Assembly (NCBI GenBank): GCA_041690595.1
Contig: JAWLHB010000016.1
Coordinates: 62,001 to 126,000, forward strand
Length of the DNA: 64,000 nucleotides
Origin: Lentisphaeria bacterium
GTDB taxonomy: Bacteria; Verrucomicrobiota; Lentisphaeria; JABSQK01; JAWLHB01
Direction: 5' to 3'
The position numbers and the translations under genes were made by a program. Shown piece by piece: positions 1 to 64,000 of this stretch. The notes below the pieces were generated by a model. That model saw only the letters and a program-made list of their open reading frames with translations, did no database searches and was not told the DNA's origin. The first letter of the stretch is position 1. The number at the start of each line of letters is the position of its first letter.

Positions 1-2035
1 CGGCCTCGCCAAAAGCGCCGGCATGCGCTACATGGTCCTCACTACCCGCCATCACGACGGCTTCTGCCTCTTCGACACCGCCACAACCACCTTCAACAGC
101 GTACGCACCGCCGCTCGACGCGACCTCGTCGCCGAGTACGTGGCTGCCTGTCGCGAAGCTGGGCTGCGGGTCGGGCTCTACTACTCCATCATGAGCTGGC
201 AGCACCCCGCCATCTATACCGGCCCCGGCGCTGATCCCAAGGGCTGGAAGATCATGGTCGACGAGACCCACGACCAGGTCCGCGAGCTGATGACCAACTA
301 CGGCAAGATCGACATCCTCTGGTATGACGGCGCCGCCGTCCCAGGCATCCAGGACAATGGCATGCAGGCGCGATTCTGGCGCTCGCGCGACCTCAACGCC
401 ATGGTCAAGCAGCTCCAGCCGGAGATCCTCATCAACCCACGCTCCGGACTCCCCGCGGATTTCGATACCCCCGAGCAGCACGTCAAGCCCCCCCGCCCCG
501 GCCGTCGCTGGGAAGCCTGTATCACCATCAACCGCAGCTGGGGCTACAACATCCACGACCGCGACTTCAAGTCCCCCGCCGAAATCGTCAAGTGTCTCAT
601 TCGCTGTGCCCGCCATGGCGGCAACCTCCTCCTCAACATCGGCCCCCGCGGCGATGGCTCCATCCAACCCGAGTGCATCACCCGCCTGCAGGCAGTTGGG
701 CAGTGGCTCAAGACCAACGGCGAGGCCATCTACGGCGCCCGCCGCACCCCCTACACCGAAGCCAATCATGCCGCCGGCCCATTCACCACCAACGGCAAGC
801 GCCTCTACCTCCATCTCGCCAGCTATCCCGGTCCCGACCTGCGAATTGACGGCATTCGCACCGTCACCGCGGCGCGGTTGCTCGCCGATGGCACCCCCCT
901 CCACGTCGTCAACGAGCGGCCCCTTCGCCTCACGGGACTCACCCGCTCCATGATCGGCGACCTGCCCACCGTCCTCGCGCTCGATCTGCCGGCCGCTCCC
1001 GGAACCCCAGCCCGCCTCCTGGGTGGCGGCGACGAGCCCCGCATCACCGCCGGCAATGCTCCCGTTCTCGGTGACGATCCCGACCGCCACGCACCTCCCA
1101 TGGTTCCGGTCCTCACCGGCGAGGCCCTCGCCCCCCTGCTCCGCCAACGCCCGCCACACCGCCTCACCACCAGCGACGCGTGGTGCCCCGGATGGCATGG
1201 ACAGCAGCTCTATACCCCACAGGCCGGCCAACGCCTCCAACTCACCCTCGATGTTCCCGTTCTCGGCCGCTATGACCTGAACCTCGGCGTCATCACCCGC
1301 ACCGCCCGCCAGGTGACCATCGCCGTTGACGGCACCGAGCTTCCCCCCATACGCCTGCAAAACGGCGTACCCGACACCCTCGGCCTCACCAATCTGCGCC
1401 TGACCAGTGGCCGGCGGCGCCTCACCATCTCCGCCCAGGGAGAGTTCGGCATTTACGCCCTTCGCCTCTCCCCCGTCTGGCGCCCCCTCCCATCCGAACT
1501 CTGGTTGACCATTGGACCCTTCCCCACCGCCTTCGGCCAGCAACGGCCGGTGAGCGATGTCCTCGCCGCCATGCGCCGCGTCTTCCCGCCCGAGCGCGAG
1601 TTCCTCCCCGATGCCGTCTACACCGGCGATGGAAACAGCCCGGTACGATGGCAGCACAGCCGCGCTCGACGCGGCGAGCACACCGATTGCGGCGTCAACT
1701 TCCCCTACCGATGCGGTACCCAGCGAAGCGGCGTCTGCTATGCCCGCGCCATCGTCACCTCTCCCGACGAGCGGACCGCCACCGTCCTGATCGGCTGCGA
1801 CTGGTGGGCAAGCCTCTGGGTCAACGGTCGCCGCGTGCGAAGCGAACGTCCCGCCGCCGCCTGCGCCATCGACGGCGCCCAGTTCAACACCTGGAAGCCC
1901 ATTCCCGCCCGTATCCACCTCCGTCAGGGCGACAACATCTTCCTCGTCAAGTCCCATCGTGGCAGCAACGCCAACTGGTTCTCCTGTCGCCTCACCGACC
2001 CCGGCGACCTCTCCCTCGACATCCCCCCAGGCTAA
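1..2035 (+). CDS. GH29 alpha-L-fucosidase with C-terminal beta-sandwich (CBM/PA14-like) domains; 5' end lies before the window
   Basis: GH29 motifs YMVLTTRHHDGFCLFDT, GLRVGLYYS, ILWYDG, WEACITIN.SWGY and GGNLLLNIGP. The frame is open to the window edge upstream of ATG 23. A C-terminal GVCYA...LWVNG...GDNIFLVK module follows. Confidence 0.9.
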   Translation, partial: GLAKSAGMRYMVLTTRHHDGFCLFDTATTTFNSVRTAARRDLVAEYVAACREAGLRVGLYYSIMSWQHPAIYTGPGADPKGWKIMVDETHDQVRELMTNYGKIDILWYDGAAVPGIQDNGMQARFWRSRDLNAMVKQLQPEILINPRSGLPADFDTPEQHVKPPRPGRRWEACITINRSWGYNIHDRDFKSPAEIVKCLIRCARHGGNLLLNIGPRGDGSIQPECITRLQAVGQWLKTNGEAIYGARRTPYTEANHAAGPFTTNGKRLYLHLASYPGPDLRIDGIRTVTAARLLADGTPLHVVNERPLRLTGLTRSMIGDLPTVLALDLPAAPGTPARLLGGGDEPRITAGNAPVLGDDPDRHAPPMVPVLTGEALAPLLRQRPPHRLTTSDAWCPGWHGQQLYTPQAGQRLQLTLDVPVLGRYDLNLGVITRTARQVTIAVDGTELPPIRLQNGVPDTLGLTNLRLTSGRRRLTISAQGEFGIYALRLSPVWRPLPSELWLTIGPFPTAFGQQRPVSDVLAAMRRVFPPEREFLPDAVYTGDGNSPVRWQHSRARRGEHTDCGVNFPYRCGTQRSGVCYARAIVTSPDERTATVLIGCDWWASLWVNGRRVRSERPAAACAIDGAQFNTWKPIPARIHLRQGDNIFLVKSHRGSNANWFSCRLTDPGDLSLDIPPG

Positions 2036-2125
2036 CCTGTCAAGTCCTGAAGATAAGTCATTTCCCAGCTTCCCATCCTGCTATCGCAACTTGCACCTGC
2101 CGCTCCACGCCACCCCTGTACCGAT

Positions 2126-2173
2126 GGGTCTGGGGAGGTGCGCCTCCCCAGCGGGGTCCGGGGCAGCGCCCCG
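2126..2173. repeat. REP-like double hairpin between convergent genes
   Basis: ctggggagg-tgcg-cctccccag (2130-2151) followed by cggggc-agc-gccccg (2159-2173). Confidence 0.55.
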
Positions 2174-2195
2174 CTTCCGTCTCCGCCCCTCCGCC

Positions 2196-4787
2196 TCACT
2201 GCGAGGCGGTTCGCGCCTTCGGATAGCCGTCGCTCAGCGCGCTTGCCGGCGTCACCACCGCACCATCCTCGAGCCGAATGCAGACAGGCTCGCTACGCGC
2301 CATGACCGGGTGCGGCTGATTGTCCGGCTTCAGGACCGCGGCCCAGACGGACGGATCGCCGGGAACCGGGCGGAGATTCGCGAACGTTCCATCCACCGCA
2401 TCATGCTGCCAGGTGGAGCGGATGCCCGGCTCGGACGTGAACGCATCCATGATCGTGAAGCCTTCGATCGCATCGCCCCCGCCCCAGCCCGTGTAATAGG
2501 GCGACACGGGTTCACGACTTCCGGGAATCATCTCCCGGCGACTAAGAACCCCCACGATCATCTCCAGCGCTCCAGACTGAGGATCATCGTCGCGCCAGCG
2601 CATCGCCACCGAACAGAACGCTGTGATCGGCCCCGGAATGCCCAGTTTGAGATTCCCGTGCTGATGGATCGTGGCACCGTCGACGGTCAGGCTGCGCAGC
2701 TCCGTCGCCTCATCGAAACCACCGCTCGGCTCCTGCGCCGCCAGAAAATACGGCACGAAACAGCGCATCCGCTCCGGCATCTGGCTCACATCCGAAACCG
2801 CCGACTGCACGTCACCAAGCAGCAGCGTATTCCATGGCTCCGATACCTTCATGATCAGGCAGCCCCCCGCCGCGATCGGCCTCATCACCAGTTCCTTGGA
2901 GACCCGCGGCGCGTCGTCCGTACCGGGCGTGCTCGTGCCGATCGGGCTCCCATCCGGCGCATACCAACGATCCTCATCGTAAGCGTAGGTCGCGGCACAG
3001 ATCCGCTCCGGAAAATCGGACGTATAGGAGCGCGGATTCCAGATGAAACCAATGTAGGTGCGCCCATCGCTGCCCGTCCCCACGCGCAAATCCGAAAGGT
3101 ACATCCGCCAGTCGTCGTCCGGCGCGCTGAAGACATCGCTCCGCTTGACCGCGCCGCTTTCGGGATCGAAGATGACCACGATGGCGTGATGGCCGAAACG
3201 AACATCCAGGCTGTTGCCCCGCACATGCATCACCACATTGCCATCCGGCAGCAGCGCCACGTTGGGATAGGACCATCGGGAGGTCGAGTGCCCCACGATG
3301 AAGGTGGCAGGCTCCTCCTCCAGATCACCATTCGGAAAGTAGTCGCAGCGTATACCCCGCTCGTTGTGGCCACCGGAACCCACCAGGATGCCGCCGCCCA
3401 CCTCGAGGACAAAGCCGCCCGCATGATTGATGTCCTGCTGCCGGATCCCCCGTTCTACCTGTCGCCACCTTTCGCTGCCGTCGGCCTCCAGCCGCCCGAT
3501 GAAGCGCGTATCACTGCCGATGGCGGCCGTGTACGCATACATCGCATCTCCCGAGCGAACCAGCCGCGGGGCGCTGTAGCCATCCTTCACGTCTCCGATC
3601 ACCGGCCGATCCCGAAGGCCCGACAGGCAGTAGAACCGGCGCACTTTCGCCGAGCCCTCGAAGCTTACCCGGTAGCGTCCCGGCGGCAGCAGCTCCGACC
3701 ATTGTGCGGCATTCGAAAAGGTGCGCACGAAGCTCGACCGTCCGAAGATGTCAGCGTTATGCACCTCCATATGCGCCGGCCACTCCTGCGACTCGCCTCC
3801 GCATCGGGTCAGAAGAAAGGTCACCTCCTCGCCCCGGTCCTCCAGGGCGAGCACCGCGCCCGCCGCGAGCGCCGTGGGAGCCGTCAGGTCAATGAAGATC
3901 GCGTGTCGATCGATCTGGTGAAAGTCCGCGGATTCCCGGTAGATGGACCCTTGATCCGGCAATGTCGCCGTCGCCGGCCACCAGGACGCCGCATCTGCTT
4001 TCACCTCCTCCGCGCTCAAGGCAGCGCTGCACGCAAAGAAATTCGCCAGCCACCCCTGCCAGCCGAGGCGACCGGTCGTCCGGCAATTCGGCCCGATCGC
4101 GCTGCTGCCAGTCGTGAAGGTTCCCGCCGGCTGCCAGGTGCCCTTCGCGTCCAGCACACCGTCGATATACAGCGCCCACTCACTCCCATCACCCGTGGCC
4201 GACTCCGCTTGCGTGAAAACCACCCGATGCGACCAACCATCGTCCAGCCATTCCGTCCGGTTACCCTCAGTATCCAACAGCACCTGACCGGCATCATTTC
4301 GGATGTACACGCTCAACTTTCCTCCCCGCGTCACCGACAGCATGAAGCACGCCTGAGCTTCGTCAACACTCGTTTCAGCGAAGATGACCTGCTCGGCCCC
4401 CGTCAGATCCGAATCCACCGTGATACCGAGCGAGAAGCCGGCGCTCCCCAGGAGCTTGAGTTGACTGGTCCGGATCGTCGATGTCCGCCCATGAAAACGG
4501 GTGCTGCGCGAATCCGCGGCCAGACCGAGCCGCCTCTCGCTCGCCTCCGTCCCCTCCGCCTGCCACGCCAGCCCTTTCGTGTCATCAGGGCCATTCTTGA
4601 GCGGCAAGTGGCTCACCAAGTGCGGGAGCTGCCGGAGGAATGCATCATGAACCCCCTCGACACTGCCGATTTCTGGCTGATGCGGCTTGCGCAGGCTGAC
4701 AGCTATCGCCGCCATACTCGCGATAAGGACAACCAGTACAACCAGAACAACTGCCAGCCTCAAGATATTTCTTAAGCGCATCGTCAT
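2196..4787 (-). CDS. Membrane-anchored or secreted protein with LamG-like domain and BNR/beta-propeller-like C-terminal region
   Basis: N-terminal TM helix (LAVVLVVLVVLIASMAAIAV), LamG-like DDGWSHRVV...ALYIDGVL, and BNR_4-like NH...GGH / WSYPNV / Y...G.DG...I segments. GAGGAGAG RBS supports a start at 4787 or 4781. Confidence 0.65.
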   Translation of the reverse strand: MTMRLRNILRLAVVLVVLVVLIASMAAIAVSLRKPHQPEIGSVEGVHDAFLRQLPHLVSHLPLKNGPDDTKGLAWQAEGTEASERRLGLAADSRSTRFHGRTSTIRTSQLKLLGSAGFSLGITVDSDLTGAEQVIFAETSVDEAQACFMLSVTRGGKLSVYIRNDAGQVLLDTEGNRTEWLDDGWSHRVVFTQAESATGDGSEWALYIDGVLDAKGTWQPAGTFTTGSSAIGPNCRTTGRLGWQGWLANFFACSAALSAEEVKADAASWWPATATLPDQGSIYRESADFHQIDRHAIFIDLTAPTALAAGAVLALEDRGEEVTFLLTRCGGESQEWPAHMEVHNADIFGRSSFVRTFSNAAQWSELLPPGRYRVSFEGSAKVRRFYCLSGLRDRPVIGDVKDGYSAPRLVRSGDAMYAYTAAIGSDTRFIGRLEADGSERWRQVERGIRQQDINHAGGFVLEVGGGILVGSGGHNERGIRCDYFPNGDLEEEPATFIVGHSTSRWSYPNVALLPDGNVVMHVRGNSLDVRFGHHAIVVIFDPESGAVKRSDVFSAPDDDWRMYLSDLRVGTGSDGRTYIGFIWNPRSYTSDFPERICAATYAYDEDRWYAPDGSPIGTSTPGTDDAPRVSKELVMRPIAAGGCLIMKVSEPWNTLLLGDVQSAVSDVSQMPERMRCFVPYFLAAQEPSGGFDEATELRSLTVDGATIHQHGNLKLGIPGPITAFCSVAMRWRDDDPQSGALEMIVGVLSRREMIPGSREPVSPYYTGWGGGDAIEGFTIMDAFTSEPGIRSTWQHDAVDGTFANLRPVPGDPSVWAAVLKPDNQPHPVMARSEPVCIRLEDGAVVTPASALSDGYPKARTASQ

Positions 4788-5069
4788 CTCTCCTCGCGCA
4801 GAATGAAGGTCAGCGTCAAGAGCAGGGGCCAGGCGGCAGGCTGAGGTATAGTCATGGGATACTTCCATCCATGGTGCTGTTGAATGTCATGATCGGGGTG
4901 CAAGCAGGCATCCCTACTTGTACCACCAGTAGGGCGCCTGATGCTGCTCAACCTGCTTCTTCTTGCCTGACGCAAGGTAAAGAAAGTCGCCAAAGGCAAT
5001 GCGGATTTTTGGACGAGGACGTAATTCGGCACTGAGACTGGCGTCAAAGATCTCTCCGTGACACCTGCA

Positions 5070-5142
5070 GGCTAAGCCTCGACAGGACCGGCAATGTGGG
5101 AGTCTTAATCCGGCCATTGCCGGACATTCTTCTTCATAAGTC
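5070..5142 (-). repeat. Dispersed repeat (MITE/IS-end-like), inverted copy of 19304-19378
   Basis: Reverse complement gacttatgaagaagaatgtccggcaatggccggatt...cacattgccggtcctgtcgaggct aligns with gacttatgaataagaatgtccgagcaacggccggatg...cactttgtcgggcatgtcgaggct at 19304. Confidence 0.8.
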
Positions 5143-5282
5143 CAAACTCAATTGGATGTTGCCGCAGCGACATCCATCACCTTTCCATCAACCCGGGACA
5201 GGTACTTCTCGCCTCGAGGGGAGAGGTGCTCAGCTTGCCCCAGCTCTCAGGACCTGCGCGGAAAGGCTTCCGCCGCGCGGTA

Positions 5283-6011
5283 CTAGTCCAGGGGTGCGCC
5301 GAAGGAGTAGCGATAGCCGAGGCCGATGACGTTTGTGCCGCCCACGTCGAAGATATGACCGCCGGAATGATGGTGGATGAAGAGCGTGAGCTGATGCTGG
5401 GGGTAAGCGGGAAGGGCAAAGGCGAGTTCGATGGGCCAGTAGAATTTGAGGTGCGACCGGTCGCGATCGGGGTGTCGCTGGCGCTCGTACTCGGTGACCC
5501 TCTCGGTGTAGGTAAGGCCCAAGCCGGTTTCGAAGTTGGTATAGAGGAAGCTGTTCCATGGGAAATCGCGCCAGCGCAGGGTCAGCCCGGCGTTGTAACC
5601 GAAGAAGGTGCCCTTTTCCTCTTCATCGAAGATGGTGAGAACCATGGGGAGATTGAGCTGCGGGTGGAAGACGCTGTCGCCGACCTGCCAGTCAAATTCG
5701 TGCAGGGTGTAAGTAGCGCCGATCAGGTACATGTCGCCTTCTCCTTCCTGCCCCTCGGCACGGCTGATGTCACCAGTCGCGATTCTATCGATGCTGTCGT
5801 CGAGAATCGCCCCCACACCGAGGTGCAGCGACCAGCGATCCTTATTGGTCAGATCGCCCAGGCTCTCCGAGAGCGTCAGGCGCTCCCGCGACGTCAGTTC
5901 AGGAGCATCGACGGCGAAAGCGACTCCGTTCCAGAAGAAAAGGCCAAAGAGACAGGCACAGCAGACGATGGCGCCTCGGCGCAAGAAGAGCTTGAACATG
6001 ATCATCCCCAT
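5283..6011 (-). CDS. Outer-membrane beta-barrel, lipid A 3-O-deacylase (PagL)/acyloxyacyl-hydrolase-like
   Basis: Signal peptide (..GVAFA), alternating amphipathic strands, and a PagL-like C-terminus IHHHSGGH...GGTNVIGLGYRYSF. Confidence 0.6.
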   Translation of the reverse strand: MGMIMFKLFLRRGAIVCCACLFGLFFWNGVAFAVDAPELTSRERLTLSESLGDLTNKDRWSLHLGVGAILDDSIDRIATGDISRAEGQEGEGDMYLIGATYTLHEFDWQVGDSVFHPQLNLPMVLTIFDEEEKGTFFGYNAGLTLRWRDFPWNSFLYTNFETGLGLTYTERVTEYERQRHPDRDRSHLKFYWPIELAFALPAYPQHQLTLFIHHHSGGHIFDVGGTNVIGLGYRYSFGAPLD

Positions 6012-6241
6012 TGAATTATCCCTTTAAGATGTCCCACCGGCCGCAATTTACACCAGAACTACCGATAGGCAATCTCTTCTGGATCATCTTCGGATCCGGC
6101 GCGATTGGCGTGATATCACGTTCTGATAATGAAAATCACACTTTCGCCTCTTTAGAAGGCGGCCAGCCATGATATCTTGTGAAGTCACCGATGGTGCGTC
6201 AATCAAAGAATGATAACCGAGTAACGGAGCGCGGATAGAAC

Positions 6242-7591
<1,350 letters not shown>

Positions 7592-7601
7592 GGCGACCCG
7601 G

Positions 7602-10600
7602 TCAGTAGCGGAAGACGAGGATACGGCCGTCGCGGTGAGGGAGATCGATCCTGAAGGACGCGCGGCCGTTTTCCCATTCCCATTCGAGCGGGTCGCCGCT
7701 GCCATTGTAGGCCGTGGCCGGGCGACGGGGAAGCTCCAGAGAGACCGACAGGTCGTTCGTGGCGGCTTCGTGGCAGTTGATGAGGAAGAGGACGGTCTGG
7801 TCCGGTCCGTCGTTGACGAAGGTCATGACGCGGGAGCGGCTGAGGGTGAGGTGGCGGCGGGCGCCGGCCTGCTCGGCGGCGACGGCAACGAGGCGGCGAA
7901 TCGCCGCGGCGTCCGGCGGCTCGGCGCTGTCACGGCCATAGCCGCTGGTGAGCGGATGGACGGGGCCGCCGAAGAGCCAGGCGTAACCTTTGCCGGCCCG
8001 GTGGCGGATGAAGGCGGGCGCGCCATCGTCGAAGGTGGCGAGCAGCTCGACGCCGTCGGTGAGCTGCCAGTTGGGCTTGATGGGGCCGGAGCGGAAGCGG
8101 ACCGGGGAGAGCCCTTCCAGGCCGGCGGCAACCTGAATCATCTCACCAGCTTCGGGATCGTCGACCCGCTTGAGATCCTCGATGTGACGCGGCTGGCGCA
8201 AGCCGAAGATGTCATTCATGAGGTCGGCGGGCTGGTCGTACTCCTGGCGCGCCATGGCGGCATGGTTGCCCCAGATGGTGCCCCCCTTCCGCACCCAGTC
8301 GCGGATGGTTTTCTGTACCCGGCTGTCGACGTGCAGATCGCCGACATAGAGGACCTTGTAGCGGTCGAGGGCGTCCGGCTCCTCCAGGAGTTCTTCTTCG
8401 CTGAGAATCTCGACGGGGATTTGCGAATCCTGGAGAGCGGCGAAGAGGGCGGCGCGGTCGCCCATGGGATAGCCGAGGGGGTTATGGGTGATGTAGGGGT
8501 GATTGATGTCGCTGGTGACGGCCATGAGGATGGCCGCATCGGCCGGGCGGGGGCGGGTGGCGACGATATCGTCTTCGCAACGGGCGGTGGTGCTGAGGAC
8601 GTCGGACCACATGCGCATGGTGGCTTCGTCATCCGCCCACGGTGGGCCGATGACGCGCAGGGGGCCGTAGAGATAGGAGAGGAAGACTCGCGCGCCGTTG
8701 GCCAGCGCCGCGTAGTAGCGCTGGCTCATGTTGCCGCCGACGATGAGGAGGCCGAGCTGCTGGTCGTGCTTGCGAGCGGCGGACTGGAGGGTGCGGAAGC
8801 CGTAGGCGACGCGATAGGGGTGCTGAATCCAGTCTTCGATGAGGAGGGTGTCGGTGGTACCGTGGCGAGCCCACTCGAAGAGGTTGAGGGCGCCATCCCA
8901 CATCTGCGTGCGCATGATCGGCAGGGCCTGGAAATTGGGGCTGGCATAGGGCATGGTGTGGAAGCTGCCCTGATCCGCGAGGCGGCGAATTTCGCGATGT
9001 CCGGCGGCGTAGAGTTCGCAGGTGTAGAGGCCGCGGAACTTCTGCGACCAGTGATAGAGGCGCTTTTCGTGGAGGCTGGATTCGGTGGAGGCGTGAGCGG
9101 TGCGTTCGGCGGCCTGGCGCTCGCCCTCGGCGTCCATCATGGCAGTCACCAGCTCGTCTGCCTGGGGGATGAAGGCGGCGTCGAGTTCGCTCTCCGGCAA
9201 GCTGGGAGCGCCGGCCATGGCGGGATCCTCTATCTCTTCGCCCTGCGCGAGCTTGATGGCGTTGACGAGGGTGCCCAGTTCGCTGGTCGGGCTGACCTCC
9301 TTGTACCAGAGGGCGTCGACCTCCTGCCAGGTGGTCTTGCCGAAGAAGTCCGGGCTCAGCCCCTGCTCGCGCAAGTACTCATGGAACCATCCCTTGATGA
9401 GGGGCAGTTGGTTGATGAGGGGGGGATTGGTGGCGGGGCCAATCTCGTCTCCCATGATGAGGAGGCGGAGGCGGGGCGTTTCGTGGCGCCAGCGGGGGCC
9501 TTCCGGGGAATAGGTGGCGCGGGCGCCTTCGGCAAAGAGAGTGCGCACCGTCTCGGCGGCGGTCGTGCCTTCGGGCGGGGCGGCGGGCCAGGCGGGATAA
9601 TCGAGCTTGGGGTACCAGTGATGGGTGGTTGCCCAGTTCAGGCCGAGTGAATCGCTGAGCTGCCAGTAGGTGTCGTCCGCGAGGGGGGTGCGCACTTCGG
9701 CGCCGTTGAAGCCGAGGGCGGCGCAGGTGCGCAGGATGTACTCCGTCTCGAGGGCGCTGACGGCGGTCGCCATGGTGGTAATCAGGATCTTCTCCGGGCG
9801 CTTCTTCACCTCGAGTCCGAGCTGCTGTACGCGCTGGTAGCGATCTTCGGCCCATTGGCCGAAGGTTCTGGTCTGGCTCAGGGTAGTGGCGAGATCGAGG
9901 CGCCTGGGCATGAGGATATTGAGTCCGGGAAAGGCTTCGGTGGACTCGGTTCCGGAGCGAAAGACACGCGAGGGATGGGGGCGGGTGGCGAATTCGAAGC
10001 GATAGGTGCAGTCGGGGAGCGCGCGACCGTGGCCCTGGGGCATGACCTGGATATTGGCCCACCAGGTGATCTGGGTCGAGGTGAGCATCTCGATCCAGGG
10101 GGTCCATTCGTCCACGATCAGGTAGTTGTCGGGGGTACGCCGGGCAATCTCCATGTCGGTGGCGGTGGGCGCCACGAGGTCGCGGAAGAGATAGCCGGCA
10201 TACTCACCTTGGGGACCGTGGGTGCTCCATGGCTGAATGACGCAGAAGGGGGCGACGTAGAAGCGCTCTACCGGGGCCTTGGCGATGGCGAAGCGCATGT
10301 AGACGGGGCCGCTGAAGTCGCGAATGTCCGGGAGGTAATGGGGATCGCGGGTGAAGACAAGGCAATCGACGCCGGTGGCAGCGTCGAGGGTGATGGCGAT
10401 GGGCAGCTCGCCGGCGGGCAGGTCGAGGCGCGTGCGCGTATAGCGGAAGGTGGCGCCGGGCGACTGATCCTCGCCGCAGGCAAAGGTCTGCTCGCCGACG
10501 CTGACGTTGAAGGGGCGGAAGTGTGCCTGGATGCGCTTCGGATCGAGGGTGGCGCCGTAGTAGACATACTGGGTGACGGGATAGCGCACATGAAGATACC

Positions 10601-11396
10601 AGGGCCCGGCCTCCGGCAGGTGCACGGTTCCGCGCCAGGTGTGCGGATAGTCGGTGTGGGCGGGAGCGCGCCAGGGGTAGTCCGAGGCCATGTAGTAACC
10701 GCCGCTGGCGCCGGAGGGATTGGCGGCGAGGGCGTGGGAACGGACGTCGGGGGTGGCGCGGTGATTGAAGCCATCATGGCCGTTGTCGTCGATCAGGTAT
10801 TCGGCTTCGATGACGATGAGGCGGTCGAAGAAGGAGGCGGGGTCGGGCTCGTCGACGGGGGGAGAATCGGGTTTGGTTTCCTCCGGTTGGAGCTCGACGG
10901 CGAGGGGCGCGGTCAGTTCCAGGAGGGGTGGTTGGGGGAGCGGGGGCAGCGGCTCGTTGCCTTGGTAGCCGTAATAGAGAAAGAGGCGGGGCTGCTTGTC
11001 GGCGTCAAACAGGGCATCCTGGCCGAGGGGCAGTCTGCACCAGATATAGCTGGTGCCGTCGTCCTGGCCGAAGTGGATGACGCCAGCCTCGAGGGGCTCG
11101 CGATCGGGTCCCAGGATGCGAATGTCCGTACCTCCTTCGCGCAGCCGCCCCAGGTTGTAGAGGAAGAGCGGCTCGGGTGCCGCCAGGCGGACGTATGCCG
11201 ACCGGCGGAGCTTGACGGCGGGATCGACGATGGAGAGACGGCGGCGAAAGCGCCAGTCGTCGTGCCACCAGCTGTCGTTCGCGGCAAAGATCGCGTCGTC
11301 GAGTTCATCGAGAAGATCGGGCTCCTGAGCGAAAGGCTTGGTTGCGGGGAGCAGCCAGACCAGCATGAGGAGCAGCCGCAGCCAGTGGGGGATCAT
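7602..11396 (-). CDS. Large secreted multidomain protein: DUF2341-like N-terminus, CBM-like sandwich, TIM-barrel-like core, GH42-type trimerisation-like C-terminus
   Basis: Signal peptide from ATG 11396, which overlaps the upstream stop. Motifs WWHDDWRFRRRLSI...DIRIL...LYYG, IVIEAE, MGDEIG, and IPVEILSEE...YKVLYV...DWVRKGGTIW. Confidence 0.6.
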   Translation of the reverse strand: MIPHWLRLLLMLVWLLPATKPFAQEPDLLDELDDAIFAANDSWWHDDWRFRRRLSIVDPAVKLRRSAYVRLAAPEPLFLYNLGRLREGGTDIRILGPDREPLEAGVIHFGQDDGTSYIWCRLPLGQDALFDADKQPRLFLYYGYQGNEPLPPLPQPPLLELTAPLAVELQPEETKPDSPPVDEPDPASFFDRLIVIEAEYLIDDNGHDGFNHRATPDVRSHALAANPSGASGGYYMASDYPWRAPAHTDYPHTWRGTVHLPEAGPWYLHVRYPVTQYVYYGATLDPKRIQAHFRPFNVSVGEQTFACGEDQSPGATFRYTRTRLDLPAGELPIAITLDAATGVDCLVFTRDPHYLPDIRDFSGPVYMRFAIAKAPVERFYVAPFCVIQPWSTHGPQGEYAGYLFRDLVAPTATDMEIARRTPDNYLIVDEWTPWIEMLTSTQITWWANIQVMPQGHGRALPDCTYRFEFATRPHPSRVFRSGTESTEAFPGLNILMPRRLDLATTLSQTRTFGQWAEDRYQRVQQLGLEVKKRPEKILITTMATAVSALETEYILRTCAALGFNGAEVRTPLADDTYWQLSDSLGLNWATTHHWYPKLDYPAWPAAPPEGTTAAETVRTLFAEGARATYSPEGPRWRHETPRLRLLIMGDEIGPATNPPLINQLPLIKGWFHEYLREQGLSPDFFGKTTWQEVDALWYKEVSPTSELGTLVNAIKLAQGEEIEDPAMAGAPSLPESELDAAFIPQADELVTAMMDAEGERQAAERTAHASTESSLHEKRLYHWSQKFRGLYTCELYAAGHREIRRLADQGSFHTMPYASPNFQALPIMRTQMWDGALNLFEWARHGTTDTLLIEDWIQHPYRVAYGFRTLQSAARKHDQQLGLLIVGGNMSQRYYAALANGARVFLSYLYGPLRVIGPPWADDEATMRMWSDVLSTTARCEDDIVATRPRPADAAILMAVTSDINHPYITHNPLGYPMGDRAALFAALQDSQIPVEILSEEELLEEPDALDRYKVLYVGDLHVDSRVQKTIRDWVRKGGTIWGNHAAMARQEYDQPADLMNDIFGLRQPRHIEDLKRVDDPEAGEMIQVAAGLEGLSPVRFRSGPIKPNWQLTDGVELLATFDDGAPAFIRHRAGKGYAWLFGGPVHPLTSGYGRDSAEPPDAAAIRRLVAVAAEQAGARRHLTLSRSRVMTFVNDGPDQTVLFLINCHEAATNDLSVSLELPRRPATAYNGSGDPLEWEWENGRASFRIDLPHRDGRILVFRY

Positions 11397-13039
11397 GGCC
11401 CGGAACCGGCCACAGGTTGGAGCGCGGTGCGGGCGAGCCGTTCGGCTTCGGCATAGTTGGCGCGAAAGAAGCGGGCCCACTCCCGCTGCAGTTCGAGGGC
11501 GGAGAGAGCCACGTCGCCGGCCTCCATGGCATAGAGGCGGGCATTGGCGTCACTCGCCTGGGCGTAGGTGAAGGGGAGGCGGTTGAAGGCTTCGGCGGCC
11601 AGGGGTACCGCTTCGGGGCCGCCGGCGGCGATGATCGCGCCCCAGGCGGAGTTGACCTCGAGCCCGGGATCGAGGATCATGCAGCGGATGAGGGTGCGAA
11701 TCAGGCCGAAGTAGGCCGCCGTCCATTGTGGGCGATAGACAAAGTTGCGGGTCTCCTCGAAGGGTTCCTCGTCGGGATCGGACATGTAGCGTCGATGCTC
11801 GGGGGTGAACATGTCACGCCGCACAGGGAGGCGCCGCAGGGCATACATGCGGGGTCCGCCGGGGGTGCCGACGCGATAGTTCCAGAGCTTCTGCCCCGCC
11901 TCACTGAGGGTGAATTCGATGAAGGCGACAGCCAGGTCCCGGTTAGGGGCGCCGCGGAACATGAGGATGGGATCGACGGAGAGGGAGGAGCCGCCCTCGG
12001 GGGTGACATAGACGACGCGTTCGCGGCCGCCGCTCTGGAAGGCGGTCCACTCCGCTTCGGAGCGACCGTAGAAGTCGATGCACATGCCGACGGTGGTATC
12101 GCCGCGGCCGACATCGTGGGGGACCTTGCTGGCGGAGTCGGTGACATAGCGGGCATTGCCGCCGATGCGCTTGATCAAGTTGAGCCCTTCCCGCCATCCG
12201 TCGACGAGAGCCTCGTCCTCGCTCTCTCCCGCCGCGCGGGCGCGGCTGGCAGCTTCCTGCATCGCCTGCTGAATGAGCATTTCGAAGCACTTGGTGATGG
12301 AGCCGGACTTGGTGGGATCGGCGACGCCGGCCTGGCGGTAGAAGCGCGGCTCGCCGAGGTCGGACCAGTGGGTGGGCGGGGAGTCGTCGGCCAGCATGGC
12401 GACGCGGTCCGGGCTGTAGCAGATGCCGAAGGCGGCCAGGCAGGTGCCATAGTAGCGTCCCTGGGGGTCATAAAAGATCTCACCGCTGTGAGTCTGGGGG
12501 ATGACATCGGGGGAGAACCATTCGGGATGGAGGTCAATCATGCCGGCATCGACCGCATAGCCCTGCTTGGCCTGCTTGTCCATCTCGTACCAGCCGCCGC
12601 CGAAGAAGATGTCGATGCCGATGCCGACCTCGGATTCGAGGAAGGCGGCGCGGGCCTCCTTTTCGAGTTCGGTGGCGTCGGGGGAATCGGGGGTGACGCG
12701 GCGGTTGTTGAAGGCCCTGAGCACTTCCTGAGGGGGGGCGGAGCCGGTGCGCGCCTGCCAGTACCGGCCGAAGTTGGTCATGAACTGGTCGTCGATGTAG
12801 CGGACGATGTCGGAGGTACCGCCCGGGGTGCGCCATTCGATGGCGACAGCTTCGCCATGGGTCTCCAGGTAATGGGCGGCAAAGGCCTGTTCGAACTCGT
12901 AGCGGATCGACTCGGTGTGGGGGGAGATGATCACGAGTTTGCGCTCGACCTTAACGACGGGCCGGGATGGGCGCAACAGCACCGGTATGGCGATCAGCAC
13001 CATGAGGGGCAAGAATGCCATCAACGCCTTCTTGATCAC
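11393..13039 (-). CDS. ABC transporter substrate-binding protein, Fe3+/thiamine-type family
   Basis: N-terminal TM helix, LVIISPH, GIDIFFGGG, WSDL, ADPTKSGS, DPILMFRGAPNRDLAVAFIEF.LSEAGQKLW. Confidence 0.8.
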   Translation of the reverse strand: MIKKALMAFLPLMVLIAIPVLLRPSRPVVKVERKLVIISPHTESIRYEFEQAFAAHYLETHGEAVAIEWRTPGGTSDIVRYIDDQFMTNFGRYWQARTGSAPPQEVLRAFNNRRVTPDSPDATELEKEARAAFLESEVGIGIDIFFGGGWYEMDKQAKQGYAVDAGMIDLHPEWFSPDVIPQTHSGEIFYDPQGRYYGTCLAAFGICYSPDRVAMLADDSPPTHWSDLGEPRFYRQAGVADPTKSGSITKCFEMLIQQAMQEAASRARAAGESEDEALVDGWREGLNLIKRIGGNARYVTDSASKVPHDVGRGDTTVGMCIDFYGRSEAEWTAFQSGGRERVVYVTPEGGSSLSVDPILMFRGAPNRDLAVAFIEFTLSEAGQKLWNYRVGTPGGPRMYALRRLPVRRDMFTPEHRRYMSDPDEEPFEETRNFVYRPQWTAAYFGLIRTLIRCMILDPGLEVNSAWGAIIAAGGPEAVPLAAEAFNRLPFTYAQASDANARLYAMEAGDVALSALELQREWARFFRANYAEAERLARTALQPVAGSGP

Positions 13040-13132
13040 GTCGAGTCTCCACTGATTGGTTCCTGAATGGAGCTTACAGTAATCGCGAAAGGGCTGATTG
13101 TCAGGTGGTAATTGGGGTGATTCCGCTGAGGA

Positions 13133-16100
13133 TCAGCCTTTCTGGATGCCGAGAATGGCGTCGAGGAGGCGCTGGGTGTCGTCGGACTTGGGGATGAAGG
13201 CAACCGCACCGGCATCCCGCACCGCCTTGGCGGTGGCTTCATCGTCCTGCACGGAGAGGGCGATGATATGGACGTGGGACCATCGGCGATGAATCTCGCG
13301 CGTGGCCTCGATGCCGTTGAGGCGGGGCATGTTGAGGTCGAGCAGGACGACGTCGGGGTTGTGCTGCTCGACGGCGGCGACGGCATCCACGCCGTCGGAT
13401 GCTTCGGCGACAACGGTGAGGGCGGTGTGGCTGTTGACCAGATTGGCGATGCCCTGGCGGACAATGGCGTGGTCATCGGCGATGAGGACGCGGAGCTTGG
13501 AGTCCGTCGGCTTCGTCGTGTCGGCAGCGGGTTCGGAGGGGGGGGCGATGGCATGATCGGCCTCCGGTTTGGTTCCAGCGGCGAGGGGGAAGATGAGGGT
13601 GACGCGGGTGCCTTCCGCTCCAGAGTCGACCAGCAGGTCGCCGCCAAAGGCAGCGAGTCGTTCGCGGACGCTGAAGAGGCCCATTCCGGCGGTGGGTCCA
13701 TCGTCGAGGGCGGTCCTGGCGTCGAAGCCAGTGCCGGTGTCCCTGACGACGATGTGCAGGTTATCGCCTTCGCTGAAGACTTCGACGCCGGCTTCGGCGT
13801 CTCCCGCATGCTTGACGACGTTGAAGAGCAGCTCGCGGACGCACTCGAAGAGCATGGCCTTGACGTCATCGGTGAGATTGGCTTCGCTGCCGTCGCTATC
13901 GACGCGAACGAGGAGCTTGTGACGCTCGGCCACATCGCCGGCGAGCCATTCGAGAGCGGGCAGGAGTCCGGCCTCGTAAAGGACGGGGGGGCGGAGCTGA
14001 CGAGTCAGATCGCGGGATGCCTCGACGGCATCACTGAGGCACTGCCTGGCATCGTCGATGGCGACGGCGATCTGTGGGTTGTCGATCTTGCGGCCGATGG
14101 TGTTGAGCCGCATGCGGGCGGCGACGAGGAGCTGCTGGAGATGATCGTGAAGGATGGCGGCGAGGCGCTTGCGTTCGCGCTGCTCGGCGGAGGCGAGTTC
14201 GCCGGCGAGGCGGCGCAGTCGGCTGTTGAGGATAAGGAGCTGGTCGGTGCGTTCGGCAACGCGTTGCTCAAGGGAGTGGCTGAGGTTGCGCAGGGCGGTC
14301 TCGGAGATATGCCGTTCGATGAGGTCGGTGGCCTGTCGGGCCAGGTTGTCGAGGAGGCGCAGTTGGCGTTCCTCAGGCTGGTGGGGGGCGAGCCAGTGGG
14401 TGGCAATGACGCCGATGAAGGATCCGCCGCGCGAGCGGAGGGGAGTGGCCTGCACGGCGCGCACACCCGCCTCGCGCAGGGCGGCGGGGAGGAGGAAGCC
14501 GTCCGGCAGGTCGGCGGCATCGGTGTCGGGAATGGAGAGACGCGTCTCGATGGTGAAGACGGCCTGGCAGAGCGGATCCTGGCCGAGGTCGACCAGTGCC
14601 AGAGCGGCGTCGACAGCTAGGGAGAAGCCGTGGGAGGCGCGGAGGCAGAGGCGGCCGTCCTCGCGCAGGAGCTGAATAGTTCCACGATCGGCTCTGGTGA
14701 GGTCAATGGCGGCATGAAGGATGGAGTCGAGGAGGGCATCGACATCGCCCTCCTGAATCAACTGGGTGCTGATCTGCTGGAGGCGCTTATTGTCCTCCAA
14801 CTCGGTGGCGAAGGCACGCTCCGCTTGCCTTCGTTCGGTAATATCATCAAGGAGCATGGAGACCTTGCGGCTGTCGCGGCCGCCCAGTTGAAAGACAAAG
14901 GCGTCATAGCAGCGAGACGTCTTGAAGGTGGCCTCCTTGACAATCCGGATCGGTTGGCCGGTGTCGAGGACCTTGTCGAAGAGTTCGAGCCAATCGCTCT
15001 CCAAGTGGGGGAGTGCCTCTACGATGCAGGTGGCGTTGACCTTCGCCTTTCCGGTCAGTTTGAGAAAAGCGGGATTGGCCTCGACAAAGCAATAGTCAGT
15101 GGTGGCGCCCTGCTCATCGCGGCGCTGTTCGAGGACGCAGAAACCTTCGTCGATGGAGTTGAAGAGGGTGCGGTAACGCTCTTCACTCTCGCGGAGGGCT
15201 TCGAGGGTCTCCTTGAGTTCGGTGATGTCGATGAAGGTGATGACGACGCCTTCGATGCGATCTTCGGTGGTGCGATAGGGGAGGAGTCGGGTGAGGAACC
15301 AGCGCCCGCTTTCGCTCCGCACTTCTCTTTCGACGGGGATCAAGCGCTGGAGCACGCGGTGGGCATCATCCTGAAGGTCGCGATAGCCGAGGCGATGGGT
15401 GAGATCGCTGAGGGGTCGGCCGCGGTCGCTGTGGCGAATATTGAAGAGTTCGCCGATCTGGGGGGTGAAGCGGACGATGCGGAGGTCGCGGTCGAGGAAG
15501 AGGGTGGCGATGTCGGTGGCGGCGAGGAGGTTCTGGAGGTCGCTGGAGAGCTGGCTGAGTTCTTCGACGCGGTGACGATTCTCCTGGTTGAGGGTGGTCA
15601 GTTCCTCGTTCATGCTCTGGAGTTCTTCGCGTGACGTTTCGAGTTCTTCCATGGTGGAGCGCAGCTCTTCATTGCTGCTCTGCAGTTCTTCGTTGGAAGC
15701 CTGCATTTCCTCCTGGCTGCTCTCGTATTCCTCGATGACGCCCTGCATGCGCTTGCGGGTGAGGTTCAGCTCGGTCTCGAGTTCGCGGAGGGTAGAGTCG
15801 GTGGCGTCATCGGCATCGATGGCCTCGGTCTCGATTTCCTCGACTTCGTCGAAGATGACGAGGAGAAAACCGGCCATATCCTCTCCTTCGCCGGGGCGGG
15901 CGCGAATAAGAACCTGGCGCTTTTCGCCGTCGATGTTCAGGGCAACGGGCTTTCCTCGCTTTGCCTTGCCGCTTTTGCGGGCGGTCTGGACGGTGGTGCG
16001 CAGTTCGAGTCGCAGGGGTTCCTTGGCGAGTCGGAAGAGGTTGCTGGTGGGTTGTCCTCCAGGAACGAGTAGATACCGGCCGGCGTTGGCGGAGACGTGA

Positions 16101-17746
16101 ATCACGTCGTTTTCGGGATTGATCAAGACGCTGGGTGGGGCGTACTGCTCGGCCATCTTCTCATGCAGAGCACCATAGGTGCCATGGCGTTCCTCGCGCT
16201 GCTCGAAACTCTCCCCGCGAGGGGGCACGCCGCCGCCAAAGGAGAAGATGGGCAGGCGGGGCTCACGGGTGGGGATGTTGCGGCGCTGATAGATGCAGAA
16301 ATCCTTTTCGACGGCAACGAAGAGATCGGACCGGCTGACGGTTTCGGAGCTGCCCAGGAGCAGGAAGCGACTGGGTTCGAGGGCATAGTGAAAGAGGGCG
16401 ATAATGTCCATCTGGACATCCCGCTGCAGATAAATGAGGAGATTTCGGCAGACGACCAGATCCATGTGTGAGAAGGGAGGATCCTTGAGGATATTGTGTG
16501 GCGCGAATACGACGATCTCGCGCAATTCCTTGCGAACGCGGTAGGTGTTGTTCTCCTTGATGAAGAAGCGATTGAGCCGTTCCGGTTCGATGTCCGCCTG
16601 GATGGATTCGGGATACACCCCTTCGCGGGCGCGCTGGAGGGAGCGCGCGTGGAGATCGCTGGCGAAGATCTGCAATGGCGAGTGGATGCCCTGACGTTCG
16701 GCTTCTTCCTGCAGGAGCATGGCGAGCGAATAGGCTTCCTCGCCGGTGGCGCATCCTACCGACCAGAGCCGCACCGGCGTATCCGAGTTTTTGCCTTCGA
16801 AGAGGCGGGGGAGAATCTCCTTCTGAAGGCGTTCGAAAACATCCGCATCGCGGAAGAATTCGGTGACGGTGATCAGCATGTCGTCGAAGAGCATGCGCAC
16901 TTCGTCGCGGTTCCGGTTCAGGAGGCCGAGGTAATCGGCGAGTTCCTCGGTCTGGTGCAACTGCATCCTGCGGCGGATGCGTCGCAGGATGGTGGATCGT
17001 TTGTAGAAGCTGAAGTCCTGGCCGGTGTGCGTCCTCACCTGGGCAAAGAGCTTGAGCAGCAGTTGGTTTTCCTCCTTGTCGGCGGGCGCCTTTTCATCGG
17101 GCAGGCGGACGTGGGGCTCGACCTCGCAGAACTTGAGGACGTAGTCGACCATCTTGTCGACGGGGAGGACGAGGTCGACGTTGCCGGCGGCGATGGCGCT
17201 GCGGGGCATGCCGTCGTACTCCGCCTCCTCGGGATCCTGAACGATGGTGAGGCCGCCGCAGTCGCGGATATGGCGCAGGCCGAGGGTGCCATCGGAGCCG
17301 GTGCCGGTGAGGACGATGCCGATGGAGTGGCCATCGTGGGTCTGGGCGACGGTACGGAAGAAATGATCGATAGGGGCGCGATTGAGGCGACGCTCTTCGA
17401 GTTCGGAGAGGCGGAGGTGGGTATCGATGGTGTTGAGATTGGCGTTGGGAGGGATGACATAGACATGGTCAGCCTCGATGAGCATGGTCTCCTGGACCTG
17501 CTGAACAGGCATGGCGCAGTGCGGCTGGAGGAGGTCGGCCAGATGGCTTTCGTGCTCGGGGGAGAGGTGGACGACGATAACGAAGGCGAGGCCGGAGTCG
17601 CGGGGCAGTCGGCTGAGAAGGCTCTGGAGGGCTTTGAGGCCGCCGGCGGAGGCGCCGATGCCAACGACGGTCAATGCCGGCTTATCATGGGGCGGCGCGG
17701 CGGGAGGCTCCCCTCCTTCCCCCGGCGCGTGTTTGTCGTCAGACAT
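13133..17746 (-). CDS. CheB-CheR fusion with PAS, coiled coil, PAS, GAF, HisKA_3/HATPase and C-terminal receiver domain
   Basis: CheB catalytic motifs GASAGG, VIVVHL, LTGTGSDG. CheR motifs VTEFFRD, WSVGCATGEEAYS, CRNLLIY. NEELxS repeats, ERKRLAAILHDHLQQ, ELLFNVVKHA, D.G.GF, and a REC domain VLIADDH..DVVLLDLNMP. Confidence 0.92.
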   Translation of the reverse strand: MSDDKHAPGEGGEPPAAPPHDKPALTVVGIGASAGGLKALQSLLSRLPRDSGLAFVIVVHLSPEHESHLADLLQPHCAMPVQQVQETMLIEADHVYVIPPNANLNTIDTHLRLSELEERRLNRAPIDHFFRTVAQTHDGHSIGIVLTGTGSDGTLGLRHIRDCGGLTIVQDPEEAEYDGMPRSAIAAGNVDLVLPVDKMVDYVLKFCEVEPHVRLPDEKAPADKEENQLLLKLFAQVRTHTGQDFSFYKRSTILRRIRRRMQLHQTEELADYLGLLNRNRDEVRMLFDDMLITVTEFFRDADVFERLQKEILPRLFEGKNSDTPVRLWSVGCATGEEAYSLAMLLQEEAERQGIHSPLQIFASDLHARSLQRAREGVYPESIQADIEPERLNRFFIKENNTYRVRKELREIVVFAPHNILKDPPFSHMDLVVCRNLLIYLQRDVQMDIIALFHYALEPSRFLLLGSSETVSRSDLFVAVEKDFCIYQRRNIPTREPRLPIFSFGGGVPPRGESFEQREERHGTYGALHEKMAEQYAPPSVLINPENDVIHVSANAGRYLLVPGGQPTSNLFRLAKEPLRLELRTTVQTARKSGKAKRGKPVALNIDGEKRQVLIRARPGEGEDMAGFLLVIFDEVEEIETEAIDADDATDSTLRELETELNLTRKRMQGVIEEYESSQEEMQASNEELQSSNEELRSTMEELETSREELQSMNEELTTLNQENRHRVEELSQLSSDLQNLLAATDIATLFLDRDLRIVRFTPQIGELFNIRHSDRGRPLSDLTHRLGYRDLQDDAHRVLQRLIPVEREVRSESGRWFLTRLLPYRTTEDRIEGVVITFIDITELKETLEALRESEERYRTLFNSIDEGFCVLEQRRDEQGATTDYCFVEANPAFLKLTGKAKVNATCIVEALPHLESDWLELFDKVLDTGQPIRIVKEATFKTSRCYDAFVFQLGGRDSRKVSMLLDDITERRQAERAFATELEDNKRLQQISTQLIQEGDVDALLDSILHAAIDLTRADRGTIQLLREDGRLCLRASHGFSLAVDAALALVDLGQDPLCQAVFTIETRLSIPDTDAADLPDGFLLPAALREAGVRAVQATPLRSRGGSFIGVIATHWLAPHQPEERQLRLLDNLARQATDLIERHISETALRNLSHSLEQRVAERTDQLLILNSRLRRLAGELASAEQRERKRLAAILHDHLQQLLVAARMRLNTIGRKIDNPQIAVAIDDARQCLSDAVEASRDLTRQLRPPVLYEAGLLPALEWLAGDVAERHKLLVRVDSDGSEANLTDDVKAMLFECVRELLFNVVKHAGDAEAGVEVFSEGDNLHIVVRDTGTGFDARTALDDGPTAGMGLFSVRERLAAFGGDLLVDSGAEGTRVTLIFPLAAGTKPEADHAIAPPSEPAADTTKPTDSKLRVLIADDHAIVRQGIANLVNSHTALTVVAEASDGVDAVAAVEQHNPDVVLLDLNMPRLNGIEATREIHRRWSHVHIIALSVQDDEATAKAVRDAGAVAFIPKSDDTQRLLDAILGIQKG

Positions 17747-17778
17747 CTGTGACCTGCGCAGGGTGTCATGAACACTAC

Positions 17779-17866
17779 CTGTCATGTACCCTGAAAACAT
17801 GACAGATGTGTGCTTCTATTGTCGCTGAAGAGGCGATCTGGTAGTACACTATCAATAACGTATTGA
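17779..17866. promoter_or_regulatory. Candidate operator palindromes between divergent cheBR and AraC genes
   Basis: ctgtcatgt-N9-acatgacag (17779-17805) and tcaata-acg-tattga (17852-17866). Confidence 0.35.
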
Positions 17867-17946
17867 CGTGCGGAATGCAAATGGCGGAAGATGGTGAAGC
17901 GGCAAGTGGTGTGTGAAAAACAGGATCCGGCAGGAGAGATGAGGCA

Positions 17947-18792
17947 GTGATCGAATGGAGTCATCATTTTCAGATACCGCGGCCGGTGCCGGGGCTGCCG
18001 CGACTCTACATGATGGGGCGGGAACGACGATCGAACGAGAGCTACCACTGGCGGGGAGCGAACCGTACGGACAACCACTACTGCCTGCAGGTGACGCTGT
18101 CGGGGGAGGGGGTTTTCGAGCGGGATGGCGTCGCCTGGCCGCTGCCGGCCGGGGTCGCCTTCTTCTGCAATGTGACCGATCCGGCGATCGCCTACTACTA
18201 TCCGCGCGGGGGGAGCGAGCCGTGGGAGTTTTTCTTTCTGGCGATTGGCGGGGAGAGCGGCCTGGAGTGCGCGGACCAGCTGGTGCAGCGGCATGGACAT
18301 CTGTATCGGCTGCGGCTGTCGCACCCGCTGCCGCGGATGCTGCTGGCGCAAGGGGAGGAAGCGGCGGGGTCGCATCTGTCAGCGGTGTCAGCGGCGCGGT
18401 TGGCGATGGAGGTGCTGAGCATGCTGGAGCAGGCGGCGGAGGCGGACAGCCAGCCCCACGGTCGACAACTCGTGGAGCGGGCGATCAGCCTGGCGCAGGA
18501 GCATGGCACGGAGCCGTTCAAGGTGGGAGATCTGGCGGGCCGGCTGGGGGTCACGCGGGAGCACCTGAGCCGTCTCTTCGCGGAGGAGCTGGGGATGTCG
18601 CCGCACCAGTACCTGCAGCGTCAGCGGATGCTGGCGGCGTGCCTGCTGCTGCGGCGGCCGGAGCTTTCGGTGAAGGAGATCGCGGTACGCCTTGGCTTTC
18701 CGGGCACGCCCCAGTTCAGCCGTGCCTTCCGGCGCGTGGTGCAGCTGTCGCCAAGCGAGTTTCGGGCGTCAGGGGCGCTGCCGCTCTTCTGA
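17947..18792 (+). CDS. AraC family transcriptional regulator
   Basis: N-terminal cupin-like region (QVTLSGEG, PWEF) and C-terminal double HTH (DLAGRLGVTREHLSRLF, SVKEIAVRLGF...FSRAFRR...SPSEFR). Confidence 0.92.
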   Translation: MIEWSHHFQIPRPVPGLPRLYMMGRERRSNESYHWRGANRTDNHYCLQVTLSGEGVFERDGVAWPLPAGVAFFCNVTDPAIAYYYPRGGSEPWEFFFLAIGGESGLECADQLVQRHGHLYRLRLSHPLPRMLLAQGEEAAGSHLSAVSAARLAMEVLSMLEQAAEADSQPHGRQLVERAISLAQEHGTEPFKVGDLAGRLGVTREHLSRLFAEELGMSPHQYLQRQRMLAACLLLRRPELSVKEIAVRLGFPGTPQFSRAFRRVVQLSPSEFRASGALPLF

Positions 18793-18819
18793 AGGGGCGG
18801 GGACGCGGGGACGCGGCAG

Positions 18820-18982
18820 TTTTTAACCGCAAAGAGCGCAGAGATCGCAAAGAGGGAGCGGGAGCAATGGCAGGGCGTTGATAGTGTGGGAGGCGGCGAC
18901 GCGACAAGATTTTACCACAAAGAACGCAGAGATCGCAAAGGGGGAGAGGAGGCAATGCAGGGCGTTGGTAGTGTGGGAGGCG
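18820..18982 (+). repeat. Two-copy direct repeat, period about 88 bp
   Basis: tttaaccgcaaagagcgcagagatcgcaaag...gcagggcgttgatagtgtgggaggcg recurs as tttaccacaaagaacgcagagatcgcaaag...gcagggcgttggtagtgtgggaggcg. Confidence 0.85.
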
Positions 18983-19167
18983 TTCTCCGAACGGCGATCA
19001 TGCGGGTTGCCATGTCAGGAGAAGCCAGAAAACTCTTCCAGATTTAATGTGAATGTCCTCACATTGTCGGGCGTGTCAAGGCTGAGTCTTGTGTGGATTG
19101 CGTTCACGTGGGGGGAAGGCAATGCCCAAGTCGCGGTTCGGAGAACAGGGGAGGGGCCGACGCCGTG

Positions 19168-19262
19168 GACGCAACCCCTTCAGGGTTGATGGGGGGGCGG
19201 GCAGTATACCCAGGGTAGCCTCAAAGGCAACCCTGGGCTATGGGACGCAGCCCCGTTGGGGC
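19168..19262 (+). repeat. REP-like palindromic element (three hairpins); related copy at 54210-54317
   Basis: caacccc-ttca-gggttg, cccagggtagcc-tcaa-aggcaaccctggg and gcccc-gttg-gggc. Confidence 0.75.
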
Positions 19263-19348
19263 AAGGGGCGAAAGGAAGCGGTATGGACGCAGTGGACGCA
19301 GTAGACTTATGAATAAGAATGTCCGAGCAACGGCCGGATGGGGACTCA

Positions 19349-19555
19349 CACTTTGTCGGGCATGTCGAGGCTGAAGGCCGGGGTAATTGTGATCATGGGG
19401 GGGATGGCAATACGCAAGTCGCGGTTCGGAGAACCCCTCCCACATTGTCGGGCCTGTCGAGGCTGAAGGCCGGGGTAATTGTGATCATGTGGGGGGATGG
19501 CAATACGCAAGTCGCGGTTCGGAGAACCCCTCCCACATTGTCGGGCCTGTCGAGG
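19349..19555 (+). repeat. Tandem repeat of a 92-93 bp unit (2.2 copies); diverged copy at about 19060-19146
   Basis: Unit cacattgtcgggcctgtcgaggctgaaggccggggtaattgtgatcatg...gcaagtcgcggttcggagaacccctcc starts at 19349, 19441 and (partial) 19534. Confidence 0.92.
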
Positions 19556-19578
19556 GGGACACTTCTGGGGAGGTGATA

Positions 19579-20241
19579 TCAGGTGTGGTTGCGCCAGTCG
19601 ATGATGGGCCATGACTTGGCGATGGCGACCTCGCGGAGACCGGGGGATGGATTGGCGGCGACGGGATGGCCGACACCTTCCATGGCGGGAATGTCGGTGG
19701 TGCTGTCTCCATAGTACCAGACATCTGCGAGCTTCTGGCCGTGGCGGGCGGCAAAGGCGTCGGCGAAGTGGAGCTTGCCGATGCCGCCGCAGTAGGGTTC
19801 GATGAAACGGCCGGTGAAACGGCCGTTCTCTTCTTCCAGTTCGGTGGCGAGGAGATGGTCGATGCGCAGATGGCGGGCGACAGGCTCGGCGATGTAGCGG
19901 TTGGTGGCGGTGAGCACGACGAGCAGGTCGCCGGCCTCGTGCTGGGCGCGCACGGTGCGCTCGGCATCGGCAAAGAGGCGCGGCTTGACGATCCACTCGA
20001 AGTGGCGCTCGCAGAGTTCGCGCATCTCGTCGACGGTGCGGCCGGTGAATTCGGCGAGCTGAAATTCGAGGAACTCGCGAATGGGGAGGCGCGCTTCCTT
20101 GTAGAGCTCGAAGAAGCGGTCGGCCTCGACGAGGGCATCTTCGGGGGCGAGCCCTTCTTCAACCATGAAGGATTTCCACGAGACATCGCAGTCGTTGTCG
20201 ATCAGGGTGTGATCCATGTCCCAGAAACGAATGGTCCGCAT
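19579..20241 (-). CDS. HAD-superfamily subfamily IB hydrolase (SerB-like)
   Basis: Motif I FWDMDHTL, motif II VLTAT, GK, motif IV YGDSTTDIPAM, and ANP. Confidence 0.9.
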   Translation of the reverse strand: MRTIRFWDMDHTLIDNDCDVSWKSFMVEEGLAPEDALVEADRFFELYKEARLPIREFLEFQLAEFTGRTVDEMRELCERHFEWIVKPRLFADAERTVRAQHEAGDLLVVLTATNRYIAEPVARHLRIDHLLATELEEENGRFTGRFIEPYCGGIGKLHFADAFAARHGQKLADVWYYGDSTTDIPAMEGVGHPVAANPSPGLREVAIAKSWPIIDWRNHT

Positions 20242-20247
20242 GGATGG

Positions 20248-20493
20248 CTATTCGGCCCTGTCGATGGTGCCGCTGTCGGCGAGATTGCGGCTCATCAAGG
20301 CAATCTGCTCGATCTCGGCGAGGTCACGGCGGGAGAGATCGTTGTAGACTTCGCCGGCGAGGGCGCGGGCCTGTTCGGAGGAGGGGTCGTCGTTGAGGAC
20401 GGCAAGCCGTACCGTCTCGCCTTCCTTGAGATTCAGGGTGGAGGTCGGTCGCAGAACCCCTCCCCGATAGACTGCCTCGATGATATGTTTCAT
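20248..20493 (-). CDS. AF2212/DUF104-like antitoxin-family protein
   Basis: IEAVYRGGVLRP...LNLKEGETVRL signature; 81 aa. Confidence 0.78.
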   Translation of the reverse strand: MKHIIEAVYRGGVLRPTSTLNLKEGETVRLAVLNDDPSSEQARALAGEVYNDLSRRDLAEIEQIALMSRNLADSGTIDRAE

Positions 20494-20519
20494 CTGATCC
20501 TGCCGCTGCTTCTGTCAGG

Positions 20520-21401
20520 TTATGGTTTGGTCGAATCGTACATCTGGCGCACCTCACCGGATGAGAGAGCGCGCTTGAAGATGAGGACTTCGTCGATATA
20601 GCCTTGGAAATTGAAGCCGCTATTGGCATTTTCGCCGATACGACCAGTGATGACCGCTGCTTCGGCATTACGCAAAGACTTGTCAAACGATAGATCGAGT
20701 TTGGAATCCAGCATCTCGCCGTCCACAAAAATTTCCTTGCGCTTCCTCTCGCTGTCGTAAGTAGCGACAATCAGGTGCCAGTCGCCATTAGTGAGAGCCG
20801 GCAAAGTTGCTTGCATAGGATCTTCATTGCTGTCTGTCGCGGTATTCCAACGCACCGTGTCACCGTTGACGGAAAGCTCGAAGGCTTTCGGATCTGTATC
20901 CCACATGGAGACGAGTACCTGTGATCCGGTTTGATCGGTTCTGCACCAGGCAGCGACGGTCGCCGCGGGCCACTTTTCCGACTCTCTCCAGACGGTACCC
21001 AATTCCAGATAGCCGGTGGCACCAAACTTCATGAGGCTCTTGTCGCGGAAGCGGCCCTCCCTCTTGATTTCATCCTTGCCCGTCACCCACTCGGGAGGAT
21101 TCGTCGCGGACCTGGTCGCATCGAAGAGATCGGCGCGATAGGAGACGTCGTCGCTTCGGCCGGCGGCGAGATTGGCCACGGTATCTTCATCGTCCGGATC
21201 ATGCTGGAAGGTGTAATAGCGGGCGAGGTAGGGATCGGTGCGGATGTTGGCGCTGTAGGCTTGCCACCGGGTGACGGCTGCCTTCTTGCGCACGCCTCTG
21301 ACTCCGGCCAGCAGGGCGGCGGCCAAGACGGCGATAATGGCCAGGACGGTGAGTATCTCGATCATCGTGAAAGGTGACCGTCGGCTGCTGATCAGTTTCA
21401 T
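20520..21401 (-). CDS. Prepilin-type N-terminal domain protein fused to a LamG-like (ConA lectin) domain
   Basis: FTMIEILTVLAIIAVLAAALL; LamG motifs TVAAW, GDWHLIVATYD, IFVDG, FQGYIDEVLIFKRALS. Confidence 0.85.
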   Translation of the reverse strand: MKLISSRRSPFTMIEILTVLAIIAVLAAALLAGVRGVRKKAAVTRWQAYSANIRTDPYLARYYTFQHDPDDEDTVANLAAGRSDDVSYRADLFDATRSATNPPEWVTGKDEIKREGRFRDKSLMKFGATGYLELGTVWRESEKWPAATVAAWCRTDQTGSQVLVSMWDTDPKAFELSVNGDTVRWNTATDSNEDPMQATLPALTNGDWHLIVATYDSERKRKEIFVDGEMLDSKLDLSFDKSLRNAEAAVITGRIGENANSGFNFQGYIDEVLIFKRALSSGEVRQMYDSTKP

Positions 21402-21534
21402 GGCGCAACTCCCAAACAAGTTTAGATACGGGCACCCCGAGGCTTGTATACTATACGCTACGGGGGCGGCGTCGGCAAGGTGGAGCGGTGGTGTTTGTGT
21501 TCAGCGCGCGCGCGTGAGGGCGGCGTCTCGGGGC

Positions 21535-24084
21535 TCAGTTGGGCAGGCCGAGGGGCTGCTGGTTGAGGAGGTCACGGACCTTGATGAGGAGTTCGTCGGG
21601 GGTGAAGGGCTTCTGCAGATAGCGGTTGGTGTCGCGGAATGGCTGGGTGAGTTCGGAGACGCGTTCGTCGTATCCGCTGACGAGGAGGAGCCTGATGCGG
21701 GGATCGATGGCGTGGACTTCGCGGACGAGGTCGGTACCGCGCATGCCGGGCATGATGACATCGCTGATGACGAGGTGAATGGGTTCGGGTGCCTGGTTGA
21801 CGAGGTCGAGGGCATGTTCGCCGTTTTCGGCGGTGAGGACGGTATAGCCGGAAAGCTGGAGGACTTCAGCGATGAGGGAGCGCAGGGAGAAATCATCCTC
21901 GACGAGGAGGACGGTTTCGCTGCCGCCGGCATCCGCGGCGTCGGTTTTCTGGGGGGTGGACGGGGTGGAATCTTCGTTTCGGGCCATCGGTAGCCAGATG
22001 GTGAAGGTAGTACCGGCTCCGGGTTGGCTCTGGACGGTGATGTGCCCGCCGAACTGGTTGATAATGCCGTGGACCATGGCGAGGCCCAGCCCGGTGCCCT
22101 TGCCGCTCGTCTTGGTGGTGTAGAAGGGCTCGAAGATGTGTTGCATGGTGACCGGATCCATGCCGCTGCCGGTGTCGGTGACGTCGAGGCGCAGGTGGTC
22201 CCCCGGCTCGAGGAGGGAGCCGGCCGGGGGGGTGTGCAGGACGACGTGACGGGTCTGGATGGTGAGTTGCCCACCGGAGTCGGCGAGCGCGTCGCGGCCA
22301 TTGATGGCGAGGTTCATGATCACCTGGTCGAACTGGCCGGGATCCGCGTCGACCAGGTAGGGTCCCGGCCCCAGTTGGAGGAGGAGCCGCACATCTTCAC
22401 CGAGGAGGCGGACGAGCATGGTGGTACAGGTGGAGAGCTGCTGATTGGCGTCGAAGCGGGTGGTCTGAAGGACTTGGCGGCGACTGAAGGCGAGCAACTG
22501 ACTGGTGAGGCTGGTGGCCCTGGCGGCGGCATCCTCGATCTCGTCGAGGCGTCGGCGCTGCGCGGGTTCGAGGAGTTGCAGACCGAGCAGTTGCACCTGG
22601 CCGAGGATGACGGTGAGGAGGTTGTTGAAGTCGTGGGCGACGCCACCGGCGAGGCGACCGATGGACTCCATCTTCTGGGCTTGGAGCAGTTGGTCTTCGG
22701 CCTGTCTGCGGGCATTTTCGGCCTGGTGGACGTGGTGCTCCTGCTCGGCGGCGCGCAAGGCCATGGCAACATCATTGGCCATATCCTTGAGGATGTCGGT
22801 CTCGTCGCTGTCGCGGGTCATGCCGGAAGCCAGGTTGACAACGAGGAAGCCATGGAGGGTACCGGCGTGCAGCAGCTTGAGGCACTTGACGGTGTCGTCC
22901 TGATCGAAGCCAAAGCAGCTCCGACAGCAGTTGGGGTCGTTTTCGTGGGACTTGCGGTAACAGGGAACGATACCGCCGATCTGGAGGTGTTCGATGTCCT
23001 GACTGAAGCCGCCGCCGGAGCCGGCCACGGCATGAGCCAGAATGGCGCCTTCGGGGTTGGTACGGACGATGAGTGCCTGTTGATAACCGCGATGGCGCAC
23101 CAGCAGCTCGCAGGTACCGTCCAGCAATCGCTGCGTATCGCGCTCGTGCACGATGAGCTTGTTGATATCGCGTATGGCCAGGAGGACGCGGTTGAGGTGC
23201 GCGATGCGGTTGGTGGCGCGTTCGCGCGCGGTCACGTCCCAGTTGGCGCCGGTCATCCCGCAGATGCGTCCCCGCTCGTCGCGCTGCACGCCGCCATGGG
23301 CTTCGATGTGGCGGGTTTCGCCGTCGGGCCGCACGATGCGGAACTGGGCATGGAAGTCTTGTGAACTATCCAGGCAGGCGCGCACCAGATCGAGGACGCG
23401 CGGGCGATCATCCGGGTGAACCGCGGCGCGCCACTGGGCAGGGAGATCGGGAAGGCCGGGCTCGATGCCGTAGATGTCGAACATTCTGGAGTCCCACTCC
23501 AGGGTGGAGAGTTCGGCATCGGTGGCCCAGGTACCGATGGCGGCGGCATCGGTGGCGAGTTGAAGGCGGCGGGCGGTTCGGCGAATCTTGTTTTCAGTCC
23601 TGCGTTGCTCGGTTCGATCGATGCCGATGGCCAGGGTCGAAGCATCGGAGAGGCGGGAAAGAAGCCAGCGGGTCTGGAGCCGATTTCCGTTTCGGTGGAG
23701 CATGGGCGCTTCGAACCAGGCATCGTGGTCGGCCTGGGCGTTGCGGGAGATGCGCTGCCGGAGTTCGTCGCCGGGGAAGGCTTCTGCGAGGAGGTCGGGA
23801 TCGGGAGGGGAGTCGGGATCCCAGCCAAGGGTGTGTCGTACACAGTTGTTGAGGGAGGTAATCGTGCCGAGCGGATCGATAAGGATGATCATGGCGGGGA
23901 TCGTGTCAAGGAGACGATCGCGCAGCTCCGCGACGAGCCTGGATTCCGCCACCACTGACTTGATGTGCTCCTTGGCCGCCGCGACACGGCGACGCCGCAG
24001 GAGATGCAAGACAGCTTCGCTCAGAACCACCAGCACCAGCACGACCATGGCGTTCGCCGCCACGCTCTTCCAGATATCGGACAC
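21535..24084 (-). CDS. Hybrid sensor histidine kinase (TM-PAS-PAS-GAF-HisKA-HATPase-REC)
   Basis: QAQKMESIGRLAGGVAHDFNNLL, QVIMNLAINGRDA, FEPFYTTK..GKGTGLGLA, REC ETVLLVED..SDVIMP..LQKPF. GTG 24084 is the likely start; the ORF is open to 24336. Confidence 0.92.
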   Translation of the reverse strand: MSDIWKSVAANAMVVLVLVVLSEAVLHLLRRRRVAAAKEHIKSVVAESRLVAELRDRLLDTIPAMIILIDPLGTITSLNNCVRHTLGWDPDSPPDPDLLAEAFPGDELRQRISRNAQADHDAWFEAPMLHRNGNRLQTRWLLSRLSDASTLAIGIDRTEQRRTENKIRRTARRLQLATDAAAIGTWATDAELSTLEWDSRMFDIYGIEPGLPDLPAQWRAAVHPDDRPRVLDLVRACLDSSQDFHAQFRIVRPDGETRHIEAHGGVQRDERGRICGMTGANWDVTARERATNRIAHLNRVLLAIRDINKLIVHERDTQRLLDGTCELLVRHRGYQQALIVRTNPEGAILAHAVAGSGGGFSQDIEHLQIGGIVPCYRKSHENDPNCCRSCFGFDQDDTVKCLKLLHAGTLHGFLVVNLASGMTRDSDETDILKDMANDVAMALRAAEQEHHVHQAENARRQAEDQLLQAQKMESIGRLAGGVAHDFNNLLTVILGQVQLLGLQLLEPAQRRRLDEIEDAAARATSLTSQLLAFSRRQVLQTTRFDANQQLSTCTTMLVRLLGEDVRLLLQLGPGPYLVDADPGQFDQVIMNLAINGRDALADSGGQLTIQTRHVVLHTPPAGSLLEPGDHLRLDVTDTGSGMDPVTMQHIFEPFYTTKTSGKGTGLGLAMVHGIINQFGGHITVQSQPGAGTTFTIWLPMARNEDSTPSTPQKTDAADAGGSETVLLVEDDFSLRSLIAEVLQLSGYTVLTAENGEHALDLVNQAPEPIHLVISDVIMPGMRGTDLVREVHAIDPRIRLLLVSGYDERVSELTQPFRDTNRYLQKPFTPDELLIKVRDLLNQQPLGLPN

Positions 24085-24517
24085 TCGCCTGCCCCCCGTT
24101 CCGAATGTACCCGCACAGTCTGGGAAAGATATCCGGCGTTTCCGGTAGTACAACCCCCTATCGTAAATCGTAATTGTGCCCAACCTGATGTGGTGAGAAC
24201 TGCCGGTCTGCGGCCGTTCAGACTCAACTGTCGCGATCTTCTTACAGTTGGCGGCCGCTGAACGAACGGGCCCTCCTTGCTCAGGGCTCTCCCTCACGGC
24301 TTGCACCTTCCGGTTGCCAGGGGGGCATACGTGCATCCTCCTACCGAGGTGTCGGATTTGTCCTACAAAATCAACCAGAAGAAGGCTTCGGCCTTTACAG
24401 GAGCGCGATAAGTGAAAAGGATTCTTTACAGTTGGGGCCGTCGGTTTGGCATACTGATCACTTGGCTGGCCAGCGCTTAGCCCCGGTTTGAGCGCAGGAG
24501 GTGACGCGGAGCCTCTC

Positions 24518-24534
24518 TTGGCACATGCATTGCT
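24518..24534 (+). promoter_or_regulatory. Sigma54 (-24/-12) promoter
   Basis: TTGGCAC-ATGCA-TTGCT exactly matches TGGCAC-N5-TTGC, about 80-110 bp upstream of the glycosyltransferase start. Confidence 0.78.
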
Positions 24535-24612
24535 ATAGAAGCTTCTGCAAACGCGGGCGGCATTTTGTGCGGTCTTCGCTTCGGGGGCGTAAACGCGGTA
24601 CGCAGAATATTA

Positions 24613-25773
24613 ATGAATAACGCCAAGCAGAGGGTTCCCTTACTCATGACCACTACAGACTCACTGGATATTGTATTTCTGGGAATGTCGATGACATCGC
24701 AGTGGCGCAACGATCACGCCAGAATTTACCGGGCATTGGTACGGGAACTGGATGAGCATGGCCATCGGGTGCTCTTTCTGGAAAAGGACAGCAAGCGCTT
24801 CGCGAAGCGCCGGGATCTGCCTCGCCCGCCCTATGGCAATACCCGCCTGTACAAGAACCTGACGCACCTGCGCGATACCTACTCGGAGCAGGTGCGGCAA
24901 GCTGACGTGGTCATTGTCGGATCCTGCCTGGAAAATGGCATCGAGATCGGCGACTGGGTGCAGCAGACGTCGTATGGGGTGACAGCCTTCTACGACATCG
25001 AGCCCCTGGAGACCTTCCGCCAGCTGCGGGCCAGGAAGCCGACCTATCTGCTGCCGGAGCAGGTGAGCCGGTATGATCTCTACCTCTCCTGCGTGGGCGG
25101 CCCCGTCCTCAAGATACTGGAGAACATTTATCATTCGCCGATGGCGCGGGCGCTGTATTGCGCGGCCGACATCGACAACTTTTACCCGGAGTTGCAGAAG
25201 AAGGAGTGGGATCTCGGTTACCTTGGGGACTACAACCGGGATCAGCTGGATATCCTCGACTCGCTGCTCGTGGAAGCGTCCCGCCACTGGCTGGATGGCG
25301 ACTTTTCGATCGTCGGGCTGCAGTACCCGCAGGATCTGGATTGGCCACCGCATGTGCGGATGACGAAGCGGACGCCGGAAGACGACACTCGCGCCTACTA
25401 CAACTCGCAGAGCTTCAGCCTGAACATCACGGATGCGGCGCTGCGCAAGTGTGGCTGGGCGCCAACCGTGCGTCTCTTCGACGCGGCGGCGTGCGGGGTG
25501 CCGGTGATTACGGACGACTGGCCCGGCATTCATGCCATTTTCGAACCCGGGAGTGAGATTCTGGTCAGCCGCAGCCATGAAGATACGTTGCGGTACATAC
25601 GCCTGATGTCGCCGAATGAGCGTGAAGCGGTCGGCATCCGGGCGCTTCACCGGATCTACAACGAGCATCTGCCCGTGCATCGGGCGCAGACACTCGAGGC
25701 GCATGTGCGCAGCGTTGCCGATGTGAAAGCACGCGAGCGCATTCACCAGCGCGTGGCCGTCCTGGCAAGTTAG
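24613..25773 (+). CDS. CgeB/YkvP-family GT-B glycosyltransferase
   Basis: S.W.N.HA..YRALVREL...GHRVLFLE, AFYDI, WDLGYLG.Y..D, Y.S....LNIT, PTVRLFDAAACG.PVITDDWPG...FEPGSEI. The start may be 24613 or 24646. Confidence 0.82.
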   Translation: MNNAKQRVPLLMTTTDSLDIVFLGMSMTSQWRNDHARIYRALVRELDEHGHRVLFLEKDSKRFAKRRDLPRPPYGNTRLYKNLTHLRDTYSEQVRQADVVIVGSCLENGIEIGDWVQQTSYGVTAFYDIEPLETFRQLRARKPTYLLPEQVSRYDLYLSCVGGPVLKILENIYHSPMARALYCAADIDNFYPELQKKEWDLGYLGDYNRDQLDILDSLLVEASRHWLDGDFSIVGLQYPQDLDWPPHVRMTKRTPEDDTRAYYNSQSFSLNITDAALRKCGWAPTVRLFDAAACGVPVITDDWPGIHAIFEPGSEILVSRSHEDTLRYIRLMSPNEREAVGIRALHRIYNEHLPVHRAQTLEAHVRSVADVKARERIHQRVAVLAS

Positions 25774-25812
25774 GATTCCCAACCTGCCGACGAGTCGGCA
25801 GGCATCTGAAAG

Positions 25813-25847
25813 ACACGCTCCCTCCCGCCCGGGGGAGCGTGTTTTTT
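25813..25847 (+). terminator. Rho-independent terminator
   Basis: acacgctccc...gggagcgtgt hairpin followed by a T-tract, 40 bp after the stop codon. Confidence 0.8.
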
Positions 25848-25860
25848 ATGTCTGGGCGAC

Positions 25861-25888
25861 TTGACTTTTGAGTTATATAAAGTATGGT
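25861..25888 (+). promoter_or_regulatory. Putative sigma70 promoter facing the repeat array
   Basis: TTGACT-N16-TATGGT in an AT-rich patch. Confidence 0.45.
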
Positions 25889-26009
25889 ATTTTTTTGATT
25901 GGTCCAAGGGGGATGGGGCAAATGGACGAAACGGACGAAACGGACAGAACGGACAAACACAAGATGCGGGCAGCGGGGAAGGGGATGATGCTGACGGTGG
26001 TGGAAGCAG

Positions 26010-26570
26010 GCCGACCGACATTTCGACCGAGGTTTTCGGAAGCGCAAAGCACACGGACGGACATGGACGGACACGGACAGCAGGGCCGACCGACATTTCG
26101 ACCGAGGTTTTCGGAAGCGCAAAGCACACGGACGGACACGGACAGCAGGGCCGACCGACATTTCAACCGAGGTTTTTCGGAAGCGCAAAGCACACGGACG
26201 TACATGGACGGACACGGACAGACACTTCAGGAGGCATACGCGGACCGAGCTTTCGACCGAGGTTTTCAGGGGCGAGGTCTTCGGAAGCGCGAAGCACACG
26301 GACGAACGGGGACAGAGACGGACGGACCGAGCTTTCGACCGAGGTTTTGGGGAGCAGGAAGCACGCTGGCGACAGGCAACCTCCAACGCCGGAGCCACTC
26401 AGGAGAGTGGCGTGCCCAGGAAAGCGGCACTGGAGAGCAGGGTTTTGGGAGCTGGAAGCACGCTGGCGTCAGGAAATCTTCAACGCCGGAGTCCGTCGGT
26501 GGACGGACGTAGCCGCCCTTCAGGGGAGTGGCGTGCCCAGGGAAGCGGCACTGGAAAGCGGGCTTTTGGA
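26010..26570 (+). repeat. Composite degenerate tandem-repeat array
   Basis: Five units with core gaccgaNNtttcgaccgaggtttt...gaagcgcaaagcacacggac (starts near 26010, 26085, 26150, 26243, 26325). They grade into two copies of a ~100-125 bp unit ggttttggg..gaagcacgctggcg...gagtggcgtgcccagg.aagcggcactgga (26343, 26441). Confidence 0.9.
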
Positions 26571-26588
26571 AAAAGTGGAAAAAGGTTG

Positions 26589-26640
26589 TTGACGGGGATG
26601 TCGAGGGGGGTATATATTGCGTTGTGTTACCGATAACACA
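26589..26640 (+). promoter_or_regulatory. Sigma70-like promoter and palindromic operator of the GntR-LacI gene
   Basis: TTGACG-N16/18-TATATATT followed by tgtgtta-ccga-taacaca (26623-26640). Confidence 0.6.
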
Positions 26641-26682
26641 CTGTGCTACGTGATCAAACAGCCAGTTGAGGATGGTTTGTCC

Positions 26683-27816
26683 ATGGCCGCAACAGCCACG
26701 ATGGTGGAACGCACATCGCAATATGCCGCGCTGGCGGGGACGTTGCGTCACATGATACTGGACGGTCGCTTTCTTCCTCATGAGCCGCTGCCGTCGATTC
26801 GTGAGCTTTCGGATCGTCACGGTGTCGGGGTGCAGGTGGTGCGGAGCGCGCTTGGGCAGCTGATGGAGGAGGGGCTGGTCTATCGCCGGGAAGGGCGCGG
26901 CACCTTCGTTGGGCTGCGCAACGAGACTGGCGGGGAGTCGGTTGTAAGGCCCGCGTTGCGCTGCATCACCTTTGTGGAGCGTCCATCGGGGACATCACCG
27001 GGTTTCGTGCGAACGGGGTATCTGCAGGGTTATACGGAAGTGCTGGAGTCTCTGGACACGAAGATGCGTATTCTGCCGTGCCCGGAACCTGAAGAGGCGA
27101 TCGAGGACCTGCTGAGTCCGAACTATCCGTACCAGGAGCAGGGTGTGGTTCTGATCAATCTGCTGTCGGGGCCGCTGATGCAGAAGCTGGCGGATCACCA
27201 GGTGCCGTTTGTGGTGCAGAGCAACAAGGCGTACGACCGGCTGAATTATCCGCCGCATCATGGGGTGTACATCAACAAGGTGCATGGGGGCTTCGAGGCG
27301 ACTCGGTACCTGCTGAGCCTGGGGCATGAACGGATCGGTTTCATCGGGGCGGTACCGAGGGACCAGAGCTGGTCGCACGATGTCTACGGCGGATATCAGA
27401 GCGCGCTGGCCTGCGGCGGTTACGTGGTGCACAACCAGGATGTGCTCGATTTCGGCACCAATGAGCTGGCGATGGCGATCGGCCCGGTGCGCGACTTTCT
27501 GAACCGGTCGGATCTGCCGACGGCTTTCATGACGCAGAACGACACGCTGGCGCTGGCGGTGCTGGCGGCGGCCAGGCAGCTTGGGCTGAGGGTGCCGCGG
27601 GATCTGAGCGTCGTCGGCTTCGACGATCTGCCGGAGTCGGAACAGAGCGATCCGCCGCTGACGACTGTGGCGAATCCACGGGTGCGGCTGGGGCGAATCG
27701 CGGTGGAGATGCTCCTGAAGGCCAGCACGGGCGTCTTTACGGAACCGCAGTCACGGGCAATGGAGGGTTGCCTGGTGATGCGTGCGAGCGCGGGAGCAGC
27801 GGCACGCAAAGGTTGA
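26683..27816 (+). CDS. GntR-wHTH / LacI-type sugar-binding hybrid regulator (AraR-like)
   Basis: LPSIRELSDRHGVG...VRSAL..L..EGLVYRREGRGTFV; LGHERIGFIG, PTAF..ND.LA, VPRDLSVVGFDD, PPLTTV. Confidence 0.9.
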   Translation: MAATATMVERTSQYAALAGTLRHMILDGRFLPHEPLPSIRELSDRHGVGVQVVRSALGQLMEEGLVYRREGRGTFVGLRNETGGESVVRPALRCITFVERPSGTSPGFVRTGYLQGYTEVLESLDTKMRILPCPEPEEAIEDLLSPNYPYQEQGVVLINLLSGPLMQKLADHQVPFVVQSNKAYDRLNYPPHHGVYINKVHGGFEATRYLLSLGHERIGFIGAVPRDQSWSHDVYGGYQSALACGGYVVHNQDVLDFGTNELAMAIGPVRDFLNRSDLPTAFMTQNDTLALAVLAAARQLGLRVPRDLSVVGFDDLPESEQSDPPLTTVANPRVRLGRIAVEMLLKASTGVFTEPQSRAMEGCLVMRASAGAAARKG

Positions 27817-27930
27817 TCATGTCGGTACGGTGATGCGCATCGCCAACAGGAGCAGAGTATGGCAGTTTTGACAGCGAGCAAATGGGAACGTCATGCAAAA
27901 GATCGAACGTCAGTATGCAAAGGAGCCAGG

Positions 27931-28647
27931 ATGATGAATGCGAATCTGATGGAAAGTGGAGAGCACTCAGCGCCCGCGGGTCGGAGCCGGGCATTCACGC
28001 TGATCGAGTTACTGGTCGTGGTGGCGATAATTGCCATACTGGCTTCCATGCTACTGCCGGCGCTTTCGAAGGCGCGGGACAAGGCGCGTCAGGCGGTGTG
28101 TCAGAACCTGCTCAAACAGCAGGGTCAAGGGTGGCACCTGTACTGTGATGATTTTGACGGTTACTTCCCGGAGGTCACCGCACCCAATCCCTTCTGGAGT
28201 TGGCCGAACCTGGTGAAGCCGTATCTGGGCGGCAAGTACGACACAACGACGGTCGACGCGAAGATCCGCGAGAACAGCAAACTCTATCTGTGCCCGCAGG
28301 ACGAAACGCCGCTCAAGCTGGCGGGGCCGTGGCCCGGACCGGTCTTGCCCTACGTCTACACGATGGTCTCGTACGCCGCCGATCAGAGCATGTGTGACTG
28401 GACCTTCACACCGCGCAAGATCGACGCAGTGCCGAACACCAGCAATACGCTGATGCTGACGGATGCCAACTACTTCCGCTTCGCCGGCTACGAGGGGAAT
28501 GCGGCCACCGGGCACTGGCTGTACGACTCCTTCACGAAGCTGGACGATGTCGCGGAGTCGCGACACAGCGGTGGTGTCAACGTCCTCTTCGTGGATGGTC
28601 ATGTCCAGGGCGTGAAACGCATCGACAAGGGAACGATCTTCAAGTGA
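27931..28647 (+). CDS. Prepilin-type N-terminal cleavage/methylation protein with H-X9-DG motif (DUF1559-like)
   Basis: [40 protein letters not shown]....[23 protein letters not shown]. Confidence 0.9.
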
Positions 28648-31013
28648 TGAGAATTCTGACATTGGTTCTGTTGGCGATCACGCTTGTACTGGAGGCGGCG
28701 ACGCTGGAGGTGGAGGTCGCGCGCTGTGTCATCATTCAGGCGGCAGACGCGGAAGCTCCGCAACAGGAAGCCGCGGCCGAGTTGCGCAAGCACCTCACGC
28801 TGATCGGTGGCACCGAGGTGCCGATTCTGGCCCCGGCCGCGGAACGGCCCGCCGGCAGCTATCCGCTCCATGTGGGAGTGCGGGCGCCGGGAGACGAACG
28901 CCCCCTCGTTGCCGAGGAGGCGCGCTGGGTGATCGAGGACGAAGGAGCCTGGTTCTATGGCGACCGCGAGAGGTATGGCGATGGGGCACGCTTTGCGGTC
29001 TATGCCTTTCTGGAAGAACAGCTGGGAGTCCGCTGGCTGGAACCTGGAGACGCGGGGATCGCCTTCAAGGAGCAGGCCACGCTGCAGCTGACGACCGGGG
29101 CTTACGAGTGGGTGCCGCAACTTGTCTTCCGCAAGATTCGGCAGAGCATCCGCCACAACAGCCCGCATCGGCCGATCGGTTTTCCGTCGACGGATGCCTT
29201 TCTGCTGTCGATGGAGGAGCATAATGCGCGGGTGGCGGATGAGGTGGTATGGCAGAAGCGGATGCGCATGGGTGGATCGCGGCCAGGTGGCGGGCACGCC
29301 TTCCATGACTGGTGGGAGAAGTATGGAGGGAGCAAGCCGGAGTACTTTGCGCTGAACAAGCACGGCAAGCGCGAACCGATTCCGCTGCCGAAGGCCCACC
29401 AGACCAATGCCTTCATCAAGATCTGCCCGAGCAATCCCGAGGTCGCCGACCAGCTCATCGCGAACTGGCTGCCCAGGCAGCAGGTGACTCAGTACATCAG
29501 CACGGGTCCTAATGACGGCCACAACTTCTGCGAGTGCGCGGCTTGCCTGGCGCTCGATGTGCGCGAGGAGGGTGAAGCGTTTCCCGGACACCTGACGGAT
29601 CGCTATGTACACCTGACCAATATCGTTGCGCGAAAGGCGCGTGAGCATCGGGCGGATGCATATGCGACGCTGTATGCGTATCTGACGACGCTCTATCCGC
29701 CACGCCGGCTGAAGGTGGAGCCGAATGTGGTTGTCCAGATCGTGCCGTACGTGATCCCGCTGAAGCTGTCGATCAACCGGGAGCTTTTCCGCGGCTGGAA
29801 GGAAGCCGGGGCGACGAAGCTGGCGCTGCGGCCGAACTATCATCACAAGTATATGGCGGGGTCGCTGCCGCTGGGTGTGGAAAAGCAAATGTTCGACATC
29901 TTTCAGCAGGCCGTGGAGAACGGGACGATTTCGGCCGATTACGACATGCTGATGGGGAACTGGGCGGTGACGGGGATGGCGGACTACATCCTGGCGAAAG
30001 CGATGGCGGAGCCGTCGAAGCCGTTCGAGTACTGGGAAGATCACTATTGCGAGGGCTATGGCGCGGCCGCTGAAGAGGTGAAGGCGTACTTTCGCTACTG
30101 GCGGGAGGCGGTGTGGGAGGAGCGCCTTCTGCCGGCGATCGACACGATCAGCGACGCGGGAAAGTCCGGGTTCTTCGTGCGCGGCCTGATGTGGACGATC
30201 GGGGACAATGATTACTACCGGGTTGCCGACTTCGACCGGACGGACGCCCTGTTACGGGCAGCGGCGGCGAAAGAGTTGAGCGCGAGAGAGCGTAGCAGCC
30301 TGGAGCAACTGATCCTGGCGAATCAGCATGCGCGTCTGGTCTACCATGCCTCGACCTCAAAAAGGGAAGAGCGCTACGAGCAGACACGGCAACTGGTGGC
30401 CTTCCGCGAGAAACACCACGGAACGCTGCGGCTGTCGTGGGTACGCCTGATCGGGTTGGAAGATCGGTACAACTGGACGGCGGTGCGAGAGGTGGAGCAG
30501 TTGAAAGGTTACCCGCCACCCTGGGTGGAAGCCGGCCTGACCTGGAATTTTCGCATGGACCCCGACGCGGTTGGCCTGAACGAGAAGTGGTACAGGTTGA
30601 CAGCCGAGGAGACCACATCCTGGGATCGGCTGCGCACCGACAATTTCTGGGAACGGGCCTACGACAGCGAGACGGATCCGGAGCTGCGCGGCAAGTTGGC
30701 GGCGTATGACGGGGCTGCCTGGTACTTTTCCCGCCTGATGATTCCGGCGGAGATGAAGGGACGGGAGATCGTTCTGCTCTTTGGCGGTGTGGGCGACAGT
30801 TGCCAGCTATACGTCAACGGAGAACCGACCGGCTCGTATTCGGTGGAGTCGGAAGCGGGCAAGACGCGGCCCTTCGCGCTGCGGATCGATCCCGCCATCG
30901 ACTGGAGCAAGGGTTTCCAGGAGATCTGCGTGCGGGTGGAGAATCGTGAAGGGCTGGGTGGCATCACCAACCGCATCTGGCTGGTCTCCAAATCAGGTAC
31001 CGGTGCGGAATGA
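28644..31013 (+). CDS. Secreted DUF4838-like protein with C-terminal GH2-N-type galactose-binding-like domain (paralog 1)
   Basis: Signal peptide; [46 protein letters not shown]-terminal YDGAAWY...LLFGGV....LYVNG. Confidence 0.75.
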
Positions 31014-31039
31014 AGCGTCAAATAAAGGGAAAGTTTCAA

Positions 31040-33421
31040 ATGAAGATGTCGGGCTTATGGGTCCTAATGGTAATCGGGCTGGCGGCGGGATTCTCATGGC
31101 ATACCGGGGCGGAGGAGATAACCGTCGCATCGGCGGTCATCGTCAGCCCCGCGCAAGCCTTGCCTGACCAAGTGGAGGCAGCGCGGGAGTTGCAGAAGCA
31201 CCTGACGCTGATCATGGGCTCGGAACCGGCTATCGTGAGGCCGGGTGAGGCCGCCGAGGGGCAGTATCCGTTCCATGTGGGGTTTGCGCCGCCCGACGAC
31301 GAGACGCCGCTGGAGCGCGAAGAGGCGCGCTGGGTGGTGAGTCCCGAGGGGGCTTACTTCCACGGTGACGACGAGAAAGGCATGTTCGGGACGCAGGTCG
31401 CGGTCTATGGCTTTCTGGAGGAGCAGCTTGGGGTGCGCTGGATCGCGCCGGGCGATGCGGGTATTGCCTTCAAGGCGCAGTCACCCCTGACGCTGCGGAG
31501 CGGTTCCTTCGGATGGATTCCGCAACTGCAGTTCCGAAAGATTCGCCAGGGGCTCCGGCTGAACCAGCCGCATCACCCGCGCGGCATGCCGGAATCCGAT
31601 GCGTTTCGTCTCTCGGTGGAGGAGCACAATGCACGGGTCGACGAGATCGTGCTCTGGCAGAAGCGGATGCGCATGGGCGGGGCGAGGCCCGGCGGTGGCC
31701 ATGCCTTTTCGTCCTGGTGGGTAAAGTACGGGGAGAGTCAGCCCGACCTCTTTGCGTTGAACAAGTACGGCAAGCGCGAGCCGGTGGCGCTCCCCAAGGG
31801 GGGGGCGGAGCGCAGCAACTCCTTCATCAAGATCTGCCCGAGCAACCCACGAGTGGCGGACCGGGTGATCGCCGACTGGCTGCCCCGCAAGGAGATCATC
31901 CAGTACATCAACGTGGGCGTTAACGACGGCTCGGAGAACTTCTGCGAGTGCGAGGATTGTCGTCGCCTCGACGTACCGTTGGAGGGTGAGGCGTGGGATG
32001 AACATCTGACCGATCGGTACGTGCACCTGGCGAACCAGGTGGCGAGAGAGGCACGAAAGCATCGCGAGGATGCGTGGGTGACGATGTACGCCTATCTGAA
32101 GACGTTGTATCCGCCGCGCAAGCTGAAGCTGGAGCCGAATGTCGTGGTGCAACTGGTGCCCTATGTGGATCCGCTCGACCTGGCGACCGTCAAGGCGCAC
32201 GTGGAGGGCTGGAAACGTGCCGGCGCGAAGCAGCTTTCACTGCGCCCGAACTATCACACCAAGTATTTCTCCACGACCATGCCTCTGGGCATCGAGAAGC
32301 AGATGTTCGACGTGCTTCAGCTGGCTGTTGAGAACGACTGCGTGGCGGCGGAGTATGACAGCCTCGTCAACAACTGGCCGGTCACCGGGCTGGCCGACTA
32401 CGTACTGGCCAAGGCGATGACGGATCCGTCGAAGCCTTTCGACTATTGGGCAGAACAGTATTACGAAGCTTTCGGCGCCGCGGCGGACGAGGTGAAGCGG
32501 TACTTCGAGTACTGGCGCCTCGAGGTGTGGAACCAGCGGCTGATGCCGGACATCCTGACCATCTCGACCAGAGGCGGGGCCGGCGACTTCGCACGCGGGC
32601 TCTTCTGGTCCCTTGGGAGCTATTATCGGCCAGAGGATTTCGAGGCGACACAGGCGATACTGGAGCAAGCGGGGGCGCGGCAACTGACCGCCGGCGAGAA
32701 GGTCCGCCTGACGCAGTTGCAGCTGGCCAACGAGCATGCGCGGCTCATGTACCTGGCGGTCGTGGCGAAACCGGAGAACAAGGGGGAGTTCGCGGAGACG
32801 TTGACGGCTTTTCGGCTGGCGCACAAGGATGAGCTGCCTCTGCAATGGGTTCAGGTTATCGGCTACGAAATCGGCAATGGGGACCTGACGGGGCTGAGGA
32901 TCGGTAAGGAGATGCAGGGTTACCTGAAGCCCTGGCTGCCGACGGAGCTTTTCTGGAAATTCCGGCTGGACCCGGCGAACGTCGGGGAAGCGGAGGCCTG
33001 GCAGAAGCTGCCGTGGGAGTCGCTGACGGCGTGGCACAGCTTCCGGACGGACCGGACCTGGGAACAGCAGTTCGAGTTCGACGAACCGCACAATCTTCCG
33101 GAAGAGACGGCCAGGGTCATCTTCACCTACGATGGTATCGGCTGGTATGCGACGCGGCATGCGATCCCCGCCGACTGGAAGGGCAGACGCATCTTTCTGC
33201 GCTTCGGGGCGGTAGACGAATCGTGCTGGGTCTACGTTAACGGCGAGCTTGCCGGCGAGCACATCTATACCAACGCGAACGACTGGAAGACGCCTTTCGA
33301 GATCCAGATCGACAAGCAGGTGAACTGGAATGCGCCGCTGCAGCAGGTAACGGTGCGGGTGGAGGATCGGGGCGGTATGGGCGGCATCTGGCGGCCAGTG
33401 TGGATCGTCTCGAAAGAGTGA
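31040..33421 (+). CDS. Secreted DUF4838-like protein with C-terminal GH2-N-type domain (paralog 2)
   Basis: Same motifs as the upstream paralog ([33 protein letters not shown]); YDGIGWY...FLRFGAVDESCWVYVNG...GGIWRPV. Confidence 0.75.
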   Translation: MKMSGLWVLMVIGLAAGFSWHTGAEEITVASAVIVSPAQALPDQVEAARELQKHLTLIMGSEPAIVRPGEAAEGQYPFHVGFAPPDDETPLEREEARWVVSPEGAYFHGDDEKGMFGTQVAVYGFLEEQLGVRWIAPGDAGIAFKAQSPLTLRSGSFGWIPQLQFRKIRQGLRLNQPHHPRGMPESDAFRLSVEEHNARVDEIVLWQKRMRMGGARPGGGHAFSSWWVKYGESQPDLFALNKYGKREPVALPKGGAERSNSFIKICPSNPRVADRVIADWLPRKEIIQYINVGVNDGSENFCECEDCRRLDVPLEGEAWDEHLTDRYVHLANQVAREARKHREDAWVTMYAYLKTLYPPRKLKLEPNVVVQLVPYVDPLDLATVKAHVEGWKRAGAKQLSLRPNYHTKYFSTTMPLGIEKQMFDVLQLAVENDCVAAEYDSLVNNWPVTGLADYVLAKAMTDPSKPFDYWAEQYYEAFGAAADEVKRYFEYWRLEVWNQRLMPDILTISTRGGAGDFARGLFWSLGSYYRPEDFEATQAILEQAGARQLTAGEKVRLTQLQLANEHARLMYLAVVAKPENKGEFAETLTAFRLAHKDELPLQWVQVIGYEIGNGDLTGLRIGKEMQGYLKPWLPTELFWKFRLDPANVGEAEAWQKLPWESLTAWHSFRTDRTWEQQFEFDEPHNLPEETARVIFTYDGIGWYATRHAIPADWKGRRIFLRFGAVDESCWVYVNGELAGEHIYTNANDWKTPFEIQIDKQVNWNAPLQQVTVRVEDRGGMGGIWRPVWIVSKE

Positions 33422-33451
33422 AATCATCATCGTCATCGGGGGGAGCGCGAC

Positions 33452-34921
33452 ATGTCAAAGCGTAACATCATCTTCTTTCACGCGGAGAGCTGGGACGGCC
33501 GGATGCTGGGGCTGCTCGGTCATCCGGCGCTGGCGGGTGCCACGCCGAACATCGACCGCATCGCGCGGCAGGGCATGCTCTTCCGCAATGCCTATACGTC
33601 GCATCCGATCTGCTGTCCATCCCGCGCCAACATGTGGTCGGGGCGGTATACGCAGCATTGCGAGAGCTGGAACAACTACAAGGGGCTGGAGCCGGGCATG
33701 TGGGCGCTTCTGGACGAGCTGCCGAAGAGCCACGCGACGGCGGTATTCGGGAAGCGGGACTATCGCTCCGGCGGTCACAGCATGCAGGCCAGGCTGACAG
33801 GCTGGCTGGGGGCCGCGGGGATCGAGAAGCCCAGCTACAGCTTCGATCCGGCGCAGGGCATCCACATTGCCGACGATGATTCGCCCCGCTGTTACGAGAG
33901 CGACTGGCGGTTGATCGACAGCAGTATCGCCTTTCTGGAGGAGCATCGCGATGGCGAGCGCCCCTTCTTCCTGAACATCAGCTCGCATCTGGTGCATGCC
34001 TCGTTCAAGACCAATCGCTACTGGCTCGAGAAGATTCCCGAAGAAGCGGTGGATATCCCGCCGCTGGATCCCTGCACGCATCCGTGCGTCGCCTTTCAGC
34101 GAGGGAGCAAGGCGTGGCAACACGGCTTCGACGAGGCGACGGTTCGCAAGGTTCGCCGCATCTACTTTGCGATGTGCGCGGAAGCGGATGCCATGGTCGG
34201 GGCTGTCTACGACGCCATGGAGCGGCTCGGCCTGGGCGACTCTACCTACTTCGTCTTTTCGAGCGATCATGGCGAGTTGGCGCTCGAACACCAGCAATAC
34301 TACAAGATGTCGCTCTACGAAGGTTCGGTGCGGGTGCCGATGTGCATGACCGGCCCCTCGATCCCCGCGGGTGGGGAGAGCGAAAACCTGGTCTCGACGA
34401 TCGATCTGTGCCCTACCCTGATGGCGATGGCCGGACTGCCGGCGCGCGTGGATTGCGACGGCGAGAATCTGCTGCCGCTGGCAACCGGCGAGACAACGGA
34501 GAGCCGCAACAGCGCTTATGCCTGCTTCACCGGCACCTCGATGAATACCGCCGCCTTCATGCTGCGCCGAGAACGGTGGAAGTACATCGCCCATGTGGGC
34601 CATCCGAGCCAGCTCTTTGACATAGAGGCCGATCCGCGGGAGTTGGAGGATCTGAGCACGGTCCGCCCGGAGGTTGCGGCACGGCTCGACGGGGAGCTGC
34701 GCCAGATCGTGGATTACGAAGCGACGCATCGCGACTGGCAGAGCTACTGCAAGTCGGCCTTCAGGCAATGGCGGCGTCAGGCCAAACGCGGTCTCTATGT
34801 GGACGAGTCGTACTCGCTGCGGGGAAATCCCAGCTCGGACTACTGGCGGATCATGGACAATGCCTATACTGGCTATGACCAGGACGACGAGGCGAAGGTC
34901 GAGACGTGGCTGAACGCATGA
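33452..34921 (+). CDS. Formylglycine-dependent S1 sulfatase, arylsulfatase K-like
   Basis: CxPxR motif in PICCPSRA, SSDHGE, KMSLYEGSVRVP, LVSTIDLCPTL, QLFD...DP.E; no signal peptide. Confidence 0.92.
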   Translation: MSKRNIIFFHAESWDGRMLGLLGHPALAGATPNIDRIARQGMLFRNAYTSHPICCPSRANMWSGRYTQHCESWNNYKGLEPGMWALLDELPKSHATAVFGKRDYRSGGHSMQARLTGWLGAAGIEKPSYSFDPAQGIHIADDDSPRCYESDWRLIDSSIAFLEEHRDGERPFFLNISSHLVHASFKTNRYWLEKIPEEAVDIPPLDPCTHPCVAFQRGSKAWQHGFDEATVRKVRRIYFAMCAEADAMVGAVYDAMERLGLGDSTYFVFSSDHGELALEHQQYYKMSLYEGSVRVPMCMTGPSIPAGGESENLVSTIDLCPTLMAMAGLPARVDCDGENLLPLATGETTESRNSAYACFTGTSMNTAAFMLRRERWKYIAHVGHPSQLFDIEADPRELEDLSTVRPEVAARLDGELRQIVDYEATHRDWQSYCKSAFRQWRRQAKRGLYVDESYSLRGNPSSDYWRIMDNAYTGYDQDDEAKVETWLNA

Positions 34922-37845
34922 CGGAAGCGAACGTGGGCATGTCACACCAGTATCCGGAGCCGCCGGAGCCACCTCCTGAAGCGGAATGGCCTTTCGAGGA
35001 AGAGCTGACGAAGCCGCTGCATGTGGCCATGCCATTCGGCGACGGCCCGGCCCCCGCGGAAGACGAGCTGGACTTCCGGGGCGGCATCGCGCTGACGCGG
35101 CGTTTCCCGGATCCCGACTGCCGGCTGGATACCGCCTACGCGGATTTCGGCGAGTTCAGCGCATCCATCGCCCTGGGCAACGGGCCGACGCCTGTCGTCA
35201 CCGAGTTGGCGAGCGGCTACACGAAGGAGGAGTACCGAATCAGTGTCGGCACGGGCGGCATCACGGTGGCGGCGGGCGAAACGGAGGGAATCCGTCGCGG
35301 CCTGATCCATCTGGAAGAGATGATCCTGGCCCGCCGGAACTGGTGCCTCCCGTATGGCGCCACCCGTCGCAAGCCGAGCATACGTACCCGCCTCTCCCGC
35401 TGCTTTCATGGCCCCATCAACCGGCCTCCGAAGTGCCGGGATGAGCTGCTGGACGAGAACGATTATTACGCGGATGGATATCTGAACCGCCTGGCGCACC
35501 ACGGGATCAACGGGCTGTGGATGACCATCCGGTTCTCGGATCTCATCGCTTCGAAGGTGCTGCCGGAGCTGGGCAGCGGCTCACCGCGACGGCTGGAAAA
35601 GCTGCGGCGGAACGTGCGGCAATGCGCCCGGTATGGGATCAAGCTCTATCCCTTCTGCATCGAGCCGGCGGCGCTGTCGGCGGAGAGTCCGGTGCTGAAA
35701 GCGCATCCCGGGTTGAAGGGCTCGGACGCGATGGGGAACCGTGCGCTCTTCTGCACCAGCTCCGCCATCGGCCAGGCGTACCTCGAGGATGCAACCCGCA
35801 CCCTCTTCAGCGAAGTGCCGGGCCTGGGCGGGCTGATCTGCATTCCGGTCGGCGAGCGCTTCACCCATTGCTATTCGGGGCGCCTGGCGATCAACTGCCC
35901 GCGTTGCTCCAGCCGGGAGCCGTGGGAGGTGCTGGCGGATACACTGGCGGCGATGGAGCGGGGCATGCATGGCGTAGATCCCGAGGCCGAGCTGATTGCG
36001 TGGCCGTACAGCCAACTGGTCGTCTGGGGGGCACAGGCGACGGAGACGGCGGCGGGACACATGCCGGCGAAGGTGATCCTGCAGCACAATTTCGAGACTG
36101 GCGGCAAGGTGAAGCAACTGGGCAAATGGCGGCCGTTGTGGGATTACTGGCTGTCGTGGGTCGGCCCAAGCCGTAATTTCAAGGTCTGCGCCACGGCGGC
36201 GCGGCGGAACGGCACGCGCATGTTCGCGAAGCTGCAGACGAGCTGCTCGCATGAGGTGGCGACGACGCAGTATGTGCCGGTGCCCGGGATACTCTACCGG
36301 AAGTACAAACGGATGCGGGCGCTTGGGGTGAGCGGGGTCATGCAGGGCTGGTACTTCGGCAACTATCCGGGGATCATGACCAGGGCTTCGCGGGTGCTCT
36401 CCTTTTCTCCCTTTCCGAGAACGGAGCGGGAGTTTCTGCTCGCGCTGGCGGCGCCGGCCTGGGGCAGCCACGCGCCGCGGATGGTCGAGGCGTGGGAGCA
36501 TTTTGCCGATGGTTACAGCCACTATCCCGGGGCGCAGGTATTCGGCTACTATGGGCCGATGCATGACGGCGTGGTCTGGCCCCTGTACCTGGGGCCGCGC
36601 CACCTGCCCCTGGCACCCACGTGGCGCATCGTGCATCCCATGAGCGGCGATCAGGTAGGGGAATGCATCTCCGCCCACTTCGAGTATCGGGAAGTTCTGG
36701 CGCTCTGCAAACTGCTGCGCGACCACTGGCGCAAGGGGACGGCCATCATCCGTCAGCTCGAGGGTAGCTTCAGCGCCGAGTGCCGGCAGGAGATCAATGT
36801 CGCGCTGGCGCTGGGTGTGCAGTTCGACAGCGCCTACAACATCCTGCTCTTTTATCAGCTGCGCGACCAGCTCGCCGACGCCGGTTCGCGGCAAGCCCAG
36901 CTCGCTCTTCTGGAGAAGCTGCGCGGTCTGGTGCTGGCTGAAATCGAGAACGACAGGGTGCTGCTGGAGCTTTGCGCTGAGAACCGGACGCTCGGCTTTC
37001 ATTCCGAGGCGGAAGGCTACAAGTACTTTCCGGAGAAGATCAGGTGGCGGATGGGGCAATTGCAGTCGCTTCTCGAAGTGGAGTTTCCGAAGGTTGCCAG
37101 CCAGGTCGGCCGGTATCCGATGCCCAGCTTCGAGAACTATGTGGGGAAAGGCGACTCCATCCAGGCCTATCCGTGTCGCCGCGTGAGCGATGGAGACCAA
37201 CTCGGGCGGACCCCCTTTGATCCAGAGTGGGACGGACATGCCACTACCGTCTGCCGCTTCTGGGCAGCACCGCGAGCGTCGGAAGCGGCCCAACCTTTTC
37301 CCTTCAACAGCACCCTCTATCCCGTGGCAGAGCCGAAGAATGCGCCCCCCCCACTGGCCTGGCGCGCTGTCTGGGACGAGCGTGCCGTTCACGTTTGCCT
37401 GATCTGGCAAGCTGAAGCCGGACCCGTCGTGCCCGGACCGGACGATGACGAGATCCGCATCACGCTGGAGCCGGATCGGCTGGGCGTCGGTCGGTCAATC
37501 GTGATCCGGAAGAGCCAGCCCGAGCTAGCGGCGTTTTGGGCGGAGAAGCCGACGATCTTTTTCGAGAGCCGTGGCGCCGAAGCGCGTCTGACGCTGACGG
37601 TACCGTTCGATCAACTGGGATTGCCTCCTTCGAGCGGCAGGCGCCTGCCCATGCGGATCAATGTCTCGTGTTTCTTCACGCCGATAACGGATCCGCTCTG
37701 CTTCACCGGCGAACCGCTGCTCAATTCGTGGGCGCCCAGCCGGCGCACGATGCCGCGCAATCTCTTCGGCTATACCGATCCGGGCACCTATGGGTGGCTG
37801 CAATTCAACGTCAATTCAACTGAAGAGGATGGTGCGCAACCATGA
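34918..37845 (+). CDS. Uncharacterised glycoside-hydrolase-like protein (GH20/GH67-type N-terminal domain + TIM-barrel-like core), paralog A
   Basis: EEYRISV....ITVAA....GIRRGL; DYY.DGYLNRLAH.GINGLW; C..C motif. ATGA overlaps at both ends. Confidence 0.6.
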   Translation: MTEANVGMSHQYPEPPEPPPEAEWPFEEELTKPLHVAMPFGDGPAPAEDELDFRGGIALTRRFPDPDCRLDTAYADFGEFSASIALGNGPTPVVTELASGYTKEEYRISVGTGGITVAAGETEGIRRGLIHLEEMILARRNWCLPYGATRRKPSIRTRLSRCFHGPINRPPKCRDELLDENDYYADGYLNRLAHHGINGLWMTIRFSDLIASKVLPELGSGSPRRLEKLRRNVRQCARYGIKLYPFCIEPAALSAESPVLKAHPGLKGSDAMGNRALFCTSSAIGQAYLEDATRTLFSEVPGLGGLICIPVGERFTHCYSGRLAINCPRCSSREPWEVLADTLAAMERGMHGVDPEAELIAWPYSQLVVWGAQATETAAGHMPAKVILQHNFETGGKVKQLGKWRPLWDYWLSWVGPSRNFKVCATAARRNGTRMFAKLQTSCSHEVATTQYVPVPGILYRKYKRMRALGVSGVMQGWYFGNYPGIMTRASRVLSFSPFPRTEREFLLALAAPAWGSHAPRMVEAWEHFADGYSHYPGAQVFGYYGPMHDGVVWPLYLGPRHLPLAPTWRIVHPMSGDQVGECISAHFEYREVLALCKLLRDHWRKGTAIIRQLEGSFSAECRQEINVALALGVQFDSAYNILLFYQLRDQLADAGSRQAQLALLEKLRGLVLAEIENDRVLLELCAENRTLGFHSEAEGYKYFPEKIRWRMGQLQSLLEVEFPKVASQVGRYPMPSFENYVGKGDSIQAYPCRRVSDGDQLGRTPFDPEWDGHATTVCRFWAAPRASEAAQPFPFNSTLYPVAEPKNAPPPLAWRAVWDERAVHVCLIWQAEAGPVVPGPDDDEIRITLEPDRLGVGRSIVIRKSQPELAAFWAEKPTIFFESRGAEARLTLTVPFDQLGLPPSSGRRLPMRINVSCFFTPITDPLCFTGEPLLNSWAPSRRTMPRNLFGYTDPGTYGWLQFNVNSTEEDGAQP

Positions 37846-40112
37846 TGCATCCGAAGCTCGACTTTCCCGGCAAGCTAAAACCGATCTTCGAGGATCTGGC
37901 CACCCCCATGCACGCACGGAGTCACCGCAATCCCGAGCGCTTGTGCAGAGAGGGCGAGGTATCGTTGGAAGCCGGGTTCAGGCTGGATCTCTCGGCCTTC
38001 GAGGGGGAGCCGCATCTGGGGCTCCTGCTGGACGACTTCCGCACCTTCATGACCACGGTCATGGAGACAGCCGAAGCGGCGGACGGTTACGCCATACGCG
38101 TGCGGCGCGAGCGTCCAGCCACGTCCCCCAAGGGCGCACGGGAGGCCCATCGCCTCGCCATTGCAGAGGATGGCTGCCTGATTCAGGCGGAGGATATGGA
38201 TGCGCTGCGCCGGGCGCTTTACCGGCTTCAGGACGAGATGCTGCTGCGCCGCGCTCCCGTGCTCCCCGTCGGCGATGAAACGCGCTGGACGACGATTGCC
38301 ACGCGCATCATACGCTCGCCGATCGCGCCTTACCGCTGGTGGTCCGGCTGGGAACTGGACGACGATCCGAACGATTACTATCCCGATGCGTACCTGAACC
38401 GCCTGGCCCATGCCGGCATCAACGGGCTCTGGATACCCGGCTTGCTGAGGAAGCTGGTGGCCTCGACATGCATTCCGGAGCTGGGACCGCGGGAGCACCG
38501 CCTGGAAAAGCTCAAGGCGGTTGTCGCCAAGGCAGCCCGATATGGCATACGCATCTATCTCTTCTGTATCGAGCCTCGCGCGCTGCCGAAAGGGCATCCG
38601 GCCCTCGTCGCTCATCCGGAGATAACCGGTGCGGGTAATACCCTCTGCTCCTCGCAACCTCTGGTGCGGGAGTACATCCGGGAGGTCATGCAGAGCCTCT
38701 TTACGGAGGTGCCGGAGCTGGCGGGCATCATCAACATCTTCTGCGGTGAACGGCCGACGACCTGCTACTGGCGGGACGAGGAGTTCGCGGCACAGTGCCC
38801 GACATGCTCGCAGCGCAGCCAGGGGGAGGTTCTGGCGGAATCGCTGAACGCCTTCATGGATGGGATCCGCGCCGCCGGCTCACAGGCGGATGTCATGGCC
38901 TGGACCTACTTCATCGGCAAGAACCGGGAGGCTAGCCCGATCGCGCCCATGCTGGAGGTCATGAAGAGGACGGATCCGCGGGTCATCTGGCTGGGCAACT
39001 TCGAGCATGGCGGCGAGAAGGAGCTCTGCGGCAAGCAGGTTCGCATACACGAGTATTCCTTGTCATACCTGGGCCCATCCAGCGACTTCGTGGCGATGGC
39101 GAAGGCGGCAATCGAGAGCGGGCGAACCATCCACGCGAAGCTGCAGATCGGCACCTCGTACGAGCTGTCGAGCGTGCCCTACATTCCGGCGCCTGGCATC
39201 GAGTACGAGAAGATCAGGATCGCAACCGAGCTGGGGGTGACGGGCTCGATGATGACTTGGATCCCCGGCGGCTTCCCCAGCCCCATGCTCAAAGCCGCGG
39301 GCGAAGCAGTCTTCGAGCCCAGGTTGCCGCACGACGCTTTTCTGCGCCGGATCGCCGCCATCTACTGGGGCGAGGCGACCGCGGCCGGGGTGGCGGCGAG
39401 TTGGAAGATCTTCGACGAGGCGTGGCAGCGCTACCCCTTTGCCCATGCGGGGCTCTATTGGGGGCCGATCACCCGCGGGCCGGCCTATCAGCTGCACCTC
39501 GAGCGCGAAGCTCGCCTGGCCAAGCCGTACAACTTCGGCTTCACCCGTAAGCGGGAGCCGCAGCCCTGGGAAGACAACATCTCGCGCTGGCTGGGCCCGT
39601 TCACGCCCGATGAGCTTGCGGGCGCCTTCCGCGACATGGCGGAGCGCTGGCAGGGGGGGCTGGCGAAACTCGACGCGGCCCGCGAGTTGGCGGGTGCGGA
39701 TTCCGAGCTGGACCGGCAGGTTGCCGTCGCCGCGGCCATCCGCCTGCATGCGGTCAGCGCGGCAAACGTCTTCGAGTTCTATTCTCTGCGCGACAGCCTC
39801 CTCGAGGCCGCCCCGTCGGATCATCCCGCCATCGTGGCGCGAATGAGCGCGGTCGCCAGGGACGACGTTCAGGCAGCGAAGGCCATGCTGGAGCTGCTCG
39901 CGAGAGAACCCCGACTGGGATTCGAAACGGAAATCTTCGATTACAGCTATACCCGGCCCCTGTTGGCGGAGAAGATCCTCCAGGTTCAGGAAATGCTGCC
40001 GATCCTCGCCAGATGGGAGGCAAACGGCATCGAGCCGGAGATCCTCCGTCGTACCGTAGAAGAAGCCGACCTGTTGCGTCCGGATCGCGATCCGGACCGG
40101 TGGGGAGATTGA
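37842..40112 (+). CDS. Uncharacterised glycoside-hydrolase-like protein, paralog B
   Basis: Shares NDYY.D.YLNRLAH.GINGLW, ARYGI..Y.FCIEP, LF.EVP.L.G.I.I..GER, NFE.GG, S..GPS..F and AKLQ...S.E.....P.PG with 34918-37845. Confidence 0.6.
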   Translation: MMHPKLDFPGKLKPIFEDLATPMHARSHRNPERLCREGEVSLEAGFRLDLSAFEGEPHLGLLLDDFRTFMTTVMETAEAADGYAIRVRRERPATSPKGAREAHRLAIAEDGCLIQAEDMDALRRALYRLQDEMLLRRAPVLPVGDETRWTTIATRIIRSPIAPYRWWSGWELDDDPNDYYPDAYLNRLAHAGINGLWIPGLLRKLVASTCIPELGPREHRLEKLKAVVAKAARYGIRIYLFCIEPRALPKGHPALVAHPEITGAGNTLCSSQPLVREYIREVMQSLFTEVPELAGIINIFCGERPTTCYWRDEEFAAQCPTCSQRSQGEVLAESLNAFMDGIRAAGSQADVMAWTYFIGKNREASPIAPMLEVMKRTDPRVIWLGNFEHGGEKELCGKQVRIHEYSLSYLGPSSDFVAMAKAAIESGRTIHAKLQIGTSYELSSVPYIPAPGIEYEKIRIATELGVTGSMMTWIPGGFPSPMLKAAGEAVFEPRLPHDAFLRRIAAIYWGEATAAGVAASWKIFDEAWQRYPFAHAGLYWGPITRGPAYQLHLEREARLAKPYNFGFTRKREPQPWEDNISRWLGPFTPDELAGAFRDMAERWQGGLAKLDAARELAGADSELDRQVAVAAAIRLHAVSAANVFEFYSLRDSLLEAAPSDHPAIVARMSAVARDDVQAAKAMLELLAREPRLGFETEIFDYSYTRPLLAEKILQVQEMLPILARWEANGIEPEILRRTVEEADLLRPDRDPDRWGD

Positions 40113-40127
40113 TAAGGTGATGAAAAG

Positions 40128-41507
40128 ATGACGTGCAAAATAGTCTTTGTGGGCGGTGGCAGCTTTCTGTGGACGGAACGCTTTGCCATCGACCTCTTTC
40201 TGAAGAAGCCGCTGCGAGGCAGCCGCCTGGTGCTGGTGGACAAGGATCGGGAGGCGCTCGACCTGGTGGCCGGCATCTGCCGCCTGGCCAACGAGAAGGC
40301 CGGCGCCGACTGGAGTATCGAAACCGCCGAGTTGGACGATGCACTTGCCGGAGCCCATTACGTGATTGTCTCCATTTCCACCGGCGGCCTGGAGGCATTC
40401 GAACTGGATTATCGCATCCCGGAGAAGTACGGCGTCTTCCATTCGGTGGGCGACACGGTGGGTCCAGCGGGCATTTCGCGGACCCTGCGCAACGTGCCTG
40501 TCTTCATCGACATCGCCCGCAGAATGGAACAGACATGCCCCGATGCGTGGATGATTCACGTGACCAATCCGCTGGCGCAACTGACGCGATGCGTCGCGAA
40601 GGCGAGTACCATCAAGGTGATGGGGCTTTGCCACAATTTCGAAGGAACCATGGGGGCCCTTGCCAAGTTCCTCGGAGCCGAGCGGCGGGAACTCCATGCG
40701 GAGACCTTCGGCGTCAACCACTTCACCTTTCTGCGCAACATGACTTGGCGGGGCGAGCCCTTCGAGGAGCGGCTGAGCGTGGACGCTTACCTGCGTTACC
40801 ACGAAGAGGTGCATGGGCCGGTGACCAGCGGCACGACCGATGACGAGATCAACGCCATGCTCGGCGGCAGCATCGACGACCGGCTCTCGTACCAGTTGTA
40901 CGATCGGCTCGGCTACTTCCCGGTGGGCGGGGCGGAGCACGTTGCCGAGAATTTTCCTTTCTTCCTGAACGATCCCGCGACGATTCGCCGGCATCGCATC
41001 CGCCGCAAGGGGGTTCTGCCGCGCCGGCAGGAAGGCAAGGAGCAGAAGCGCAAGCGTGTCGAAGATATCCTCGCGGGACGGGTAGCGATGAACGACCTCG
41101 TACCCAGCCGCGAAGCACTGGCGGACATCATTCAGGCGCTTCATGCGGGTGTCCCCTGCCAGGCCGTCGTCAACCTCCCGAATACCGGGCAGATCGAAAA
41201 CCTGCCGCCGGATGTCGTGGTCGAGAGCTGGGCGGCCATCGAGAAGGACGACGTCTCGCCGCTCCCGAGCGGCTCCGTGCCAGTCGTCCTCAAAGGGGCA
41301 CTCGAGTCCATCATCGCGGAGGAAGAGCTGGCCGTGGAGGCGGCGCTGACCGGTGATCGCCGGCTGGTCATCCAGGCGATGTTCGTTTCGCCCTTGCTGC
41401 ACGACAAGGACGCCGCCGAGGCGCTGGCCGACGAGTTGCTTGCCGCCCAGGCCGACTACCTGCCGCAGTTTCGCCGGCACCTGGTCGCGGAGGAGATCCG
41501 TCCGTGA
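40128..41507 (+). CDS. GH4 glycosidase (LplD/uronidase-like branch, variant CHNF motif)
   Basis: KIVFVGGGS, IPEKYGVFHSVGDTVGPAG, TNP, GLCHNF, GVNHF, NLPN.GQI.NLP. Confidence 0.85.
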   Translation: MTCKIVFVGGGSFLWTERFAIDLFLKKPLRGSRLVLVDKDREALDLVAGICRLANEKAGADWSIETAELDDALAGAHYVIVSISTGGLEAFELDYRIPEKYGVFHSVGDTVGPAGISRTLRNVPVFIDIARRMEQTCPDAWMIHVTNPLAQLTRCVAKASTIKVMGLCHNFEGTMGALAKFLGAERRELHAETFGVNHFTFLRNMTWRGEPFEERLSVDAYLRYHEEVHGPVTSGTTDDEINAMLGGSIDDRLSYQLYDRLGYFPVGGAEHVAENFPFFLNDPATIRRHRIRRKGVLPRRQEGKEQKRKRVEDILAGRVAMNDLVPSREALADIIQALHAGVPCQAVVNLPNTGQIENLPPDVVVESWAAIEKDDVSPLPSGSVPVVLKGALESIIAEEELAVEAALTGDRRLVIQAMFVSPLLHDKDAAEALADELLAAQADYLPQFRRHLVAEEIRP

Positions 41508-42952
41508 TGAACGGCTTGATGATCGATTGCTGCCGCACGCTCGAAAAGCACGACTATTATCACCGGCTCATCGATTTCATGGCCGACTGGAAGATGACGC
41601 ACCTGCAGCTGCATGTGACCGACAATCATGGGTGCGCCATCGCCATTCCGGGCTTCACCCATCTCGCCATGCCACATGCCTTCACGGCGGCGGACATCGC
41701 GGCACTCTGCAGCCATGCCGCCGACAGGGGCATCACCATCATACCAGAGCTGGAGACCTTCGGGCACAGTCAGTACCTCACCGATCATCCCGACTATAGC
41801 CACCTCTACGCCGGTGTGGACAAGGGGCCGGGTGAACAGAAAGGCGGTGGCATGAATCCCCTCGATCCCCGCAGCCTCGCGCTCATGCGCCGCCTTATCG
41901 ATGGCGTCATCGACCTTTTCCCGTCGCCCCATATTCATATCGGTTGCGACGAGGTGAAGATGGCCCACTTCCTGGAGGAAGAGGGAGTACGCGAGGAAGA
42001 TGCCTGGGCGGATTATGTGAATGCGCTGGCGGATCACGTGCGCCAGGCCGGCAGGACGCCCATTATCTGGGCCGACCAGCTCAAGAAGAAGCCCGAGACC
42101 GCCGCCCGGCTGAGAAAGGATATCGCGGTGATGGAATGGGATTACGAGGCTGACGCAACGGATGCGGCGATCGCGCGACTCCGTGAGCACGGTTTCGTGG
42201 AGGTGATGGCATCGCCGTCCATCATCTTCTGCCGCTATCGGATCTTCCCCACGGAGATCGCCCTCAGCAACACCCGTCGCATGGTACGCCATGCATTCCG
42301 GCACGAGCTGACGGGAGTCATGAATACAGCCTGGTGCCCCCATCGCTACCTGACCGGCGCCCTCTACTACGCCATCGCCTACAGCGCGTACCTGGTGGAG
42401 CATCGCGGCACCGTCGCCATGAGCGCCTTTCGGCAAGCCTTCGCCAGGTCGACCTTCGCCACTGACTGCAATCGGGCGCTGGAGCGCTTCCTCTCTCTCT
42501 GGCCACGGCTGAACATCCGGGATCAGCTCGCCAGAGCGCTCTGCGGAGAGGCGCCAACGACGGCCGAGTTGGAGGCGCAGCTGCGGGCAATCAACACCCT
42601 GGGACGCGAGGCGCTCCACCACGCGGCGCGCTTCAAGCCGCGGGCCAATCACGACATCTGGCACGCCATGGCCCTCTCTGCCCGCGTCGCCTGGATCTGC
42701 GCCGAGAGCCACTGCGCCGCCGACGACCCCGTCCGACGCGAGGCTTTCGAACGCGAGCTGGACACGATTATTGTGGCCGTCGAGGAGGAGTGGGATCGAA
42801 CCCGTCAGCCCGATGATCCGCACAAGTACACGCCGCACTTCAAAGAGCCTTGCTCCGCGTATCTCATACCGCTACTGTACACCCTCAGACAGCGGAGCCG
42901 GTCCACGCCGATGCATGACCCTGAAACGACACACACAAGAGAGACGACATGA
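41504..42952 (+). CDS. GH20 family beta-N-acetylhexosaminidase (catalytic domain only)
   Basis: GLMIDC.R, LQLHVTD, IIPELETFGH, catalytic HIGCDE, IIWAD, MEWDY. Confidence 0.82.
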   Translation: MMNGLMIDCCRTLEKHDYYHRLIDFMADWKMTHLQLHVTDNHGCAIAIPGFTHLAMPHAFTAADIAALCSHAADRGITIIPELETFGHSQYLTDHPDYSHLYAGVDKGPGEQKGGGMNPLDPRSLALMRRLIDGVIDLFPSPHIHIGCDEVKMAHFLEEEGVREEDAWADYVNALADHVRQAGRTPIIWADQLKKKPETAARLRKDIAVMEWDYEADATDAAIARLREHGFVEVMASPSIIFCRYRIFPTEIALSNTRRMVRHAFRHELTGVMNTAWCPHRYLTGALYYAIAYSAYLVEHRGTVAMSAFRQAFARSTFATDCNRALERFLSLWPRLNIRDQLARALCGEAPTTAELEAQLRAINTLGREALHHAARFKPRANHDIWHAMALSARVAWICAESHCAADDPVRREAFERELDTIIVAVEEEWDRTRQPDDPHKYTPHFKEPCSAYLIPLLYTLRQRSRSTPMHDPETTHTRETT

Positions 42953-44025
42953 GTACACCTGAGCGAAGCGCCAAGCGCGGCAAGATCAAAGTTGGCCTGG
43001 TGGGAATCGGACGTGCGGGATGGGGCATGCACCGCAACGAGCTGGCGAAGGTTCCCCGGCTCTTCTCGCTGGTGGCAGCCTGCGACCCCGATCAGCATCG
43101 CTGTGACCTCCTCGCGGAGGCGGTCGGCTGCCGCACTTATCCCACCATCGAGCAGCTCATTGCCGACGACGAAGTGGAGATGGTCGATATCGCCAGCCGC
43201 TCGCCCGAACATGTCGCCCATGCCATCCTGGCGCTCGAGGCCGGCAAGTTCGTCTTCCTGGAGAAGCCTATCGCGGTCAGCCACGATGAAGCCATGCGCC
43301 TCATGGTCGTGGCGAAGCGCTTTCCCGGACGCCTCTTCATCCGCCACAATCGCCGCTTCGAGCCCGAGTTCCAGCATGTGCGCGAGATCATCGACTCGGG
43401 CATTCTTGGCGATGTGCACACCATCAAGCTCTGCCGCAATGGCTTCCAGCGGCGGGACGACTGGCAGACCATCATCGCCTGCGGCGGAGGCCAGCTCCTC
43501 AACTGGGGCCCACACCTGGTGGATCATGCGCTGCGCCTTCTGGATGCACCGATCAAGGAGCAGTGGAGTCACCTCAACCTGATTGCCGCCGCGGGCGATG
43601 CCGAGGATCATGTCCGCATCGTGCTGAAGGGCGAAAACGAGCGCACCGTCGAGGTGCAGATCAGCGGGGGAACCGCACTGCCGGAGCCGCTCTATACGGT
43701 GCACGGTACCCGCGGATCCCTGATCTCCGCCGGCAACATCTTCAAGCTGCGCTACATCTCCCCCTCGCAGAAGCTGGAGCCGATCACCGCCCGGACCGCC
43801 AGCCCGCCGATAGACGCCAGCTTCGGCAACAAAGAAAAACTCAGGTGGATCGACAAGGAACTTCCCGTCAAGCCCAAGCACAAGGTCGACATGCAGACCA
43901 GCATCTGGAAGGCGCTCCACAAAGCCATCCGCGAGGGCGCGGAGTTCCCAATCACCCTCGAGCAGGCGCTCGCTGTCATGGAGGTCATCAGCCGGGTGAA
44001 GCAGGGCAGCCGCTTCGCGGGGTGA
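42949..44025 (+). CDS. Gfo/Idh/MocA family oxidoreductase
   Basis: VGLVGIGRAG, AGKFVFLEKP, HNRRF, GGGQLLNWGPHLVD. Confidence 0.92.
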   Translation: MSTPERSAKRGKIKVGLVGIGRAGWGMHRNELAKVPRLFSLVAACDPDQHRCDLLAEAVGCRTYPTIEQLIADDEVEMVDIASRSPEHVAHAILALEAGKFVFLEKPIAVSHDEAMRLMVVAKRFPGRLFIRHNRRFEPEFQHVREIIDSGILGDVHTIKLCRNGFQRRDDWQTIIACGGGQLLNWGPHLVDHALRLLDAPIKEQWSHLNLIAAAGDAEDHVRIVLKGENERTVEVQISGGTALPEPLYTVHGTRGSLISAGNIFKLRYISPSQKLEPITARTASPPIDASFGNKEKLRWIDKELPVKPKHKVDMQTSIWKALHKAIREGAEFPITLEQALAVMEVISRVKQGSRFAG

Positions 44026-44040
44026 CCTCTCCCTCGCCTG

Positions 44041-44103
44041 CAAGCTCTCGTTTGGAATATCTCTAAGCGAGAGCTTGACAATCGCGACTTGAACCTGTAT
44101 TCT
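44041..44103 (+). promoter_or_regulatory. Operon-end hairpin overlapping a sigma70 promoter for the next gene
   Basis: Stem caagctctcg...cgagagcttg (44041-44077) and TTGACA-N17-TATTCT (44075-44103). Confidence 0.6.
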
Positions 44104-44149
44104 TCGGCCACATCTTCAATGCGGAAATCGGGTCGGGGGATCTGACGAC

Positions 44150-45121
44150 GTGCAAACGTCCTTCTCATACATGCGGATAGTAGTGTTGTTGGGACTAATG
44201 GTACCCACTCTGCTCCACGCCGACACACTGGCGGCAGAGGGTAATCCAGTGCAGTGGGATGCACCTCAGCGGCTGGCGGCCAAGCTCGGCTCACGGCATG
44301 ACGGAGAGCGATTCGTCCTCCTTCATCAGCACGATTCGGCCATGGCCGGCGAGCTGGTGCAGGTGCTCGACCATACCTATGATGATTTCTTTCTCTACCT
44401 GCGCCGAGCCGGGCTCGACGTGACGGAACCCACGGATAAGTTGCAGATCCTCTGCTTTGCGGGATTGGGCGACTACCGCGACTACTCCCTCAAGGCGGAC
44501 TACGCCGACTTGTCGCGCCTCATCGGCTACTATTCAGCCCACACAAATCGTATCGCCCTCCACTGCCGGTTGGATCGCGACGCCGTCGGCATGGCCCAGG
44601 ATTTCGAGATGGTGCGCCATGAGGCAATCCACCAGCTTGCCTTCAACAGCGGCCTTCAGCGACGCGATGTGACGTACCCGATCTGGTTTGCGGAAGGGCT
44701 CGCCACCTTGCTGGAAGTGCCGATCGAGGCGAATGCCGGCATCGCTGTCGATCATCGCGCGAGGCGCAACGCCCTCCTCTCGCTCTACAATAACGGGCGC
44801 ATTCTGCCGCTCAGCCACTTCTCCATCATCACCCGCGTCTCGCGGGACTCGCATGACAGCTCCACTCAGGATATCTACAACCAGGCGTGGGGTTTCTTTG
44901 CCTTCTGCATGGCCGAACGCCGCGAGCAGTTGATCCGCTACATGCAGTTGATGCTGGACGCTCCTCCCGGGCCCGCCGGGCGCCGCCACCTGAAGGCCGT
45001 TTTCGAAGAGGCATTCGGCTCCACGAATCAGATCGAGAAGGATTGGCTCCATTTCCTTGGCCGCCTCGGCGAGGAGCAGCCACCCGAGCTGCATGTCGTA
45101 CAGGCTGAAGTCACTCCCTGA
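44150..45121 (+). CDS. DUF1570-like secreted zincin (HExxH) protein
   Basis: Signal-like N-terminus; GYYS..TNRI, VRHEAIHQLAFNSGLQ.R, P.WFAEGLA, Y.QAW. Confidence 0.78.
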   Translation: MQTSFSYMRIVVLLGLMVPTLLHADTLAAEGNPVQWDAPQRLAAKLGSRHDGERFVLLHQHDSAMAGELVQVLDHTYDDFFLYLRRAGLDVTEPTDKLQILCFAGLGDYRDYSLKADYADLSRLIGYYSAHTNRIALHCRLDRDAVGMAQDFEMVRHEAIHQLAFNSGLQRRDVTYPIWFAEGLATLLEVPIEANAGIAVDHRARRNALLSLYNNGRILPLSHFSIITRVSRDSHDSSTQDIYNQAWGFFAFCMAERREQLIRYMQLMLDAPPGPAGRRHLKAVFEEAFGSTNQIEKDWLHFLGRLGEEQPPELHVVQAEVTP

Positions 45122-45134
45122 AGACAGTGGAAAG

Positions 45135-45174
45135 AAAAAAGGCGTCGCCGCGGAGTGTGATCCGAAGCGACGCC
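45135..45174 (-). terminator. Rho-independent terminator of the PRC-barrel gene
   Basis: Minus strand reads ggcgtcgc..cgga-tcacac-tccg..gcgacgcc followed by TTTTTT. Confidence 0.7.
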
Positions 45175-45205
45175 CTGCTGGTGGCGTAATTGTCGCCTTA
45201 GGCGT

Positions 45206-47425
45206 TTATTGGTTGACGTCCGGCTGATTCACCTGAGGACTCCGCGGCTGGTTCTGCTGCCTGGTGTCCCGCTGGTTCCGCTGATTGTCCGGCTGGTTCA
45301 ACTGTCCGGCGTCTCGCTGCTGATTCTGCTGTCCCGCGGGCGCCTGCCGGTTCATGCGCTGATCGGTGCCCTGCCGGGGCTGCTGTTCGCGCTCGGCATC
45401 CCACTGCGGACGACCTTCGTCGTCGTAAAGCTGCAGCGTCCGCTGCTCGCTTTCTTCACCGGTGGTGATGGCGCCGGCCAGGAAGACCTGGCGATCGTTG
45501 ATGTTCGCCGGACTGCCTTTAATCGTCACCTTATCTCCGGGTCGCAGGCTCACGCCCTGCCGGTCGTACCAGCTGGTCGGACCCGCAATGACCGTATGCG
45601 TCTGACCGTCTTGGGTCTTGATCAACAGGCGGCGGCCCGGTTCCTCCGTGGTATTGAGGTTGAAGCTGCCGACACTCTCGACACTGCCGGTGATGGTCTG
45701 CACATTGCGCGGGTTGAACTGCTGGCTGTACATGCTGCGGCCGGACGTCCGGCTGCCGCTGGTGGCTTGCTGGTTGCTGCCGGATTCCGCCGGAGCATAC
45801 CCGTAGACCGTCGACTCGGTATTGTAGGAGCGATGGATGTTCTGCACAATCGCCATATCGCTCAGGTTCGGGCGCCGATCGCGCTCATAGGCATTTTGTA
45901 CCAAGACATCGGTGCGGGCGTTGATCTGGGCGAGGCGCTCCTGTGGCTGAACCTCGATCAACTGCCACGGCACGATCGTGGTATCATGCCGGATGTCGTC
46001 CAATCCACCGAGAGAGAGAATGGCAAATGCCGCTCGCCCTTCCCGGATGTCGACGAGGATGTCTTCCAACTCACCGATCTCGCGATTGCCTTCGGCCCGC
46101 GCCTCCAAACCGATCAGATCGGAAAGGCGGCGAGTCCAGAAGGTTTCCTGAGCGGTGCTGCCGCGGCGCATCAGGCTACGGTCGCGGCTCTCTTCGGCAT
46201 CCCAGTCATAGTGGTAGACGTTCTCGTCGCGCAGACGATTGGGGTCACTGCTTTCCGTGCCACTCGCCTGCCGGTAACGCCCTTCGCCTTCATAGCTCCA
46301 GGTGCCTTCGGTTCGGGAGAATTCGCGGTCGCTGCGATGCTCGACGCCACGGTCGCTGCGATACTCGACGTCACGATCGCTGCGATATTCCACGTCACGA
46401 TCGCTGCGCCGGGCGAAGTCACGATCGTCGTGAGCGCTCCTCACCCGCTGACGCGGCTCGTTTCCAAGGTCGGTCGCCCGGAAGTCAGTATAATCGCCGC
46501 CATCGCTCAGATCCCGCCGGCTGCGGTCTGCTGGAGCGCTGCGTTTGTAACTGTCATCCTGCGTGGCCATGGCCCGCTCCCTCGGCTGATTTCCGAGGTT
46601 GGTGCTCCGCGGGTCTCTGGCGTCCGGGTTGAACCACCGGCTGTCGCTGTCGCGGCGCTCGGCGCGGTACTCACCACGATCGTAGTCACGCTCGATCCCG
46701 ACTCGCTGCTCGCGGTCGATCTCGGTGCGGCTGCGGTCGCGACTCATCGCCTGCTGACGCTCGCGATCGTCATAATCGCTCACCTGCGGATCCCAGTCGC
46801 TCTGGCGATCGGTACGTAGCGAACGCGTGTCCGTTGCTCCTCCACGCCACTGGCTCGTATCACGCCCTTCCTGGCGGTATTCACCGGTTTGAACGCGCGC
46901 ACCAAACGCCTGGTCATTGCGGGCCTGCCAGCGCTGATCCGCCACATCCGGCCAATTATTCTTGTCGAAGCCTTCCGCACGCCCCAAGTCATCCTTGGAG
47001 ATGTTGAGGATCGCTTCGCCTTCCTGACCGAGGCCTTGGAAGGATTCCCATGGCACCGCATACAGCTTCTGGCCGAGGCCAAGGAAGCCGCCGCTCGCCA
47101 GAACCGCATACGCAATGCGGTTACCGTCAGACGTCAGCACGATATCGTCGATATCGCCCAGCTTCTCGCCTTGCGGCGACTTGACGTCCTTGCCGATCAA
47201 CTTGGACGCTTCCTGCAACTGCATCTGCATCTGAGATTGCCGCTGCGACTGCATCCGATGCTGCTGCGATTGGGATTGCGACCGTTGGGCCTCCACTTGC
47301 CGACTTTGCGTTCGAGATTGATCCTGATCCGCTCCCTGTTGAGCGGTGGCTACGGGCGCCATGCTGAACATGGTTCCCGCGGCCAGAGTGGTAACTATCA
47401 GCTTCTGCCATCTGTTCTTATTCAT
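45206..47425 (-). CDS. Secreted protein with two PRC-barrel domains, long R/D/S/Q-rich disordered linker and C-terminal OB-fold-like domain
   Basis: Signal peptide MNKNRWQKLIVTTLAAGTMFSMAPVATA; ASKLIGKDV.SPQGEKLGDIDDIV...YAVL..GGFLGLG.KLYAVPW; a second PRC LSDLIG...IGELEDILVD; RBS GGAG. Confidence 0.82.
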   Translation of the reverse strand: MNKNRWQKLIVTTLAAGTMFSMAPVATAQQGADQDQSRTQSRQVEAQRSQSQSQQHRMQSQRQSQMQMQLQEASKLIGKDVKSPQGEKLGDIDDIVLTSDGNRIAYAVLASGGFLGLGQKLYAVPWESFQGLGQEGEAILNISKDDLGRAEGFDKNNWPDVADQRWQARNDQAFGARVQTGEYRQEGRDTSQWRGGATDTRSLRTDRQSDWDPQVSDYDDRERQQAMSRDRSRTEIDREQRVGIERDYDRGEYRAERRDSDSRWFNPDARDPRSTNLGNQPRERAMATQDDSYKRSAPADRSRRDLSDGGDYTDFRATDLGNEPRQRVRSAHDDRDFARRSDRDVEYRSDRDVEYRSDRGVEHRSDREFSRTEGTWSYEGEGRYRQASGTESSDPNRLRDENVYHYDWDAEESRDRSLMRRGSTAQETFWTRRLSDLIGLEARAEGNREIGELEDILVDIREGRAAFAILSLGGLDDIRHDTTIVPWQLIEVQPQERLAQINARTDVLVQNAYERDRRPNLSDMAIVQNIHRSYNTESTVYGYAPAESGSNQQATSGSRTSGRSMYSQQFNPRNVQTITGSVESVGSFNLNTTEEPGRRLLIKTQDGQTHTVIAGPTSWYDRQGVSLRPGDKVTIKGSPANINDRQVFLAGAITTGEESEQRTLQLYDDEGRPQWDAEREQQPRQGTDQRMNRQAPAGQQNQQRDAGQLNQPDNQRNQRDTRQQNQPRSPQVNQPDVNQ
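46326..46421 (-). repeat. Intragenic 24-bp tandem repeat (4 copies, 8-aa SDRDVEYR unit)
   Basis: cggtcgctgcgatgctcgacgcca / cggtcgctgcgatactcgacgtca / cgatcgctgcgatattccacgtca / cgatcgctgcgccgggcgaagtca. Confidence 0.85.
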
Positions 47426-47505
47426 AATGGTTGCTCCTGGTCGATGTTTGGCAGTTATAGGGGTAGCGGCAGAGCAGACTGCCGACATTCGATAAAACTT
47501 ATGCA

Positions 47506-47522
47506 AGCATGGCCAATGCCAA
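47506..47522 (-). promoter_or_regulatory. Putative sigma54 promoter of the PRC-barrel gene
   Basis: Minus strand TTGGCAT-TGGCC-ATGCT has correct GG/GC spacing, about 80 bp upstream of the ATG. Confidence 0.5.
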
Positions 47523-47626
47523 AGCGCACCCGCCCCCGTCCCCCACCCTCTCAATCCCCTCATGCACCGACTGCGCGAAAGAGAAGATGAAGAGGATGCA
47601 TGCTCTTCTTTGTAAAGAGGCGCTAG

Positions 47627-49708
<2,082 letters not shown>

Positions 49709-49851
49709 CCCTGCCCTCCGCGCGCCCGGCCTGAAACTCCCCAGCCGAAGGTCGGGCGCGCCAGCCTCCTCCAGCTCCAGCTCCCCATACGGAAGCGCCC
49801 CGCTCACCGGTGAGGGCGGGCGGGGCGCGAATCTCTTGCTCTCAAGCGACC

Positions 49852-51090
<1,239 letters not shown>

Positions 51091-51291
51091 GATCTGCTCT
51101 CGCTACGGGGTTGGTGCTGCATGCGGTCAATAAAGTGATCTCTGCCGCCGTAATGGTGCCGCCTTACCAGGTTCCCAGGAAGGACCGCACGCTCGAAAAC
51201 GGTAATATACCATAAGTTGACAGGAATGATGCTCTTACCGTGCCGTTTCACACAAATCGACCACCGGACACTCCATCGTCCCTGCCGCCCA

Positions 51292-52077
51292 TTACGCCAT
51301 GGCGGCAGGTCGCGGAATCGGCACATCCACCCGCCTGCCATCGCGCAGGACAGGCCAGCGGTCACCGCACGGCTCGCCGTTCGACGCCAGCCGCACGTCA
51401 GGCACATGGTACTGCGGCACATACCCGCGCCGCAACCCCCGGCTCGTATTCGGACCGCTCATGTGCAGCGTCAGCGAACTGAAGAATGCCACCTGCCCCG
51501 CCTTCATTTCCACCGGGATCTTGCCGCTCTCGTCGGGCACGATCGCATTCTTGCCGCTATAGGTGCCCGTATCTCCATCCTCGTACACATGCTCCAGCAG
51601 CCCCCACCGATGCGAACCCGGAATCACCCAGATGCAGCCATTCCCCAGATTAGAGTCGTTGACCGCTGTCCAGCAGGTGATGTACCGCAGCGGCACGGTC
51701 TCCACGTAGCCGGAATCCTGGTGCCACTTGAAGGTCCGGCCGCGTCCCTTCCCCGGCACCTTCACCGCCGCCTGGTTGTAGTACAGATCCGCGTCCGCAC
51801 CGATCAGGTGACGGCAAGCCTCCAGGTAGACTGGATGCTTCGCAAACTCCGCCGCCACCGCGCTCAGCGTATGCAATTGCCCGTAGGCCCGCCGCCCGCG
51901 CGCCTCCTCCAGTTGCGCCGCATCCCCCGTCGCGGCCGCCGCCACCACCCCTTCCGCGTAGATACGGTCCATCTCATCCGCCAGCGCCTGCAACCGCGGC
52001 GCCTCGATCACCACATCCGTCACAAAATAGCCCACCTCCTCGAACTGCTCCAGATCCGCCTCGTTCATGTACTCCAT
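51292..52077 (-). CDS. Phytanoyl-CoA dioxygenase (PhyH) family Fe/2OG oxygenase
   Basis: F.E.GY, WHQD, ITCW.A..D....NGC..VIPGSH, KAGQV.FF...TLH.SGPN.S...RR. Confidence 0.88.
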   Translation of the reverse strand: MEYMNEADLEQFEEVGYFVTDVVIEAPRLQALADEMDRIYAEGVVAAAATGDAAQLEEARGRRAYGQLHTLSAVAAEFAKHPVYLEACRHLIGADADLYYNQAAVKVPGKGRGRTFKWHQDSGYVETVPLRYITCWTAVNDSNLGNGCIWVIPGSHRWGLLEHVYEDGDTGTYSGKNAIVPDESGKIPVEMKAGQVAFFSSLTLHMSGPNTSRGLRRGYVPQYHVPDVRLASNGEPCGDRWPVLRDGRRVDVPIPRPAAMA

Positions 52078-52156
52078 CTTTCCGCCTCCATGGTTCTCAT
52101 ACTAAATCGCCATCCGCCACCGAAGGCAATACCCCCTCTTTCTCCGTCGATTCTAC

Positions 52157-52214
52157 TTGACCCATCCCCATCCGGATCATACAGTACGATCCACAACCCA
52201 CTTGGTGTATACAC
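52157..52214 (+). promoter_or_regulatory. Sigma70-like promoter plus palindrome immediately before the second GntR-LacI gene
   Basis: TTGACC-N17-TACAGT (52157-52185) and perfect palindrome GTGTATACAC (52205-52214). Confidence 0.5.
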
Positions 52215-52215
52215 A

Positions 52216-53292
52216 ATGGCGACCGCGACGCAATCCAAATGGCAGGAAGTTCTCGACCAGGTGATGGACGAACTGAGAACCGAGAACTTCGTTCCGGGCG
52301 GCAGCTTCTACACCCTCGATGACCTCTGCCGGCGCTACAACGTCAGCAACATCACCGGCCGGCGCGTCTTTCAGGAACTCAAGGATCGCGGCAGCATCGT
52401 CACCCGTGGGCGCCGTGGCACCTTCGTTACCCACGCCACCACCCGGCAAACCATCTACATGTGCGTGCGCGACGAATGCTTCAACGCACCCGAACTGCTC
52501 AACAACTTCCGCTTCCTGCACGCCTTCAGCCTCGGCTTCATGAGCAGCGATGTCGCCCGCCTCTTCCAGCTTGAGCCCATCTCCATCGACTTCATGCTCC
52601 AGCACCTCGATGCCTTTGCCGACAAGCCCCTCATCGTCAGCGCCGATGTCCTCCTGCAGGTCAACGGCCAGGAAGTACGCATCGACAAAGCCCGCCTCGC
52701 TCTGCTCCGCCACCTCGACCCCATCTTCTTCCACGCCTTCCCCGGACTCGAAGGCGTCATCCAGGTGGGTACCGACCTCCATTCCGCCCTCTATCAGCCC
52801 ATGCAGCACCTCCTCGGGAAAGGCCACCGCCGCATCGGCCTGCTCATCGGACAGACCAGCAGCCCCTGGTTCCAGCCGCGCCTTCAGGCCTACCTCGACG
52901 CCCTTCACCATGCAGGACTCCCCTTCGCCCCCGAACTCGTGCGGGTCACAACCGGCACCGACCTCCAGGAAGACCACGCCGCCGCCGAGGCCATGATGAC
53001 CCTTCCCGAGCCCCCCACCGCCATCGCCTGCGCCAACGACACACGCGCCCTCCACCTCCTCGACTATTGCGCCCTCCACGCCATTCACATACCCCACGAC
53101 CTCGCCGTCACCGGCGCCGACAACATCCCCGAAGCCCAAGTCTGCTCGCCCGCGCTTACGACCTGCGACAGTCGCAACGCCGACAAGGGGGCCAGAGTTG
53201 CCGAGATCCTCATGCGACGTCTGCAGGGAGAAACCATCCCGACCGAACCCGATCTGCTGCAACCACGATTCATTGTCCGACAATCCACCTGA
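52216..53292 (+). CDS. GntR-wHTH / LacI-type hybrid regulator
   Basis: DLCRRYNVSNITGRRVFQEL...G......RRGTFV; KGHRRIGL, PPTAIACAND, IP.DLAVTG.DN, PALTT. The true start is ATG 52216. Confidence 0.88.
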   Translation: MATATQSKWQEVLDQVMDELRTENFVPGGSFYTLDDLCRRYNVSNITGRRVFQELKDRGSIVTRGRRGTFVTHATTRQTIYMCVRDECFNAPELLNNFRFLHAFSLGFMSSDVARLFQLEPISIDFMLQHLDAFADKPLIVSADVLLQVNGQEVRIDKARLALLRHLDPIFFHAFPGLEGVIQVGTDLHSALYQPMQHLLGKGHRRIGLLIGQTSSPWFQPRLQAYLDALHHAGLPFAPELVRVTTGTDLQEDHAAAEAMMTLPEPPTAIACANDTRALHLLDYCALHAIHIPHDLAVTGADNIPEAQVCSPALTTCDSRNADKGARVAEILMRRLQGETIPTEPDLLQPRFIVRQST

Positions 53293-53307
53293 AACGGAGA
53301 TTCATAC

Positions 53308-54057
53308 ATGCGCATCATGACCAGGAGAATCCGGCCCTTCACCCTCATTGAGCTTCTTGTCGTCGTGGCTATAATCGCCATTTTGGCGTCGATGTTGCTT
53401 CCCGCCCTCGCCAAAGCTCGCGCGCGCGCCAAAGTCGCCACCTGTGCCAACCATCTGAAACAATTCACCATGACCATGCTCATGTATGGCGAAGAAAACG
53501 ACGGCTGGGGCATGCAGGCCCACTGGGGTGGTGGCCAGGCCATCGTCATGAGTAACACCGTCATCAACGCCTGGTTCCCCGACACCAAGCTCCTCGTCTG
53601 CCCCGATACCCACGGCAAGGCCCTCGGCAGCACCTCCTACTTCCCCGGCCGTGTTACCTCCGTGCGCACCTACATGAGCTACCTCCTCAACTACGGCACC
53701 AGCAACCACAGCGACGCATTCGACCTCTACGGCTGGCACCACTACAACACCAGCACCGCCACCAATCAGTACATCTCCCCCGTACCCAACCTCCGGATGA
53801 TCGGCAATTCCGCCGTCCCCGACATCGTCACCGGCAAGCTCTACTTCGTCGCCGAAGCCTCCGATCAAGCCATGGCCCTCGATCTCTGGAACCCCACCGG
53901 CTTCTGGATGGGCTATGGTCTCTCCGGAATCCCCAACAATCACCTCTCCCTCGGCAACGGCCTCAATGTCGCCTACATGGATGGTCACGTCGACTGGCGA
54001 AGTATCGGTGAAACCCAACCCCGCTACCGCGCCTCAGGCAACGACTACAACTACTGA
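53308..54057 (+). CDS. Prepilin-type protein (DUF1559-like) with H-X12-DG variant of the H-X9-DG motif
   Basis: [31 protein letters not shown]....[27 protein letters not shown]. Confidence 0.9.
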
Positions 54058-54209
54058 TCTCCTCCCGCACCACCCCGAGCTGCCGATCAACGCCTCGGCT
54101 ATGCTCCCGCCATTGCCGGAACGCCATTCTTCTCATCCTTCTCATTCTTCCCATCCGCCCCCGCCCAGGTAGCCCAGAGCTTCTGTGGCAGCCGAGCCCC
54201 GCCCCTGTG

Positions 54210-54317
54210 AATCCCAACGGGATTCCGTCCCGTAGCCCAGGGTTGGGCCCTCCAAAGGAGGGAACTACCCTGGTATCGCGACACCCCAGCGCCCCCCTAC
54301 CCTGAAAGGGTTGCGTC
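54210..54317 (-). repeat. REP-like palindromic element, same family as 19168-19262, inverted
   Basis: aatcc-caac-gggatt, tagcccagggttg...ctaccctgg, accctgaaagggttgcgtc. Confidence 0.75.
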
Positions 54318-54375
54318 ATGTCCGGTACGCCATTTCGAAGCTGCCGGTTACCACGAAGCGGCACCCGGGCGGGCA

Positions 54376-54943
54376 TCAGAAGTTAAAGCCCTTTGTGATG
54401 CCGCTTGGCTCGTAAGACTCGCCCGGCTCCAGCTCTCTGACCTGTCTCCCGCTCACAAATATGAATGCTTCGACAGATCGGGGTTCGGGCTTCCAGTAAG
54501 CATACTGCCCGTTGTTGAAGGCAATTATCAGCGTGGGCCAGAGCTTTCCCTCGTAAGCCAGCCTGACGTCGTAGTACAACGACGAATGTGGTCCCCCCCC
54601 CAAAATCTTTGTCCCCAAAACCTGGCTTACCAAAAAACGCTCTGACCTTCTCTTCGGACCATTTCTCGTCATGAATCACCTGCATGTCTTCCGCCGTCAG
54701 CACGACATCCGTCAGATCCCGCGGCGGCGGCCTGTAAGGCTCCGGCGTAGCTTCCCGGATGATGTCAATCGGGGATGCCTGCGCAGTGGATGGTGCTTTG
54801 CTATCTTGATCAGGCTCTCCGCCGCCGGTCGGCAGCGCTCTCATGACAGGCGGAGCACTGGAATTCTTCGTCTCACCTTGCCGGGAGCAACCGTTAACGC
54901 CGACAGCCAGGATCAGAACGAAAATAGGGATAGAGCGAAGCAT
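54376..54943 (-). pseudogene. Lipoprotein gene apparently frameshifted at a G9 tract
   Basis: Lipobox-like LAVGVNGC, low-complexity linker and WSEEKVRAFFGKP (SmpA/BamE-like). The plausible C-terminal half (PHSSLYYD...KGFNF) is in a different frame, and the switch falls in C9 at 54593-54601. Confidence 0.6.
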
Positions 54944-55128
54944 CCTCGATCTCCTGTGGGTCTACCTGAGACTAAAAAAACCGGCTTCCATTTCTACTCC
55001 ACCTGATCAAGTGCAGTCACGGCATCCACGAGGCTACCTCCTGCACGGTACCTTGCGAATCATGACAAATCTTACCCCAACAGCAACAAAGTACAAGCCA
55101 GCGTATGCACGTGCATATGGGCGGCGTC

Positions 55129-55351
55129 TGGGGTCACACCTACAGTATCAACTTTAAATACGGGCAGCCGTGGGCGGGGTCGTCTGGGGTGTACAACTTA
55201 ATACACGGGCAGCCGTAAACAGCCGGGGCATCTGGGGTCACACCTACAGTATCGACTGTTAACAGCCATGGGGTCAAACCTACAGTATCAACTGTGAATA
55301 CGTGGGGCAGCCATGAGGAAGTCGTCGGGGGTCAAACCTGGGGTATCAACT
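55129..55351 (+). repeat. Cluster of 25-bp direct repeats (REP-like)
   Basis: (t/g)ggggtca(c/a)acctacagtatc(a/g)act at 55129, 55233 and 55269, a variant at 55327 and a deleted copy at 55185. Confidence 0.85.
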
Positions 55352-55359
55352 TAAACGCG

Positions 55360-55491
55360 TCATCGGGCACCCCGCCCCGCGACCGGCATCCGGCGCATTT
55401 CCCCACGCAATGTCCGCACCGCCCTGAGTTGCACTTCAAGCATGGTTTCGAACGCATCAAGCACCTCGTCTTTCGTAACAGGATCACGCAT
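55360..55491 (-). pseudogene. Short, probably truncated gene running into the repeat cluster
   Basis: GGGAG RBS then MRDPVTKDEVLDAFETMLEVQLRAVRTLRGE, an amphipathic helix with protein-like composition that stops at the edge of the repeats. Confidence 0.35.
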
Positions 55492-55648
55492 GCGGCAACT
55501 CCCATACTTGTACTGGGAGATGACAATCTTCGCGTACCGCGGCTCCACCGACTTATGCAAAACCCCACGCATGGAGCAAGCAAATGGGATCTCTCTTCGG
55601 GAGGAACATCATAGATGGATCGCGTGGCCGAATTCCGCTTGACTGGGA

Positions 55649-55676
55649 TTGACATGCGGCAGGCTTGCTGTAGCGT
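55649..55676 (+). promoter_or_regulatory. Putative sigma70 promoter upstream of the third H-X9-DG pilin-like gene
   Basis: TTGACA-N16-TAGCGT. Confidence 0.35.
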
Positions 55677-55870
55677 AACGAATAGGAATGCGATACTGTA
55701 ACGCCTGCCAGGAGCACGGTCTCCCGATCGCCCGGTGGCACCCCCTGTGCGAGCGTCGTCCTGCCAATGCCGGATCTGAACGAACGCCGACTTGCGAATC
55801 CAGCCGCCGTCCCACTTTCCCTGATGTTCGAAGCCAGCATACAGATACCCGAAACCGCCAGGAGACTCCC

Positions 55871-56536
55871 ATGAAAAAAACCCCCACCCGCACTACCTTC
55901 ACGCTCATCGAATTGCTTGTCGTAGTAGCTATTATAGCCATCCTGGCCTCCATGTTGCTCCCCGCGCTGAGCAAGGCGCGTGGTCGCGTCAAGCTGACTT
56001 CCTGCATGAACACCGCACGTCAACTCAGCACCAGCATCCTCTTTTACATGGACGGGAACGACGGCATGTACCCGAGGATGTACGACGGAGCCTACTTCTG
56101 GACCCAACGGCTGGTGGTAAACGGAGACGTGGGCGGCAAACTCAATGTCCCGGTGGCGAACAGTATTCCCAAGGCGTTCAGTTGCCCGGAACGAAATGTA
56201 CTGCCACTGCGCGACCATCCCTCCTACGGGCTGAGCCTCACAATATCTCAGTGGGGCGGGGCCTTCACCTCACTGCGTGAGAATCAGGTGCGGTCACCGG
56301 ACCGGACCTTTGTCCTCGTGGAAAGCTTGCGCCGGGGTGAGTATCCGGCCAAGGATTGGGGGATTTTCATGATGCACGCCTGGAATGATCTGGCGGATGC
56401 GAGTGTTCAGTTCTACTGGGTCGGCCACGTCAATCAGACTACCAACACCTTTGCGGACGGGCATGTGGAAAGCTGGTCCAGCGTCGATATGATGTCTGTC
56501 GCCCGCAAAACCACCTTGCCTTGGGGGCTGCAATGA
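55871..56536 (+). CDS. Prepilin-type H-X9-DG protein (DUF1559-like)
   Basis: [61 protein letters not shown]. Confidence 0.9.
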
Positions 56537-59500
56537 CAACAAGATCGCTGATGGCGAGCGCCCTGGTGCTCCTGTCTCTCCACGCCTTATCCCCCGAAGC
56601 CTTGGCTGATGAGGCAAACTGGCCGGAATTACTCCAGAGAATGCAGCCCGGTTCCGGGGATGTTACCATTCCAGCCACCCTCTATACGCCAGCGGTGCGA
56701 GCAGCGGAAAAGGAGCGCCTGCGGCGCGATCCTGTACGCTGGAAGGCACTCGAGGAACGCGCGGACCGCTATGCATCCATTCCGCTGGAGCAGTGGCAGG
56801 AGCTGATCCCGGATCGCTCGGCCGCGCCGCTGAACGATGAAGGTGTTTTGGGTACCTCCCAGTACAAGACTGATAAGTCCTGCATCATCTGTGGCGCGGT
56901 GCCCGGCAACCAATACGAGGGCTGGGACCTCCTGCATTCACCTTTCGCGCTGAAGACGAGCTGCTGCAGGATTACGATCCACGAGCGGCCCGCGGATCGC
57001 ACCGCGGCTGATGCGCCTATCGTCGGCCACGTGGAAATCCCTCACTATGACGGCCAGCCGAGAATGCTTGACGCAGCCGAGAGCACCTTTTACACTCAGG
57101 AAGGACAGGCCGTGCGCTGGTACCCCGCCAACGTTGTCTGGGCGCATCGCCTCGCCAGGATTCTGGGCAATTGGCGCGAGGGCGTAGTACCGGACCTGCG
57201 TGACGCGTATCTGGCCACGGGCGACTTACGGTACGCAACGAGTCTGGCGGCCGTACTCAGCCGGCTGGCGGCAGTCTTCCCGGCTTGGCCCGTCAGCTAT
57301 CACAACGGCGTGGCGCCACTGGATCATCGGGCGCTTGTGTCCGCCGCCGCGCTTCATGAACCACTGGGCAGCCACACCTGGTTAGGCCCGAGCCGCCTCG
57401 TGGCCGCCAGTGCCAACTTCCGTCCGCCCATGGAAGGCTATGTGACCTATCTGTTGATCAGTGGCTACATGGCGATCGCGGATGCACCCGTATGGGGAGA
57501 TGGCGATACCGCTCGGCAGGCCGTGCGCACCGGGCTCTTTGACGAACTCAAACTGGTGATCGACGCCTATGGCGCCAACCAGACAATGGGCAACGGCATC
57601 GGCATGTACGCGCCCGGGCTCCTGGCCACGGGTATCCTCTATCGGGACCACTACCTGTACGACGGTGTCCTGTCGATCATGGAGGAGTTCCTTTATAATG
57701 AGACCTACTACGACGGCATCAGCACGGAAGGATCCACCAACTACGCGGGCATGGTCGGCGGTATGGTCGGGTTGTTCGATACGGCCGGCCTGACGAGTAC
57801 GCCTGGCTATCTGGAGGTGCATCCCCTCCTCGCCAGAATGGGCACCACCCAGAGTCGCCTGACAACCCTTCGTGGCTTGATGTCGGCTCATGGCGATGGG
57901 CCCAATCATCTCTTTGGCATGAGTGAAACCATGGTCAACGCAGACGCTGGCAGTGATATCATGGGCGGCTTCGGTATCAGCGTCCTTCGTGCCGGTCCGC
58001 TCGAACATCGCACCGAGCTGATCTTCCAGCATGATCGCTCCGTGGGGCATGCCCACGACAATCAGCTGGGCATCCAGCTCTTCTACCGCGGGTTGCCGCT
58101 CCTGCAGTATTTGGGAGACAGCCGGCTGGGGAGATTTATCGATCTGCGCGATGACAAGAATCCCTTTGCCGCCCGGCTGAAAGCCCTGCCCTATCCGGCG
58201 CCGATGATCGAGTCTGACATGGAGCGAAAGAGCTTCTCCATGGCGTTGCCCACTAGCCCCTACACCAAGAATACGCTGGTCATTGATGACTACAGCCATC
58301 AGGCAGTCGGGCGTGCTCCCTGGCGAGGCGGCTTCGGTACCCCGGGCTTCCCCACCGCCGACCTGATCACCGCCATCACCGGAGACGACCTCCAGTTTAT
58401 CGAAGCCGAAGGACGCAACCTGATGCGGTACCAGGTACAAGGCATGCAGCTCCTCCGCCGCGGCCTCATCCTGGTGACGCGTCCCGATGGCCGCTCCTAC
58501 ATCGTGGACATCATTCGCGCCGCCGGCGGCAACCGCCACCTCATGCTCTACATGTCGCGCGGCACGGAACTAGACAGCACCCTGCGCCCCAACGGCACTA
58601 CTTACGAGACCCAGCAGGCATGGCTGGACGCTACGGCGCCCGAACGTTTGGAGTGGATGCCCAAAGTAGTCGACGCGGTAGGCGACCTGATACTGCTGCA
58701 CAACCTGCGAATGGTCCAGAATCCGGGGCCGCGTTGGCATCACACCTGGCAGCTCAAGATGGCCGACTGGGCGCCCAGATTCGCCTCCGCCGAAGAGCGC
58801 GCCTGGATGGATGCCATCCCGCCTGGCTATCTGCGTGTCCACGGGGTGCTCGCGCCGCAAGCCCGCTACAGCGACATCTGGCGCGCTTCGGCCCACTACC
58901 CCGCATCCATCGACGAAACCTTTGGCGATGGTGAGAACGACCGGCAGCGCGGCATGGTCGAGTTCCAGGATGCCCTCCACTTCATCGGCATGCTGCAACA
59001 GAGTGCGCAGCGCCTGGCCGCCACCCATGTCCATGTTCTGGAGCCATGGGCGGAGGACGAAGGTCCGATCATCGATACGATCACCTGGCTGGCCGCCGAC
59101 ACCGAGGTTCCGGGTCACGTTGGTCTGCGTCTCACCTTTACCGACGGCAGCCAGGACAGCATCCTCTACACGCCGCCCGCCACCACCTCCATCTCCTATC
59201 CCGATGTGCCCAAGGCCAATGCGCGGATCAGGCTCCTCCGCCAGATGGCCGGCGCGCCAGCCACCGAAAGGCGCATCCCCCATCCCCTTCGCGGCAGCCT
59301 TGTCGAGTTGCGGGGCGACATCACCGGAGATCGCAGCCGCAGCCTGCTGATCGTCCAGCCCCAAGGCGACTGGCCGGCGCTCGAGGCACTGAAAGGCCTC
59401 GCCATTTCCGTCGGTTTCAACCGCAATCAACGCCTGGAGACCTACACCATCGCTGAGGTGACGCCAGGTGCCGATGGGCAACTTCAGATCGAGCTGGCCG

Positions 59501-59865
59501 GAGCCCCGCCCTTTATCGACCATTTCGGCAAGGTATTGGTCATCGGCCCCGACGGCAACGAAGCGCGTGGTCCGCAAACGGGCTACAGCTTCATCGGCGT
59601 CAGCACCGCCAAGGGCGGCGGCTTCCACACAACCTACCATCACGGCAGTCGCCTGATCTTTCCGGCGCAGGGCGTCGCCTTCACAGTAAAGGGCGGGGAA
59701 GAGCGTGTCCAGCAAGGCGCCCGCTACGACCTGGCGGAAGAAGTGGAGTTGCAGGCCCTCGGCATCCAGGCCGGCACTCCCTTCATCCTCGCTCCCGACT
59801 GGCGCGGCGGCGAGATACGTGTGCACCTGAAAGGGGCAGACCCACAGAATCAGAATGAACCTTAA
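56533..59865 (+). CDS. Large secreted heparinase II/III-like polysaccharide lyase candidate
   Basis: Signal peptide (..PEALA); alpha-toroid-like [14 protein letters not shown]...EGS.NY; beta domain [46 protein letters not shown] overlap with the pilin-like gene. Confidence 0.68.
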
Positions 59866-60012
59866 GCCACCTGGCCCCACCCAAGCTCCGCTTCGTCAAT
59901 TGCGGAAACGCCCTCCTTCCCATTCTTCCCATTCTTCCCCGCCACTATCCCCCGCGGAAGCGCCGCACAAGGCTGCGTCATCCCCTCGCCAACCGCGCCT
60001 CCGGCCGTCCCT

Positions 60013-63000
60013 TCACTGGGGGGGCGGGTCGGTCAGCTTGGTCAGCGTTTCGCTGATCATCTCATGCAGGGGGCCGTCGGCTACGTCCAGCATTGGCCGC
60101 AACTGAGCGATCACCAGTTGGCGCGCGGCGAGGAACTGGGGCAGGCGATCGGCCGGCTGACCGATGGCCCGCATCGATTCCACGTGCTCGCGCTGACGCT
60201 CCGGCAGGACGCCCAGCAACCCGAGCACCACCCGCTGCTGACCGGCGTTGCCAGCGCGACGCAGAAGCTGCACCAGCTCCGCGGCGTCAGCCTCGGGATG
60301 ACGGAAGAAGACCAGTTTCCAGATGGCCGGCCCCTGGCGAAAACCAAAAGCCACATCCACCTGCTTCTTGAGGCCGTCGTCCCGGTTGGCGAGAACCTCC
60401 GCCGCGCTGGCGAGCGCCTTCTCGCGACGCTGCTCCAGCCGCGTGCCGTCGCTCGTCGGCGCCCGCAACTGAATGTCGTCCAGCCACAGGGCGCCGATCA
60501 TCGTCTCCGGCCGGCCGACGGCAGCGATCTCGAAGGCACTTCCGCCAGCCGCCAACGGATGGTCGACTTCCAGCATGACTTCGTCATCCAGATGGAGGCT
60601 GTAGCTTTCGCCACGGGTCTGGATGCGGATCGCGTGAAACGCCGTGTCCACGGTGCCCCCGGTTCCTTCCTTGAGCAATCGCGCCTTTCCATCCTCATCG
60701 GCAAAGAGGCGCCAGCGCCACCCCGCTGGCGCGTTGGCAAAGAGCTGCACACGCAGACGGCTCTGCGCGTGGCTGTGGGTCAGCCCGTGTTTGCTCCAGT
60801 TGACCCCCTCGGCCGGAAAGCGCACCGTCATCACCTCGGCATTGGCCGCGGGCATGCTCTCGATACGAAAGCGAAAGCTCAGCTCGGCATCGGCATAATC
60901 GGGCAAGTCCAGCCACTCGAAGAGGCGCGGCGGCCCCTGCCAGCTGGTCACGTTTGGCCCCAGCCTCAGCGCTCCATCGATTGGTTCGCCGAATCCGGGC
61001 AGGTAGTCCCAGCCGGCATGGGTCCCCCCGTCGAAATTATCCGCGAAAAGCAGCTCCGCCTCCCGCGCGCCTTCCCGCAACAGATAGATCCCCGTCTCGA
61101 ATGGAAACGCCAGCTCGACCGTCAACCGACCATTCTCCAGCGTCAGGGGCCGATTCCGCAACATGTCAACGCCATGCGCTCCCGGAGCAAAGCCAAGGAG
61201 AGGCTCCACGAAATCGACCGTTGCCGTGACCGCTTCGCTGCTCCACGACTGCAGCACCAGGAAGAGGGCCCCATCGGTCGCCCGGCTCACCAGCAACCCT
61301 TTCACCTCATCGTTGTCGACGCGGAAGGCCGCCTTGTCGTCCCAGTACCGCCAGACCTTCACCCGGTCTGTGCCGTAGCCGAAGGAGTAGAGCGCCCGAT
61401 CCAGAATCGCCAGCGGCATCTGGTAATGGCGCGGGCCGCCGCGGATGATCTCGTGCACCGCCCGCATCCCCCATTCCCGGTGGCCAAGCTCGATCTGCCC
61501 CGGCCGCATGCCCAGCGCCTCTTCCGGCAGGTTGCTCTGGCCGATGAAGAGGTTGTGCACGATGTAAGGATACGCCCCTACCTGCAGCCCCGTCGACTCC
61601 GCCAGCAGGAACTCCGGCCGGTACGGTTCGCCCGCCTGGTAGCTCTCTGGGAAGGCGTTGGCGTAGACGCTCTGGCTCATCTCGATGTCATAGTTGCAGG
61701 TGCTCCAACTGAAGAGAGGGAGCAGGTTGGCGTTGGTCATGTGCGAGACGAACTCCAGCGGCCGCGGCACGCCGCGCCGACGCCACGTGTTCATCAGCTT
61801 CCAGGTGCGCTCCATGTACTGGCGCTGATTCCACATGGTTGTCGCCGGCTGAATGCGCCCGTCCGCCGTCATGTAGGCCCCGCTTGTCCAGGGATTCGTC
61901 GACACCTTCAGGTAGGTGTTGTCCCAGTACATCGAGACGCCGCGCTTCATCCATTCGTCCATCAGGGCCAGCGCATAGTCCTGGTAGCTGCGGCTGTAAT
62001 TAGTAGGCGCATTCGGGTTGATCTCACGTCCCCCACTCTTTCGGTAAATGTCCACGCTGCCGTACTGCTTCTCCGGCAGCCGCACCCGGCTCCATTCGTC
62101 CTGAAAGACGTGGTATTCCGGGATGAAGGGAAGCACCGCCATCTCCTCGAAGTAGACGGGATCGGGATTCGTCAGTGGCTTCGTCTGCGAGGCAAAGCGC
62201 ACCACGTCCTCCACCCAATCCTTGACCCCGTGAATCTTCGGCACGTCGTGTTCCTCCTGGAAGCGCTCGAACCAGGCTCGGTCTACCCGCCCCTCGTTCC
62301 GCCCCTCGATCACCTTGTCGACCACCTCCCAGTTGTCCATCCACGGCGACTTCCAGGAGCACGAGAGTCCGCCCCAGGGATGAACCGGCAGCCCCACGCC
62401 CCCCAGCGTCAGCGCCTTCGTCCGGTAGTCCTCCGGCGTCGGCTTCGTCGGCGAAGCCTGCAGGCCGAATACCAGCTCCGACGCCTCGCGAACGACCCCC
62501 GGCACATTGATCAGGTCCACCCGCAGCGTCACCCGCCCCTCCGACCGCACGATACGCATGATCGGCTGCTCGAAATCCTTGGCCGTGATCCACCCCCTGT
62601 CGTTCTCGGCAAACCAGGCGATACCCCGCTCCGGCCCGCCCATCCAGATGTAGCCGGTGAAGGCATTCAACCAGCTCGGTTGGCGATAGGTCTGCCGGCT
62701 GGTCCAGATCTCGCCATCGCCACTGGGCATGGCCCCCGCGTACGATCGCCGGATGCTGTCCAGCACCTCATGCAGAAGCGTCGCCTCCGCCTCGCGCATG
62801 GGAATCTCTATCGAGAGCCGCTGGAGAGCCACCGCCTCGCCGACCGGCTCCAGCCGCATGCTCACCCGCATCATGCCATCCGGCTCCATGGTCGATGTCG
62901 TCTCGACACTCAGCGCGGCGCAGCGCGAGCGTGCCCGATAGACCGCTTCATGCGCCGCACTCGTCACCAGCTCGACATCCCCCTCCCACTCCAGCTCGCC

Positions 63001-63999
63001 GCCCGCCTCGTTGACCGCCGTCAGCCGCATCGGCGCGGCAAGCAATTCACGCCCCTGTGCCACGACACTCTCCCAAAGCCCGAAGCGGTTCATCTGGTGC
63101 TCACGCAGCACCGTTTCCACCTGCTTCGGCCCTGCTTTCACCGGCGTAAAGGGGGGGAAGACCTCATCCGTCATCCCCAGATCGTTCCCCTCCCAGGCAA
63201 AACGCTGGCGCTTCAACACCAGCGGGTCCGTCTCCCGATCCCCGATCTTCAGGTTGAGCGCATAGTTCCCGCTCGCCAACTCGGGCAACTTGAAATGCTG
63301 ATCTTCCGCCATTAAAGATGCGTCGGCACTGAAAACCAGCTCGCCTTTCTCATCCCGCACCTGCAGGCGCGCGGAGCTTCGGGCAATCTCCTCGTTGGCC
63401 GGGCTGATCTGGACATGCAGATCGCGGCTGCTCGGCAGATGCCAGAAGCGCAGATCCGCCAGCTTCGCCCGCGCCTCCCGCAGGCGGCTCGCATCCACAT
63501 GTCGCCAGTAGAGGTTCGCCGCTTCGCTCGCGCTCAAGGCCCGATCGAAAATATGCACCTCATCCACATCACCAAAGAGCCGGTGATGATTGTACGTCAC
63601 ATCGAGCAGCGCCTCCGGCCCGAAGCGCGCCTCGCTGCTTCCCGCCGCCTCTCCATCCACATACCATTCAAACTTGCCGCTCCCCCAGCTCAACGCGTAG
63701 TGATACCAGCGCTCCGGATAGACCTCCGTCCCCAGCCGGTCCCCGGCGAAGACGAGGATCCCCTGGTTGTCCCGGTAATACGCCGTCAGCGGTCGGAAGT
63801 TGCTGGTCGTGTTGAAGAGGTAGAAGCTGAAGAGACTGGTCGACAGCAACGTCACATTCTGGTCCGAGTAGTTGTTGATTCCCACCGGCCGGCTCCAGAA
63901 GGTGATCGCCCCTTCCGCGGCACTGGCGAAACGGTCGCTGATCGCGATTCTGCCGCGAAAAGCCTGCCCGTGTACCCCATCGACGTAGGCGCCTTCGGT
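60013..63999 (-). CDS. Very large protein with LamG-like N-terminal domain and DUF6067/GH123-like core; 5' end beyond the window
   Basis: The frame stays open to the window edge (..GVHGQAF..EGAITFWSRP). Motifs WYHYALSW, DEVHIFDRALS, WEGNDLG....V.PPFTP, YIWMGG.ERGIAWFAEND.GW, FGLQASP.KP, YWDN. Confidence 0.7.
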   Translation of the reverse strand, partial: TEGAYVDGVHGQAFRGRIAISDRFASAAEGAITFWSRPVGINNYSDQNVTLLSTSLFSFYLFNTTSNFRPLTAYYRDNQGILVFAGDRLGTEVYPERWYHYALSWGSGKFEWYVDGEAAGSSEARFGPEALLDVTYNHHRLFGDVDEVHIFDRALSASEAANLYWRHVDASRLREARAKLADLRFWHLPSSRDLHVQISPANEEIARSSARLQVRDEKGELVFSADASLMAEDQHFKLPELASGNYALNLKIGDRETDPLVLKRQRFAWEGNDLGMTDEVFPPFTPVKAGPKQVETVLREHQMNRFGLWESVVAQGRELLAAPMRLTAVNEAGGELEWEGDVELVTSAAHEAVYRARSRCAALSVETTSTMEPDGMMRVSMRLEPVGEAVALQRLSIEIPMREAEATLLHEVLDSIRRSYAGAMPSGDGEIWTSRQTYRQPSWLNAFTGYIWMGGPERGIAWFAENDRGWITAKDFEQPIMRIVRSEGRVTLRVDLINVPGVVREASELVFGLQASPTKPTPEDYRTKALTLGGVGLPVHPWGGLSCSWKSPWMDNWEVVDKVIEGRNEGRVDRAWFERFQEEHDVPKIHGVKDWVEDVVRFASQTKPLTNPDPVYFEEMAVLPFIPEYHVFQDEWSRVRLPEKQYGSVDIYRKSGGREINPNAPTNYSRSYQDYALALMDEWMKRGVSMYWDNTYLKVSTNPWTSGAYMTADGRIQPATTMWNQRQYMERTWKLMNTWRRRGVPRPLEFVSHMTNANLLPLFSWSTCNYDIEMSQSVYANAFPESYQAGEPYRPEFLLAESTGLQVGAYPYIVHNLFIGQSNLPEEALGMRPGQIELGHREWGMRAVHEIIRGGPRHYQMPLAILDRALYSFGYGTDRVKVWRYWDDKAAFRVDNDEVKGLLVSRATDGALFLVLQSWSSEAVTATVDFVEPLLGFAPGAHGVDMLRNRPLTLENGRLTVELAFPFETGIYLLREGAREAELLFADNFDGGTHAGWDYLPGFGEPIDGALRLGPNVTSWQGPPRLFEWLDLPDYADAELSFRFRIESMPAANAEVMTVRFPAEGVNWSKHGLTHSHAQSRLRVQLFANAPAGWRWRLFADEDGKARLLKEGTGGTVDTAFHAIRIQTRGESYSLHLDDEVMLEVDHPLAAGGSAFEIAAVGRPETMIGALWLDDIQLRAPTSDGTRLEQRREKALASAAEVLANRDDGLKKQVDVAFGFRQGPAIWKLVFFRHPEADAAELVQLLRRAGNAGQQRVVLGLLGVLPERQREHVESMRAIGQPADRLPQFLAARQLVIAQLRPMLDVADGPLHEMISETLTKLTDPPPQ

Positions 64000-64000
64000 G

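Follow-up and report, generated by a model that had tools for sequence, protein, structure and literature searches.

Gene content and organization of the locus

We have analyzed a window of 64,000 nucleotides from a Lentisphaeria genome, in which ten co-directional genes on the + strand follow each other in the order regulator, pilin, two DUF4838 proteins, sulfatase, two proteins free of Pfam and NCBIfam matches, GH4, GH20 and Gfo/Idh/MocA. This is the order given by the initial annotation, and both the domain matches and a second, independently trained gene caller, which called the same ten genes, agree with it. Starts and stops overlap at six of the nine junctions (28647, 31013, 34921, 37845, 41507 and 42952), where five ATGA/GTGA overlaps had been counted before; the remaining three junctions are spaced, namely that between regulator and pilin and those at 33421-33452 and 40112-40128. 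Judged from its sequence, the locus is very probably a glycan-catabolic operon.

The regulator (26701..27816, start taken from the second gene caller) joins a GntR winged helix-turn-helix (PF00392) to a LacI-type sugar-binding domain (PF13377). Upstream, on the same strand, lies a sigma70-like promoter (26589..26618, with the -35 at 26589 and the -10 ending at 26618) that has 10/12 consensus matches, such sites being at chance level when searched by consensus alone (4 found versus 3.7 expected). Just 3' of the -10 box, a near-perfect 16-bp palindrome (26624..26639) is the putative operator of the locus regulator. The palindrome, already noted before, stands well above chance (0.02 expected in shuffles) and was the sole intergenic copy in a genome scan at up to 2 mismatches. 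A dedicated transporter in the same regulon, raised earlier as a counter-argument, is thus marked by no second intergenic copy. AT-rich palindromes were found 5' of 18/65 regulator-pilin cassettes versus 58/400 controls, a modest excess. Beyond the locus, the next gene has a promoter-like site of its own (44075).

The second gene (27934..28647, +) codes for a DUF1559/H-X9-DG type IV pilin-like protein, recognized by domain and motif matches and by its predicted fold, and its stop overlaps the start of the first DUF4838 gene (28647..31013, +). This exported protein carries a C-terminal GH2_N-type jelly roll and has a GH115/GH84/GH20-like fold. Its exported paralog (31010..33421, +), whose true start is probably a Met ten codons downstream, is 54–55% identical. 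Both carry GH2_N and match DUF4838 (PF16126) weakly, with 94–96 bits. According to passages of PMC10570127, DUF4838 is the domain of GH163 and GH185. These hexosaminidase families have a conserved catalytic set of Asp, Gln, His and Tyr; in the proteins found here, H200, D273, D287, Y328 and Y415 are invariant.

Next come an S1 formylglycine-type sulfatase with an intact C-x-P-x-R motif (33452..34921, +) and two unclassified genes that are 33% identical. The first of these (34918..37845, +, alternative GTG start at 34906) codes for a cytoplasmic protein with a GH20-like N-terminal part in the family profile and 7 paralogs in the genome. The second (37842..40112, +) has 1258 relatives at E<=0.001, and its family profile had a GH20 lacto-N-biosidase as best PDB match (E 8e-7, profile positions 42-248), although phmmer of a single unclassified protein against PDB gave nothing useful. 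The operon ends with a GH4 NAD-dependent glycosidase assigned by Pfam (40128..41507, +), a GH20 hexosaminidase-like protein with the H-x-G-x-D-E motif (41504..42952, +) and a Gfo/Idh/MocA oxidoreductase assigned by domain match (42949..44025, +). The best PDB match of the GH4 protein was the alpha-galacturonidase LplD, and its best NCBIfam match, below cut-off, an alpha-galactosidase. From this set we infer as substrate a sulfated glycan with HexNAc, probably also containing uronic acid or galactose.

Signal peptides were called here, as in all counts below, with a home-made heuristic rather than SignalP. They were found in both DUF4838 proteins and in none of the six proteins downstream, sulfatase and GH20 included, as the initial annotation had it. 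The same applies genome-wide to the 68 members of the main sulfatase family (0/68) and to GH29 (0/14), GH20 (0/13), GH2 (0/9) and GH78 (0/8). The locus is indeed transporter-less: the domain search found neither a transporter domain nor a susC/susD tandem pair in it, and an internal transmembrane segment was predicted in none of the ten proteins. No orthologous locus was found through the two genome matches of the unclassified gene, one having a different neighbourhood and the other being a short contig. A close DUF4838 match was present in 1/40 relatives, on short contigs.

The pilin and its family

The locus pilin has the features of a type IV pilin, i.e., a basic leader followed by Phe1 (codon at 27994), Glu5 and a hydrophobic alpha-1 helix, with Ala at -1. 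It also has Cys36/Cys100 and the motif residues H191-N196-D201-G202-H203. It passes the cut-offs of N_methyl (31.3 bits, cut-off 21.2), SBP_bac_10 (36.5 bits, cut-off 23.3) and TIGR04294 H-X9-DG (35.2 bits, cut-off 19). The genome carries 175 long pilins of this type. Their median identity is 65% in the N-terminal helix and 24% in the head; F1 and E5 are kept in 174–175 of them and the H-X9-DG residues in 156–167. Trp plus Tyr amount to 8.6% of the variable head columns, versus 5.7% in exported proteins.

The model of the locus pilin (pLDDT 82.8) shows a long N-terminal helix on a C-terminal beta-meander. The 16 best matches listed in a wide fold search were all type IV pilins, with a low Z of 5.6 for the best (rmsd 4.0 A, 118 residues aligned), and the DNA-binding minor pilin ComP in second place (Z 5.0, rmsd 4.0 A over 93 residues). 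The 50 matches listed included neither a lectin nor an SBP fold, and Foldseek against PDB gave no match at E<=0.001; neither search speaks for or against a glycan-binding site. From the model, the protein is predicted to have a type IV pilin fold. Its assembly helix is conserved in the family, and its head is hypervariable and rich in Trp/Tyr, with aromatic-rich loops that would also suit protein binding. A predicted complex between the head (residues 25-217) and the first of the DUF4838 proteins scored 0.00 twice, with the controls unfolded, and counts neither for nor against an interaction.

Cleavage by PilD requires Gly, or a tolerated Ala, at -1. Among the 175 paralogs this residue is Gly in 14, Ala in 16, Ser in 18 and Arg in 54, being non-canonical in 161, and pilins of relatives have Gly in 4/97; in a mixed set of homologs, by contrast, 86/119 have it. 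With so few Gly, processing of the family by PilD is uncertain. However, Gly is also missing at -1 in the conserved pilin of the secretin operon described below and in some pseudopilins of T2SS-type clusters, which points to a relaxed, lineage-wide PilD and not to lost processing. The single PilD of the genome (418 aa) has its two Pfam domains separated by a long segment and no sequence match in PDB. We considered this segment as the cause of the relaxed rule and dropped it, another genome (G020) having a PilD frame of 283 aa together with non-Gly pilins.

Genomic context of the pilin genes

We have examined the surroundings of the pilin genes along the genome. A GntR/LacI-type regulator is found immediately 5' of 64/174 pilins versus a background of 61/5447 (p 5e-67), falling to 16/168 at -2 and 9/166 at -3. 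Looked at from the other side, 48 of the 91 GntR-LacI regulators, counting that of the locus, are directly followed by a pilin. Pilins also precede CAZyme-like genes more often than other genes do (50/175 versus 243/5442). Both enrichments had been predicted in the initial annotation; the one proposed for AraC regulators failed (1/174).

The gene after the pilin has a signal peptide in 73/126 cases (background 15%), with a median product of 811 aa and a median gap of 50 nt. Of the large exported GH-like genes, 111/206 are in one predicted operon with a pilin, versus 604/5543 other genes, and 115/175 pilins have a large exported protein in their operon. A known transporter was found in the operons of 3/175. 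Pairs of close pilins had similar exported enzymes in 6/13 cases, similar regulators in 2/8 and similar cytoplasmic enzymes in 0/16 (the Mantel rho of pilin similarity being 0.074 with the +1 exported gene and -0.017 with the regulator). We consider it likely that the pilin is functionally coupled to the exported enzyme or to its substrate. Since its closest partner is an exported hydrolase, binding of that enzyme rivals binding of a glycan, and pilin similarity that tracks the exported enzyme fits one as well as the other.

Some data go against glycan capture. There are 23/175 stand-alone pilins, and 95/206 large exported enzymes are encoded in operons that lack a pilin. Among relatives, a regulator is directly 5' of 7/95 pilins, with none in three of the genomes (G035, G025 and G029).

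Secretion machinery and transporters

The T2SS/T4P platform that the initial annotation suggested looking for is present in both forms: there is a complete T2SS (C53), a PilB/PilB/PilT/PilC set (C9) and a secretin-PilM-ATPase operon (C7), and the T2SSE/PilT family has 17 members. Among the 17 genomes having the C7-type secretin, 8 have a pilin with the same N-terminal helix directly 5' of it. We found 0 matches to SusD (PF07980) in this 97% complete genome, with a positive control, and no PTS IIC. None of the four TonB receptors is within 5 genes of a pilin. For about 140 sugar-type regulators, the importer inventory consists of 12 SBP_bac_1 matches, 31 CUT1-type and 5 CUT2-type permease domains, 2 TRAP and 2 SSS genes; the CUT1-type ABC systems are about ten, three of them with the binding protein fused to the permease. 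Besides, two unlinked ExbB-ExbD-ExbD-TPR/giant-protein clusters (C4 and C47), one with PA14 domains, could capture glycan without pilins.

With 0/68 sulfatases looking exported, the step to be explained is import through the inner membrane, which may be served by unlinked ABC or ExbBD-TPR-PA14 systems. A pilus subunit alone would not explain entry to the cytoplasm, the apparent site of action of the last six enzymes.

Comparison with known systems

In Bacteroidota, each glycan has its own regulated PUL, which encodes exported and finishing enzymes together with a locus-specific, highly diversified recognition protein. The locus is alike in having a co-located regulator and complementary CAZymes and sulfatase, with the pilin as candidate recognition protein. 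It differs in that the genome lacks SusD and has no TonB receptor near the loci, in that the regulator is a cytoplasmic GntR-LacI protein and the variable part a type IV pilin, and in the apparently cytoplasmic sulfatases and exo-glycosidases. As a possible receptor for a ligand, the pilin resembles in fold ComP of Neisseria, one of the minor pilins that give a shared filament its ligand specificity; however, ComP is single-copy and binds DNA, while glycan binding by the locus pilin is putative.

The two ExbBD-TPR clusters presumably resemble MUL1 of the mucin utilisation loci of Akkermansiaceae, and the secretin-PilM-ATPase operon, headed by a pilin of the same family type, shares PilM with MUL2. 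MUL2 is a type IV-like pilus locus with PilM (PMC13174399). Unlike MUL2, a single conserved locus of four genes with an archaeal-like pilin, this genome has 175 pilins in substrate-specific operons away from the machine, the locus pilin being in a catabolic operon and a different one heading the secretin-PilM operon.

The locus pilin shares domains, motif and large paralog expansion with the DUF1559/SBP_bac_10 (PF07596), H-X9-DG (TIGR04294) family of PVC bacteria. In the available passages, its members are termed solute-binding proteins (PMC4807772) and are flanked by signal-peptide genes in Tuwongella (PMC8567305); those same passages mention no link of DUF1559 prepilins to sugar regulators or CAZymes. 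As for the exported proteins, the PF16126 domain and the GH20/GH84/GH115-like barrel are shared with GH163 and GH185, going by passages of PMC10570127, but the weak scores and the added GH2_N-type domain set them apart, and their hydrolase role is predicted. The literature searched contained no description of the regulator-pilin-exported-enzyme cassette.

Proposed function and alternatives

We propose that the locus may be one cartridge in a genome-wide modular system of glycan foraging. The sugar-sensing regulator, through its own operator, would induce the pilin, the two exported DUF4838 hydrolases and the six cytoplasmic finishing enzymes. By its N-terminal helix (F1, E5), the pilin would be built as a minor subunit into a shared filament of the T4P/T2SS type, and its hypervariable aromatic head would bind the target glycan and deliver it to the co-expressed hydrolases, either in the periplasm or at the cell surface. 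Still-sulfated oligosaccharides would then cross the inner membrane by a few shared, unlinked importers, and the cytoplasmic enzymes would desulfate and split them. The pilin would be a locus-specific recognition part like SusD, yet without being a SusD or having a cognate channel gene. There are precedents in the dextran binding to pili-like fibres of planctomycetes, described in passages of PMC5394234, and in the pilus locus of Akkermansiaceae tied to glycan use (PMC13174399). That minor pilins, induced by the substrate, capture glycan on behalf of the enzymes encoded with them is a tentative proposal, slightly short of even odds, and we would say the same of the pilin itself binding glycan as a filament subunit. 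The initial annotation gave the pilin the SusD role of capture or uptake; its genomic predictions hold, but this role stays putative, and the strongest link is to the exported hydrolase directly 3', which fits a cargo or display adaptor about equally.

Such an adaptor, recruiting the large hydrolase to a shared T2SS/pseudopilus for secretion or displaying it on the filament while unlinked systems take care of uptake, is rather unlikely, at perhaps one chance in four. The size, position and covariation of the exported partner and the complete T2SS favor it, and the nearest outside relatives of both the pilin (75%) and the first DUF4838 protein (57%) are listed with 23,996 bases as longest contig, a hint that the two genes may be conserved together. 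However, runs of 3 to 5 different pilins precede one enzyme, one pilin serves two enzymes at this locus, unrelated pilins are often beside close enzyme pairs, and lone pilins and pilin-less enzymes do not fit; co-duplication alone would explain the covariation. A yet less probable possibility is that uncleaved pilins, which would remain anchored in the inner membrane, bind periplasmic oligosaccharide and dock by the conserved helix on one shared energising module, as a new kind of importer analogous to the ECF transporters with their S-components. The non-canonical -1 residues, the sulfated oligomers that must reach cytoplasmic enzymes, the few importers for so many regulators, the rarity of transporters in pilin operons and the 17 T2SSE/PilT members would all agree with this. 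Against it, machinery-linked pilins lack Gly-1 too, E5 is invariant, no translocation channel was found and a few broad ABC systems could suffice.

Adhesion only is about as improbable as such an importer. The induced pilin would stick the cell to glycan particles, or vary the surface against phages, with uptake by the unlinked ExbBD-TPR-PA14 and ABC systems listed above; MUL2 is read as an attachment device in PMC13174399, and tandem pilin arrays are common in relatives (34/95). But phage evasion predicts no fixed slot between a sugar regulator and an exported hydrolase, and substrate-specific sticking still requires a glycan-binding pilin, so that it overlaps with the explanation that we prefer. 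Finally, pilin genes could be merely abundant in catabolic islands, with no functional tie to the enzymes: 117/175 have a CAZyme-like gene within 5 genes (background 38%), and the regulator link is weak in several relatives. This we regard as very improbable, because the signal is strand-specific and sharply peaked at -1 and +1, the regulator precedes only 1/81 Gfo genes and 13/365 CAZyme-like genes of the same islands, and the pilin stop overlaps the enzyme start at this locus.

Significance

These data point to a design of regulator, pilin and exported enzyme that recurs across the genome, with swappable pilins as the substrate-specific parts of a shared glycan-capture machine. We suggest, as a speculative extension with the odds somewhat against it, that in Lentisphaeria SusC/SusD are replaced by a set of interchangeable pilins, up to about 175 in number. 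Each pilin would be induced together with its own enzymes and would fit into a single, shared machine of the type IV filament kind, by which a specific glycan is captured and its entry driven. Taken furthest, the idea is that the pilins, mostly without the canonical cleavage glycine, would also hand oligosaccharides to a shared inner-membrane module. The 68 apparently cytoplasmic sulfatases and the few importers are a separate puzzle of inner-membrane transport.

The results bear on the uptake of complex glycans by PVC bacteria that have no SusC/SusD, and on the function of the very large DUF1559 pilin family. As the genome ties individual pilins to regulators and exported enzymes, each cassette predicts a pilin-substrate or pilin-enzyme pair, and the pilin gene could help to locate glycan loci and unclassified hydrolases in PVC genomes, much as susC/susD are used as markers in Bacteroidota. 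If true, the pilin library would add a third architecture for selfish glycan uptake and would give a function to DUF1559, among the largest protein families of PVC bacteria.

A pilin-headed operon, probably for a sulfated glycan

The ten genes of the locus lie on the forward strand at 26701–44025, as delimited by our gene calls, and code for a regulator, a DUF1559/H-X9-DG (TIGR04294) type IV pilin-like protein (pilin from here on), two DUF4838 proteins, a sulfatase, two unclassified proteins, a GH4, a GH20 and a Gfo/Idh/MocA protein. Domain scans confirmed the named domains of the initial annotation, and start and stop codons overlap at six of the nine junctions. A promoter-like site (26589–26618, forward strand, by consensus match) has on its 3' side a palindrome of 16 bp that exceeds chance expectation. 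A search of the whole genome found no other intergenic copy with up to two mismatches, so that no distant member of the regulon is apparent. The intergenic stretch upstream of this promoter (window 26009–26569) carries degenerate direct repeats, five copies of about 60 nt, plus two further repeat families of two copies each; its 36-nt repeat unit is unique to that place within the genome.

The first DUF4838 protein gave a confident predicted fold (pLDDT 96) with structural matches to GH115, GH84, GH20 and GH67-type enzymes. PMC10570127 describes DUF4838 as the catalytic domain in both GH163 and the 6-sulfo-GlcNAcase family GH185. The two unclassified proteins belong to a widespread family (1258 relatives) whose profile matches GH20 enzymes over its N-terminal part. 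The closest PDB match of the GH4 is the alpha-galacturonidase LplD, and the catalytic motifs of the sulfatase and the GH20 are intact. We infer a sulfated, HexNAc-containing glycan as substrate; the two DUF4838 enzymes would cleave it outside the cytoplasm, and its breakdown would be finished inside. Further family pilins occupy the region 51463–56536 of the same window, one at 53308–54057 behind a GntR-LacI-type gene and another at 55871–56536, and one more starts at 64773, just past the window end. A larger cassette with GH123N-like genes straddles that right end.

Position of the pilins along the genome

The window corresponds to C16:62001–126000 of the genome (8.1 Mb in 99 contigs, 97% complete), which is probably from a member of Lentisphaeria: that class accounts for 5 of the 8 close TrmD relatives listed with an organism name. 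Genes were called with our own hexamer-trained caller, giving 5718. Families were built by all-against-all BLAST of the proteins and labelled by Pfam scans of 174 of 200 selected family representatives, with extension by home-made HMMs. Searching with an HMM built on the prepilin N-terminus yielded 203 matches, of which 175 were retained as pilins (score of at least 74, mature length of at least 150), the other 28 being short pseudopilins, fragments or weak matches. Signal peptides were predicted by a home-made heuristic and not by SignalP. The limits of this caller, of these labels and of the heuristic apply to all the genome-wide counts; in controls the heuristic flagged 0–1 proteins per family in ten cytoplasmic families, 2 of 31 SDRs and 21 of 82 Gfo proteins.

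The enrichment of pilins directly behind GntR/LacI-type regulators, anticipated in the initial annotation, was found: such a regulator is the preceding gene on the same strand in 64 of 174 pilins versus 61 of 5447 other genes, falling to 16 of 168 at position −2. Seen from the regulators, a pilin comes immediately after 48 of the 91 GntR-LacI proteins and within three genes of 70. The same expectation failed for AraC regulators (only 1 of 174 pilins) and held for CAZyme-like genes, which come next in 50/175 pilins against a background of 243/5442. According to the heuristic, the gene at +1 is exported in 73 of 126 cases (15% background; median length 811 aa), and for 115 of the 175 pilins the predicted operon also codes for a large exported protein. 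By the same heuristic 31 lack such a protein in their operon; 23 stand alone and 6 beside regulators or pilins only. About 55 URO-D/methyltransferase-like and more than 30 PhyH genes were also seen, often within pilin operons.

TIGR04294 matches were present in 34 of 41 genomes and in 0 of 14 controls. We sampled 60 hand-chosen loci of 17 genomes, from 150 listed among 297 matches; 9 had no pilin by our HMM, and 97 pilins of 15 genomes were analyzed. In these hand-picked loci the gene directly upstream was a same-strand regulator in 7 of 95 cases and another pilin in 34, figures that may be undercounts, the HMMs having been built from the genome under study. The next non-pilin gene was predicted as exported, heuristically, in 23 of 42 cases. 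Cassettes that begin with a regulator appear in the comparison genomes G020, G036 and G009, and none was found in the sampled loci of G035, G025 and G029. The link between pilin and exported protein looks class-wide in these gene orders, and that between regulator and pilin depends on lineage.

Few transporters for many enzymes predicted as cytoplasmic

The lack of a transporter in the locus, pointed out in the initial annotation, was borne out, yet it is the general rule in this genome rather than a peculiarity of the locus. Genes for a TonB receptor, a CUT1-type ABC permease, an MFS or an SSS protein were found no more than five genes away from 10 of the 175 pilins (background 352/5492; CUT2 and TRAP genes left out of the count) and from 18 of the 371 CAZyme-like genes. 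One pilin cassette, on contig C62, belongs to a gene run with a CUT2 ABC system. The whole genome has 4 TonB receptors, 2 TRAP, 2 SSS and about 16 MFS genes, 31 CUT1-type and 5 CUT2-type permease domains and 12 SBP_bac_1 matches, a small set versus some 140 sugar-type regulators; genome-wide searches found neither SusD nor PTS IIC. Some ABC permeases are fused to an SBP_bac_1 domain (L028:1–5456, i.e., C3:267584–273039; C5:256523; C76:8062), and one to a weak GH42-like domain.

Export was predicted by the heuristic for 48 of 58 DUF4838 and 29 of 34 GH123N-like proteins, and for none of the 68 sulfatases of the main family, 14 GH29, 13 GH20, 9 GH2 and 8 GH78; the GH4 family also looks cytoplasmic by this measure. 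Tat-like motifs were found in 3 of the 68 sulfatases, and the same heuristic did detect signal peptides on sulfatases of other genomes, e.g., G025 and G031. Since sulfatases and several GH families are predicted to be non-exported, sulfated oligomers probably enter the cytoplasm. It is this step that the model of the initial annotation, a pilin acting as capture or uptake subunit in the role of SusD, leaves unexplained. Candidates for shared glycan uptake machines are two unlinked ExbB-ExbD-ExbD-TPR clusters, on C4 (L132, C4:200001–220000) and C47 (L133). Each has a giant protein of 2600–2900 aa, two TPR proteins, ExbB, two ExbD and a DUF4159 membrane protein; the giant protein of C4, the copy scanned for domains, contains TPR and PA14 domains. 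No TonB receptor was found near either cluster.

A conserved stem, a variable head and a single peptidase

In the pilin model an N-terminal helix of 50 residues carries a head rich in loops, with the H-X9-DG motif as last beta-hairpin, and a wide fold search placed type IV pilins in the top 16 rows at low Z (best 5.6). Between paralogs the helix is 65% identical and the head 24%. Near-invariant positions among the 175 pilins are F1, E5 and C36, and C100 is found in 170, a conservation that suggests a C36–C100 disulfide. Trp and Tyr make up 8.6% of the variable head columns versus 5.7% of exported proteins. The pilin may be described as a conserved plug with a diversified, candidate binding surface.

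The T2SS/T4P platform that the initial annotation proposed to look for elsewhere in the genome was located, with a complete T2SS on C53 and PilB/PilB/PilT/PilC on C9. The C53 secretin was called as two adjacent ORFs (L134:11599–14149), N domains of 474 aa and secretin domain of 370 aa. There are also 17 T2SSE/PilT-family ATPases, several of them solitary genes of 690–770 aa remote from any platform. C7 carries a secretin-PilM-ATPase operon whose first gene is a pilin with the family-type N-terminal helix and no H-X9-DG. This arrangement is found in 8 of the 17 genomes holding that secretin; of the nine exceptions two are at a contig edge and the other seven are one family.

Canonical PilD requires Gly or Ala at position −1. 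Among the 175 pilins Phe1 is preceded by Gly in 14, by Ala in 16 (the locus pilin included) and by Arg in 54, and Gly is found there in 4 of 97 pilins of relatives (L047–L106) versus 86 of 119 mixed homologs. This genome encodes one PilD, and a PilD is present in all 41 genomes searched. Ours (L035:3577–4833, on C11; 418 aa) has its A24_N domain separated by a long stretch from the peptidase motif at the C-terminus, with full-length matches in most genomes of the same order and shorter forms elsewhere. The pilins heading C7-type secretin operons also lack Gly at −1, and because these are core pilins linked to the machinery, the pattern suggests a relaxed, lineage-wide PilD more than a loss of pilin processing.

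What the pilin may do

For 16 pilin pairs with close heads, the neighbouring exported enzymes were similar in 6 of 13 scorable cases (background 0.4%), the regulators in 2 of 8 and the cytoplasmic enzymes in 0 of 16. Over all pairs, which are non-independent, the correlation was weak: Mantel rho was 0.074 (p 0.006) with the +1 exported gene and −0.017 with the regulator. The unit of covariation in these comparisons is pilin plus exported enzyme, and co-duplication accounts for it. Such covariation is equally compatible with a pilin that binds the substrate of the enzyme and with one that binds the enzyme itself. The former corresponds to the reading that we tentatively favour, a swappable minor pilin that captures glycan, in which the locus genes would be co-induced, the pilin would be incorporated into a filament and its head would hold the ligand. 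The latter, a pilin serving as adaptor for the exported enzyme, we regard as unlikely, ahead of the remaining alternatives.

A recognition subunit staying at the inner membrane is doubtful, and we give about the same small weight to a pilin devoted to adhesion only. That the pilin is a mere passenger in these operons seems very improbable. Precedents are found in the dextran bound by planctomycete fibres (PMC5394234) and in the MUL2 pilus of Akkermansiaceae (PMC13174399; also PMC12418764). The pilin family, its expansion and the flanking signal-peptide genes are already published (PMC8567305, PMC4807772 and PMC5352709). For the cassette of regulator, pilin and enzyme, literature searches, which did not extend to supplements or to some relevant papers, found no describing paper, and a categorically new mechanism is a possible reading. 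The locus would function like a PUL, but does not belong to the SusC/SusD type.
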